A DNA stretch of 64,000 bases from Octopus sinensis (taxonomy: Eukaryota), in NCBI RefSeq assembly GCF_006345805.1, contig NC_043001.1, forward strand, positions 23,746,001 through 23,810,000, written 5' to 3'. Under the pieces are notes generated by a model, which worked only from the letters and a program-made list of their open reading frames with translations, made no database searches and was not told where the DNA came from. A program made the translations under genes and the position numbers. Positions 1 through 64,000 of this stretch are shown here, piece after piece (position 1 is the first letter of the stretch; each line of letters begins with the position of its first letter).

Positions 1-343
1 ATTTCAGAATATAAATATATAATATATATAAATTAATTGGACTCTTATATTTTTCCAGTAAAGATATACTATAGTTTGTTTAAATTACTCTCAAAGCTAA
101 AATATATCTTCACAGATAAAATACCAATTTCTATCTATTTACTCTATTTTTTTTTACCTTAGGTTTTTAACGTAATAAATGTATTATAAACACCATGTCC
201 TACTTTTTAAGTTTCAAATTTGGTTAACGGAGTTTCTTTTATAAGAAAAATCTTGTTTTTATTTCTTTAAGAAATATTGTTTAATTCTGTTTGATTATTT
301 ATTAAAAATATGTATTTATTTAACTATTATTGTTATTATTGTT

Positions 344-449
344 GACCTGAGGAGTGACTATACTTTTAAACTGAATTATTTTTGGATCGATTAAATTTAA
401 ATATAATTGTAATTCGAATTGAAGTTATAGCCACGAAACGTACGTAGTA
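344..449 (+). ncRNA. Type-I hammerhead ribozyme-like motif with extended stem II (Penelope-like/retrozyme remnant)
   Basis: CTGAGGA (347-353); stem II gtgactatactt...aagttatagccac; GAAAC-GTAC-GTA (435-446) with a palindromic minimal stem III. Stem I is only 2 bp. Confidence 0.6.
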
Positions 450-590
450 TTTTTACTTATTATATACTGTTTATTTATTATTATGTACCTTTTGTGATCT
501 AGATTAATGTCTTATCATATATTTTATTTTTCTATATGATATGTTTTATGTCTATCATTGTTTGAATTACATAATAGTGGTTTTTCTCTA

Positions 591-593
591 ATG

Positions 594-667
<74 letters not shown>
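591..667. repeat. (TA)n/(GT)n microsatellite
   Basis: Direct reading. Confidence 0.95.
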
Positions 668-1067
668 ATAGGAAATGAATACGCATATGCACATAGGGAA
701 TGCAAAGACGTTAATCAGGAATATCAAGAATATGACAGGCGGAAATACCTCAGACGAGCGTTTTACACACTGAATACAAATATGAAAGTATCTTACATAT
801 ATAATATAGTACAGTGATCTTTAGGTTCATCAGATGAGATTACCCAAGCAAAGAGCAAACGAAAACAACTTTCAAGGTGTTTTGAAAATAGAAATCAAGG
901 GAGGTAACTCTAAGGAAAGAAGAGATAAATTTTTGGCCGATCTAAACAATACTAATTAGAGAGGATCTGATCTTTTAAAGCCAAATGGTGAGACAAACTG
1001 ATACGTTTCGGCATTATCAGGCGTCCTTGGCGAAGCGTATTCTGAACACTTAAAAAAACTAAGAATG

Positions 1068-1354
1068 ACACACAAATATACATATATGTACACACACACA
1101 CACGCACGCACACGCACACATGTGTAAGCATATATACATGTATATATTTGTATATTTAAATATATATATATGAGTGTATATATATATAAATACACATACA
1201 ATGATATATATATATATACATACAATAATACATATATATATATATATATATGTTTGTGTGTATATATACATGCAGTTATAGATATGTATATATGTATATA
1301 CATACGTACACTTATATATGTATATATGTTTATATATATATGTATATATATATA

Positions 1355-1386
<32 letters not shown>

Positions 1387-1392
1387 TTATTA
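1068..1392. repeat. Compound (CA)/(TA) microsatellite
   Basis: Direct reading. Confidence 0.95.
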
Positions 1393-1514
1393 TATAGAAG
1401 GAGCTTCTACAGGACTAGAACTGTTTCATTCAAGAGAAATCATCAGGAAGCTCTGATGATTTCTCTTGAATGAAACAGTTCTAGTCCTGTAGAAGCTCCT
1501 TCTATATAATAAAT
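1385..1514. repeat. Perfect 62-bp-arm fold-back; each arm begins with a hammerhead-like CTGATGA...GAAAC core
   Basis: 1385-1446 is the reverse complement of 1453-1514; loop is gaagct. Confidence 0.9.
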
Positions 1515-1580
1515 TAATTTTACTCTGCTATGTATTGAGTACCTTATTTACTGTGGTTAACCCCGAATCAACCCGGGACC

Positions 1581-1582
<2 letters not shown>

Positions 1583-1638
<56 letters not shown>

Positions 1639-1730
1639 ATATATATATGTCTGTGTGTATATATATATATATATATACATATACATACATACACACACAC
1701 ATATATATATGTGTGTATATATATATATAT
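1583..1730. repeat. (TA)n-rich microsatellite
   Basis: Direct reading. Confidence 0.95.
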
Positions 1731-1924
1731 AGTTATGGTATATTTTGTTAAAAATGTAGTAGAGTACAGTATAAATCTCGTCCACCTTCAGATTCACCTT
1801 GTGCAATCCAGTAGTAGTGTTATACGTACTTCCAAGTTTGTGTTTGGGCTTCTGGCGTGTGTGAATAGATAATTGAAAAAATTGGAGTCAACAAGAAGGA
1901 GCACGGTTGGACATTTATTTTTTA

Positions 1925-2030
1925 ATCACTACAATTGTTTCCACGCAATGTAGTTCTCCGAGCGTTCAGGCACTTGATTATGCAGCTGTTTCACTGCATT
2001 ATGATATCTAGTTGTGTTTCGTCAGGTGAT
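1925..2030 (-). ncRNA. Type-I hammerhead ribozyme-like motif with complete stem I
   Basis: Minus strand reads ATCAC-CTGACGA-[~75 nt stem II region]-GAAAC-AATT-GTA-GTGAT; 5-bp stem I ATCAC/GTGAT; AATAAA follows shortly after. Confidence 0.7.
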
Positions 2031-2419
2031 ATTTAAGCATTGTCTGTCTCCGTAAGTTCAGAATCATCAGCTTCAAGAACATCCAAGGATGTTTCCTGTA
2101 ATGAGCCATCGTTAAATATTTCGTCGCAAAAGCTAGTTTCTTTAGAAAAATCTGTTGAACTGAGCCAATATCTATCAAATATTTGCGAGATGTGAACTTA
2201 ATTTTCCAAATTAATAAACCGTTTATCAAATTGGTAGTGATGCTGTTGCTTAGAGACTTGTTTCCATTTTAATTCTGAGCATTCATTTTTAGCAAGAAGT
2301 CACGATATAAGATTTAATAACTTTTAGATCTTTTCCAAGGAATTAAATGATGCACCTAGTAATAGCTTTAATTGAGAATTAAAATTCGACTATAGACTTG
2401 AATGTTCGGGAGCATAATA

Positions 2420-2974
2420 CAGGGTCAGGCAAAATGATCTGACACATTTGTAGGTTAAATAAAAGGCATTGTTTTTCGTTTCTTTTTCAGTTGCTGCCAT
2501 GAATTGGACTGGTGAGCATCACGCTTTCATTGTGGAAACGTTTATCAAAACAAACGATTCTGTAACTGCAACACAAAGAGCGTTCCGTTTGCACTTCAAT
2601 CTTGGTAGACATGATCCCGTACCAGCTCGAAACACGATCTTGTTATGGGTTACCAGCTTCAGAGCTACTGGATCTGCATTGAAACGAAAATCAACCGGCC
2701 GACCTCGCATCGCCAGAACTTAAAGATGCAATTCGTCAAGAAATTACTGCCATTCCACATGAAATGACCCGCCGAGTTATTGACAACTTTCGTGAACGCC
2801 TTCGACAGTGTGTGGACAATAATGGATCCCATTTGACTGATTTAATTTTTAAAACATAATGAAACAAAATGGCATTATATGTACTTTTCAAAAATAAAAA
2901 CACTTTTTTGTTTCTTTACTTCATTTGCCTTTTATTTAACCTACAAATGTGTCAGATCATTTCGCCTGACCCTG
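2420..2974 (+). mobile_element. Internally deleted Tc1/mariner DNA transposon
   Basis: ~49-bp TIRs (cagggtcaggcaaaatgatctgacacatttgtagg.../...cctacaaatgtgtcagatcatttcgcctgaccctg), TA on both sides, transposase N- and C-terminal remnants inside. Confidence 0.9.
2499..2859 (+). pseudogene. Mariner-like transposase remnant: N-terminal HTH (DUF4817-like) joined out of frame to the C-terminus; catalytic domain deleted
   Basis: MNWTGEHHAFIVETF...SVTATQRAFRLHF...FRATGSALKRKSTGRPR, then LKDAIRQEITAIPHEMTRRVIDNFRERLRQCVDNNGSHL in another frame. Confidence 0.8.
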
Positions 2975-3354
2975 TATATAAAAGAAAATCTATCATGTTG
3001 TATAAAAAAGAAAAAAAAATTGTCTTGATCCCAGAATTACCCGAACCAAAGGTAATACTAGAAGAAGGAATTGTCGGTAAAAGTAATGCGATAGATTAAC
3101 TCAATAGACAAGCGAAAGAAAATGCTGATTAATGTCGACACGGCCTAGATAGCAACTTTAGTGAACTAGAACTAAACCAGAAAATTTGTAATTTTTTCTC
3201 TTTATTCGACTGGATTCAAGGAAAAGAGAATTGTCATAGTAAGAGTCTTAAACTGTTATATTTCTATTCATTTATATCTAGGATGAGCCAACCAGTCGGT
3301 AGTTTCATTGACCATCAAGTCTTGTGGATTCTTGACAAGATGAAATTTGTTCGG

Positions 3355-3546
3355 TGGTCCGGGCGAAATGCGTAGCCGTATTTCGTCTGCCGTTACGTTC
3401 TGACTTCAAATTCCGCCAAGGTCGACTTTGCCTTTCATCCTTTCGGGGTCGATAAATTAAGTACCAGTTACGCACTGGGGTCGATATAATCAACTTAATC
3501 CGTTTGTCTGTCCTTGTTTGTCCTCTCTGTGGGCAATAAAGAAATA
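3355..3546 (+). mobile_element. tRNA-derived SINE family A (OK-like), 5'-truncated
   Basis: Matches the other family A copies (B-box-like ...ttcaaattccgcc, body gtcgactttgcctttcatcctttcggggtcg, tail aataaagaaat). Confidence 0.85.
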
Positions 3547-4338
3547 CATATTATTTCACTCAATTTACTCGGCATCAATCTCTATTTGTGATTGATTCCC
3601 TATTCGGGATAAATTCATGACAGAATTTGAACTCAATACAATAAGCTAACAATGACATATGTATATGATATTACATTCCCATTGCTTTCAGTAATAAAGT
3701 ATACTTTTTTTAGGCTTCTTATTTATAGCTAGACGGACATAACTATTCAGAGAGTCTTTACTTGAGATACCTCACAGCACCTGTGACAAGATGTTAACCA
3801 CCAGCAGTCGACCTTTAGGCTAATAGGTAGCATCCTATTGACTCAGCTGTCTGCGACTCTTGAAGAGATAAAACTGATGATTAAATTATTTTCAGTTTCA
3901 GTACCCGGATGTTGACCTTTCACTTAAATGACATCGGTTATTATATTACTAAGAAAAATATGAATATCGTACAGTTTTAGTTTCACTGCTTTATAAAGAA
4001 AGTTTGCGTCTTTGCAAGAATTGAAATTGTTTTAAGGACCACAAACCTATGGTTTAAGTTAGGTTTTCATTGCGTTGTCTCCAGTTTACAAATTAAGCCA
4101 AGCATTGAATTGAAAAATCGATCTCATGATTGACATTGGTACCTTAGTATTTCTTTGAATACCAATTTTATGCTGGCAGCATTCCAACTTGAAAACCAAA
4201 GATAGAAGACAGAAGAAAGCAAATAAATTATTAATACCTATGCACTTAGTGCCAACATGAGTCTATCACAGCCAAACAACTGATATATCGTAATGGAGCA
4301 GCTAATGTGATTTTGGTGTGATACTTGTTTACAGAATA

Positions 4339-4727
4339 TGGATGGAAGCACTCCGTCGCTTACGACGATGAGGGTTCCGGTTGATCCGAATCAACGGAGC
4401 AGCCTGCTCGTGAAATTAACGTGTAAGTGGCTGAGCACTCCACAGACACGTGTACTCTTAACGTAGTTCTCGGGGATATTCAGCGTGACACAGAGAGTGA
4501 CAAGGCCGGCCCCTTGAAATACAGGTACAACAGAAACAGGAAGTAAGAGTGAGAGAAAGTTGTGGTGAAAGAGTACAGCAGAGTTCACCACCATCCCCTG
4601 CCGGAGCCTCGTGGAGCTTTATGTGTTTTCGCTCAATAAACACTCACAACGCCCGGTCTGGGAATCGAAACCGCAATCCTATGACCGCGAGTCCGCTGCC
4701 CTAACCACTGGGCCATTGTGCCTCCAC
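4339..4727 (-). mobile_element. tRNA(Arg)-like SINE family B, full length
   Basis: tRNA-like head with A/B boxes and a TCG anticodon-like loop; 13-bp TSD tgtttacagaata (4326-4338/4728-4740); homologous to 21724-22107 and 52600-52987. Confidence 0.9.
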
Positions 4728-5133
4728 TGTTTACAGAATAATGCTCTATGAGACTAAATATTCGCCTAAATTTTGTTGGAAACAAACTTTACAGAAATCA
4801 AATAGGTCATCTGATCGTAATCACTGTAATATAAACACTATCAAAAGAACAAATTCAGGTTTTGGGAATGGTCACACTTCTTTGTTGAGAGTCAATAAGC
4901 TTTTAGGAATACGAATAGGAGAAGTAAGGAGTCCCTATGACTATCTTTCTATACGTTTTAATCTAGAGATTTTCCGTTTATAATGCTCGTATAGGGAGTT
5001 TGCATTGTTATCAGTAACTGACTGAAAGCATAAAATAATATACGATGCACATATCAACAACATTAAGGAAAATATCTTTTAAAAATATCTCTCTATTTAT
5101 GTAAGATTGTTACCACAATTATCTCACAGACTG

Positions 5134-5366
5134 AAGGCGGCGAGCTGGCAGAAACGTTCGCACGCCGGGCGAAATGCTTAGCGGTATTTCGTCTGTCGTT
5201 ACGTTCTGAATTCAAATTCCGCCGAGGTCGACTTTGCCTTTCATCCTTTCGGGGTCGATAAATAAAGTACCAGTTACGCACTAGGGTCGATATAATCGAC
5301 TTAATCCCTTTGTCTGTCCTTGTTTGTCCCCTCTATGTTTAGCTCATTGAGGGCAGTAAAGAAATA
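5134..5366 (+). mobile_element. SINE family A monomer
   Basis: Head ggcgagctggcagaaacg, B box, body, tail gtaaagaaata. Confidence 0.9.
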
Positions 5367-5777
5367 TATATCAGGGAGCGCACAATCGTACAGAACTGCT
5401 AAGCAAAGAACAATACCAGTTAGGTGATAAGGGAACATTCCAAATTCGTTGCACTTTGAATGTCTGAAAATACTGTTCTCTAGTTGGTTAATTTTTAATT
5501 CTCTTCTTATAACCCGGACGTTAACTAATTATATGCATACATAAGAATTTTCATTTATTGCTCATTTGATGATTTCATAACCGGACTTTTGAATTTTACG
5601 AAAGCGGAGCGAACTATGGCAGATTTATGATGTTCTGATGTAGTCAAATCTGAAAATATCATCGAGAATAAATGTAAAAATAGCTCATGACTAGTGAATC
5701 TACAATATGAATTTCTATAGCACCAACAGTTTGAACTGATTCAAATAAAAGTTATTGAGATATCTATACAGTAATTA

Positions 5778-6091
5778 TTTCGTTTTGGGATTTGGTTTGC
5801 AAGATTCTTTATATGAGTTCGTGTGTTGAAGCATATTCTGTTGTGTCTGTGGAGAGTCATTTTCTTTTTGTGCCTTATAATATAACGCACCCACCGGTAA
5901 AATTTCCGCTTATTTCCTATTTTTATTTTCCTAAAATTTTCGTTGCGTCTTGCAAACTATTGAAAAGGTTGTAAGACGCAACGAAAATTTTAGGAAAATA
6001 AAAATAACAAATAAGTGGAAATTTTACCGGTGGGTGTGTTATATTATAAGGCACAAAAAGAAAATGACTCTCTCCAGACACAACAGAATAT
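5778..6091. mobile_element. Fold-back non-coding element with degenerate hammerhead-like motif (Penelope-like pLTR/retrozyme-like)
   Basis: Arms 5833-5955 and 5969-6091; same family as 39210-40060. Confidence 0.7.
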
Positions 6092-6996
6092 ACAGTAATT
6101 AATATTCAGCAATTAACTTAGTAGTTGAACAATCACCAACTTCTATAGAGTCCACGAAAAATTCAGTGATTTTAACTTTAAATCTGTTGGTGTCACTTTT
6201 GATCCTTGGCTGCAGAAACGAAGATTAAATTAAACGACTTCGGTGAAATTTAGATTAAATAAAACGACTTTGATGAGCGTAAATTGAGTAACGTATTGCA
6301 AATACTGCGCAAGTTCTAACTTGTCAAGAATTTACAAGACTTCATTTTCAATGAAACTACCGAGCCATTGGCGTAAATCTTCGTCTATCTGTTATCTTAG
6401 TTTATCATCAGGTATTAGTTTTTAAAACTGGCAGATTAACTTCTACAATGCTCTCATCTCTGCCGGCATCGTTCATCAAACAACTCATCTATCGCGTTTC
6501 GCGCCGAATGGACGAGGGCCGTTTTCGCTGCTACCAAACCGCATGCAATGCTTTTTCTATGCACCTTCTCTGATCACTTGACTTGCTTCACCTCACCAAA
6601 CACCACTGCTCTCTATAGCCACTTCCTTCCTCAAGTTATCGGATACTGTTCTAATTGCTATTGAAAATACTGTTCTCCAGTCGGTCAATTTTTTTTTATA
6701 TTTCGTGGAACATTTCGTTGTGGTGGAACCCTCACTAATTCTCTTTAATTGATACGCTACTTCAACCCCTGGATTTTTTTTGTTTTGTAAATTTCTGAAA
6801 CCGGGTTTTTGTCTACTGGTTTTATCTAAGTTAGCTGCTGTGTTAAGTTGTTGTTATGGTTATAGTAGTCGGAGGAAATTGTAGCAGCGGTAATATCCTT
6901 CATTCGTCTCCTCCCCACGTTAGGTAGAAAATCCCGACGTGATCTGGTTTTGTGCAAATGCGACATTTAAATTTCCTGCTCTCGAAAAAAAAAATA

Positions 6997-7478
6997 CCTG
7001 TTTCTTTATTACCCGCAAGGGGTTAAACATAGAAGGGACAAACAAGGACAGACAAACGGATTAAGTCGATTATATCGACCCCAGTGTGTAACTGGTACTT
7101 ATTTAATCGACCCCGAAAGGATGAAAGGCGATGTCGACCTCGGCGAAATTTGAACCCGGAACGTAACGGCAAACGAAACACAACTAAGCATTTCACTCGG
7201 TGTGCTAACGTTTCTGCCAAATCGCCGCCTTAATAAATAAATAAAATACCTATTTCTTTATTACCCACAAGGGGCTAAACACAGAGGGGACAAACAAGGA
7301 CAGACATAGGTATTAAGTCGATTACATCGACCCCAGTGCGTAACTGCTACTTAATTTATCGACCCCGAAAGGATGAAAGGCAAAGTCGACCTCGGCGGAT
7401 TTTGAACTCACAACGTAACGCAGACGAAATACCGCTAAGCATTTCGCCCGGCGTGCTAATGTTTCTGCCAGCTCGCCT
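6997..7478 (-). mobile_element. Two adjacent complete SINE family A copies
   Basis: 6997-7230 and 7249-7478, each with its own head. Confidence 0.85.
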
Positions 7479-7949
7479 AAATAAAATACCGCAAAGCATT
7501 TTCTCCGGCATTCTAACATTCTGTGCCAATCCAGTAACAACTACAGCAACGACAACGACGACGATGATGATGACGGCATCAATGATGATGATGATAACAA
7601 GTGAAGCAGAATTCAGAGCACCATGACCAGCTTCAACTGCAGAAGACTTGTGGTGGTCAAGTTTATACATTGGGAAGCACCCAAAGCCGACGTAGAATGG
7701 AAACGTGGACCGAGTAAAGACCTAGCGGTGAATTAAGGTGAATAAAGACCTAGCGGTGAATTAAGAGCTCTGGACTGAAAACAGACACGGAAGGCCTGAT
7801 AATGTCTTTCTATACGGTTTTCGCTTGTTCTGATTCCGTTTTCTGTTCGTCAATTTTCTGTAGGCGTTCTATGGTTTGGTTTTGCTGTTTTCGTTACTTT
7901 ACTTTTCGCGTGTTTGATCTTTCTTGGTGGTTTATGTTCTCAATGTCAA

Positions 7950-8330
7950 TTTACTCTTTTACCCTTTTACTCGTTTCAGTCGTTTTGACTGCGACCATGC
8001 TGGAGCACCGCCTTTAGTCGAGCAAATCGACTCCAGGACTTATTCTTTTGTAAGCTTAGTACTTATTCTATCGGTCTCTTTTGCCGAGGGGACGTAAATA
8101 CACCAGCATCGGTTGTCAAGCGATGTTGGGGAGGACACAGACACAAACATATACACACACATACCTACACACACACACACACGACGAGCTTCTTTTAGTT
8201 TCCGTCTATCAAATTCACTCACAAGGCTTTGGTCGCCCGAGACTATAGTCAAAGACACTTGCCCAAGGTGCCACGCCGTGGGACTGAACCTGGAACCATG
8301 TGGTTGGTAAGCAAGCTACTTACCACACAG
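7950..8330 (-). mobile_element. tRNA-derived SINE family C (CORE-like central motif, CR1-type tail)
   Basis: Minus strand head ctgtgtggtaagtagcttgcttaccaaccacatggttccagg, ggcaccttgggcaagtg, tail ggcggtgctccagcatgg...ctgaaac plus (AAAAGAGT)-like repeats. Confidence 0.8.
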
Positions 8331-8880
8331 ATACTCTTAATTTAAAAAAAATATTTTTGTCATTGTTTGCTTTTGCCCGTTTTTTTAAAAAATATAAATA
8401 TATTTTCGTTGTGTATCCTGTTTTCACGTCTATTGATAACTGTTTTTTGAGAATGTGTATTCTTAAACGAGCCAGTCTGTTGGTATCCAACGTTACATTA
8501 GATCAATGTTATTACGTATCCAAATTTCACACGAGAATACTGTTGTAGCTTTGTTTTGAAGGGAGAACATGCCCATAAAATATACATGTAGATTAGAATC
8601 GTATTCCTTTCGTGTCTTTATACTTTTGCTGTTTTACTAGTGAGAGAAAAGAATAAAAACTAACTCTTTAGAAAAAGCAAAATTTTCGTCGGGTGTCTGT
8701 TCGTTTGTTTATACCGTAATCAATTTTGCACTCTCCATTTTCACACTTTCTATGCATTTAATCTAAAGTACATTTCCTCCTTTTAACCTTGGACTGAATA
8801 ATATAATTTTTCATTTGTATTTGTTTTATTGTTTGTTATTTTTATGATATTTTATATCTTGTCACAGGCACCATGGGATA

Positions 8881-9274
8881 TCTTTATATATAAAAGTAAG
8901 GTTGTGTGTCTGTCTACTCCGATTTAGATTCCTAACTACTCCCACATTTTGCGGTGCAGTTTAACCAAAACCGGGTATCTTATAGTCGTGATTCATATCG
9001 AGCCCTTCTGGGTATTAGCGCGCGTCTACGATGAGTCTACGATTTAAAAAATAATTTACCATCATTTTTTTCCATCTTAATGCATATTTTTTAAATATAA
9101 GGGAAGTAACTCTCTAAAAATGTCTACGATGAGTCAACGATTTAAAAAAAAATTTACCACCATATTTTTTCCACTTTTAATGCATTTTTTTTCTATTTTT
9201 TGGCTATAACTCTCTAAAAATGCTTTATAGTTATTTCCCTTACAAACCCGAGCAACGCCGGGCGATACTGCTAG
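8881..9274 (+). mobile_element. Non-autonomous Helitron
   Basis: 5' TC after A; subterminal hairpin cccgagcaacgccggg; 3' CTAG followed by T; no TSD. Confidence 0.8.
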
Positions 9275-9829
9275 TCTCTTATAAAGTCTCTCTCTCTCTC
9301 CCAATAGATATGACCATCTCGCTATAAATAATTCCCCATTCTTAAGTGTTTTTCATATTCTCATTCCTCTTTGTCTGTGTTGTTCTAGTTTGTTTCTCCG
9401 TCTTCTGTAAGAGTTCTATGTTTTGGTTTTACCATTGTGCTTTATCATTTATCCGTCTGGTGTTCGTATGATTCACGCTTCATTAATTCGTCTACATGTA
9501 GTAAATTCAGAACATGCAGAGGTTGGAAAAGAAACGATTTATCATATTGTGTCTTATTGCCAAGTCTTAATCAAGGAATAGCACATCTAGGAATGACGGG
9601 ACGGGATCTTTCATACGCTGGAAATTATACAAACATTACAACAACATCAAACAGCAAGATGATAGATACACTAGAAAGTGTATTATAGAATGACTAATTA
9701 CTCAGAAGTTGTAACACATTACTTCAGTCAGTCAGTCAATCAAGAGACGGAGAGAGAGAGAGAAGGATGAAGGAAGACAGAAGGGAAAGGAGTAGTGAGA
9801 TAAACAGATAGATAAAGGGATATAAGGGC

Positions 9830-10062
9830 GGGGCGGCGAGCTGGCAGAAACGATAGCACGCCGGGCGAAATGCGTAGCCGTATTTCGTCTGCCGTTACGT
9901 TCTGAGTTCAAATTCCGCCGAGGTCGACTTTGCCTTTCATCCTTTTGGGGTCGATAAATTAAGTACCAGTTACGCACTGGGGTCGATGTAGTTGACTTAA
10001 TCCATTTGTCTGTCCTTGTTTCTCCTCTCTGTGTTTAGCCCCTTGTGGATAGTAAAGAAATA
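9830..10062 (+). mobile_element. SINE family A monomer
   Basis: Homology to other copies. Confidence 0.85.
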
Positions 10063-10065
10063 GGT

Positions 10066-10745
10066 ATCTCTTCTGACTCTTCTGGATGGTCTCCTTGTTT
10101 AAGTTGGTGAATGCTGCCATAATCCTTGCCTTCAGTTCATCTTTGGCGTTATATGGAGTTGTTGGTATCTCGCTCAACTGCGCCCCACACATAACCAACG
10201 CGGTTGCAGTGGCTAAATGCTAAGGGTGATGTGGTCGTAAAAATTGTCTGACCGCTATGACTGGGGTCTCCTGCTCGTGTGGCATAGTGCAGAGTCCTGT
10301 TGCCAGACATAGTGTCTTCCAGCAGCCACCCTCTTCACCCAAGGCAGCACTACACCGCCAGGTACTTGATGTAGGCCTCCGTGTTGAGTGTGAGGCTATA
10401 TGGGAAGACGAATAGAGGCATAACGTCGCCATCATTAGTGACCACTCCAAACACCATGATGTTGACTGGATGTTTGATTTTTATCACTCTCGGTACATGT
10501 CCTCAGATTGACACCTAAACACTCTGAAATGTTCGTATTGTAGGTTCTGGCGTGAATGCCAAGCAGTACAGCATGTTGTTTCCAAATTTCTGGCCGAGTG
10601 AATTGCGTCATGTTGCTGTTTTTATCACAGACGGTGCCCAACTGACCCCACTATACTGCGTAGTCGACAGAATCAAAAACAAACAATGCGTATGCACGAA
10701 ATTAATAGCAATATAAAATGGTGACAATTTACCCGTCGCACCGTG
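10066..10745 (-). mobile_element. Degenerate Tc1/mariner (maT/DD37D-like) element with transposase remnant
   Basis: Frameshifted minus-strand segments IKHPVNIMVFGVVTNDGDVMP, RVAAGRHYVWQQDSALCHTS, DELKARIMAAFTNLNKE; terminal tacacggtgcgacgggtaaattgtcacc. Confidence 0.7.
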
Positions 10746-11055
10746 TACAGACGCACACGCACACACACACACACACACACACGCACAAACACACACATTT
10801 ATATGCATGTATATGTGTTTGAATACAAATTTTGTCTTTCTTCCTCCCTCTCTCTGTGTCTATCTAGCCATACATATATAAGGATGGTTGTGGTGCTGTT
10901 GTTGTTGTTGTTGGTGGTGGAGAGAATGAGAGAGAGAGAGAAAGACAAATATCAACCGGATATAGTTGTCAAGGACTATCAGGAAATGCCATTTCTTCAA
11001 ATCGAAGTATTAGTCTCAGTAGAGGGTGATGCAACTTCAAAAGAAATTGGATATA

Positions 11056-11123
11056 ATATACATATATATACATACATACATACATACATACATACATACA
11101 TACACACATACATACATACATAC

Positions 11124-11155
<32 letters not shown>

Positions 11156-11571
11156 GTATATATATATGTATATATATATGTATATATTTGTATATATGTA
11201 TGTATATATATTTGTATATATGTATGTATATATATTTGTATATATGTATGTATATATTTGTATATATGTATATGTATATATATGCATATATATGTATATA
11301 TATATATATATATGTATACATATATATATGTATACATATATATATATGTATATGTATATATATATGTATATATGTATGTATATATATTTGTATATATGTA
11401 TGTATATATATTTGTATATATGTATGTATATATATGCATATATATATGTATATATATATGTATATAATATGTATATATATATATATATGTATGTATATAT
11501 ATTTGTATATATGTATGTATATATATTTGTATATATGTATGTATATATATGCATATATATGTATATATATG

Positions 11572-11633
<62 letters not shown>

Positions 11634-11660
11634 ATCTATATATATTATATATATATTATA

Positions 11661-11707
<47 letters not shown>

Positions 11708-11826
11708 ATGTATATATATGTATATATATATATTATGTATATATATGTATATATATATATATGTATATATATGTATATATTATATGTATATATGTATGTA
11801 TATATATATATATATTATGTATGTAT
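11056..11826. repeat. ~770-bp compound (TA)/(TACA)/(TATG) microsatellite with higher-order units
   Basis: Direct reading; recurring tatatatttgtatatatgtatg units. Confidence 0.95.
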
Positions 11827-12034
11827 AAATATCTGGAAGTAGAGAAAATCAGAATGTGACGATTGAAAACAGAAACAGTTTTCATTGTAATTAATAGATG
11901 CACCGGGAAAGATTAAAAGAGAAGTAGACAAATGCATGACCCAAATCACTGGACTTTCACATATACTTAACATTTAGCACTGGACACATATTACGTAGAA
12001 AACATTCCGATATAATTTACATTTATGAATGTGT

Positions 12035-12394
12035 GTTGCAAGATTCCTGATGTGAAACCGTGTCTTGAAACAGATATTGTTGTATCTCGGGACGGTCATT
12101 TTTCTTTTGCCAAATAAACACACGCACTGTATATTCGTTCTTCATTCGTTTATTACTCTTCTCATTTTATATTATGTCCATTGTCTGAAAATCTTTCGTC
12201 ACACGTCTGTGACCTCTTCAGGATACACGTGGATGGAAAGGTTCGCTGAAGAGGTCACAGATGTGCGGCGAAAGATTTCCAGACAATGGACAAGAGTTAA
12301 AATAAGAAAAGTAATAAACGAGTGAAGAACGAATATTTAGTGCGTGTGTTTATTTGGCAAAAAGTAAAAAAAATGACCGTCCCGAAATATAACA
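12035..12394. mobile_element. Fold-back non-coding element, both arms starting at a hammerhead-like core
   Basis: Arms 12078-12221 and 12246-12394. Left arm on the minus strand reads CTGAAGA-G-GTCACA-gacg-TGTGAC-GAAA-GATTTTC. Confidence 0.75.
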
Positions 12395-12616
12395 GATCGA
12401 ATGCGTACAGAGCTATGTATGATTGTCCAGTGAAAGTACGTAATAAAAAAGACTTCTAAAATAATCATCTTTTCTACTATCTTTTCAATTAGGGGTTAGT
12501 CGATTACCTCGACCCCAGTGCTCTACTAGTACTTATTTCATCGACCCCGAAAGGATGAAAGACAAAGTCGACCTCGGCAGAGTTTCAATTCAAAACGTAA
12601 AGATGCTGCTAAGCAT

Positions 12617-13142
12617 TCTTCTTCTTCTTCTTCTTCTTCTCTTTCTTCTCCTCCTCCTCCTTCTTCCTCTCTTTCTTCTTCTTCTTCTTCTTCTTCTTCT
12701 TCTTCTCCTCCTCTTTCTCCTCCTTCTTCTTCTCTTTCTTCTCCTCCTCCTTCTTCTTCTCTTTCTTCTTCTTCTTCTTCTTCTTCTTCTTCTTCTCTCT
12801 TTCTTCTTCTTCTTCTTCTTCTTCTTCTTCTCTTTCTTCTCCTTCTCCTCCTCCTCCTTCTTCTTCTCCTCTTTCTCCTCCTCCTCCTTATTCTTCTCTT
12901 TCTTCTCCTCCTCCTTCTCCTTCTCTTTCTTCTTCTTCTTCTTCTTCTCCTCCTCCTCCTCCACCTCCTCCACCACCTCCTCCTTCGCCTCCTCCTCCTC
13001 CTTCTTCTTCTTCTCCTCTTTCTCCTCCTCCTCCTTATTCTTCTCTTTCTTCTCCTCCTCCTCCTCCTCCTCCTCCTCCGCCTCCTCCTCCTTCTTCTTC
13101 TTCTTCTTCTTCTTCTTCTTCTTCTTCTTCTTCTTCTTCTTC
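12617..13142. repeat. (CTT)n/(CCT)n polypyrimidine tract
   Basis: ~525 bp almost purely C/T on the + strand. Confidence 0.95.
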
Positions 13143-13299
13143 TAATACTAGTAATAACAACAACGACAATAACAACAACAACAACAATATCAATGTGTAA
13201 TAATGATTTCTTTTAGAATAGCAGCAATTTTTAACACAGATACAAGACCACGCTTCTTTGGGTACGTTTCATGTGATGGAAACTATGGTTACATTGTGG

Positions 13300-13710
13300 A
13301 ATATAGCCGGTTCCTGGCAGCTCTACCTTGAAAACACGCTCGTAAAATTTACTGTTTTCCACTGTAGTACTTCCAGACCAAAAGACTTCTAAATAGTTCG
13401 GACTCGGAAAGACTACTCGAACGTTTCTTGACAAACTCCGAAGTTGTTCCCAAATATCGTCATCCATACCTTCCACCAAACCTCTATAAAATGCAAGTGT
13501 TGATGTTCCACCGATCACATTGCCTAGCTTGTGGAATTTCAGATGCCAAATACTCTAACTCGGGCTGCACTTGTTCCAGGACTGCAATTGGGTACCTCCC
13601 CCCCAAAAAAATGACAGGCGGCTCACCGTCGTCGTTCTTGTATCTGTGAAGATGTCGTAGCACCAGCAAATGCAGGTAGTCCGGCAATTAGGGCACCTTG
13701 AAACCTTCTG
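13300..13710 (-). pseudogene. Degenerate, internally deleted L1/Tx1-type LINE ORF2 fragment
   Basis: [16 protein letters not shown] aligns with [17 protein letters not shown] at ~58130. Confidence 0.6.
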
Positions 13711-13737
13711 GAGTAGTTGGTAAGTGATGGATCTTCT

Positions 13738-13987
13738 GTGGAGGTGCGTGGCTTAGTGGTTAGGGTGTCAGCATCATGATCGTAAGATTGTGGTTTCGTT
13801 TCCTGGACCGGGCTACGCGTTGTGCTCTTGAGCAAAACACTTCATTTCACTTTGCTCCAGTCCACTCAGCTGGCAAAAATGAGTAACGCTGCGATGAACT
13901 GGCGTTCCGTCCAGCTGGGGAACACATACGCCATAGAAACCGGGAAACCGGACCCATGAGCCTGGCTAGGCTTTAAAAGGGCGCATT
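13738..13987 (+). mobile_element. tRNA-derived SINE family D
   Basis: Head gtggcttagtggttagggtg...gtttcgtttcc, body cttgagcaaaacacttcatttcac...ccagtccactcagctgg; relatives at 21190-21310, 43620-44390 and 50160-50365. Confidence 0.75.
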
Positions 13988-13996
13988 TATTTTGTG

Positions 13997-14290
13997 TAGA
14001 GGCACATGGCCTAGTGGTTAGAGCAGCGGACTCGCGGTCGAGGGATCGCGGGTTCGAATCTCAGACCGGGCGATGTGTGTGTATATGAGCGAAACACCTA
14101 AGCACCACGCGGATCCGGCAGAAGGTAATGGCGAACTTCTGATGACTATTTCGCCACAACTTTCTCTCACTCTTTCCTCCTGCATCTTGCAGCTCACCTG
14201 CGACGGACCGGCGTTCTATCCAGGTGGGGAATCTATACTCCAAGGAAACCGGGAAACCGGACCTTATGAGCCAGGCATGGCTCGAGAAGG
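13997..14290 (+). mobile_element. SINE with family B head/body and family D-like tail
   Basis: Head ggcctagtggttagagcagcggactcgcgg...ggttcgaatc; tail ggaaaccgggaaaccgg; second copy at 30713-31000. Confidence 0.75.
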
Positions 14291-14892
14291 ATTGATCTTC
14301 TGATCAGCGTAACTTGTACCTTTTAAAAGAAGCGAGAGAGCATACATCCGAATTTTTTCAAACTGTCAAATGGCAGCGAAACTCTGAATTTATGTAGGTG
14401 TTAGTCACTTCCATTCGAACGTTTAGAAACAGCTTCCATCCATTCTATTTCTGAGTGAGACTAACCATCCTGCTTTTCTTCATTTGGACGTTTGAACGTC
14501 AAGAACTTTAAGCGGGTCGAATTCTCAACGATGGAAACTACTGACACTCACGGACTTGCTTCTCCAGGAGCTGAACATCAGGTCCACCGATTTGTCCTTT
14601 GTTAATGCGTTCTTCTAACCACCGATATCCCTCTAGTTTGTTACCGATAAAAAGAGCTCTATACCATGACGGTCATCTCGTCCAAGTGATTCAGACACGG
14701 TCCTCCTGGGTTCCCTTCCGAATGAGAAACCCCACAACATCTGCAGCCTACGCAGCAACGGCTCATATACAGAAAAAAAATAAGACAGGGCGGTGGATTG
14801 GCAGAATCGTTAGAGAGTCGAGTGAGATACCTTGTGGTGTTTGTTTTGAGTCTTTTGACGGTTAAATTGAATGAGTCAACTAGTTTGATATA

Positions 14893-15376
14893 TATTTCTT
14901 TACTACCCACAAGGGGCTAAACACAGAGGGGACAAACAAGGACAGATAAACGGATTAAGTCGATTACATCGACCCCAGTGCGTAACTGGTACTTAATTTA
15001 TCGACCCCGAAAGGATGAAAGGCAAAGTCGACCTCGGCGGAATTTGAACCCAGAACGTAACGGCAGACGAAATATGGCTATGTATTTCGCCCGGCGTGCT
15101 AACTTTTCTGCCAGCTCGCCACCTTTGATATAATCCTCTGATATATATTTCTTTACTACCCACAAGGGGCTAAACATAGAAGGGACAAACAAGGACAGAC
15201 AAAGGGATTAAATCGACTACATCGACCCAGTGCGTAACTGGTACTCTATTTATCGACCCCGAGAGGATGTAAGGCAAAGTCGACCTCAGCGGAATTTGAA
15301 CTCAGAACGTAACGACAGACGAAATACCGCTAAGCATTTCACCCGGCGCGCTAACGTTTCTGCCAGCTCGCCGCCT
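14893..15376 (-). mobile_element. Two complete SINE family A copies at one site with reiterated flank
   Basis: Flank (t)ttgatataatcctctgat recurs between and after the copies. Confidence 0.85.
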
Positions 15377-15924
15377 TTGATATAATCCTCTGATATAATC
15401 CAGTTTGATATAATCCTCTGATCACTGCGTGGGTGGGTGGTACTTAGCGGAATTCATTCTATTGTAAATATTCAGACCACGTCTCCTGGCTGAGGATAAC
15501 TTTCTCCCTTCCTCCTACAAATCTTGGAGGTCCTGCACCCCACTCTAAAAGAAAAGCTACCCTGCAAAACAAAACAACTCCTCGCCTCCCCAAAACGGGT
15601 ACATGAGCGCTGACCTCCACTCTTCATGAAAACAGTAAAAAATAATTCGATAATTTACATGTATATTTACATTCTGTTCAGATTCGTCCATTCTCATCTC
15701 TTAATCTGTTCGTTTCTTCATCTGTTCATCTATTTATTTGCAAGCAGGTGTAGGCGTTGTTTTTCTTTAACACTAAGTCAGGCGTGACGAAGCGAATCCA
15801 TAATGAAAGGGTTGATAGATTTATCGAACTAATCTTCTTGTTTTTTCAGTCATAGTATATTTGATGTTACATTATCTAATCTTGCCTTGTGCCAAAATTT
15901 GAAACTAATGTTACATTATCAAAT

Positions 15925-16285
15925 AAGGCGGCGAGCTGGCAGAAACGTTAGCACGCCGGGCGAAATGCTTAGCAGTATTCGTCTGTCGCTACGTTCTGAG
16001 TTCAATTCCCCGAGGTCGACTTTGCTTTCATCCTTTCGAGGTCGATTAATAAGTACCAGTACGCACTGGGTTGATATAATCGACTTAATCCGTTTGTCTG
16101 TCCTTGTTTGTCCCCTCTGTGTTTAGCCCCTTGTGGGTAGTAAAAAAATAGGTATTTTGTCTGTCCTTACGTTCTGAGTTCAAGTTCCGCCGAGGTTGGT
16201 TTTTGCCTTTCATCTTTTTGTGGTGGATAATCGACTTATCTCCTCTTCCAAAATTGCTGGCCTTGTGCCAAAATTTAAAACCACT
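15925..16285 (+). mobile_element. SINE family A head plus a second headless unit with an alternative tail
   Basis: Junction aaataggtattttgtctg; ends in ggccttgtgccaaaattt. Confidence 0.75.
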
Positions 16286-17689
16286 TTTACATCATCTAAT
16301 GTATCGCCAGTCCCTTTGTAAGATGGTAGGACGTGATTCGAAATAAATTCTTGCGGGTCGAGTCATTTCATAGCGTCATTCGTGAAGAAATTTGGCCCAC
16401 AATGAAATTTGAAACAGCTGCTGACAAAGTTTCCAAAAAATAGTTAAATTCCCAAGACAACATTTTTATGTGAGCTACATACCTATGAATTAGTAATTTG
16501 TAAAAATTAAAAAAACCTTATTTCTTTGAGAAGCTACGAGGCCTTACAGGTTCTTATGCATTTTCAGCGTCTTTGGTACTAAGTAGGATCCTCACACCTG
16601 ATGTAGTGGTTCCTCATTTGTAGTTCCTTTGGTAATATTTAAACTAATGTTTTGTGAATTATTTCGTTTCAGGCATATCGGTCTCAAGCAGAAATAACGA
16701 GTTAATCGAAGAAATAATGAGTTAATAATTCTCTGAATAATTTTGTTATTTGAAGGATATTGCAATGAAAGCAAAAGACCATTAGTTACAAATGGTTGAC
16801 AGAAAAAGAATATTCACATATACAACACGTGACGACGTCTGGCGATATACGATTAAATGACAATAGAAACAAATTATTAGTTAGATTACACGTGAAAAAG
16901 AAACACGAGTGAATCTGAACAATCTGCTTGCAACTTCAAGCTAAAGCCAACTCATTAAAGTCTTCATCAAAATTGAGAACGTACACTCTATATAGAACGG
17001 TATCAGCTGCATCCAGCTTATAAACTGCACGAGAGGTTTTATTTTATTGTTATCAACAACAATGGCATAATTGTATTTATACTGAGAAAATAACACAACT
17101 AATAACGGATTTTAATAAAATCTCATCACTCTTAGCCTTTTCGTTGCAAAATCTCACCACCTCCTCTTCTCCTTATCCAATTTCTATTTCATATGATTAT
17201 TATTAGAATTTTTCTCAGCAGCTTTTAATCTTTCTCCACTTGGTTTTCTTAACAATTTTATCTTCACCATTGTAGATATCATTGCAATCATAGCTTTTAG
17301 CTAGGTATTTCATATACAATTTCCTTATGTCAAATATCCAACTGGTTTGTTTCACTTACCGGAGGCTTTTTTTTCCTCTGCTGTCGTTTCAAATTCCGAT
17401 TTGTTGAGATAGAATATAAAAAAAAAGTGAATGATATTATTCATAAAATAAAAACCAAACAAACAAATATTGTCCTTTAATTTTATTACAGAAAATGATT
17501 GGAGAAGTTTGTTATAAGGTATGGCTAAATGGCTAAGAAGTTCGCTGCGCAGCCACGAGTTTTCTCGATGTTCTACCGCATGACACTTTGATCAAGCTTC
17601 TCGACATTATCTTCAGATCTACTAAAGCTTTGTAGTAAAATTAATCCGTCGCTCGGTTTGACCCCCACCACCTGTCACTTCATATACCT

Positions 17690-18105
17690 CTTTCTTTATT
17701 ACCCACAAGGGCCTAAACATAGAGGGGACAAACAAGGACAGACAAACGGATTAAGTCGATTACATCGATCCCAGTGCGTAACTGGTACTTAATTTATCGA
17801 CCCCGAAAGGATGAAAGGCAAAGTCGACCTCGGCGGAATTTGAACTTAGAACGTAGCGGCAGATGAAATATCTACTTCTTTACTACTCACAATGGGATAA
17901 AGACAGAGAGGACAAACAAGGACAGACAAACGGATTAAGTCGATTATATCGATGTCAATGCGTAACTGGTACTTAATTTATCGACCCCGAAAGGATGAAA
18001 GGCAAAGTCGACCTCGGCGGAATTTGAACTCAGAACGTAACGGCAGACGAAACACAACTAAGCATTTCACCCGGCGTGCTAACGAATCTGCCAGCTCGCC
18101 GTCCT
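17690..18105 (-). mobile_element. SINE family A dimer (one head)
   Basis: Two ~180-bp units; imperfect TSD tgtc(c)acttcata(t/c)acc. Confidence 0.85.
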
Positions 18106-18249
18106 TGTCCACTTCATACACCTTTAGCAGAGTCCACGCAGTCATAGAAGCACGCTGATCATGTTTTCCATTAAAAATATGTCCAAAGAGGGTGATATGT
18201 GTGTGTGTGAGAGAGAGAGATAGCTAGATAGAGATAGATAGATATATAG

Positions 18250-18279
<30 letters not shown>

Positions 18280-18281
<2 letters not shown>

Positions 18282-18628
18282 GATTTGTAGGTGATTATCT
18301 AATGCATCTAATGTCAAGTTCAAGTAATTAGATTGACGAACAAATTTGTGTTGATGACGTTTGGAAAGAATACCAAAATGTATCGATAATTTGGGTGATA
18401 TTCTTAATCATTTATGCCCCAATAAGCATGATGCAAATGCCACAAAAATTGATCCAGACAATATCATTGACTTAGTTTGCTATGAAACTAATTAAAAAAA
18501 AATCGTAACCTTCAAAACCAATGTAGTTGTTTTCTTCTAAAGAAAAAATCTTCTGTTTTGGAAATCAACCAACACTTTTGTGCTGAACTCTGAACATTTT
18601 ACTCTTCAAAAAAAGCAATCTGCATTGA

Positions 18629-18694
<66 letters not shown>

Positions 18695-18823
18695 GTGGTG
18701 TATATATATATTATATGTGTATATATATATATATGTGTATATTATATATATGGTGTATATTATATATATATATATGTGTATATGTATAATATATATTTAT
18801 CATGTATATATATATATATATAT

Positions 18824-18861
<38 letters not shown>

Positions 18862-18865
18862 TATA

Positions 18866-18908
<43 letters not shown>

Positions 18909-19261
18909 ATATATATATATTATATATATGTGTGTGTGTGTGAAAGTTCTATTTCGAATCACACGTGTTTCGAGATGTGCTGAAGATTTTCTATTTTTGA
19001 TATATTTGGGGTACTTAGGTCTGCTCAGGACTTAGTGCTTGATTTTTCCATGAGTATGAGTAAGTATTTCATTTATGTCTTACGTATTTATCGCTGAGGA
19101 GGAGAAAATTCTTATGAATTAACTCTGAAATTGGGACCAATACGGTAATAAGGAAATTTTTTTAGAAATTTCTATCGGCTTGTTTCGAGACGCATAAATT
19201 ATAATGGTTATTGACAATTTGTCTATTTTCGGCATATTTGGCATTAGAATTTTTCTTTTGC

Positions 19262-19304
<43 letters not shown>

Positions 19305-19322
19305 TATATAATATAATATATA

Positions 19323-19359
<37 letters not shown>

Positions 19360-19693
19360 AGGATTTTGTAGTGATTAGCATCTAATGTCAAGTTCAAGTA
19401 ATTATTTCATGAACAAATTTGTGTTGATGACGTTTGGAAAGAATACCAAAATGTATCGATAATTTGGGTGATACTCTTCGTCATTTATGCCCCAATAAAC
19501 ATGATGCAAATGCCACAAAAATTGATCCAGACAATATCGTTGACTTAGTTTGCTACGAAACTAATTAAAAAAAAATCGTAACCTTCAAAACCAATGTAGT
19601 TGTTTTCTAAAAAAAATCTACTTCTGTTTTGAAATTCAACCAACACTTTTTTTTGAACTGTGAACATTTCACTTCACAAAAAAGCAATCTGCA
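18280..19693 (+). repeat. Local direct duplication of ~340 bp (18280-18625 / 19360-19693)
   Basis: Near-identical gcatctaatgtcaagttcaagtaatta...aaaaagcaatctgca, both preceded by (GA)n. Confidence 0.9.
18632..18942. repeat. (TA)n-rich microsatellite
   Basis: Direct reading. Confidence 0.95.
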
Positions 19694-19812
19694 ACAGATT
19701 GATTGATTGATTGATTGATTAATTAATTAATGTAGATAACAGTGATGAAGCAAGATCGAAATCATTAAGCAGAATGATGGATATGTAAATTCCAGTATAA
19801 AATACATTTATC

Positions 19813-20249
19813 GGATCTTTTCGGTTTGAACGGCAGTTTTTAACATAATTTCTAGGTAACTAAAAAATTTTAAACTTTGTATACTGGTAGAATGTGTTTA
19901 TAAAACATCTTTTTCTCTTGGCTTTATTGAGAAAATTCTATAGTTTATAAGATATTTGTTGTTTTTTTTCTTCAATTTCTGCAATTTCAACCAATCACTG
20001 ACATCTATTGAGGTAAAAACATTCCGTGCCGTATGAATATGTCCCTCGTTTAAGAAACAGAATGGGTTTATTTACATTTGTGAAGAAAAAAGATACCCTT
20101 CCCTCATCCCTAACCCTAACCCTAACCCTAACTAACCCTAACCCTAAAACAGATTGAAATGCAATAGATCGATACTAGGGTCATAATTATGGGTGACAAT
20201 TTCATATGACACCGCTAGAAAAATACTGCCGTTCAAACCGAAAAGATCC
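19813..20249. mobile_element. MITE with GGATC-starting TIRs and internal (CCCTAA)n, copy 1
   Basis: TIR ggatcttttcggtttgaacggcag / ctgccgttcaaaccgaaaagatcc; degenerate 8-bp TSD catttatc/cttttatt. Confidence 0.85.
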
Positions 20250-20689
20250 CTTTTATTGCTTTTCAGGCAAGAAGGAACTAAAGAGCTTCCTTTTATTGCT
20301 TGACAAAATTGTTGCCAGAAACACAAGGCTGAATGCAATGTTTATGAAACAGCAGTATACAACTGGTAGTAGTAATACATCTGTATAATTTCTCGAGAAA
20401 CCATGCCGATGTAAAATATATAAAACAATTTAGTATCGGAAATCATGAGGAGAGATTTCAGTCGGTGAGCTACTCTTCTAATAGGATGTGCGATTGAATA
20501 TTTTATCTTCGCAGCTGAATATATCTTTCTTCCTATAAAACTACAGAAGAATAAAAATATAAAACTGAAAGAATGAAGTACTTACGGCGAATATTTCTAT
20601 CTAAATGCGGCAGATAGAGCTTATATTGAAACATTTCTGAAACCTAGGTTAAACTTGGCTCCTGGATTAAAAAAAAAATATTCTAACAC

Positions 20690-20756
20690 AATATAACGAT
20701 ATGTAATATATATATATTATATATATATATATACTATATATATATATATATATATA

Positions 20757-20799
<43 letters not shown>

Positions 20800-21005
20800 C
20801 ATACATACATACATACATACATACATACATTAAATACATAATACATACATACATAACTATGTATGTGTATGTATGTATATATATATTTAATATATATATA
20901 TATATATAAATATATATATGTATGTTTGTATGTATGTGTATATATATTATATATATATATAATATATATTATATATATATTATATATATTATATATATAT
21001 ATTAC
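20690..21005. repeat. (TA)/(TACA) microsatellite
   Basis: Direct reading. Confidence 0.95.
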
Positions 21006-21515
21006 ATACCACACGTTTGTAAGAATATTTTGTAAATGTAACGAGATAATATAATTACAAATACTTGGAGATTCGCATGTCTAGGAGAACATGTTCTTTC
21101 GATAACAACCGAATCTGTAACCTGCACAGACCTGATTACAGAGCTAAAAGTATTTATTAAACACATCAAGTCTTCTCTGTTTCCTTTGTAGTGGTTAGGG
21201 TATTCGATTTAGACTATAAGACAAAGAGTTCGAATCCTGGATTGGGTGGAGCATGTTGTCCTTGAGCAAAGTACTTCATTTCACTTTACTCCAGTCAACT
21301 CAGCTGTAACGAGTGCGAGCCCGATGCTGGTACAGCTTTCCCACATCCTGGATATGCCACTAGGCATAATTATGCTGATAGGGTGTCTACATAGGCACTT
21401 GGAACGGTTAGTAAAAGCATTATACATGCAACCGAGCCATACTTGCTCGCGAATGTTGGTTGTGTGGATGTACACACACACATACACACACACACATTCA
21501 CATTATATACCCTAT

Positions 21516-21563
<48 letters not shown>

Positions 21564-21642
21564 TATATATATATATATATATATACATTTATTTGTATGT
21601 ATGATGTATGCATGCATGTATGTATGTATGTATGTACGTATA

Positions 21643-21673
<31 letters not shown>

Positions 21674-21723
21674 TGTATGTATGTATGTATGTATGTATGT
21701 ATGTATGTATCTTTATCTATTAT

Positions 21724-22107
21724 TGGAGGCTCAGTTGCTTAGTGGTTAGGGCAGTGGACTCGCGGTCTTAGGATCGCGGTTTCGATTCCCAGACCGGGCG
21801 TTGTGAGTGTTTATTGAGCAAAAACGCCTAAAGCTCCACGAGGTTCTGGCAGGGGTTGGTGGTGAACCTTGCTGTACTCTTTCACCTCAACTTTCTCTCA
21901 CTCTTTCTTCCTGTTTCTGTTGTACCTGTATTTCAAAGGGCCAGCCTTGTCACACTCTGTGTCTCGCTGAATCTCCCTGAGAACTACGTTAAGGGTACAC
22001 GTGTCTGTGGAGTGCTCAGCCACTTACACGTTAATTTCACGAGCAGGCTGTTCCGTTGATCGGATCAACTGGAACACTCGTCGTCGTAACCGACGGAGTG
22101 CCAGCAA
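21724..22107 (+). mobile_element. SINE family B
   Basis: Homologous to 4339-4727 and 52600-52987; followed by (CTAT)n. Confidence 0.9.
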
Positions 22108-22109
22108 CA

Positions 22110-22215
<106 letters not shown>

Positions 22216-22369
22216 GAGTTGGTGGACAAACGAAAGAAGGGTGCTCGACCAATTTATTGGAAGTTACATTTATGGATCAAAATAGTTTGATTGAAATTCG
22301 TTGGTACTCTTGAGTCTCAAGTGTGATGCTAGTCGTCAGTCATTTAAAATTTGAGTACCAAAGACAAAG

Positions 22370-22429
<60 letters not shown>

Positions 22430-22442
<13 letters not shown>

Positions 22443-22910
22443 TAGTAATTAGAGTGTTGCACTCAGGAATTGAATTGAAACCGCGATCTGTGTGCGTGTG
22501 TGGCAGGTTTGGTAGCCTTCAACTAACACTATCTCCTCCGAGACCCTGCGGCACAAGTTGACTAAAATTGAGATTATGATAGAAGAAGGCTTACTCTTTA
22601 TTCCGTAGAAGAAAAGATTCAAATCGGACATGTTAAGACCAAAAATTAATTACATTAAAAAGGTGCTTTTTTTTTCTATGAAAATCCCTATTTATTACGA
22701 TTTTTTGACTGCTGTGTCGCCATTTTTCGGTGTATTTAAACCAGAAAAATGTTCCCTTAAAGAGAATAACAAGCTACATAATGCAAAAGTTTTACTTTTC
22801 AAAAGAGATTGAAAGTATGTCAAGACTTTGTTAACGCGACATCAAAGTCTGCCATTTTATGCGCAACTAAAAAAAACACAAACCCGAGTAACGCCGGGCT
22901 ATACTGCTAG
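22430..22910 (+). mobile_element. Non-autonomous Helitron (second family)
   Basis: 3' end aacccgagtaacgccgggctatactgCTAG-T, nearly identical to the end of 8881-9274; 5' end lost in (TA)n. Confidence 0.7.
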
Positions 22911-23426
22911 TCTTTATATAAAATAAGTATTGCACATTTAAAAGTTAAGAAAGTAAAATGCTTAAAATTTTTATATAAAAATAACTGCATTTAAATATAA
23001 TCCCAGTTGCCCTGATTTTATAGTAGCGTCCTCTAGCATCTTGACGTTTAATTGGTTTTGTCTATTTCTGATGCCAGGGAAAAACAACCATTCTTCAGCC
23101 ATTATGTCATGTTTGCGAAGCTTGTTTTATACAGCTGTAGTTGTAGAGATGGTCAAGAAAGTAGAATTAGTGTAACAGTTCTAAATATAGCAACATTGAA
23201 CTCAATTTATGAAGTCACTCTAAACTCATGCTCACTTACCATGGATTTGTACTCAACATATTATAGTATTTGCGTTGCAAAATGTCTGTATGTGACATAG
23301 AATATGTATAAGTAAACATACCAATCTCCTTGACATCCGGTAATTCAAAACTAAGGATTTTTCAAATTAAGTACATCAATCCTTGTAATATGTAATGGAA
23401 TATTTCGAAGTACGTCTCTTATACTT

Positions 23427-23795
23427 CATCCCCTCCTCGCCGTGGTGGGGACCCTGGCAACGGGTAGTGTCAGAGCTATGCCGTCGGGAACTTCGGTTCC
23501 TGGTCGGGCCACCCAAGGCGGATTGGTCTGACACCGAGTGGTATTAGAGCCACAACCCGGCAGTCGGGGCTCTCTGGTGAAAATCCTCGGAGTGTCTGTT
23601 GCGGCAACCGGCGGCTCCTCGGTCGTTCTGTCCCTGCGTCTGCGGACAATCTGCGGCAAACAGGATGTCTCCATATGCGGGATTGTTGGGGACCGCTGGT
23701 GAAATCCACACATTCCCACGAAACTTCTTCCATGAGTAGAAGAAGCCGACTCAACCCGCCCAGGGTGAATGTCGCCACAAGTACAAGTAAGTACA
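23427..23795 (+). mobile_element. GC-rich non-autonomous RTE-derived retroelement
   Basis: 5' motif gagctatgccg...gggccacccaaggcgga resembles RTE/BovB 5' UTRs (from memory); tail acaagtacaagtaagta. Confidence 0.55.
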
Positions 23796-24005
23796 TTTGT
23801 CTTCCCCATGGAATGACACCTTACGTTGCTCTCAGAGTATCAGAATGATAAGCAAGAAATGGCTTAAATTTCATGCCTCCAGTGACATTTGTTCATGGTC
23901 TTCATATTCTGGTACCTTTCCTATCTTGTTATAAAGGTTTTAGAGGGTAACTGCGTCAAAATTAGTCTAAACACATCAACATTGGAAACTAAATTTAGTA
24001 AATAT

Positions 24006-24453
24006 GGATCTTTTCGGTTTGACCGGCAGTTTTTTCTAGCGGTGTCATATGAAATTGTCACCCATAATTATGACCCTAGTATCGATGTATTGCATTTCAA
24101 TCTGTTTTAGGGTTAGGGTTAGAGTTAGGGTTAGTTAGGGTTAGGGTTAGGATAGGGAGAAGGGTATCTTTTTTTTCTTCACAAATGTAAATAAACCCAA
24201 TCTGTTTCTTAAACGAGGGACATATTCATACGGCACAGAATGTTTTTTTTTACCTCAATAGACGTCATTGATTGGTTGAAATTGCAGAAATTGAAGAAAA
24301 AAAACAACAATATCTTACAAACTATAGAATTTTCTCAATAAAGCCAAGAGAAAAAGATGTTTTATAAACACATTCTACCAGTATACGAAGTTTAAAAGTG
24401 TTTAGTTACGTGGAAATTATATTAAAAAACTGCCGGTCAAACCGAAAAGATCC
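24006..24453. mobile_element. MITE with internal (TTAGGG)n, copy 2, inverted relative to copy 1
   Basis: TIR ggatcttttcggtttgaccggcag / ctgccggtcaaaccgaaaagatcc; perfect 8-bp TSD gtaaatat (23998-24005/24454-24461). Confidence 0.9.
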
Positions 24454-24949
24454 GTAAATATTACCTCTTTCTATAATATACTTAAGTTCAGGAAATTTCG
24501 ATTTACTCTGGATGTTTCATTCCCCTGTTATCTGAATGCTTTAGAGATTAGACAGTTTCTTGAACTTTTCAATCGATGTACAAAAAGTAACAAACGTTCG
24601 AACCACTAATCAACCTTTTAATTAACAGTTTAAATACATTGACGCCTTTTAATGGCCAATGACACGAAGAGAGTGACGAGTGACGCTGAGACATGTCAAC
24701 CACTTAAACATTTAACATGTATTCATTTACTCTATGATCTTACCGTGTCCTTGTTAGTCTAGAAGTGTTACTTTCATTCAAATTTCGTTTGGCAAATTTA
24801 TTTTGTCAGATTGATTCATGGTTTTCAAAGTTGACAGTGAAAACCTAATAATTTCGCTGTAACATTTTTCTTTCCTTTGCTCACACACCTCAATTTATAA
24901 TCTCTAGTTTTGTATCTAATAAAATTGCTTTTTGTCATTGGTGTGATTA

Positions 24950-25314
24950 TTACTCTTTTGACTGCGGCCATGCTGGAGCACCGCCTTTAGTCGAGCAAAT
25001 TGACCTCAGGACTTATCCTTTGTAAGTCTAGTACTTTGCCGAACCGCTAAGTTACGGGGACGTAAACATACTAGTATAGGTTGTCAAGCGATGTGCGGGG
25101 GTAGGGAGGACAAACACAGACACACACACATATATATATACACATATATACGACGGGCTTCTTTCAGTTTCCGTCTACCAAATCCACTCACAAGGCTTTG
25201 ATCGACCCAAGGCTATAGTAGAAGACACTTGCCCAAGGTGCCACGCAGTGGGTCTGAACCCAGAATCATGTGGTTGGTAAGCAAGCTACTTACCACACAG
25301 CCACTCCTGCGCCT
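24950..25314 (-). mobile_element. SINE family C
   Basis: Full head ggcgcaggagtggctgtgtggtaag; tail ggcggtgctccagcatggccgcagtc. Confidence 0.85.
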
Positions 25315-25499
25315 ATTAGTTTATATCATTTTATTTCTACGGCTCTCCATGTTTGGTTTTGGTGAATGAAAGAACTGAATAACACCATCCTCATTTTCAT
25401 TTCTTGTCGTGATGTGTATAAGTGTTTTTAAATACATTAACGTCTACCCCTCGTAGGTTTCTGAGTTTTTTTATAAAGATATTGAAAACTGTGGGTCTT

Positions 25500-26050
25500 T
25501 GAACCATAATCTGTTACTGCGATGGGCCTTGTTCTAGATGGAGAGCGAGGAATCTTTGGCACTATGCAGTGGCGTCCATTTCGGTGATTGGCTGAGCTTT
25601 CAACACCTAAAGTTAGGTGCTAGACCGTCCAAGACTCTCCATGTACACATGGCTGCATACCTACTGCGTTTTCGCTCACAAGAGCAGAGCCTCAGTTCTT
25701 ATAATCTCTCTCAATAGTCATCTGTTGCACTGAGAACATATTCTTGGTGTAAATGCTTTGGGTTTCCACGAGCTTCGCTGATAGTTGAACGTTATGTAGA
25801 AGACTTAATTGAGAGAATTAGTCTAGGTAACTGAGACCAAATGTTCCCAGCAGAATCAGCACAATTTCCCTTTTTCTTGCTCGGAATGATCTCAGAATCT
25901 AACCGACTAGTTGCATGCACATTGTTGCCATCTTAGTATAAGCTCTCGCACAGAATGATGCATCTAACTCAGGAAGATTTCTGGATCGCACTATGAATAT
26001 AGCTTCGGGCTGCCGATTCCCTCTGATCCTGTATTTTCTGATTGCGATCT
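25500..26050 (-). pseudogene. Old degenerate CR1-type LINE ORF2 fragment
   Basis: Minus-strand ELRLCSCERKRSRYAAMCTWRVLDGLAPNF and NGRHCIVP align with [30 protein letters not shown] and TGRHCVVP in 47827-48837. Confidence 0.7.
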
Positions 26051-26119
26051 GCTTCTGGGTCGACAGATAGATAGATAAGATAGGTAGATAGATAGATAAG
26101 ATAGATAATCTATCTATCT

Positions 26120-26529
26120 CGGCGAGCTGGCAGACACGTTAGCACGCCAGGCGAAATGCGTAGCCGTATTTCGTCTGTCATTACATTCTGAGTTCAAATT
26201 CCGCCGAGGTCAACTTTGCCTTTCATCCTTTCGGGGTCGATAAATTAAGTACCAGTTACGCACTGGGGTCGATATAGTCGACTTAATACCTCTGTCTGTC
26301 CTTGTTTGTCCCCTCTATGTTTAGCCCCTTGTGGGTAATAAAGAATTAGGTATTTCGTCTGTCGTTACGTTCTGAGTTCAAATTCCGCCGAGGTCGACTT
26401 TGCCTTTCATCCTTTCGGGGTAGATAAATAAAGTACCAGTTTCGCACTGGCGTCGATGTAATCGACTTAATCCCTATGTCTGTCCTTGTTTGTCCCTTCT
26501 ATGTTTATCCCCTTGTGGGTAATAAAGAA

Positions 26530-26531
<2 letters not shown>
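26120..26531 (+). mobile_element. SINE family A dimer between GATA/CTAT microsatellites
   Basis: One head, junction aagaattaggtatttcgtctg. Confidence 0.85.
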
Positions 26532-26604
<73 letters not shown>

Positions 26605-27274
26605 GACTTGGCTTTAGTTTTAAAGTGATTCTGTAGAAAGTGGCAATAAAACTTATTTCCCGTTTAATCTATTTTCCCTGTTTCATGTATTTGCCATAAT
26701 TCGATTAATTGCCGATTTGAACAGCAGATACTACGATGAAATTTTTTTCCCGTTCAACTACTTTCAATACATTAACACCAAACGTATCTCAAAGGTGTAC
26801 GAACTCCCCCTTCTCTCTCTCTCTCTCACACACCATACACACAAACATGCCGTAAGGAGAATACAGAAGACAGGAAACAACGCTTTCCTATAAAGAATAA
26901 CACACACACACACATTCTCAAGCATATATATTTATATATATATTGCCCAATTTTCAAATATTGACTCAATTACTACAGATTTTGTACCAGCTGTAATAAA
27001 GGTCGTACGAGGACATCAAGAACGAACTAAATCTTTTTTTCATATTGTAAACATGAACATGATATTCTCACATGTGACTCTATAACCTTCTTCCTTTAAA
27101 TTATTATAAATATTTCGAATATTGGTTATAATTCGATTAATTATTGATTTAAGCAGCTGCTATGTCGATCAGTAATTTTTTTTCAGTGCACATGCTTTAC
27201 GTCTATAGTTTACGATAAACTGATACATAACCTGCAAATCAAATTTTTGCAAACAGAGACAAGTGCATAATATT

Positions 27275-28250
27275 CTTTTATTCTTTTACTTGTTTCAGTC
27301 ATTTGACTGTGGCCATGCTGGAGCATCACCTTTAGTCGAACAAAATCGATCCCTGGACTTATTCTTTGCAAGCCTAATACTTATTTCATCGGTTCTTTTG
27401 CCGAACCGCTAAGTTACGGGAACGTAAACACATAGTATCGGTTGTCAAGCGATGGTGAGGGGACAAACGCAGACACACAAGTACATAGTCTCTCATTATG
27501 TGTTTACGTATTTTTCACTCGTTGGTGATGTTCCGTTCTTATTGTATCTTTTTGAAATTTGTCCTGTATTTATCCCTCGCGTGTTTACGTATTTCACACT
27601 CGTTGGTAATGTGTCGTACTTGATGTATTATATATATATATATATATAGATAGATAGATACACGACGGGCTTCTGTCAGTTTCCATCTACCAAATTCATT
27701 CACAAGGCTTTAGTCGACCCGAGGATATAGTAGAAGACTCGTATTTCTTTACTGCCCACAAGGGGCTACACACAGAGGGGACAGACAAGGACAGACAAAG
27801 GGATTAAGTCGATTATATCGACCCCAGTGCGTAACTGGTACTTAATTTATTGACCCCGAAAGGATGAAAGGCAAAGTCGACCTCGGCGGAATTCGAACTC
27901 AGAACGTAGCAGCAGACGAAATACCTATTTCTTTATTACCCACAAGGGGCTAAACACAGAAGGGACAAACAAAGACAGTCAAACGGATTAAGTCGATTAC
28001 ATCGACCCCAGTGCGAACTGGTACTTATTTAATCGACCCCGAAAGGATGAAAGGCAAAGTCGACCTCGGTGGAATTTGAACTCAGAACGTAATGACAGAC
28101 GAAATACTGCTAAGCATTTCGCCCGGCGTGCTAACGTTTCTACCAGCTCGCCGCCTTAGTAGAAGACTCTTGCCCAAGGTGTCGCACAGTGGGACTGAAC
28201 CCGGAACCATGTGGTTGGGAAGCAAGCTTCTTACCACACAACCAGTCCCA
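27275..28250 (-). mobile_element. SINE family C with a nested family A dimer (27742-28157)
   Basis: TSD-like tagtagaagactc on both sides of the nested dimer. Confidence 0.8.
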
Positions 28251-28684
28251 TAAACTTAATGCGTGTATGAAGCAGTGATGAACATATATAGAACAGAGAA
28301 TGCAAAAGCGACGAAGTAATGATGAACGCATAGGAAACCGAATGCAATACTGAATGTGATATTATTGTTATACGAGCAGGCTAATTGTGCAATGTTGGAA
28401 CATACATGTAATGCGATGATGCATTTGCAGAGTGAAAGCACAGAAACACACACATACACACGCACACACATTAATTAAAAAGGAGATGTATATTGAAAAT
28501 GAACGCAAAATATAATCTTCATCATTATTGGTGATAGGCTTTGCTAACTAAACGGAATCTGTGAAAGAAAACTTGAAAATGGGTAGAGAGAGGGAGAAGA
28601 AAAGTTTTTGAAAGGAAAGAAAATTTATGGAAGAAAGAGACTGAAAAAAAAAAAGCAAATTCATGAAGGAACGAAATATTGATT

Positions 28685-28880
28685 TCAAATTTTGCCAGAA
28701 GGCCAGCAATTTAGGGGGAGGTGGATAATCGGTTACATCAATCTCAGAGTTCTTCTCTAATCTCGAAAGGATGAAAAGCAAAGTCGGCCTCGGTGAACTT
28801 TGAACTCAGAACGTAAGGACAGACGAAACGCCGCTAAGTAATTTGCCCGGAGTGCTAACGATTCTGCCAGTTAGCCACAT
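28685..28880 (-). mobile_element. Diverged SINE family A variant with alternative tail
   Basis: Partial homology; relatives at 31170-31372, 33655-33790, 46888-47080 and 63845-63990. Confidence 0.65.
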
Positions 28881-29394
28881 TGAAGGAACAAACTATAAAT
28901 ACTCGAAAGAATCCGTGGTGTCTTCGACTGAAACTCCATTTAAGCTAGGATCTAGAAGTAGGAACTGAACATCCGAAAATGCAGTCATGCTGAGAGCCCC
29001 CCAGAAACCCCATGTGATACAATACTTTCGCCAAATAGCTTGTTGAGCAAGTCCCTTTTCGTCAAACTAATGACATGTCATTTTATAACAATATCAATCG
29101 AGGCCAACTTGAAGCTGTCTTCAAAGAAGATACAGCAAATCACGAAGTAGTGGACCAAGTCGCGCTCAAATAGAAGTGCAGAGGAGAACCTTGGTATTTC
29201 AGTGAGACTGTGGGGAACCTTATTAGGGAACTCCGTGTGAAGAGGCTCCATATACTTGGACTAATGAATCTAGAAACCAACGGTCTCGAGATATACCATC
29301 CATTGTACTTCATATTGGTTAAAGTACCATGAATTCGGATCGAACCAAAAACCACGCAGTTCCGGATCTCGTATTAGAATGTCATACCATAGAG

Positions 29395-29610
29395 CAGTGC
29401 TTTTCAACCTTTTTGCTCGAGCGGAACCCCAAGGAAACATTTCACTGGCTCGAGGAACCAGTATGCAATAATTTAATAGTCTTTTGCACACATATCTGCA
29501 CAGAATTATAAATTACTGCCGATTTTAGCAGTTTTGTAACTTCTTGCGGAACCCCTGGACTGTACTGGCAGAACCCTAAGGTTCCGCGGAACCCTGGTTG
29601 AAAACCACTG
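29395..29610. mobile_element. hAT (Charlie-like) MITE
   Basis: TIR cagtgcttttcaacc / ggttgaaaaccactg; 8-bp TSD ccatagag/ctatagag. Confidence 0.85.
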
Positions 29611-30712
29611 CTATAGAGCAATGGTTGCACAATTTAATTTCCAAATTTCATATTTGGAATTGCAATGTGGGAGAAACAAGAAAATTGTACCTAAAAAAAT
29701 ATTCTTAGTACTTGCTTTTAAGGAGTTCATCAAAACCATATCAATAATTCACAAAATACTGCGCCTGGCAATGGGTTTCATCAGATCAATGAGTTGCTTA
29801 TGACAATTTTGGAGATGGTGAGGGACTTCAGCATTATGTTCTTAATTACAAATAGCATTTTCTTGACTTATCACTGGAATCCACACTTAAAACATGAGCG
29901 AGAGCGGAAGGAAATGAGAACAAATCTGATAAGGGTCATGAAAGAGACTAAGTTTTTTTGGCGCAAATTGTAACCCTAACTTCATTATTTAAAAATTAAC
30001 CTACGGTTGTTCAAAAGTATTTATTAATATGTCATATTTAGTCTCATTTTTCTTATTTAACCTCCAGTTATAAGGAAAAAATATTGAACAATTCTTTTTA
30101 TCCTAGAAGAAATTATTTAACTTCGTGGGCTGGAAGATATGAAGAGGCTATTTCGGGCAACCTCCACCCCTCAAAAGTTCTAGCGCTTTGCAGTTGATAG
30201 AAAAATAGTAAATCTGAATTGAATATTATTCGTATTTTAACAGAAAAAAAACAAAACAAAACAAAATCGAAACCACAAGGAAAAAAAACAAAAAAAACTC
30301 AAAAAGCAGAAAAAATCGAAAACAATTTCTCGTTGCTAAGATTCACAAATTCAGAATTTTGGTTGTAATATCATTTGAAAGGAATTGAATTGTATTTTTA
30401 ACAAAATATATTCACTAAAATATTTTCGAATTTTACATAATGAAAAAATAATTGAATAAAATATCATATTTTACTGCTTAAAATGTAATGAAGAAAACTC
30501 TTCGCAGCCATTCGATCTGCTAGAAATCTCCCAAATCTCCCAAATCTCCCTCAAATCACAACTAACTATTTAAAATCGCAACAACACTATGCGATGACAA
30601 TAGCAACATAAACCAACGAAAATTTCGAAACAAATTGTTATTGAAACGTGGTCACACTAGAAAAAAGAAAGGAAAAAAATGATAAATAAAATTCCTTCTA
30701 CCAAATTAGCAT

Positions 30713-31000
30713 GAAGGCACAAGGCCTAATGGTTACAGCAGCCGAATCGCGATTGAAGGATTGCAAGTTCGAATTTCAGACCGGGCGATGTACGTGTTTA
30801 TGCGCGAAACACCTAAGCTCCACGCGGCTCCGGCAGAAGGTACTGGCGAATTTCTGTTGACTCTTTCGCCATAACTTTCTCTAACTCTTTCCTCTAGCAG
30901 CTCACCTGCGACGGACCGGCGTCCCGTCCTGCCAATGAAACCGAAAAAGCGGCCCTCATGAGCCAGGCATGACTCGAAAAGGAACAAACAACAACAACAT
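30713..31000 (+). mobile_element. SINE with family B head and D-like tail, older copy
   Basis: Homologous to 13997-14290. Confidence 0.7.
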
Positions 31001-31715
31001 ACCAAATTAGCAGGCCTCAATACAAACAATCAAATACCTATATACAGTACCATAGTAAACAATTCTTGGTCAAGATGCCCCTCACTGGGATCGAAACCAG
31101 AACCACATAATTACGATGTGAATTTTATATCACATAATCATGCTAGCACTGTATATTGCTTTAACATTTTGGCGCAAGGCCAGAAATTTCAAAGGTGAGG
31201 ATAAGTCAATTACATCGATCCCAGAACTCAACTGTACTTATTCCATCGATCCCGAAAGGATGAAAGACAAAATCGACCTCGGCGGAATTTGAACTCAGAA
31301 CCTAAAGACGGACGAATTGCCGTTAAGCATTTTTTCGCGGTGTACTAACGATTCTGCCAGTTCACCGTCTTTGCGCAGTATTTTATCAATAAATCCGTTG
31401 ATGTTCTCGAGAATGATACGAACTTCATTTAATCTTCACTCATAAAAATCCAAGTTAGCATTGAAAAGATAAGTACTCAATAAACCAGGATTGTTAGATA
31501 TTTCAGTTTCAAACCAGAACTATTTCATTTTCACTTGTGACTTTAGGAATACACAAGAATATCAGTGAAGTTCACTTTGCAAGTACTTAGTTCTTGGTAA
31601 CATCCAATTGCGTAGCAGTTTGAGCAATTGTTTTCTTCCATAGCTTTGAATTAAACAATGTCATGCGAGTGGAATTTGGTGGATGGAAACTGAATAAACA
31701 TCTCGTATTTGTCTG

Positions 31716-32117
<402 letters not shown>

Positions 32118-33457
32118 CCTAGCTGTCTGTCTGTCTATTGTCATATAAGTTTTCATAAGTCATAGAAAACAGCCACCCATATATTAACAGTATTAGCAGT
32201 GTGGCTATATTATATAATAATATAAATCTAGTTTCATAACAGCCAATTTCTGCTACAAAACAGTTTCATGACTCCCACTTGTGAAGAGATAAATTAACAA
32301 TCATCGGACATGGTTGAAAAGAAAAAAGTATAATTTTGGCTCTTTGTTACTGGAGACCAGAAACCACACCTGTCCAGTTTATTGACTACAAAGATGTTGC
32401 AAAAACAAAACAAAACAAAACAAAAAAGAAAAAAACAATGAAACAAAACAAAACAACAATAAAACAAAATAAAAGCACAGAAAACAAACCCAACACCAAA
32501 CTCATGAATGAGAAAACAAAGAAAAAAATGGACGAAGAAAATAAAACCTGCTTCTGAAGCCCAACAGAGTTATATTCTTTAGATTGGTCCCGTTTGGCTA
32601 GTGACCTACTTATCAGCATTCAAATGACAATTTTCCGCTCCAGTTTTTCGCATTTGTGATAGAGGGATGAAGAGAAGTAAAGGTTAAACAGAGAGGGTGA
32701 GGTAGGAATAGTGAAAAAGACAGAGATATGGGAGAGAGGTAGGAAGATGTTTGGGAGAGAGATGGAGATGGTTTTTTTGATGAGTATATGTAGTCAGGTA
32801 TATGTATGAGTACGTGCTTGCATGAGTTTAACTCCTCATTTATAGTTAGAAGAGTATTAACAGAGGAAGGGGAACTTTTAATTTAATGTTTGTCTAAGAC
32901 ACATCTTTTCCCATCTGGAGATGGATTCATCTCCAAATTCATATCATTGAGGATGCACAAAATTAGGAATTGAGCCGAGCCAGATATCAACAAATGCCAG
33001 TGTTACTTTCTCAATTGGCTTACTAGGCAAGGTTGCCAACTGCTTTCTCTTAACCGTAACTGTACAGCATCGCATCAAAATTATGAATACATAGGCGGGG
33101 GACTGATTCTGCATCTGTTAATATGATCCAGCACCATGTTAGTTATCGAGGACAACTAATAACCCCAAGAGCCCCATCCGCGCTCAGCAGCCACTCCACG
33201 TCAGTTTGTAACGCAGGTTATCGCTTGAGTGGGAAATGGCCAGTAAGAATTCTTACAGAGAATTGGTAAACCCTCTTCCAATTCCTTCACGAAGCACTCT
33301 ATCACAATCCTTCTTTACCTCCATTTCATAAACGTGTTTTCTGTATAACCACTTGCCTGAAATTTTTAGATTGATTATTTCATATGAAAATCTATTCAGG
33401 TTTGTTGCCTAGTAACAGTGGTTTAATATCATAGACTTCTCTCTTTCTCTCTGTCTT

Positions 33458-33496
<39 letters not shown>

Positions 33497-34369
33497 TTAT
33501 CTCTCCCTCTCATTTCTTATACATGGGTAGTCACTCTCTTCCTTGGCGTGTGCACTCAAAAATATTACTGCAATATTATTTTAATAATTTACAATCGACT
33601 CTTCTCAGCTGAGTGGTTTTTAACTATTTTTATCTGGAATTCTTTCTTATTTTGGTATATGGCCAGCAATTTGGAAGGGTGGAGAAGTCGATTACATTGA
33701 CCTCAGGGTCCAAGTGGTACCTCGAAAAGATGAATGGCAAATCAACTTCGGTGGAATTCGAACTATTATGTAGCTGTAACGACGGAAATTTCACTCGTAT
33801 TTTGAAACTGCGGTATTTTTGAGAGTTTACAGAAACCAGGAAATACATAATTTCTTTTCAGATTGTATTTTGTTCTGAAACGTTTGAGTTTTGAATTGAT
33901 GTAAAATCTGTATAGGTACTGAAAGTGTAGTCATAAGAAAGAACATCTTTGGAAATAGTAATCGTTTTTGTTTTATCTTTGTTATTTCTTTTCTTTATGA
34001 GTTATTTATTATTTTTGTTTTTACGTCAAGAAGTGGACGTGTTCTAGAAAGAGTTACATACAATTGTCCTTGAGAAAAATTCTAGTTCACTTCCATTGTG
34101 ACTATGTTATTGAAATTATATTAAAATGTGTTGAACGAAAATGTCTATAGCAGACGTTTTAATCTGTCTTAAACTATGGAATGAAATAGAAGCCATAATT
34201 GTCTGCAATGTTTTTTTTATTACCATGACATTTGTAACACTTTAACAAACCGTAAAGCGAAGTACTATATTCGTATTTTCATCCCCGAGAAAAGTGTATG
34301 CGGCTGACATCAACCAATGGTCTTAGTAAACGAAGTAAAGCAGTTTCCCCATTGAACTGTGGATAAAAA

Positions 34370-34620
34370 AAACCGTGTGACAGACCCCATGGCAGGTCCC
34401 GCATCAGATGGCTGGTCAGGATTAAAGAAGATCCCTAGAGGCCCAACGTCATTTTGAAGGATGCAGAGAGGCTGGCACAAGATCACCAGCGATGGGGAGT
34501 ACTGGTGGACCTGGTCGGCTCTACGCACGATGACGCCCCAGGGACCACTAACCTGGGATGACCCCCAGCCTCATCAAACAAGTACACGGAGCAAGAAACA
34601 AGCAAAAGGCAAGCAAGCAT
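34370..34620 (+). pseudogene. RTE-clade LINE 3' end
   Basis: RPHGRSRIRWLVRIKED*...DAERLAQDHQRW is typical of the RTE ORF C-terminus; tail caagca repeats. Confidence 0.65.
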
Positions 34621-34625
34621 ATATA

Positions 34626-35114
34626 CAGGGTGGCCTCAAAAGTAGGTTACATTTAAATTTCTATCTTACAATCATATTGTTCACAAATGTCGTAGCCACT
34701 AAGATCTCATTTTTTTCAGTCACAGAAGTCTTAGGGCAACCAGATTTTGGTGCATTACTCACTGAACCCGTGCTATCAAATATATTTCTTATCTGATAAA
34801 TTGTCCGGTGTGAAGGTGGAGGAGAGTGGAGTGGAAGGCTTCTTGCCGTGCTGTACGCACCTGCTCGGCATTTTCAGACTTCCGATACTGTTTTAATATC
34901 CACTTTCTTTGCTCTTGATTTAAATTGTTTGCCATGGCTCCCACTTTACAGAACTTGTAAAAGAAAATACAAATTGAAAAGGGAGCTTGACAAAATTAAC
35001 TAAATTAGCATAGAATAATGGTTTTATATTTTTTATAATTAAGATCTAAACTGTTAATATATGAATGCGAAAGAGATAGTTGAATAACTGTAAACCTGCT
35101 TTTGGCCTAACCTG
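34626..35114 (-). mobile_element. Deleted Tc1/mariner element with N-terminal HTH remnant
   Basis: Imperfect TIRs, TA flanks; minus strand MANNLNQEQRKWILKQY...IYQIRNIFDSTGSVSNAPKSGCPKTS. Confidence 0.7.
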
Positions 35115-35152
35115 TATGTATATATATATATATATATATAATATTATATATA

Positions 35153-35183
<31 letters not shown>

Positions 35184-35390
35184 CAGGGTGTCCCAGAAGT
35201 CGCGCACCATTCTGGTTTTCATTTAAAATAATTAAAGCATTTTATTTTATTACATTTTTTCTGCATGTTTTATTGTAGAGGCTGCTCATTTGAGCATTAG
35301 TTACGATTAATTTTAATAAAGTGTTTTTGAAATCAATAAGGGTGTATTCTTTTAAAAAACTAGGATGTGTGCAACCTCTGGGACACCCTG
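35184..35390. mobile_element. Tc1/mariner-type MITE inserted in (TA)n
   Basis: TIR cagggtgtcccaga / tctgggacaccctg, TA flanks. Confidence 0.85.
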
Positions 35391-35413
35391 TATATATATA
35401 TATATATAATATA

Positions 35414-35457
<44 letters not shown>

Positions 35458-35497
35458 ATATATATATAGATATATATATATATATATAATATATATA

Positions 35498-35539
<42 letters not shown>

Positions 35540-35586
35540 ATATATATATTATATATATATATGTATATATATATGTATATATATAT

Positions 35587-35619
<33 letters not shown>

Positions 35620-35622
35620 GTG

Positions 35623-35654
<32 letters not shown>

Positions 35655-35710
35655 ATATATATAATATATATATATATAATATATATATTATATATATATA
35701 TATATATATA
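35391..35710. repeat. (TA)n microsatellite
   Basis: Direct reading. Confidence 0.95.
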
Positions 35711-36053
35711 CCTTCGAAACACGCTAGAGTTGAACTAGAGACAGCTGATGAAGGGGATTTTTCCTTGTGTAGTTTGTCTTGTACTCTGTTTTTCTGTTGT
35801 AAAAAAATGGTTTGTTCCATGCTTGTTTTTTCCGTTTTCGTTTCTCGTTGAGTTCTACGTCTAGTTGTGGTGTCCTGTACTCACGTATTTATATTTATAT
35901 ATGCATGTATATATACATGTAGATGTAGGTAGTACATATATGTTTGTATGTATGCATATATTTTATTTATTACACTATTGTTTGACAGCGCCCTCGCGTC
36001 GATTCGATTCGATTCGTTCGTTTCGTTCCGTTCTTATTCTCCAAGTACTGTTT

Positions 36054-36153
<100 letters not shown>

Positions 36154-36841
36154 ATGTATGGTATACACACACACACGCACACTAATGAAAGTAATTGCTT
36201 AACAAAACACACACGCTCACATACACAGACATATATAATCTCATACTTTAAGATAATCATTTCCCAGTCAATTGTTTTACGAAGAACATAAATGTGTCTA
36301 CAACAGATTATTTCTTCAACATTATTCCATAGTTAGACGATATATGCGTAGACTTAAGAAAATAATATTACAGATGTATGGAAGTGTTCCACATTTTAGT
36401 GGATTTGTAGATTATTTTCCAACTCGCTTGAATGATGTGTGGAAAAATGAGAGAAGCCTACTTAAACATAGATTTAGAAAAAAAGAGAAAAGAAAAAAGA
36501 AAATCATCAGTGTTTACAGACATCTGAAGCTATACAAAACTCTCTCAGTTAGACTATTTACATATCAAGTCAAAGCTAGACTACTTGATTTAGTGAAGTA
36601 AGAGATTTTAGCGTAGGACAAGTAACTCCACATTAAGCTGATTTAATTCTGATAAAGTAGACAGGGAAGTCAATGCCGCCGAATTGAAAATTGATTAAAA
36701 TTAATTAAAAATAGAATAGCATCAATGCACCAGGGAGTGAATGTACTCTTTGAAATGTATGGTGACATGTTTTACTAATATTAGATTTTCTCAGCGAAGT
36801 AAAGTTTTTAAGAGTTCTGTCAAATCTTATGATGTATAAAA

Positions 36842-37073
<232 letters not shown>

Positions 37074-37382
37074 AGATAAATGAAAGAATGGAGTCGAACG
37101 ACGATTTAACAAAATTCCTTTATTCTCGACATTTGTTTCGAAGACTGCATATTTTTAATTCCGAAGGGATAAATTTCCACACGAAAGCACGTGATTTCTG
37201 CCCTTGGCATGTAGCTTCAACCGTGCTTTCTGACGTAAATTTGCTACCCGGGTATCGGTTAACCGAATTATCCATACTAGGATAATTCATTCAACTACTT
37301 AAACACACACACACACACACAACACACACACACACACACCACACACACACACACACACAACACACACACATATACATATATA

Positions 37383-37423
<41 letters not shown>

Positions 37424-37937
37424 TTCAGCAAAATTTAGATTCAGATGAATATGGTACTTAAGTTAAAGGCACCAGAATTTTGTATGGTATTATCCATATA
37501 AATCAAATGGGGTGATTATAATCAAAATAAGCAACAAGTATATCCAAGGTAGAGTAGTACAATTGTTTCATGCTACTTCATTTTTATTAAACACTGTAAA
37601 TATTACATCAGTTTTAAAATGTCGAGCAATCTTCAGCCACATGTAGAATTTTCCAATTAAATGGGCAATGCACATTCTTATCCCTATTTCATTTGCCAAC
37701 AATTCTATAAGTGGCACGCACACACTCACACACAGACACATAATTTCTGCTAATAACATATAGTTATTCCTTATTCTGCTACTTGTTTCAGTCATTGAAC
37801 AGCGGCCATGATGGGATACTGTCTTGAAGATTTTAGGAAAACAACTCGAACCTGTTCATAAAGAAACCAACTCCGGTTGTGAAGTGGTGTGGGGTAAAAT
37901 GGACAGACAGACAGACACACATACACGCAACAGAAAA

Positions 37938-38324
37938 CTCTCTTACTTGTTTCAATCATTTGACTGCGGCCATGCTGGAGCACCGCCTTTAGTCGAGCAA
38001 ATCGACCCCGGGACTTATTCTTTGGAAGCCCAGTACTTATTCTATCGGTCTCTTTTGCCGAACCGCTAAGTGTCGGGGACATAAACACACCAGCATCGGT
38101 TGTCAAGCAATGCTAGGGGGACAAACACAGACACACAAACACACACATATATATATATACATATATACGACAGGCTTCTTTCAGTTTCCGTCTACCAAAT
38201 CCACTCCCAAGGCATTGGTCGGCCCGGAGCTATAGTAGAAGACACTTGCCCAAGATGCCACGCAGTGGGACAGAACCCGGAACCATGTGGTTGGTTAGCA
38301 AGTTACTTACTATACAGCCACTCC
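37938..38324 (-). mobile_element. SINE family C
   Basis: Homology to 24950-25314. Confidence 0.85.
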
Positions 38325-38917
38325 TATTTCTTTACTGCCCACAAGGGGCTACACACAGAGGGGACAAACAAGGACAGACAAACGGATTAAGTCGATTATA
38401 TCGATACCCAGTGCGTAACTGGTACTTATTTAATCGAACCCGAAAGGATGACAGGCGAAGTCGACCTCGGCGGAATTTGAACTCAGAACGTAGCGGCAGA
38501 CGAAATATGTTTCTTTACTACCCACAAGGGGCTAAACACAGAAGGGGACAAACAAGGACAGACAAACGGATTAAGTCGGATATATCGACCCCAGTGCGTA
38601 ACTGGTACTTATTTAATCGACCCCGAAAGGATGAAAGGCAAAGTCGACCTCGGCGGAATTTGAACTCAGAACGTAACGGCAGACGAAATATGTTTCTTTA
38701 TTACCCACAGGGGGCTAAACACAGAGGGGACAAACAAGGACAGACATACGTATTAAGTCGATTACATCGATCCCAGTGCGTAACTGGTACTTAATTTATC
38801 GACCCCGAAAGGATGAAAGGCAAAGTCGACCTCGGCGGAATTGAAAGATTTACGGCAGACGAAATACCGTTAAGCATTTCGCCCGACATGCTAACGTTTC
38901 TGCCAGCTCGCCGCCTT
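38325..38917 (-). mobile_element. SINE family A trimer
   Basis: One head and three ~180-bp units. Confidence 0.9.
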
Positions 38918-39209
38918 GAACAACAGAGAACGTTTCCGTCTACCAAATTCTCTCACAAGGCATGAGTCAGCTCAAGGACTTGAGGAAAAGAAGAGAATAC
39001 ACTTGGCACACAGTGCCACACAGTGGGACTGAAACCACAGAGCTGCGAAGCGAACTTCTTAACTATCTCACCATACCATACCATGTTCTAAATATCTATT
39101 ATTTGACTGTTTACCTTTGAATGACTACAAGACTTTTGAGATTAAAGAGTGATTTAAACAGTGACTAAACACCATAACACCATACCCATACAACACATAA
39201 TTCTATTTT

Positions 39210-40060
39210 TCGTTTTTGGATTTGATTTGCAAGATTCTTTATATAAGTTCGTGTGTTGAAGCATATTCTGTTGTGTCTGGGGAGAGTCATTTTTTTTTGT
39301 GTGCCTTATAATGTAACACACTCACCGGTAAAATTTCCACTTATCAAGGCGTCGAGCTGGCAGAATCGTTAGTACACCGGACGAAATGCTTAGCGGTATT
39401 TCGTCTGTCGCTACGTTCTGAGTTCAAATTCCGCCGAGGTCGACTTTGCCTTTCATCCTTTCGGGGTCGATTAAATAAGTACCAGTTACGCACTGGGGTC
39501 GATGTAATCGACTTAATACCTATGTCTGTCCTTGTTTGTCCCTTCTATGTTTAGCCCCTTGTGGGTAGTAAAGAAATAGGTATTTCGTCTGCCGCTACGT
39601 TCTTGAGTTCAAATTCTGCCGAGGTCGACTTTACCTTTCATCCTTTCGGGGTCGATAAATTAAGTACCAGTTACGCACTGGGGTCGATGTAATCGACTTA
39701 ATACCTATGTCTGTCCTTGTTTGTCCCTTCTATGTTTAGCCCCTTGTGGGTAATAAAGAAATGGGTATTTCGTCTGTCGCTACGTTCTGAGTTCAAATTC
39801 CGCCGAGGTCGACTTTGCCTTTCATCCTTTCGGGGTCGATTAAATAAGTACCAGTTACGCACTGGGGTCGATATAATCGACTTAATCCGTTTGTCCTTGT
39901 TTGTCCCTTCTGTGTTTAGCCCCTTTTGGGTAGTAAAGAAATAGGTAAAATTTCCACTTATTTCCTATTTTTATTTTCCTAAAATTTTCGTTGCGTCTTG
40001 CAACCTTTTCAGTAGTCTTGACTCCATAAGGCACAAAAAGAAAATGACTCTCCCCAGACA
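39210..40060 (-). mobile_element. Hammerhead-like element (5778-6091 family) interrupted by a SINE A trimer
   Basis: Same sequence as 5778-5955; minus strand ctaCTGAAAAggttgcaagacgcaacGAAAattttag; short inverted piece at 40026-40060. Confidence 0.7.
39345..39943 (+). mobile_element. SINE family A trimer with a single 18-bp TSD
   Basis: TSD ggtaaaatttccacttat at 39327-39344 and 39944-39961. Confidence 0.9.
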
Positions 40061-40403
40061 TAATTCTATTGTTCATTGAATTCTAGTGCGTATTTCACGT
40101 GCACTTTTGTCACACGAGCGTCACGTGTATTTGCCAATAAATACACGAGATTCTACCTCGTAAAACACCTTCAGCTGAATAAATTGGAGTTGATTAATAT
40201 ATTGCAGTCGTGTTCCTCCTTGTCTGGAGGGGTTGGTATCGGGGAGCGGATGGGAGATTTCATGACAGAATTACTGGATTGTGAAAGATTTACTGATTCC
40301 AGAAAGATGTAACGACAATTGCGTTGTGTGAATGGACCACAGTAATTGTAAAATTTCTCCTATGTTATTTGTTATTACATATTCAATGTCAAAAATTTGA
40401 CAT

Positions 40404-40863
40404 TGTGTGTGTGAGTGTGTGTGTGAGTGTGTGTGTGAGTGTGTGTGTGAGTGTGTGTGTGTGTGTGTGAGTGTGTGTGAGTGTATGTGTGTGAGTGTGT
40501 GTGTGTGCGTGTGTGTGTGTGTGTGTGAGTGTGTGTGTGAGTGTGTGTGTGTGTGGTGTGTGAGTGTGTGTGTGAGTGTGTTTGAGTGTGTGTGAGTGTA
40601 TGTGTGTGAGTGTGTGTGTGTGTGCGTGTGTGTGTGTGTGTGTGAGTGTGTGTGTGAGTGTGTGTGTGTGTGTGAGGTGTGTGTGTGTGTTGTGTGTGTG
40701 TGTGTGTTGTGAGTGTGTGTGGTGTGTGAGTGTGTGTGTGAGTGTGTGTGAGTGTATGTGTGTGGTGTGTGTGTGTGAGTGTGTGTGTATGAGTATGTGT
40801 GTGAGTGTGTGTGTGTGTGTGTGTGTGGTGTGTGTGTGTGTGTGTGTGTACGTGTGTGTGTGT
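40404..40863. repeat. Compound (GT)n/(GTGA) microsatellite
   Basis: Direct reading. Confidence 0.95.
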
Positions 40864-40997
40864 AGTTATTCAAAATAACGAATTCATAAAACAGAAATCA
40901 CTTGGCTCTAAGGTGACTTAAGGTTACCTTAACTTGTCAATCTTCTTTCTGAAAGATATCGAAAGGAGTATATCGAATGGCTTTGAAAACAATTACG

Positions 40998-41026
40998 TCT
41001 CTCCCTCATTCTCTCTCTCTCTTATC

Positions 41027-41067
<41 letters not shown>

Positions 41068-41266
41068 TCTCTCTTTCTCTTATTCTCTCTCTCTCTTATT
41101 CTTTCTCTCTCCTATACTCTCTCCCTCTCCTATACTCTCTCTCTCTCTCTCTCTCCTATACTCTCTCTCTCTCTCTCCTATACTCTCTCTCTCTCCTATA
41201 CTCTCTCTCTCTCTCCTATACTCTCTCTCTCTCTCTCCTATACTCTCTCTCTCGCTCTCTCCTATA

Positions 41267-41298
<32 letters not shown>

Positions 41299-41350
41299 TA
41301 CACACACACATACACACACACACATACACACACACACATACACACACATA
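40998..41350. repeat. (CT)n with ctcctatact interruptions, then (CA)n
   Basis: Direct reading. Confidence 0.95.
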
Positions 41351-42216
41351 ACCTTTCTTCCTTCAGTCGGCTGTAACTGATTATGTTAGCATTTTACATT
41401 ATATCAGAAATTAAAAGCTATTATATTGAAATAAATAAAGAGATCGCCCACACATTACTCCTTTTCTTTCTTTTTTCTTTTTAGAAACATTTCTCACTTA
41501 TGTCCAATCATAGTAAATATTGTAACCATTGTCCTCTCAAGTGAAATCGAATTAACTCGAGTTTTTTCGAAGATAAACATCTTTGTGTCTTCGATGCTTA
41601 AAATTACGCTACTCCCATACAAAACTTCCTACTAATCAAATATACCGCTTTGAATACTAAACTGACTTTCAGTTCTAAATGTCTATTATTTGACTATTTA
41701 CCTTCGAATGACTACAAGTCTTTTGAGATTAAAATGTGATTTAAACAGTGACTAAACAAAGTTATATTTTTACACTATTTCCTTTGAACTGGTTACTGCA
41801 AACAGATTATTTACACTTGTTGGCAGTTCAATATTATTAGATTTATATCTTAAATGATAGAGGCCCCAAAAGAACAATGTTTTCCTTTGTACGACTCATG
41901 ACTTGCAACTGTTCAACTGTTCAACTGTCAAAGCTGTACATTTTAGCTCCTACTTTGTCGAATCATTGGCCTCATATTTAAGCTTTTAAATATACTATAG
42001 GCGCATTTTTGAAAGTAAACAATGCCATTCGTTACTCAGACTCCACATATATAACATACACTGAATTTATTCCCTCAACTCTTCAACGTTTCTATATCTA
42101 CATTCAGGGAATTTTTCAGCTTTCTTGACCATGAGTCGATTTGCCAAATAGTGTGGCAAGTTTCCCCCCCCCTCTCTCTCTCTCCGAATATTTACTCTCA
42201 AATATTTACTTCTGCA

Positions 42217-42255
<39 letters not shown>

Positions 42256-42260
<5 letters not shown>

Positions 42261-42423
42261 GAAAAAACTACAGAAGGCTTGTTTTAGAAGGTTAAAAAAT
42301 ATATATTTGAGTCATTATGTCTGAAGAATGTTATAAATTTTTTTCCATACAATGACATAGTTTTTGAAGAAATATATATTTTTTAACCTTCTAAAACAAG
42401 CCTTCTGTAGTGTTTTCACTTTT
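42256..42423. repeat. Inverted repeat, ~53-bp arms, between (TA)n tracts
   Basis: aaagtgaaaaaactacagaaggcttgttttagaaggttaaaaaatatatattt vs aaatatatattttttaaccttctaaaacaagccttctgtagtgttttcacttt. Confidence 0.85.
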
Positions 42424-42476
42424 TACTATTTTCTATATATTCAACCACGTGCTTTCACGCACCAACTTTCTCACCT

Positions 42477-42528
<52 letters not shown>

Positions 42529-42541
42529 CACACATATATGC

Positions 42542-42574
<33 letters not shown>

Positions 42575-43358
42575 ATATACGTACATACACATACACACAC
42601 ACACACACACACCACACACACACACATATATACGTATATACACTTTTACTCTTTTTACTCTTTTACTTGTTTCAGTCATTTGACTGCGGCCATGCTGAAG
42701 CACCATCTCTAGGACTTATTGTTTATAAGCCTAGTACTTATTCTATCGGTCTCTTTTGCCGATCCGCTAAGTTACGGGGACGGTTGTCAAGCACACACAA
42801 ACACACATATGGAAACATATAACTTTATCTCATACACATGAAACGCAGCCTTTCTACTTTAGATAGCAACCAGTCCTACACTCTCACATCTAACAGATAA
42901 ATCACAATCATTTCCTACATAATCTGGAGTGTATTTTCCTCTTTATAGATCGACAGAATCAATTTCTTTTCTGAAAATTTCTCTCCCGTTTCATACGAGT
43001 GAAAAGTTCGACGAAAAAGCAAAATCGTTTTCCTTTCATGTCAGCAACGATTTAAACGACCACCAGCTAGCTAACGGTGCTCGAACTGAATTTAATCATC
43101 CGAAACGGACATTTATTTCTACTTGTTTTATTGCAACATATCTAAGAGGGGGTAGTTTAGGGTTTAGATATCTCTGATAAAATGTTTTAAAAGATATCAG
43201 ATTAAAAATATATTCAGATCACTCCAAACCACACACACACACAAACACACACACTTTCCTCCACAAAAGTTTTTTCTACACATAAGCTCAACGTGTCAGT
43301 CCCGTGTCCTCTACAGCTGCTGCTCTCAGGAATTCTTGTCAATGTTTTCCTGAAAGTA

Positions 43359-43586
43359 TTTCTTTACTACCCACAAGGGGCTAAACACAGAGGGGACAAA
43401 CAAGGACAGACAAACGGATCAAGTCGTTTACATGGACCCCAGTGTGTAACTGGTACTTAATTTATCGACCCCGAAAGGATGACAGGCAAAGTCTACCTCA
43501 GCGGAATCTGAACTCAGAACGTAACGACAGACGAAATACGGCTATGCATTTCGCCTGGTGTGCTAACGTTTCTGCCAGCTCGCCGT
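43359..43586 (-). mobile_element. SINE family A monomer
   Basis: TSD ctgaaagta (43350-43358/43587-43595). Confidence 0.85.
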
Positions 43587-43619
43587 CTGAAAGTAGAAAG
43601 GTTAGTGGTCAATATTAAT

Positions 43620-44390
43620 CCGTAAGGAGCATAGGACCAGTTTCCCGGTTTCTCTGGCGTACTTATATTCCTCCCTGGACGGGACGCGAAATTTTTTTCC
43701 CACGTGAGTTCCGGACGCCAGTAATGAACTCATTTACATACAACTAATCAGAGCTCACCTTGACCTTATTGTCAAGTTAACAAACACACTCTACCAAGTA
43801 AACTCAAGACAAAGAACAGTGTTGTAAGTCGACCGATCGCCAAGTTAAGCCTGGTTTTATAAGGAGACAAGTAATTAGATTAGTAATTTGCATCTATACC
43901 CATTATCGGATTTTGTTAGGGTCCCATATGGCAAAGATGTGAATGGGGAAAATGTGGGTAGAGGGTGACGAGCTAACAACCCTCTTCCCTTACTGTTTTA
44001 GAAAGTAAACAACACAAATAACACAGAAGCAGCCATGGTTGAAACAAGAACAAAGAAAAAAGAAACATGGCCATTTCTTAACCGAGTGATCTTATCTAAT
44101 CGCCCATCAGTTGTTACGCGCTCATAAATTAGTTTGATGGTTGAGCTCTGATTGGCTGTATGCAAATGAGTTCATAACTGGGCTCTGGAACTCCTGTGGG
44201 AAAAAAAATTCGCAGACGGGACGCTGGTCTGTTGCAGAGTTACTCATTTTTAACAGCTGAGTGGAATGGAGCAGCGTGAAATGAAGTGTTTAGCTCAAGA
44301 ACTCAACACGTCACCCGGTCCAGGAATCGAAACCACAACCTTACGATCATGAGTCCAACACCCTAACCACTAAGCCATGTGCTTCCACCC
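43620..44390 (-). mobile_element. SINE family D interrupted by a MITE
   Basis: Head at 44310-44390, tail at 43620-43685. Confidence 0.75.
43686..44213. mobile_element. Mutator-like MITE with ~75-bp TIRs
   Basis: gcgaaatttttttcccac...cagagctcacc vs ggttgagctctg...gtgggaaaaaaaattcgc; 9-bp TSD ggacgggac/agacgggac. Confidence 0.75.
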
Positions 44391-47300
44391 GAGTGGTACA
44401 AAACAACAAATGAAATTCTTTCTTATATAATAGTCATTACTGGAACTAAAGACCCATCTTTTGATATTCTATAAAAAAACCTAGTGCGAAGAGTTAGAAT
44501 CTGAAAATTACTTAAAATAAGGCGAGAAACCAGGCGAGAATTGAACATCGATTAGATTGATGATATTGATTTGGAGGAGTTGCAGTGGTTTTTGAGTGTT
44601 GCTTTTCCTCTTTTTGTCTCTTTTCCTCGGAATAATTTTGAAAATCAGAGATGAAATGGTTCTGAGCGCTGCTTTTCTTCCTCACAATAATTAGGAAAAT
44701 CACTGCTCTCTTTATATATAATAATCATAAGAATCTCTAATAATCTCTCAGGTGGCCTTATTAGTTTCTTCTTTAGAGAATTTAACTGTTGCAGACATCT
44801 GAAAGCTAAAAAAAGATATCTTGTTGTTTTCCCAATCGCAACAATTCATATGATCACAAGTTCTTTTTCTGACTAATAAACATAAACTTTAGACTGATAA
44901 TTTATATATTTGTACAAATAGCTTCTGCTGGGAATAAAGAAAATATCTAAAATTCATTAACAGGTTTCACAATCAGAAAGAACAGATGAAAATACACTCA
45001 GGATCTGAAATATTTCAAAAGTAATGTCGTTAGTAAGATAGAAAATACCATAATTTTCTAACTAATAATAATCCATTCTTCGTTTTTATGAACCGTCAAG
45101 AAGAAATCAGAATAAATTAGAGCTTTGGCGAAAAGGATTTTTAAAAAGATACAAAAGAAAGTTTTAACAATTTTATTTGATTTCCCCACCAACAAAACAC
45201 AGCAATAAAGCTTATATTTCGTCATTCAGCGACGTGGTGATCAAATATAGGTAGAACAACGGCTTTTAAAAGATAAATCTTTCATCTATCGTTGATAAAT
45301 GTACTAAAAGATATAGAATTAATTTCATGTTGCAACAGCAAATAGCTGTCTAGTAAGCTATGTTAGTAGACATTGTTGAACATCACTTCAGTAACAAAAT
45401 AAGAATCTTTTGTTTAAAACAGTTTAACACTCAAATCAAATGATTTACTCATTGCTTAGTAGTGTAAAGTTGCTATGCATTACTTTTCAACGAAATCCAT
45501 ACATTTTAATTTAAGTCTGACAATAGTTCTGCAACTGACAAAGTAGCCTATAGAGATGTAACCTATTACATTTTAGACATATTTGATATAATTATGATGG
45601 AGAGTATGTCTGTTCTAGTTACATCAAAGTTTTGCAATTATTATAGCAGAACTATGCAGAATTATATTATGTGATAAATCACGTACTATATAATTGTATA
45701 AATATGTAACTACATGATTTAAAATTCTGGAATAGCTTTCAGTTCTATTTTCATTGCCATATAGATTAACTTATCTTTAGGGATATAATTGATGAATTGC
45801 CTACTTAAACTATAACACTAAATCACCATATCTAAATATTCACTTGTAATTCTTGAATATAGAGTACCAAATAACATTGTGCTTGTCTACATATGTTTTA
45901 CTACACACTCCTACATATACAAACTCTCACACACTCGCATGTTTTTATATATTTACTGTTTATCAACAATTATTTAAGTTGTCTTCTTAAATACATTTAG
46001 ATTTGATAAAGGAGAAACAGTGAAAGCAGAATGAGAAAATGTTAGATGTTGAATATTGATAATTGAATATAGAGACATGAGTTACTGTAAACACAAGACC
46101 AAGGAAAAATTATATTAGTTTTTATCATGAGTTCGGAGAAAGCTGAGTTTGGTATTAATAATTTCACTTGATGAGTGGAATAACAAAATAGATTCATCTC
46201 ACATCTAAGTACTAATCAGACTTTATATGAGGAAAATTATTCTTTTCTATAGAGCGTTTTCTTTCTTTTGGTCGTAGAATCTAAGAGAAAGCTAGTACAA
46301 CACATACAGCGCATTCGAATATTATATATATATACATTTAAAAAGGGGCTGCTTTATTCGCTAGAAATACTTGCCTTTCTGCTAATAAACATCACAGACC
46401 ATTCTCTGTTATCCGTAGACGCTGGCAACCTCGTATTTTATTCGCTCTGTAGTCAATGTTAAGAGATTCCAGCTAAAGTAACGCATGCGCTGTTGTTGCA
46501 TATTAAATCCCGCTGGGTGTCATTGATAGATATTTCAAATTTTGACATTTCATATTTGAAATTATTTATTATTAGTAAAGTATAAAAAACTTTAATTGAA
46601 ACAAGGCTATGGTATTATTACAAAAAGAAAGTGTTGTAAGGGATTCTGAAAAGAGAAAAGAGCATCCCTCGGTAAAAATTAGAACATTTAGGATAAAATC
46701 AGAAACTTAAATAAGTTGCTGCCCATTTTGATAGTTCCTTTAAAGAAACAGTGAACTATAATATGTAAGATGTTTAAATTTCTTTTGAAAGCAAATGGGA
46801 TAAAACTTTATTCTCTAAGAGGGACATCAGACAAAGGAAGATATTTAAGAAATTATTTTGCAAAAACCTGATCCAAAGAAAATTGTAAGGCGGTGAGCTG
46901 ACAGAATCTATAGCATATCGGACAAAATGCTAAGCGGCATTTCTTCCGGTATTTTACATACTGAGTTCAAATCCCACCTAGGTCAACTTGCCTTTCATCT
47001 CTTCGGGGTCGATAAAATAAAGTACAAGTGAAATATTGGGGTTGATGTGATCGGCTTGAACCCTCTCCTCAAAATTACTGACTCGAATCCTGCAACGGAC
47101 CTGTGTACCATTCGAGGGGAATGTTGTAAACCCGGTCACTTACACGCCATGAAAACGGGAAACCGGCCTTATGAGTTCTTGAGCTCAAGAAAGAAAAACA
47201 AAAAAGAAAAGAAAATGAAAACTATAGCTATTGTTTGAAGGAGACAGACATCTTTGAATGTTTTATGTCAATTGACGGAAAATAAATTTCAGTTTTAAAG

Positions 47301-47588
47301 AAGCGATTTTACTTCCCAACGTCTTAAGAAAAATTTTATTGTCACAGATTTCTTTTTCACCTACTACAGGGTATAAGTTATTGTGATTAAATAAGGAAGT
47401 AGGCATAAACATAAGTTGATGCCTACCGGTGTGTTGTTAATAAACAGCTATGTTGTTGAGAAATTCGTTTCACAACCACATGACTGTGTCTGATCCTGCT
47501 GTGCAGAACCTTACAAAAGTGTCATTTGCTGGTAGACGGAAAGAAACTGTGGAAACTAGTCATGTATACATACATACATATATGTATA

Positions 47589-47673
<85 letters not shown>

Positions 47674-47727
47674 TGTATATATATACACATATATATATGT
47701 GTGTGTGTATATATATATATACACATA

Positions 47728-48837
47728 TGATTTTGATTTTGATTTTGATTTTGATTTTTCCAGTTTCAGCTAATGAGCTGTGGCCATGCTGGGGCACCGC
47801 CATTTGGTTTGCTACACGGGTTTACCTCACGGATGCTTTTTAGCAAACGCCATCTGATGCATGAGAGAGTTCGATGCAGCTGCCCTCATCTGCACCTCCT
47901 GCCGTGAAGTTGGTTCATCCGGGACACCTGACAGGAAGAGATCCAGTCCTACTTTAAAGACATCCGCATCTACACCATGCAGGTCCCTCAGGTTCTTCGG
48001 GTGGACATTGAAGAGCCGTGGGCCTCTGAAGCCCAGGCTATCACAATATCTTGTCCTACATCTTGATGGCAAATTTGGAGTCCTTGGTACTACGCAGTGG
48101 CGTCCGGTTCTGGCGTTTGTGTGACTCTCGATGCCAAAGTCTGGGACAAGACCTTCCAGGATCTTCCAGATATATATTATGGCATATCTTTCTCGCCTAC
48201 GCTCCAGGGAATAGAGCTTTAATCTCTTGAGTCTCTCCCAGTAGCTCGTATGCTGCACAGAGGCTATCTTCTTCGTGTAGCTTCGTTGGATCGCCTCAAG
48301 TTCTGTGATCAACTTGACACTGGATGGTGACCATAGCTGAGAGCAATAGTCAAAGTGGCTTAGGACAAGTGTCTTCCAGAGGACCATCATGGTTTCTTGT
48401 TCTCTTGTTCTAAAGGTTCTAAGAATCCATCCAGCCAGCCGTCTGCATTTCATTGTCAGTTTAGCAACATGTACATGAAAGGTCGCGTCATCACTCATGT
48501 GAATACCCAGGTCACGCACTGATTGTGCCTCTGGGATTGCAATCCCTCCGGGTCCAGTGTATTCATTGGGTATTGCATTCAGTTTTGCATGCTGATAGTA
48601 TAAAGCTTGAAACTTTTCAGCATTGAACTGCATGCTATTCTTTTCAGCCCACTTGTATATTTCGTCCAGCTCACATTGCAGGTGCTTAGTGTCTTCAGGG
48701 TTCTGTATTGCCTGTGAAACTTTTGTATCATCTGCATAACTTGTGATCGTGGCTCTCCGCGTGGCTGAGGGCATGTCTGAGAGGGCCATTATGAACAGCA
48801 GTGGTCCCAAAACAGTGCCCTGTGGAACACCGCTCAC
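47728..48837 (-). mobile_element. 5'-truncated CR1-type LINE
   Basis: RT C-terminal ORF, short 3' UTR and (AAATC)-type tail at 47728-47758; flanked by (TA)n. Confidence 0.9.
47827..48837 (-). CDS. CR1-type non-LTR reverse transcriptase, C-terminal part (open, 5'-truncated)
   Basis: [35 protein letters not shown]; 336 codons without a stop. Confidence 0.9.
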
Positions 48838-48936
48838 TATTTGCGTGCTAATATATATGCGTATATATATATATATGCATATATATATGTATATATATAT
48901 ATATTTTTATATGTATTTATATATATATATACATAT

Positions 48937-49016
<80 letters not shown>

Positions 49017-49614
49017 AAGACATACACACACAGATGCCTGTAGGTAATGTATCTTTGTATGTATGCATGCGTATAGCTTCCGTTGATGTTTATTGGAGAA
49101 GAATATAAACACGATGACAACATCGAAAAGTTTGTGTTTTCCGAACGAGGTCCCTTGCAATATTTGTTCTGCATTGAGTTATAGACACTCCCTTGTCACT
49201 CACATTCTCAGAAATGCAGTGTGTCAATGATTGGCTTGTTGGGAACCTGTAACCAACGACGCTATTATTCAGTAATTGTGATATAAAATATAAAAATGCA
49301 TATATAACAATTATTTCTTGAAATATACATTCTTAGATAGTCAATATTATCATGAGAACGGTGGTTTGGCAGAATCGTTCGTGCGTCGGACCAAATGCAT
49401 TGTGCTATTAGTTTCGAGCACTGTACGTTCGGCAATCAAATCTGATTTACACCGCCCCGGGGACGAGGAAATGAAGTGCTGTATTTTCTACTATTACTGA
49501 AATGGTTGATACTCATCGGATCAGGCATTCCCTATTCATTCGTCTCTCTTCTTCCAGTCACTCGTATTGTGTCCACCATCCGAGACATTGCATTAACCAA
49601 TACACAGCAGCTCT

Positions 49615-49792
49615 GTGGAGGCGCAATGGTCCAGTGGTAAGAGCAGTGAACTCGCGGTCCTAAGAATGCGGTTTCGATTCCCAGACCGGGCATTGTGAAT
49701 GTTTATTGAGCAAAAACACCTAAGCTCCACGTTGTGAACCCCGCTGTACTCTTTCACCACAACTTTCTCTCACTCTTTCTTCCTACTTCTGC
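49615..49792 (+). mobile_element. SINE family B, partial
   Basis: Head and start of body. Confidence 0.7.
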
Positions 49793-51130
49793 CACAAAAC
49801 AGAGGAACCATTGTGTAACCCACTATGGTGTGGTAAACTTTCAGACCCTAGTCTAGATTGCGAGACCTCTGTGCCCCAGAATGGTTCAGCTCTCCACCCG
49901 TTAAAAGCCACCGTTTACGGAATGAGGATAACAACGTAGCTTTCGCGCCTGTGCAACCACCAGTCTATCGCGTGTGGTGGGTGGGTCTTCAAGTTGCCAC
50001 ACGCATTCTTAGTAGCTTAGAGCAGGCTCAAATTAGAGATTATTCTTTGTGGCTAATAGCGTGAGTCCTGATTGGAAGAAGAAGAGAAGAAGACAGCAGC
50101 TCTTCTTCGTCAGAACGTAAGATTCTTCGGAATTCTTTCACGGTACGTATCTCCTTGAGTGGAGGCGCATAGCTTAGTGGTTAGGGTGTTGGCTTCACGA
50201 TCGCAAGATTGTAGTTTCGATTCCTTTACTGGATGATGCGTTGTGTTCTTGAGCAAAACATTTCATTTTACGCTGCTCCAGTTCGCCATTAAAAATGAGT
50301 AATTCCCATCCAGGGAGGAATATATACGTCAGAAAAACTGGGAAACCGCACCTATGCTCCTTACGGACTAACCTGGAGGAATCAACGTGTCTTTTCTATT
50401 GCAGTCGACTTGCATCTGTTCATGAAGAGTGCTAACCATATCGATCTCATCAGCCTCGGCGGCCTTGGGAAGGTCATGGGCTGATCCTCTCCTCCAGACA
50501 AAAACAATAAAAGAAATCAATCATTAAGTGAAATATTGGAACTATTAGAGTTCCTTTTGGATATTAGCAGCAAAGACTGAAATCAATTATTTTGGATTTA
50601 GTCATCGCCAAACGTATTACATTCTTAAATCGTTAATTGAAACGGAGATACAAAAATTCAGATTACGGAAGTTAGAACCGAATTAAAATATAATATATAA
50701 TATAATATAAGCTAGCGTCTTGTCATTACTGATACATAAAGCTTAAAGTGCATGAGAAATGATTATTGATCAGAGAAAAAAGAGTCGGATCGATAACATA
50801 TATCTGGAGGATGTTTGATTTTATTAGCACAAAAGAAAGAGTAGTGTGTTACAATAATGCAATTAATATATTTAGCAGTGAAACACTGCAATGCTGTATG
50901 TAGAAGAAATCTCGACAATCGTTAGAATTTCTCTTTCTCCAAGGCATAAAATTTATTTCACTGTTGGAAATATTGGTATTCTATAACACTTAGCAACGTA
51001 ATTTCAAATGAATAAAATATGATAAAAATTCATATAAAATAGTTGGACATGTTTAGTCTGTCTTTGTCAACTTCACCAACTAAGATTAGTAATGTTTTTC
51101 TTTCCGATTTGAGTCTTGTGCCTGTATATT

Positions 51131-51726
51131 TATTTCTTTATTACCCACGAGGGGCTAAACATTGAGAGGACAAACAAGGACAGACACACGGATTAAGTCG
51201 ATTACATCGACCCCAGTGCGCAACTGGTACTTAATTTATCGACCCCGAAAGGATGAAAGGCAAAGTCGACCCCGGCAGAATTTGAACTCAGAACGTAGAC
51301 GAAATACCTATTTCTTTACTACCCACAAGGGGCTAAACACAGAGGGGACAAACAGATTAAGTCGATTATATCTACCCCAGTGCATAACTGGTACTTATTT
51401 AATCAACCCCGAAAGAATGAAAGGCAAAATCGACCTTGGCGGAATTTGAACTCAGAACGTAGCGGCAGACGAAATACCTATTTCTTTATTACCAACAAGG
51501 GGCTAAACATAGATGGGACAAACAAGGACAGACATAGGTATTAAGTCGATTCCATCGACCCCAGTGCGTAACTGGTACTTAATTTATCGACCCCGAAAGG
51601 ATGAAAGGCAAAGTCGACCTCGGCGGAATTTGAACTCACAGCGTAACGACAGACTTCAAATTCCGCCGAAGTCGACTTTGCCTTTCATCCTTTCGGCGTG
51701 CTAACGATTCTGCCTGCTCGCTGCCT
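51131..51726 (-). mobile_element. SINE family A trimer containing an internal 42-bp inverted duplication
   Basis: Three units; arms 51593-51634 / 51655-51696. Confidence 0.85.
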
Positions 51727-51749
51727 TGTGGCTGCATATCAATTATATA

Positions 51750-52065
51750 ATTAAGCCCTTTGCCCCCTATACAGCGTAGGATATCGGCACTTATCTCTAC
51801 CGTTCTCGACAATGGGATGGCCTCTCCGCAGGTCTTGTTGGTTTTGAATTGTCATCGATATTTCTTTTAATTCTTTTTTAAAAAATATTATTTCTAGGTT
51901 GTGGCCTTGGATTTACGCAGACTTATTTTTACCTCTGGGAAGAGGTGCTCTATATTTAGTCTGGCCTTTATCATTTGACCTGCCCAACTTGGGAGGTCCT
52001 ACCTGGAGTTTGTGCTCCGCTTGCATAGCTTTCAGGGTCGTTGAGGCACACAAGTCACAACACTG
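51750..52065 (-). mobile_element. Non-autonomous RTE-derived element (5' UTR-like segment, degenerate)
   Basis: tttgacctgcccaacttgggaggtcctacc...gcatagctttcagggtc resembles the reverse complement of RTE 5' UTRs (from memory). Confidence 0.45.
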
Positions 52066-52164
52066 TAATCAGAACTGGATCTTGTGGTGGATATATATAT
52101 TAAAGATGCATAAATTACATAAAAAAATCATATGCTAACTCAGTTTTTATTGAGCTAGCATATA

Positions 52165-52396
52165 TATTTCTTTACTAACCAAAAGGGGCTAAACACAGAG
52201 GGGACAAACAAGGACAGACAAAGGGGTTAAGTCGATTATATCGACCGCAGTGCGTAACTGGTACTTAATTTATCGACGCCGAAAGGATGAAAGGCAAAGT
52301 CGACCTCGGCGGAATTTGAACTCAGAACGTAACGACAGACGAAATACAGCTACGCATTTCGCCCGGCGTGCTAACGATTCTGCCAGCTCGCCGCCT
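52165..52396 (-). mobile_element. SINE family A full-length monomer
   Basis: 14-bp TSD tgagctagcatata (52151-52164/52397-52410). Confidence 0.9.
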
Positions 52397-52599
52397 TGAG
52401 CTAGCATATAGACTTCAAATATTCATTACCATGCCAAAGGGCAGATCGCTCATTGTTTACCTCTGAGCTTCTTTAGGATTGTTTGTCTTCATCTAGAATA
52501 TTTTGAGAATAATCTTCCTTTAAAGTCCTCTGAGTTTATTGCGATATTCGCTGTTGTTATCGTTAATACTTTATTAATGCTATGGTATATTGTTTTAAT

Positions 52600-52987
52600 G
52601 TGGAGGTGCAATGGCCCAGTGGTTAGGGCAGCGGACTCGCGGTCATAGGATCGCGGTTTCGATTCCCAGACCGGGCGTTGTGAGTGTTGATTGAGCGGAA
52701 ACACCTAAAAGCTCCACGAGGCTCCGGCAGGGGATGGTGGTGATCCCTGCTGTACTCTTTCACCACAACTTTCTCTCACTCTTACTTCCTGTTTCTGTTG
52801 TACCTGTATTTCAAAGGGCCGGCCTTGTCACTCTCTGTGTCACGCTGAATATCCCCGAGAACTACGTTAAGGGTACACGTGTCTGTGGAGTGCTCAGCCA
52901 CCTACACGTTAATTTCACGAGCAGGCTGTTCCGTTGATTCGGATCAACCGGAACCCTCATCGTCGTAACCGACGGAGTGCTTCCACA
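52600..52987 (+). mobile_element. SINE family B full length
   Basis: 13-bp TSD atattgttttaat (52587-52599/52988-53000). Confidence 0.9.
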
Positions 52988-53378
52988 ATATTGTTTTAAT
53001 ATAAGGTGTTGCCGGTGATGAATAATTACAAACTGTTTCCTACGACTACGAAGAATTTGCATCACTAATGTCCGCTGGACTTCCTATCACATGATGAACA
53101 TGACTCACGTACCTTCTGACATTTCCATCATTTATTTGCAGTCAAACTGAACGACGTTGCTGGTTACAATTCGCCGCTTTTACTGAGCAGCTGTAAGGAT
53201 CCGTTTGTTGTTTTTGTGCCATTTAATGAGTTTATAATCATATTGCTCCTCATAACCCGATTTCTTGCAATAAAAATCCATCATTTCGTTTTTATTAAAT
53301 CTCTTTACATTCTTTTGTTTGTTAGTCATAGTTGGAATCGAACACGACCGTAGCTTGCTACTACATATCCGAATATAA

Positions 53379-53983
53379 GTACCTATTTCTTTATTACCCA
53401 CAAGGGGCTACACACAGAGGGGACAAACAAGGACATACATGGGTATTAAGTCGATTACATCGACCCCAGTGCGTAACTGGTACTTAATTTATCGACCGCG
53501 AAAGGATGAAAGGCAAAGTCGACCTCGGCGGAATTTGAACTCAGAACGTAGCGGCAGACGAAATACCTATTTCTTTACTACCCACAAGGGGCTAAACACA
53601 GAGAGGTCAAACAAGGACAGACAAACGGATTAAGTCGATTATATCGACTCCAGTGTGTAACTAGTACTTATTTAATTGACCCCGAAAGGATGAAAGGCAA
53701 AGTCGACCTCGGCGGAATTTGAACTCAGAACGTAGCGGCAGACGAAATACCTATCTATTTACTACCCACAAGGGGCTAAACACAGAGAGGACAAACAAAG
53801 ACAGACATAGGTATTAAGTCGATTACATCGACCCCAGTGCGTAACTGGTACTTTATTTATCGACCCCGAAAGGATGAAAGGCAAAGTCGACCTCGGCGGA
53901 ATTTGAACTCAGAACGTAACGGCAGATGAAATACGGCTACGCATTTCGCCCGGTATGCTAACGTTTCTGCCAGTTCGCCGCTT
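53379..53983 (-). mobile_element. SINE family A trimer
   Basis: One head, three units; TSD atatccgaatata. Confidence 0.9.
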
Positions 53984-54467
53984 TCTATATCCGAATATAT
54001 GTACCAGGAAATGAGATATTTTAAATCACAGACTGACAGCAGAACTACCTCTCATAAATGTAATTACACTGTTGCGGTGTGTATTATTTTTGTTTGCCGT
54101 TTATCTCTAGGTCAGTCCATTAAGTACAGAGAAGTTTATACTTTACTGAGGAAATATAACAAGATCAAATTACCCCTTGTAATTGCCGAAATAATTAATG
54201 CAATATTAATCATTGACTAATAACGTCTTTCTCCCAACTCACAATTATTATTAACTAATCTATTAATGTTCACTGCATTAGATATGGTGGTAACATTAAT
54301 CATTCTTTACTTTTCATGCAGATGAAGTCTCTGAGTAATTTCTCTTCGTAATTTATTCTCGGTAGTATTTGATGACTGACCTTCAAATACTTTTATTTAC
54401 ATATAATTAGCTTATTGTGTGCTATATCGAAAACCATAAATATTAGAGCATTATTATGCACACAATA

Positions 54468-55065
54468 CAAAGCGGCGAGCTGGCAGAATCGTTAGCACGC
54501 CGGGCGAAATGCGCAGCCGTATTTCGTCTGCCGTTACGTTCTGAGTTCAAATTCCGCCGAGGTCGACTTTGCCTTTCATCCTTTCGAGATCGATTAAATA
54601 AGTACCAGTTATGCACTGGGCCGATGTAATCGACTTAATCCCTTGTTTGTCCCCTCTATGTTTAGCCCCCTGTGATAAATAAAGTACTAGTTACGCACTG
54701 GGGTCGATGTAATCGACTTAATCCGTTTTACTGTCCTTATTTGTCCTCTCTGTGTTTAGCCCCTTGTGGGTAGTAAAGAAATAGGTATTTCGTCCGCCGC
54801 TGCGTTCTGAGTTTAAATTCCGCCGAGGTCAACTTTGCCTTTCATCCTTTCGGGGTCTATAAATTAAGTACCAGTTGTTCACTGGTGTCGATATAATCGA
54901 CTTAATCCGTTTGTCTGTCCTTATTTGTCCTCTCTGTGTTTAGCCCCTTGTGGGTAGTAATGAAATAGGCTTTTCGTCTGCCGCTACGTTCTGAGTTCAA
55001 ATTCCGCTGAGGTCGACTTTGCCTTTCATCCCCAAATTTCAGGCCTTGTGCCTATAGTAGAAAGG
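54468..55065 (+). mobile_element. SINE family A multimer with alternative terminal tail
   Basis: 18-bp flanking duplication attattatgcacacaata (54450-54467/55066-55083). Confidence 0.85.
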
Positions 55066-55529
55066 ATTATTATGCACACAATAATGTAGATACATGCAGT
55101 ATCACTTTATACACTCATTCACTCACTCACTCAGTTACTCACTCAGTTATTCAGTCAGTCACTCACCCACTCAGTCAGTCCGTCATTCACTCACTTAATC
55201 ACGCACTCACACACATATACATACACACATACATTCATACATACACGAAGTTAAAGAATTACAAAAGATAGCGTTATGTTACGTCGATTAAGATGTTCTG
55301 GAGAAATTCTATCGTCACGTCTTAATTATATTAAATAGATCAAAGACGTTGTTCTGGTAAAAGTGATATTTAACTCTGAAATTGGAGGATATGGATTGAA
55401 TATTTCCCGATGATATTAGTAGAGTCTGATTAAGCATTTTGTATACGAATTGCATTCAATTTTCAAATATGAAGGAAAAAAATATTTGCCAGAATTGTTC
55501 TAGAAAAAAAAATGTTACGTTTATATATT

Positions 55530-55740
55530 TCTTGTGCAATATTTTTTATGTGAAATCGTGTGTTGAAACATATATTGTTGTATTTAGGAATGGTCATTTT
55601 GCCAGTTTATCCAATAAAAACCCACGCACTATATATTTGGTGTTACTTTGCTTCAGCGTTATTTATTGTTTACATTAATCTTAATCTTGTTTCGGCCAGA
55701 GTTCTTTCATCACACTCCTGTGACCGCATCAGTGGTCCAT
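55530..55740 (-). mobile_element. Hammerhead-bearing short element (related to the 12035 and 5778 families)
   Basis: Minus strand ggaCCA-CTGATGC-g-GTCACA-ggag-TGTGAT-GAAA-GAAC-TC-TGGcc: stems I, II and minimal III present, one core variant (A9>C). Confidence 0.65.
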
Positions 55741-56011
55741 TGCTTTCTTCTTTCTTCTTTGTGTGTCTCTCCTTACTAACCGCCAGCCATTTTGTATTTC
55801 TATTGTATGTGTCTTCATTTGCGTATGCGTATATCTCTATGTGCGTCTATGTTTAGTTAGTGTGTGTGTGTGTGTGGGAAATGCCCGTAATATTTGTATC
55901 TTCTGTTTATATATACTGTTTATATATTGTTTATATATTCTGTTTATATACGTTCGTGTAATTTGTTTTTGTTTTTGTTTATTCTTATTTTGTTCATGTG
56001 TTTACACCCAC

Positions 56012-56052
56012 TTATTATTATTATTATTATTATATTATTATTATCATTATTA

Positions 56053-56089
<37 letters not shown>

Positions 56090-56127
56090 TATTATTATTA
56101 TTATTATTATCATTATTATCATTATTA

Positions 56128-56165
<38 letters not shown>

Positions 56166-56166
56166 A
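56012..56166. repeat. (TTA)n/(TCA) microsatellite
   Basis: Direct reading. Confidence 0.95.
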
Positions 56167-56363
56167 TAAAAAATGTTGCGAATCATCAAGTGTTTTCGAG
56201 TAGACCGACTGATGTATAGACGGTAACTGACCGCTGACCGCAATATCAAATAATAGAAAATAAGAGGACCTCCATGATGTATCATTATGACTTCATCACT
56301 TCGTATCACCGCGATGACAGATGTTTCAGAACCGTGACACTGTTTAGTATATTCCATTACGTC

Positions 56364-56780
56364 AAGGTGGCGAGCTGGTAGAATCGTTAGCACTCCGGGC
56401 GAAATGCGTAGCCGTATTTCGTCTGCCGCTACGTTCTGAGTTCAAATTCCGCCGAGGTCGACTTTGCCTTTCATCCTTTCGGGGTCGATAAATTAAGTAC
56501 CAGTTACGCACTGGGGTCGATGTAATCGCCTTAATCCGTTTGTCTGTCCTTGTTTGTCCCCTCTATGTTTATCCCCTTGTGGGTAGTAAAGAAACAGAAT
56601 CATTAGCAGGTTGGGCAAAATGCTTCGCAGTATTTCGCTCAGTTCAGTTCTCAGTTCAAATTCTGCCGAGGTCGACTCTGTCTTTTATCCTTTCAGGGTC
56701 GATAAAATAACTACCACTCGAACACTGGGGTCGATGTAATCTCGAAATTGCTGGCCTTGTGCCAAATTTTGAAACGAATA
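56364..56780 (+). mobile_element. SINE family A copy followed by an older variant copy
   Basis: Homology to family A. Confidence 0.8.
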
Positions 56781-56904
56781 TGTTACAACAACCATTTTAG
56801 GTGACAATACAATTCAGTCCCGCATAGATTTTGGTTGTGTCGGTTTAGCTTCCTATAAAAGTTATAGACTGTTACATCCAGTATTGAATTATTGAACTGT
56901 GGAA

Positions 56905-57070
56905 TTTTTTGTTCTCTCTCTGTTTATTTCATCGTGTTACTTTCTGTTGAAGAGCGTAGGCTCGAAACGTAAAAGACTTTCTCGCCTTCCCGAGCGTCAA
57001 ACTAATACACCTGCTTGTTGTTTATACACCGGTCTTTGTCTCTTGTTTTTCTGCAAATTTCAACTATATT
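56905..57070 (+). mobile_element. Short element with minimal hammerhead-like motif
   Basis: ctgTTGAAGAgcgtaggctcGAAACGTAaaagac; homologous to 31831-32028. Confidence 0.6.
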
Positions 57071-57799
57071 TAGTTCGGCAGTTTAGCTTAATATGATACA
57101 TACTGGTTATTAAATTGAGTACTGGATTATCGACTATCGGTATTTTCATTTCCTGCGACAAGAAGTAGTTACAGAGAACCAATGGATAGTGACGAGAAAT
57201 ATCTGGCGAAGCTTATTCGATACTTTGTGATGAGTTGGCCCTGAACTTCATTTCCTCGGGGATCAATAATGGAGAAGATTTAATCAGCGACATATACTGT
57301 TTCAGAAAATCTATTTCACACAAGAATAAATCATTTAAGCATTACATAAACAGTTTTCAAATGCTACAATACCACATTGGACATGTTGTTTATCATTACA
57401 TACTGCATTCGCATGGCGATAATTAATGAAATATTTTTACAAACGCAGCACAAAGCATCGAAATAATCTCAATTTCATTATCTTATTTCAGGGTCGAAAA
57501 GCGATTAAGAGTGCTCATCACTTTTCAGTTTACAGAGAAATAGTTAAATGTGCATGCTTTTATGTCTATCACAACACGTATACACATGTTTAACACGTAT
57601 ACACATCCACATACATATATGTATACACACTTGAAACAGTAGCAGCATATATGTCTTAAATCTCCATTCTGTCAACACCGCAAATGTAAAATTCTTCCAG
57701 CGGAGGTTGGCGGTATTAGATGATGGAATCGAGCTACAAGCATTATTTTGGACCATCAAGCTCCCAGAAACAACTGTTGGACTCCTAAAACCCCCTTAA

Positions 57800-59505
<1,706 letters not shown>

Positions 59506-60130
59506 GGAAATTTGGCTGTTATTTCTTGGAAAACGTATGTTCGCATAAAGGCTCCCTTGTGTTAATTTGGGTGTGAGTTTTAATTAATTGGCTACCACAA
59601 TAAAAATTTATTACTTTGATCATTAAACATCGCCTGCTCGGTATTATTAGTCCTATGAAGCTTAACAAAACCTGATATTGATACTTCCTGTGTATTTTTC
59701 AAAAACAGCTTCTAATTATCAGACAGAAAACACAATCTGAAAGAGTCTTATTCACTCCTACCCACCCATTTTCTTTCAAATAATCTAATAGTTTCCCGAA
59801 ATTTATATGCTGATTGGCTCAAGACAAATTTAATTAATTTACATTGCTATCGTTTACTCATCCATGCAACTCCTGCTTTGCTGCTTGTATTAATTTTCTT
59901 TACATTGTGTATTAAAAAAAAATGATTGCTTGTCATTCTGACATAGTGAAGTGGGACATTTATTATATCATTTGAATGGGCAGCCATATAATGCAGTTTC
60001 GACATATCTGTTTACTGGAATCTTCCCATTCCGTGGAAAGTAATTTACGCATTCCATCCTGCGTCTTGTTTTGAAAGATTAATAAATACTGATAAGGAAA
60101 AGAATAAGAACACGATATTTTTTGATTTTG

Positions 60131-60168
<38 letters not shown>

Positions 60169-60233
60169 TACACACACACACACACACCACACACACACAC
60201 ACACACACCACACACACATATATATATATATAT

Positions 60234-60438
60234 ATAAGTTCCTGGCTTTTGGTAAAAGAAAATACAGGAGAATCAGTTAATTATGATTTTATTGAATGTA
60301 TTATCCTCTCAGATTCACACATTTATTGCAACGATTCTTCAATTATTCTAAGTGTTGTAAAAGAACTCGAAATGTTGGGCCTCTAACCAGGCCTTTCGCA
60401 ACACCCTTCAGGTAGGAACTTATCAACAGCTCCTCGTA
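60234..60438 (-). mobile_element. Degenerate mariner MITE with transposase C-terminal remnant
   Basis: aagttcctggcttt.../...taggaacttatcaacagctcctcgta TIR remnants; minus strand AWLEAQHFEFFY. Confidence 0.55.
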
Positions 60439-60481
60439 TGTATACATATTTATATATGCATTTATATTTACACACATACAC

Positions 60482-60514
<33 letters not shown>

Positions 60515-60536
60515 TACACACACATACACATATATA

Positions 60537-62375
60537 TACAGAAATACCCGGCGTCGCCCAGGTTTAAGGAGAATAATGAAATTTAAAAACGCCGTCTAGA
60601 TGACGCAGGTCTCAACAGCTAATAGCTGAGACACCAACTTTCTACATTAATAACTCTCCAACCTATGCCAGTTTGGAACATAGACGTTAAGTGAAATGTT
60701 AAAAGAAAGTTTTCAACTCATATATGTATATAAAGGAAATACACGTAATTCAAAAACATGTTTTATGTCACTTATTTCGTAACCAAAAAACAGGTACAGA
60801 TTATAAACAATGAAAGGCCGATTTTGGTGATTCCTTTGACAGAGGTAGTAGAGAACCAATCCGATGATAAATCTGACCTTGGATCTTGAAAGTTAGCATG
60901 AATCCTGGCTCAGTTAAATCTCTTGTGGCTCCAAATGATTTCATCTGTAGTGTAGTGTTGTACTGTCTAATTCTGTTTTGGAAGTGCTTGGAATCTTGGT
61001 CAGTTGGAGACAACAGTTTCTTCAATGGCTCTGGAAGTTTGGGGATTGCTGGGAGTTTTACCTTTCCACCAGTGCAGCACAGTGCAGGTGTCTCTCCAGG
61101 CCTCTTTCTTGCTTTACTATGTATGCACTCAGTTGTCATTGCACCAATGGAAACTCTAGTGTTATTTGCATAATGGACTGCTGGATCATATTTGAAAGCT
61201 CCTTCACAGAAGTTGTTTATCTGAGCTGTTGCAACTGCTCTTCGTTCTGCAGTGGTGATCCTATTGCTTGTCAGCTGCGCATACATCTATTCATCACTTT
61301 GAGATGTTCTGGCTTTTGTAGTGCACAGTCTGTTTGTTTCTTGGTAGGCTTCCATTTCTGCAGCTGTCTCTCTTTCTCTGGACAGAGACATTCCTTAGGC
61401 TGATCTTGACATTGTTGATAAATTTGACACTTTCCTTGTAAGCATTGTTATTTACGTATACAAAAATATACGGGTGCAAAAGATAGTAAACACTGAAAGA
61501 TAGTATAAACTGGGTAACGGAAATTATATTTCTTAATACGACGGGCAGAAAGTAAATAAGAAAATTTTATGGAAAATAAAGAATTATATGGGTTGAAGAG
61601 AAATTTATCACTTAGTGAATCAAAGAGCTAGTATCGAAGGAATCAGAAAAAAACTGTTAACAGCAGAAAAACACAAAACCATTGCAAATGTAAATAAGAA
61701 AGTTTTAGGAAAATTAACTAAGTGTTCGGACTGAAGCGAAATTTATGAAGTTACTTCTGTTACTAAATTATGTATGAAATTACTTTCAACAGTAATTGGT
61801 CGTTGTTGTTTGTAAATAGCGATTGGAAATTTATAGTGAAAACAATAGAGATTGAACTTAAAGTGAAAACATAAGCAGCTGAAAAATGAAAGGGAAAACA
61901 ATAGAGAGTGAGTGAAATATAGGAAGAGGGGGGCGAGAGAGCTAGCTAGTTAGACAAATTAGATACAGATAGATAGATAAGTTATAGACAGATAGATATA
62001 TATATAGAGGGGGATAGAGAGATATAGACACCATTGACGCTAGAAAACCGGAAATATTTTTAAAAAACTTTCGAAGACGTGAATCTTATATAAAAAGCAA
62101 TATTGAATATTTTTTAAATGACCAATGGATGTAAGGAAGACAATAAATTTCTGGAAGTTACTTCGCAAAGAGTTACCTCCGTTGTCCATGTAACCCAAGA
62201 ACGGGTGTTCTCCACCCTTAAGATGTCCGGTACTCATTATGTGAAAAATTTTAAGAGTCTAGAACCATCCCTTGGAACTTAAGTAGTATATGTTCCCAGT
62301 GTGGAGAAAATCAGTTAAAAATATGTTATAATCTTTTACACACACACTCACATAGAAGGGGATTTATATTATAGA
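60537..62375 (-). mobile_element. Internally deleted Helitron
   Basis: Minus-strand 5' TC (tctataatataaat) at 62375; 3' hairpin cctgggcgacgccggg at ~60547-60562; Rep remnant inside; terminal CTAG degenerate. Confidence 0.75.
60801..61286 (-). pseudogene. Helitron Rep/helicase N-terminal region (truncated)
   Basis: IGAMTTECIH...GETPALCCTGGKVKLP, FQNRIRQYN..QMKSFGA and FKIQGQIYHRIGSLLP are characteristic Helitron motifs. Confidence 0.85.
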
Positions 62376-62441
62376 TATATATATATGTGCAAACACACAT
62401 GTACATATAAACGCATATCTACATATAAATACCTACATATA

Positions 62442-62501
<60 letters not shown>

Positions 62502-63569
62502 TGCATGCGTGTATGTACGAAGTTGGTAATTTTCTATGTCTCCACTCAGATATTTTCTCATGTTACACTGAATTTTAGGTGCCGAAATCACTCCACAATG
62601 ATTCATATGTTGTTTTTATTGGTTAAACTAGGTGTGATGGTCGGTTCTCTTAGTGTATTTGAAGTTATTGAGAGATTAACACTTTGTTCTCATTGTTCGC
62701 AAGGGTTACTATTACACTAGATAACAACTGTCAGTTTTGAGAGAAGGCAACAACAACAAATTATAAAGCCTGAAGCAGTTTTCTCCCCTTAAAGGGAATA
62801 TTCACCTTCTGTCGTAGCTCTCAATAAATTCACTCTCACAGCCTCTCTTACTCCTGAAGCAGTTGTAGACCGCAGCAGCAATAGTCCTTAGTCAAAATAT
62901 CCACGTGTAATATCAACCGTTTGCATTTAAAATTTTCCGTGAAGATATTTTTTTCATAAAAGAATATCTCAGCTCTTACATCTAGGATATTATCTATTGC
63001 TGCTAAGAAGTTGTACACCATGCAGTGCCTACGTTGAATCGATTTCCGGTTACGTATGGTTGGTTTCCTCGATAAGATTCCATTTTATTGGAATACTATC
63101 GGTTTTTCTATTTCTGGGTTTCCAGATGTATTGATGCCATGATGTAGAGTTAAATCTGTATGTACGTGCTGCATATATCGTAGTTTTAAAAGCTGCCTCC
63201 CTGTCCATGAGAAGCCGCTGGCTACACGTTGCAGTGAACTTTTGCTCTTCACCAAAGACGACTAATGAAAAACAAACAATTCGACACGTGCCTATTTTCC
63301 ATGAATGACGACAAATTTTCTACCATTCATTGTTTTATAGCTTCAGGGATCACAAGTTGAGAAAAAACCGAGGATCAGCAGAGCAAACTGTAAATTATTT
63401 CACACTCACATACATACATACATACATACATACATACATGCATGCATACATGCATGCATACATACATGCATACATACATGCATGCATACATACATGCATA
63501 CATACATACATACATGCATACATACATACATACATACATACACACGCGCACACATCTATCTATCTAAGA

Positions 63570-63676
63570 ATAAGTACTAGGCTTAAAAAAGAATAAGTCC
63601 TAGGGTCGATTTGTCTGACTAAAGGCGGTGCTCCAGCATGGCCGCAGTCAAATGATTGAAACAAGTAAAAGAGTAA
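63570..63676 (+). mobile_element. SINE family C 3' fragment
   Basis: aaaggcggtgctccagcatggccgcagtcaaatgattgaaacaagtaaaagagta. Confidence 0.75.
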
Positions 63677-64000
63677 CAATTATCATTGTTGTTAGCCAAA
63701 TTCCAGCGATGGAGATTTTGTATTTGTTTCCAGGTCCTTCCTGCAAAGAAGAGCAGTAATAAATATAAAAGTAAAGACATACCAATATATGACGCCCCTC
63801 CCCCGCCGCCACACACTCACGCACATATACTAGTTTTAAATTTTGACACAAGTCTAGCAATTTTAGGGATGGGGTAAGTCAGTTACATCGACCCGTCTTC
63901 ACGGTCCCGAAAGGAATGAAAAGAATTTGAACTCAGAACGTAAAGATGGACGAAATGCCGCTAAGCATTTACCACGATGTACTAACGATTCTTATTTCTT

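What the first reader, a model, noticed from the sequence alone, without database searches (positions are those of the whole stretch)
5778..55740. Diversified family of ~200-bp non-coding elements carrying hammerhead-like ribozymes
Seen in sequence: four loci (5778-6091, 12035-12394, 39210-40060, 55530-55740) share the conserved end TGCAA(G/T)ATT...TG(A)...CGTGT(G/C)TTGAA(A/G)CA.AT..TGTTGT.T....GTCATT. About 100-150 bp away on the opposite strand each has a CTGA.GA/stem II/GAAA motif; the middles have diverged. Stem II is kept with different sequences (GTCACA/TGTGAC, GTCACA/TGTGAT, GTTGC/GCAAC). Established: Penelope-like elements and metazoan retrozymes carry minimal type-I hammerheads with palindromic stem III. 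Inference: this is a non-autonomous, ribozyme-processed retroelement group (PLE pLTR derivatives or retrozyme-like), possibly uncharacterised in this lineage. No RT or GIY-YIG ORF is visible here.
Basis: partly seen in the sequence, partly recalled or inferred. Interest (0 to 1): 0.75.

Follow-up and report, generated by a model that had tools for sequence, protein, structure and literature searches.

The report
Octopus Penelope stumps with eroding hammerheads
The four repeats are real, but they are the cut-short ends of three abundant protein-coding Penelope-like jumping genes of an octopus, a layout already described; their shared end is the start of the element's own gene, and the hammerhead motif beside it has drifted from the standard core in the youngest copies, so it likely cuts poorly or not at all (untested).

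Summary
The shared end is present at all four loci and a hammerhead-shaped motif lies about 100-135 nt from it, but the exact CTGA.GA core occurs at only 1 of 4 loci. The loci are 5'-truncated insertions of three subfamilies (A, B, C) of an autonomous Penelope-like element (PLE). Longer copies elsewhere in the genome run into an RT plus C-terminal GIY-YIG ORF, and complete pLTR-ORF-pLTR copies exist. The conserved end encodes the first 27 codons of that ORF. Copies stop at about +28 or +82 from the ATG; three loci carry an inverted short arm and two have 13-bp target duplications. All this is published PLE anatomy (PMC3846280, PMC8557442, PMC11167929, PMC4209133), so 'non-coding, non-autonomous, retrozyme-like' is not supported. 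Modestly new: subfamily A has the U3-A8 core; 95 of 100 listed subfamily C cores carry A9C, and its youngest branch adds C17U. The RT has a Nematis-type linker and about 70 extra residues in the fingers. This scan noted the same class before on other octopus DNA (18 findings). Cleavage is untested.

The parts
5765..5777 (.). Left target-site duplication of locus 1 (13 bp, repeated at 6089-6101; first 3 bases also fit the element)
   Evidence: sequence
5778..5956 (-). Locus 1, subfamily A long arm: 5'-truncated pLTR plus tail, cut inside stem II so no CUGA box; ATG at 5860, 27 codons to the end
5954..6091 (+). Locus 1 inverted short arm; hammerhead core 5960-5986 (U3-A8 variant, family norm apart from one G.U in stem II); ATG 6064, ends at +28
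12017..12221 (-). Locus 2, subfamily B long arm; canonical core 12194-12221 but truncated at C3 (no 5' strand of stem I) and with U at position 17; ATG at 12099
12220..12394 (+). Locus 2 inverted short arm; canonical core 12246-12273 with a mismatch in stem II; ATG at 12373; no clear target duplication
39208..40026 (-). Locus 3, subfamily A long arm (interrupted); ATG at 39290; core 39986-40012 with a C3.A8 mismatch; 13-bp target duplication at 39195-39207 and 40058-40070
39345..39943 (+). Later insertion into locus 3: three tandem ~184-bp units of another abundant repeat (recalled as an octopus SINE, not tested), with an 18-bp duplication 39327-39344 / 39944-39961
40026..40063 (+). Locus 3 inverted short arm (38 bp; ATG at 40044)
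55515..56163 (-). Locus 4, subfamily C copy: part of the 3' UTR (with the family's ATT run), pLTR and tail; core 55705-55732 with A9C and G10.1.U11.1; ATG at 55597; no inverted arm

Best explanation
The four loci are 5'-truncated insertions of three related subfamilies of an autonomous, endonuclease-bearing Penelope-like retrotransposon, and they likely arose when the element's reverse transcriptase started copying its RNA at fixed internal sites about 28 and 82 nt into its own ORF and stopped early. [quoted passage not shown] Inferred from the Anolis PLE work: the protein binds its RNA at the pLTR-ORF junction, the nuclease nicks both strands of AT-rich DNA, and priming from the two start sites gives a long arm with tail and an inverted short arm between target duplications. 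The end is conserved across subfamilies because it is coding and likely also the start signal. The hammerhead is the minimal type I motif known from PLE pLTRs; it would need a dimer or the element's protein to cut, and the window copies are likely inert.
For: Coding parents: family C protein query, 150 scored of 6004 candidates, all E<1e-100, stop-to-stop frames up to 914 aa; Pfam RVT_1 E 0.0004-0.002 and GIY-YIG E 0.003-0.006, both below the curated cut-offs; Atlas clusters with HTH_animal, GIY-YIG and RVT_1 at 0.97; model pLDDT 89, top PDB fold match telomerase, E 9e-9. B links to EN in 3 of 29 loci, A to RT/EN in 5 of 30. Of 30 loci holding the 5' part of the C ORF, 6 have the unit upstream in direct and 11 in inverted orientation, 13 none within 1.5 kb; 4 of 5 C regions fetched are pLTR-ORF-pLTR. 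The head peptide aligns from residue 3-8 with the N-termini of three distant homologues, E 1e-20 to 1e-28. In 30 position-ordered loci (29 insertions) none continues into the ORF body, 22 end at +81-83, and 18 of 29 have an inverted partner, 13 of 18 ending at +25-28. Published match: pLTR includes the first 12 aa and the tail extends it to 22 aa (PMC3846280); two RT start sites inside the ORF define the tail (PMC11167929); inverted truncated copies and one-sided tails (PMC8557442); min-HHR with an extra base before stem II, a U3-A8 variant and opposite-strand pairs (PMC4209133).
Against: No coding body lies in the window, so the link rests on family membership (84-95% identity to ORF-linked relatives). 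No full-length B or A parent was recovered, only RT/EN or EN parts. The tail (~54 nt) is longer than the 30-40 nt usually quoted. The blast queries end at +83 (A, C) and +65 (B), so long-end positions are capped by the query; the flanks carry that point. Locus 2 has no clear target duplication. Pfam hits are weak on their own.
Confidence: 0.94

Rival explanations
1. A non-autonomous, retrozyme-like family: short hammerhead units that self-cleave, circularise and are moved in trans by a PLE.
For: Thousands of short copies; many subfamily A copies begin within about 20 nt upstream of the core (a set selected for holding the core); animal retrozymes are reported to derive from PLE pLTRs (bioRxiv 10.64898/2026.07.22.740005).
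Against: No tandem arrays of the unit in the window; among 180 of 264 loci holding a stem II motif, adjacent pairs are 21 opposite-strand and 8 same-strand with spacings from 304 to 4554 nt, none repeated; 5' ends grade continuously into coding sequence; cores are minimal, not canonical.
Confidence: 0.04
2. The hammerhead match is chance or a dead relic with no constraint on structure.
For: No Rfam hammerhead hit among the listed matches; monomer folding z-scores only -2.0 to +0.35 and both stems I and II form in 2 of 8 sequences, neither from the window; pairs with a two-sided change 6 against 5.6 in shuffles, 277 of 500 as high; A9C is fixed in most C copies.
Against: 90% of 350 cells paired against 27-45% when partners are slid; two-sided changes at C3-G8 (to U-A), two stem II pairs and one stem I pair between subfamilies, though these are only about four independent events; the motif sits where PLE hammerheads are known to sit.
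Confidence: 0.1

Closest known systems
C-terminal EN+ Penelope-like elements: insertion units with pLTR, inverted 5'-truncated copy and one-sided tail (Arkhipova 2013 PMC3846280; Craig 2021 PMC8557442; Frangieh 2024 PMC11167929)
   Same: RT then GIY-YIG in one ORF; pLTR holds the start codon; two fixed 3' ends; inverted arms; variable target duplications; AT-rich or (TA)n targets; Asn-rich stretch in the ORF.
   Different: Tail about 54 nt against 30-40; hammerhead lies 100-130 nt upstream of the ATG, whereas in Anolis PAc it overlaps the start codon; 3' UTR about 430-570 nt or more with microsatellites.
[quoted passage not shown]
   Same: Short stem I (3-5 bp), extra base between positions 9 and 10.1, G10.1-C11.1, almost no stem III, U3-A8 variant (subfamily A), opposite-strand pairs 100-700 bp apart.
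   Different: Subfamily C mostly has C at position 9 and its youngest branch U at 17; its stem III loop is not palindromic; subfamily A has U at 17 on my register. These were not mentioned in the parts I read.
Nematis clade of PLEs (as aligned in Fig. S2 of PMC8557442)
   Same: Linker C-x4-C-x2-C-x7-C directly before the GIY motif, the spacing of Nematis_C4 and Nematis_Cr (compared by eye; 34 of 86 homologues have the same spacing); CCHH present.
   Different: RT3-to-RT4 spacing 131 aa (127-139 in 48 of 86 homologues measurable) against about 61 in Penelope and about 84 in a Naiad, counted by eye from Fig. S1; no tree with reference Nematis sequences could be built.
Non-LTR retrozymes of animals (Cervera and De la Pena 2020, PMC7229834)
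   Same: Type I hammerhead in a short, abundant, PLE-related repeat.
   Different: No tandem monomer arrays, coding parents exist, minimal rather than classical hammerhead, circular RNA not shown.

Membership tests
C-terminal EN+ Penelope-like elements | ORF with telomerase-like RT followed by GIY-YIG endonuclease | tested here: met
   (C); partial for A and B
C-terminal EN+ Penelope-like elements | CCHH motif with two cysteines between GIY and YIG | tested here: met
   translation shows C-x4-C between the two motifs and two downstream histidines; feature from PMC8557442
C-terminal EN+ Penelope-like elements | pLTRs from partial tandems, containing the start of the ORF | tested here: met
C-terminal EN+ Penelope-like elements | Inverted 5'-truncated copy and tail on one side only | tested here: met
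   3 of 4 window loci; 18 of 29 sampled insertions
C-terminal EN+ Penelope-like elements | RT phylogeny inside PLEs | not tested
   no named reference PLE proteins were available to the tools; fold search points to telomerase first
PLE minimal hammerhead | Core C3-A9 and G12-A15.1 with paired 3-8 | tested here: inconclusive
   met in B (23 of 29 CTGAAGA) and as U3-A8 in A (21 of 29); not met at position 9 in most of C (95 of 100 C9)
PLE minimal hammerhead | Stem II with extra 5' base, short stem I, palindromic mini stem III | tested here: met
   palindrome holds for A and B (with G.U), only partly for C
PLE minimal hammerhead | Self-cleavage at position 17 | not testable with these tools
   no raw RNA reads offered
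Nematis clade | Short CX2-5CxxC linker | tested here: met
Nematis clade | Placement in the RT tree | not tested
   references not available as usable sequences
Neptune clade | Long linker (about 25 aa between CxxC and the next C) | tested here: not met
   7 aa here against the Neptune rows
Hydra clade | CCHH absent, CxCX5C linker | tested here: not met
   CCHH present, different linker; Hydra-1_Obim has another N-terminus and hammerhead
Naiad clade | N-terminal endonuclease, no hammerhead | tested here: not met
   EN is C-terminal
Non-LTR retrozymes | Tandem arrays of 170-400 nt hammerhead monomers with no coding parent | tested here: not met
Non-LTR retrozymes | Abundant linear and circular RNA | not testable with these tools
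   no RNA holder on record

The most novel reading that the evidence does not exclude
Subfamily C records a natural, stepwise loss of hammerhead catalysis in a PLE lineage that kept amplifying: canonical A9/C17 copies are the most diverged, A9C copies younger, A9C plus C17U copies youngest, and all nine long-ORF loci carry A9C. If the mutant cores do not cut, ribozyme cleavage is dispensable for PLE spread in vivo, which is an open question. The same elements belong to a widespread group of C-terminal EN+ PLEs with a telomerase-length insert in the RT fingers, which the published scheme gives only to N-terminal EN+ PLEs.
Probability: 0.35. Interest if true: 0.5.

Novelty: new member of a known kind. 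Interest (0 to 1): 0.22.

Why it matters
As found, it is repeat annotation: three octopus PLE subfamilies with thousands of stumps, which explains the fold-back repeats and warns against calling them retrozymes or microRNA hairpins. The useful residue is a ready series of natural hammerhead variants (canonical, U3-A8, A9C, A9C+C17U) from one lineage with near-intact ORFs, which would allow a direct test of whether PLE ribozymes need to cut, and a longer tail for mapping the two RT start sites in a second clade.

Tried and rejected
Rfam scan: only microRNA-type hairpin matches below gathering score, caused by the inverted arms and microsatellites; no hammerhead among 150 of 202 listed. PDB sequence search of the ORF: one irrelevant hit at E 0.096. 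Pfam on the 181-aa EN piece alone: no family. Sequencing runs: no RNA holder listed, 20 of 23 rows hold part of the stretch, contigs only; four were laid and cannot show strand, ends, expression or cleavage, so they are not used. Target-duplication survey on 13 inverted rows was inconclusive because of (TA)n flanks. The variant count in the second half returned nothing because my pattern was mis-sized; I use instead. Neptune was my first clade guess and was dropped on linker length. Two paper searches for the effect of A9C or C17U gave no usable paper (0 hits; 69: 5 listings, not read), so those effects are recalled. In one search the subfamily A rows are one column out of register for stems I and III.
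Full report
1. Observation. The four loci exist and share the quoted end. They fall into three subfamilies: A (loci 1 and 3, 93% alike), B (locus 2) and C (locus 4), 73-80% alike over the shared 74-103 nt. The element reads on the minus strand, so the shared end is its 3' end and the hammerhead-like motif lies upstream. Loci 1-3 are fold-backs: a long arm and an inverted shorter arm that lacks about 54 nt or more of the end. Loci 1 and 3 have 13-bp target duplications. Five cores lie in the window; only the two at locus 2 read CTGA.GA. Rfam lists no hammerhead among 150 of 202 matches shown.

2. Abundance. First-look candidates in the 2.72-Gb genome: 3207 (B), 1566 (A), 2459 (C), 40 scored each, not copy numbers. 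Exact patterns: 5915 matches to the shared end, 2309 to the C core, 2073 to the A core, each with 0 for the reversed control. The host is an octopus: the C protein is 97% identical to a predicted Octopus vulgaris protein.

3. Parents. Walking upstream in C copies reached a GIY-YIG-like frame. As a query it gave 150 scored matches of 6004 candidates with open frames up to 914 aa. Nine long loci show RT motifs, a zinc-finger linker and the nuclease, followed by the unit. Pfam gives RVT_1 and GIY-YIG weakly, below cut-off; the Atlas returns PLE-type clusters; the model (pLDDT 89) matches telomerase first. B copies link to an EN 57-61% identical to that of C in 3 of 29 loci, A copies to RT/EN about 52% identical in 5 of 30. 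Of 30 loci with the 5' part of the C ORF, 6 have the unit upstream in direct orientation and 11 inverted; 4 of 5 regions fetched are pLTR-ORF-pLTR. The window holds no coding body.

4. The shared end is coding. From an ATG at 5860, 12099, 39290 and 55597 it reads MTLHRHNRICFNTR, MTVPRYNNICFKTR, MTLPRHNRICFNTR and MTIPKYNNICFNTR, 27 codons to the end. Between subfamilies, third positions carry 8 of 16, 9 of 16 and 4 of 8 differences, suggestive only. In a natural tandem the frame continues for 220 aa and aligns with the N-termini of distant homologues. In 30 position-ordered loci none continues into the body, 22 end at +81-83, and 18 of 29 insertions have an inverted partner, 13 of them ending at +25-28. 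(TA)n follows the end in 8 of 30 A and 15 of 30 C loci.

5. The hammerhead. B is canonical (CTGAAGA in 23 of 29; C17 in 25 of 29), A has U3-A8 (21 of 29 by pattern; A8 in 98 of 100), C has C9 in 95 of 100 listed matches. On 30 distinct rows 90% of 350 cells pair, against 27-45% for slid partners, with two-sided changes at 3-8, two stem II pairs and one stem I pair; these are about four events, and the count of such pairs does not beat shuffles (277 of 500). Monomer folding is weak, as expected for minimal motifs. Window copies: 5960 is near the A norm; 40012 has C3.A8; 12221 lacks stem I; 12246 has stem mismatches; 55732 has A9C and a wobble at 10.1-11.1. Within C, mean pairwise difference is 6.4% for A9/C17 (n=9), 4.6% for C9/C17 (n=54) and 2.7% for C9/U17 (n=29) among 96 of 101 pooled copies, a biased pool; in the position-ordered sample it is 3.6% (n=15) against 1.7% (n=11), 4 of 30 left out. 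A9 in A and B and C17 in B make A9/C17 the likely ancestral state. All nine long-ORF loci have C9, five also U17. That these changes impair cutting is recalled knowledge; my searches found no source.

6. Mechanism. Shown: anatomy, coding parents, two fixed ends. Inferred from the Anolis element (PMC11167929, parts 1-2 of 4 read): internal initiation at two sites in the ORF start gives the tail; the hammerhead there cuts only with protein present and is not needed for insertion in vitro. I commit to target-primed insertion with two internal start sites and early termination; the window copies are likely inert.

7. Comparison. [quoted passage not shown] PMC8557442 (passages, introduction, supplement searches and part 54): same insertion layout; its octopus entries found by my searches are two Naiads and Hydra-1_Obim, not this family. 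PMC4209133 (parts 1-2 of 4): minimal hammerheads, U3-A8. PMC7229834 (abstract) and bioRxiv 10.64898/2026.07.22.740005 (part 1 of 5): retrozymes are tandem arrays, not seen here. PMC13282606 (passages): 31 recently active Penelope-like families in O. vulgaris, no mention of ribozymes in the main text; its supplements were not seen and may list these families. A search for octopus, Penelope and hammerhead gave 4 listed papers, none on this family by title or opening. Linker spacing is Nematis-like; the RT3-RT4 span is 131 aa, about 70 longer than canonical PLEs by my count from Fig. S1, conserved in 48 of 86 homologues measurable and confidently modelled as helical; a search on this gave 4 listings and no further description. 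Clade is not settled.

8. Verdict. Real feature, known kind: new members of C-terminal EN+ PLEs with minimal hammerheads. The scan's earlier notes reached the same class 18 times in at least 4 genomes; none lies near this window. Interest 0.22; the erosion series and the fingers insert are the leads worth keeping.

Noticed in passing
L130:4070-6466 and P0002-P0086: RT3-to-RT4 spacing of 127-139 aa in this C-terminal EN+ group, in the range of telomerases and about twice that of canonical PLEs in Fig. S1 of PMC8557442; homologues at 27-54% identity come mostly from unnamed contigs, two from a sea cucumber.
   Followed up: partly
window 39345-39943 and about 25 other places (e.g. 17692-18052, 26166-26529, 53380-53934): A ~184-bp repeat, often in tandem dimers or trimers; recalled as an octopus tRNA-derived SINE. 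One trimer inserted into locus 3 with an 18-bp duplication, so it moved after subfamily A.
   Followed up: no
subfamily A loci L032-L060: About two thirds of copies holding the core start within roughly 20 nt upstream of it, at a small inverted repeat; possible truncation hot spot, sample biased by the query.
   Followed up: no
L189, L175, L129: The full C ORF is about 1300 codons from the pLTR ATG and includes a long Asn/Ser-rich low-complexity stretch before the RT.
   Followed up: partly
window 47830-48906 (-): 359-aa open frame with LINE-type RT motifs (GVPQG, YADD), unrelated to the PLE.
   Followed up: no
window 58183-58713 (+): 177-aa frame with a CxxC-x7-H-x4-C zinc knuckle, resembling the C-terminus of an L1/Tx1-type LINE (recalled).
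   Followed up: no
window 60804-61286 (-): 161-aa frame resembling the N-terminal part of a Helitron Rep/helicase (recalled).
   Followed up: no
window 4343-4726, 21724-22060, 52708-52985: Another dispersed repeat, 92-97% alike between copies.
   Followed up: no

What the first reader, a model, noticed from the sequence alone, without database searches (positions are those of the whole stretch)
39327..39961. SINE multimers: one head, ~180-bp units joined at the anticodon-like loop, one TSD
Seen in sequence: at least eight family A loci (17690, 26120, 27742, 38325, 39345, 51131, 53379, 54468) are dimers or trimers. The tail ...AAAGAAATA joins to GGTATTTCGTCTG (or a close variant), which is the 3' side of the anticodon-like arm (cgaaat-gcttagcggt-atttcg). 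The junction itself forms a GAAATA-GG-TATTTC mini-hairpin that mimics that arm. Whole multimers are bounded by a single TSD (18 bp here). Several copies end in AAAGAAA(T/C/G)AGGTA, a few bases into the next unit. Inference, competing mechanisms: rolling-circle reverse transcription of a ~180-nt circle made by anticodon-loop cleavage and ligation; RT template jumping guided by GAAATA/TATTTC pairing; self-targeted insertion; or simply a multimeric master copy.
Basis: partly seen in the sequence, partly recalled or inferred. Interest (0 to 1): 0.7.

Follow-up and report, generated by a model that had tools for sequence, protein, structure and literature searches.

The report
SINE that inserts into itself
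This three-unit repeat is one of tens of thousands of head-sharing multimers of a short jumping element, likely built mainly when new copies land at one fixed spot inside older copies and the array then likely grows by local duplication, not by rolling-circle copying.

Summary
Real and genome-wide: the trimer has an 18-bp target-site duplication (TSD), and the exact joint occurs 29,479 times. Correction: the terminal 'GGTA' is the start of the TSD; it is present upstream and at empty paralogous sites. Copies insert preferentially before GGT (29 of 87 ends, 1 expected), the motif at head position 48. Nested insertion into resident copies is seen directly at an antisense GGTA site (11 of 12 loci). 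Last units include older lineages and other SINE families; first units almost never do. Larger arrays show local duplication. The tail is shared with L1/Tx1-like LINEs that have family-specific targets. Best model (0.65): self-targeted retrotransposition with the 5' end likely resolved by annealing to the host head. Against it: only a weak host-TSD signal in dimers, and some headless multimers that point to whole-multimer copying. Rolling circle is not supported. Earlier scan notes on other pieces of this genome reached a similar reading. One-head SINE arrays are published for a clam; my searches found no fixed self-target. New variant of a known kind.

The parts
39327..39344 (+). Left copy of the 18-bp TSD; it begins with the GGTA target motif
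   Evidence: single copy at empty paralogous sites
39348..39394 (+). Single SINE head (unit positions 1-47) with an A-box-like motif at about 39358-39369; preceded by 3 extra bases
   Evidence: box assignment from recalled Pol III consensus; ARAGORN and Rfam give no tRNA hit
39378..39407 (+). 13-bp hairpin of the head; position 48 (39395), the joint/target site, is the first base of its 3' arm
   Evidence: z -3.41
39395..39578 (+). Unit 1: B-box-like motif 39420-39432, core and tail; identical to unit 3 over positions 48-156 and to unit 2 over 129-220
39514..39578 (+). Tail A of unit 1, shared with the 3' end of L1/Tx1-like LINEs
39579..39763 (+). Unit 2 (headless, starts at position 48)
39764..39943 (+). 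Unit 3 (headless, 4-bp deletion in the tail); likely the original resident body
   Evidence: host role inferred
39944..39961 (+).
39200..39326 (.). Left arm of the high-copy foldback repeat that hosts the trimer (right arm about 39962-40070; bounds approximate)
17687..18101 (-). Dimer with TSD
26120..26531 (+). Dimer in a (TATC)n tract
27742..28155 (-). Dimer with TSD
38323..38915 (-). Trimer with a variant joint lacking GG; TSD not found
51131..51720 (-). Trimer
53382..53981 (-). Trimer with a 19-bp TSD starting GGTA
54472..55031 (+). Composite multimer ending in a different SINE family's tail
56366..56741 (+). Copy joined at the second site (position 14-15) to an old B1-type SINE
7249..7523 (-). 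Full copy inserted at the GGTATTT site of a related, truncated head, with a visible 12-13-bp TSD
58144..59078 (+). 3' fragment of an L1/Tx1-like LINE followed by a tail-A-like stretch at 59049-59078

Best explanation
The multimers likely form mainly in place: a new SINE copy likely inserts, using L1/Tx1-like LINE enzymes, just before GGTA at position 48 of a resident copy, and arrays of three or more units then likely grow further by local duplication. Shown: the fixed joint, the GGT target preference, nested insertion into resident copies at an antisense GGTA site, position-dependent unit types, the duplication signature and the tail shared with LINEs. Inferred: the new DNA strand anneals to the homologous host head, as proposed for R2 5' junctions, so no second head or internal TSD is left and both promoter and target are rebuilt for the next round. 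Inferred: the partner endonuclease chooses the site, helped by pairing of the RNA's read-through 3' end; the element has no T4 terminator. A minority of loci likely arise by copying whole multimer RNAs. At the focal locus, unit 3 is likely the resident body, and the three units are a mosaic not explained by one template.
For: Target: 29 of 87 terminal tails in unbiased sequence are followed by GGT, 1.0 expected. TSDs were found at 62 of 120 loci vs 3 of 596 mismatched pairs. The TSD starts exactly at the element end in 52 of 103 loci.

Direct nesting: 746 exact joints to an antisense GGTA site inside the SINE; 11 of 12 fetched loci show the host on at least the 3' side, and all 12 inserts are single units. 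In 3 of 547 loci a head fragment precedes a full copy.

Position effects: variant C219 is in 1 of 53 first units, 23 of 53 last units and 20 of 108 monomers. The last unit is more diverged than the first in 34 vs 10 of 53 loci, p=0.0014. Hosts with an intact site are hit more: B2 8 of 14, A 24 of 80, old B types 4 of 62. L139:7751 shares 8 uncommon variants between its first unit and its B-type last unit.

Duplication: in 45 arrays of 3-5 units, the last two units share variants mainly in positions 50-80, and the first two mainly in 101-229, both above shuffles.

Partner: the tail aligns to the 3' end of a 1137-aa APE-endonuclease/RT/zf-RVT ORF. 17 of 20 LINE ends score 39-67.5 vs a shuffled maximum of 33.5, and LINE subfamilies have distinct fixed 3' flanks. 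One LINE copy is joined at the position-48 site (L101).

Lineage link: T219 goes with GGT ends (82 of 86) and position-48 joints (274 of 279); C219 goes with AGA ends (18 of 23) and position-15 joints (19 of 25).
Against: Dimers show only a weak host-TSD signature. Site 61 is shared in 9 of 24 vs 8 of 37, p=0.24; it is seen in B-ending dimers but not in A-ending ones. The 5' resolution step therefore has to overwrite host sequence in most cases, and some old-B arrays carry young A-type heads.

The age polarity weakens to 29 vs 18, p=0.11, with variants under 2% frequency, and is not significant within the T219/GGT lineage. An earlier unpaired comparison showed none.

8 of 143 multimers start beyond position 55, against 17 of 125 monomers; one has an apparent TSD read by eye (L276). 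These fit whole-RNA copying.

Heads with C at 48 are followed by GG joints in 14 of 14. No sampled LINE end is followed by GGTA, so the true partner family was not found. The downstream-vs-upstream test for RNA-encoded letters was not significant overall (11 vs 7). Many loci were chosen by joint or BLAST match, not at random.
Confidence: 0.65

Rival explanations
1. Multimers arise mainly at the RNA/cDNA level, by template switching between SINE RNAs or copying of read-through multimer RNAs, and insert whole at new sites.
For: One outer TSD, also in 22 of 59 B-ending arrays (null 6 of 287). Headless multimers exist, 8 of 143. Host-TSD signal is weak. Linkage between variants decays within about 30 bp. 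There is no T4 run in the unit.
Against: All 12 antisense inserts and 25 of 28 GGTA-ended copies are single units. Old, privately mutated B copies occur only as last units. First and last units are not co-inherited across loci (odds ratio 1.07), but this test has low power: the monomer control gave 1.9, p=0.17.
Confidence: 0.2
2. Within the in-place model, the target is set mainly by the RNA's own read-through 3' end, so the target preference is inherited from the mother locus.
For: Three target classes (GGT, AGA, TAT) track tail lineages. About 4 loci carry guide-like letters only on the downstream side (L124, L132, L072, L219). Joints per available site are about 118 times higher at the sense site than at the antisense GGTA site; this is an upper bound. 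TATTT is a moderate Pol III terminator in mammalian cells (PMC8466645 passages). Precedent for RNA-target pairing in SART1/R1Bm (PMC7265360 passages).
Against: Tx1-like families here have their own fixed targets, so a switch of partner explains the same linkage. Matches at non-SINE sites fade after about 4 bases. The overall asymmetry was not significant.
Confidence: 0.3
3. Arrays come only from DNA-level unequal exchange or slippage of one ancestral dimer type.
For: Duplication signature in arrays of three or more units; long arrays are homogeneous; alternating two-unit patterns in L016 and L025.
Against: Dimer units are mostly unrelated (only 1 of 19 pairs is below the 5th percentile of between-locus distance). 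A-to-B composites, a second joint and antisense nesting need insertion events.
Confidence: 0.07
4. Rolling-circle reverse transcription of an approximately 184-nt circle made by anticodon-loop cleavage and ligation.
For: Precise register: 279 of 317 tail joints are at position 46-53, next to a hairpin loop.
Against: Units within loci differ at haplotype sites. Foreign tails end arrays. There is a second joint at position 15. No hammerhead core was found and Rfam gave no hit. No circularly permuted class was noticed in the parses.
Confidence: 0.03

Closest known systems
TSD1-(SINE)n-TSD1 arrays of the blood clam Scapharca broughtonii (PMC11481361; section 15 and passages read, figure not seen)
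   Same: One complete head, repeated head-truncated units and one outer TSD.
   Different: There the internal units are also tail-truncated, about 3% of copies are in tandem or palindromic structures, and unequal recombination between TSDs is suggested. Here tails are complete, 16 of 43 loci are multimers, and the joint is an insertion target.
SINEU mobilised by Tx1-Mar in crocodilians (PMC4494074; passages and section 16 read)
   Same: A SINE with a target preference for another repeat, likely borrowed from Tx1-type LINEs; sequential tandem insertions.
   Different: The target there is a Mariner transposon and tandem copies sandwich a TSD. Here the target is the SINE's own head and no internal TSD or second head remains.
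SINE-derived satellites of squamates (PMC10702118; abstract and Discussion read)
   Same: Tandem repeats of part of a SINE with a longer terminal unit; long arrays are more homogeneous.
   Different: There the seed is attributed mainly to duplication or recombination. Here the seed is likely targeted retrotransposition at tens of thousands of dispersed loci.
R2 5' junction by cDNA-target heteroduplex (PMC3774820; abstract and passages read)
   Same: Homology between new DNA and upstream target is proposed to give precise, seamless 5' joints.
   Different: R2 is autonomous and rDNA-specific and uses a ribozyme; here the homology is the element's own head.
Head-to-tail B2/Dip/Ves multimers of mammals (PMC8466645; passages read)
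   Same: Up to about half of copies lie in multimers.
   Different: Those are described as head-to-tail tandems (of full-length units per PMC10702118), origin left open; here units lack the first 47 bases.
Metazoan retrozymes (search listing only; features recalled)
   Same: Short tandem units of similar size.
   Different: No hammerhead core here, a Pol III-type head, a LINE-derived tail and heterogeneous units.

Membership tests
tRNA-derived SINE | Short, non-coding, high-copy interspersed repeat with TSDs | tested here: met
   231 bp; 107,499 tail motifs; TSDs at 62 of 120 loci vs 3 of 596
tRNA-derived SINE | tRNA-related head with A and B boxes | tested here: inconclusive
   Box-like motifs seen by eye against a recalled consensus; ARAGORN and Rfam found nothing
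tRNA-derived SINE | 3' tail shared with a LINE | tested here: met
tRNA-derived SINE | Pol III transcription | not testable with these tools
   Only assembled contigs of RNA runs were offered
Deu/Nin-domain SINEs; octopus OK/OR1/OR2 | Alignment to the published central domain or consensus | not tested
   Resemblance is recalled only; no reference sequence was fetched
Tx1-clade partner LINE | APE endonuclease + RT + C-terminal zinc finger, L1-like | tested here: met
   Pfam PF03372, PF00078, PF13966; best PDB hit L1 ORF2p, E 2.5e-65
Tx1-clade partner LINE | Placement inside Tx1 by RT phylogeny | not tested
   The Tx1 label rests on domain layout, fixed targets and recall
Tx1-clade partner LINE | Same target as the SINE | tested here: inconclusive
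   0 of 20 sampled LINE ends are followed by GGTA; one other LINE copy is joined at the position-48 site; one search was uninformative
Retrozyme / rolling-circle element | Self-cleaving ribozyme in each unit | tested here: not met
   No CTGANGA on either strand of the unit circle; no Rfam hit; undescribed ribozymes are not excluded
Retrozyme / rolling-circle element | Units of one locus copied from one template | tested here: not met
Retrozyme / rolling-circle element | Circular RNA in vivo | not testable with these tools
   Needs RNase R or divergent RT-PCR
SINE-derived satellite | Tandem SINE part with homogenised long arrays | tested here: met
   L050 (16 units) and L257 (9 units); within-array distance about 0.04 vs 0.09 between loci; applies to long arrays only
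True dimeric SINE (Alu-like fixed master) | Fixed unit number and co-inherited left and right arms | tested here: not met
   1 to 16 units; no co-inheritance seen, in a low-power test

The most novel reading that the evidence does not exclude
The SINE carries a heritable target memory: lacking a terminator, its RNA reads into its own insertion site, and those few bases steer daughters to like sites. Lineages that landed in their own head became a self-homing loop that rebuilds promoter and target at each round and seeds tens of thousands of proto-satellites.
Probability: 0.3. Interest if true: 0.75.

Novelty: new variant of a known kind. Interest (0 to 1): 0.5.

Why it matters
It offers a concrete route from a dispersed SINE to tandem arrays, a link that the squamate and clam papers describe without a tested seed mechanism. 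It makes a standing question testable in one family: whether a SINE's target comes from its LINE partner's endonuclease or from its own RNA end. In practice, single-TSD multimers here are likely not single events, so copy counts, age estimates and consensus libraries for a large SINE fraction of this genome would be biased.

Tried and rejected
Rfam and ARAGORN found no family. The Pfam RT search plus 20 chromosomal LINEs returned elements that looked RTE-like or CR1-like by their 3' ends and had no tail match; the partner was found later through tail-only hits. A protein search with the LINE C-terminal fragment found nothing.

Read laying could not count units or show LINE targets; small-share RNA runs were not used. 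Tests of head type against tail were mostly null. Multimer frequency did not differ clearly by target class (GGT 9 of 29, TAT 5 of 21, AGA 2 of 10). There was no clear A-to-G excess suggesting RNA editing (13.9 vs 10.2 per 1000).

Literature: searches returned 0 papers. Listings showed no report of this self-target; only titles and abstract starts were seen for unread papers. Subscription journals and Repbase/Dfam were not searchable. Anzai 2005 was not held. No supplements were opened; SINE consensus files there may name this family.

Rows left out: duplicate and contig-edge loci, arrays over 5 units in paired tests, and GGTA-selected or antisense-selected loci in the target statistics where stated.

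Full report
Observation. The window holds a trimer at 39348-39943: one head, three units of 180-185 bp starting at unit position 48, and an 18-bp TSD. The genome (G000, 2.72 Gb; likely an octopus, from recalled SINE resemblance and an earlier scan note, not tested) has 29,479 exact joint 25-mers among 107,499 tail 14-mers. In 710 kb of fixed-grid samples, 16 of 43 tail-A loci are multimers. Across all 547 de-duplicated loci, tail joints fall at position 46-53 in 279 cases, at 13-17 in 27, and elsewhere in 11.

The GGTA end is target DNA. At the focal locus the flank is a high-copy foldback repeat; 17 other matches in the fetched DNA carry the TSD sequence once, most continuing into the downstream flank. 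TSDs start exactly at the element end in 52 of 103 loci. In unbiased sequence, 29 of 87 terminal tails are followed by GGT (1.0 expected), 21 by TAT (3.2 expected) and 10 by AGA (1.7 expected). GGTA and AGAA are also the letters at head positions 48 and 15, the two joints. The target class tracks a tail variant: T219 goes with GGT ends and position-48 joints, C219 with AGA ends and position-15 joints (p about 1e-12 and 1e-20).

Copies insert into resident copies. A GGTA on the SINE's opposite strand receives 746 exact joints. In 11 of 12 fetched cases the host is visible next to the insert, and all 12 inserts are single units. Window 7249-7523 shows a copy at the GGTATTT site of a related head with its TSD. 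Many arrays end in another SINE family's tail. Types with an intact site are converted often (B2 8 of 14, A 24 of 80) and old types that mostly lack it rarely (4 of 62). C219 occurs in 1 of 53 first units but 23 of 53 last units. Last units are more diverged than first units (34 vs 10), but with only very rare variants the trend is not significant (29 vs 18), so part of the signal is lineage composition.

Growth beyond two units. In 45 arrays of 3-5 units, the last two units share variants mostly near the unit start and the first two mostly in the 3' part, as expected from duplication with a crossover inside the unit. Long arrays (16 units in L050, 9 in L257) exist, and units in arrays of more than six are homogeneous. 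The focal units form a mosaic: unit 1 equals unit 3 over positions 48-156 and unit 2 over 129-220. This fits host-templated 5' resolution followed by a further insertion or exchange, but it does not prove one history.

What does not fit simply. If the host's duplicated target were kept, first and last units should share positions 48-62. That signal is weak and appears only in B-ending dimers, and some old-B arrays have young heads. The model therefore needs the new strand to anneal within the host head and overwrite it, as proposed for R2 (PMC3774820, passages). 8 of 143 multimers lack the head region, against 17 of 125 monomers, so whole-multimer RNAs are probably copied at times. A test for co-inherited arms was null but weak.

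Partner. Tail-only hits led to a multicopy ORF. A 1137-aa copy has APE endonuclease, RT and zf-RVT domains and is L1-like. Its 3' UTR matches tail positions 174-203 at 29 of 30 bases, and 17 of 20 further LINE ends align to the tail above all shuffles. LINE subfamilies have their own fixed 3' flanks, in line with the target preference reported for many Tx1 elements (PMC4494074, passages). None of the 20 is followed by GGTA, but one other LINE copy sits at the position-48 site (L101). Whether protein or RNA picks the site is therefore open. The unit has no T4 run, and about four loci carry guide-like letters only on the downstream side, but the overall test was not significant.

Rejected. Rolling circle: dimer units are nearly as different as unrelated copies, no hammerhead core was found, and arrays end in foreign tails. 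Hairpin stalling: no excess of 5' ends at position 48, and the joint hairpin is no more stable than shuffles.

Comparison and verdict. One-head SINE arrays in one TSD are described in a clam (PMC11481361), SINE-derived satellites in squamates (PMC10702118), and Tx1-borrowed targeting in SINEU (PMC4494074). My searches listed no report of a SINE with a fixed target in its own head, within the limits of that library. Three unreviewed scan notes on other pieces of this genome reached a similar reading; they are not independent support, and the tests above were run here. Verdict: real, a new variant of a known kind, interest 0.5.

Noticed in passing
L302, L306, L308, L310 (G000 LINE 3' ends): Four L1/Tx1-like LINE copies end just upstream of the same short motif, suggesting a site-specific family that targets another repeat.
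   Followed up: no
L311, L312, L313; L294-L300; window 57904: Other LINE subfamilies with the shared tail have their own fixed 3' flanks: AGTTAG-like, TCT-like, or (TATC)n tracts.
   Followed up: partly
window 14886-15397: Two full SINE copies separated by a repeated TSD-like stretch, a second array type also described in the clam paper.
   Followed up: no
window about 39200-40070, also 5913-6011: A high-copy foldback repeat of unknown class hosts the trimer.
   Followed up: partly
L153:1099-1857: An array whose joints carry telomere-like TTAGGG letters right after GGTATT.
   Followed up: no
L137:8361: A third joint type, at unit position 154, repeated twice in one array.
   Followed up: no
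all tail-A units sampled: Linkage between polymorphic sites decays from r2 0.94 at 4 bp to about 0.1 by 30 bp, suggesting heavy recombination or conversion among copies.
   Followed up: partly
L194:2426-4118: An RTE-like LINE fragment appears inserted into a SINE tail.
   Followed up: no
G000 small unplaced contigs (L161-L190): The best RT-domain hits are many equal-scoring matches on unplaced contigs, possibly foreign DNA; not examined.
   Followed up: no
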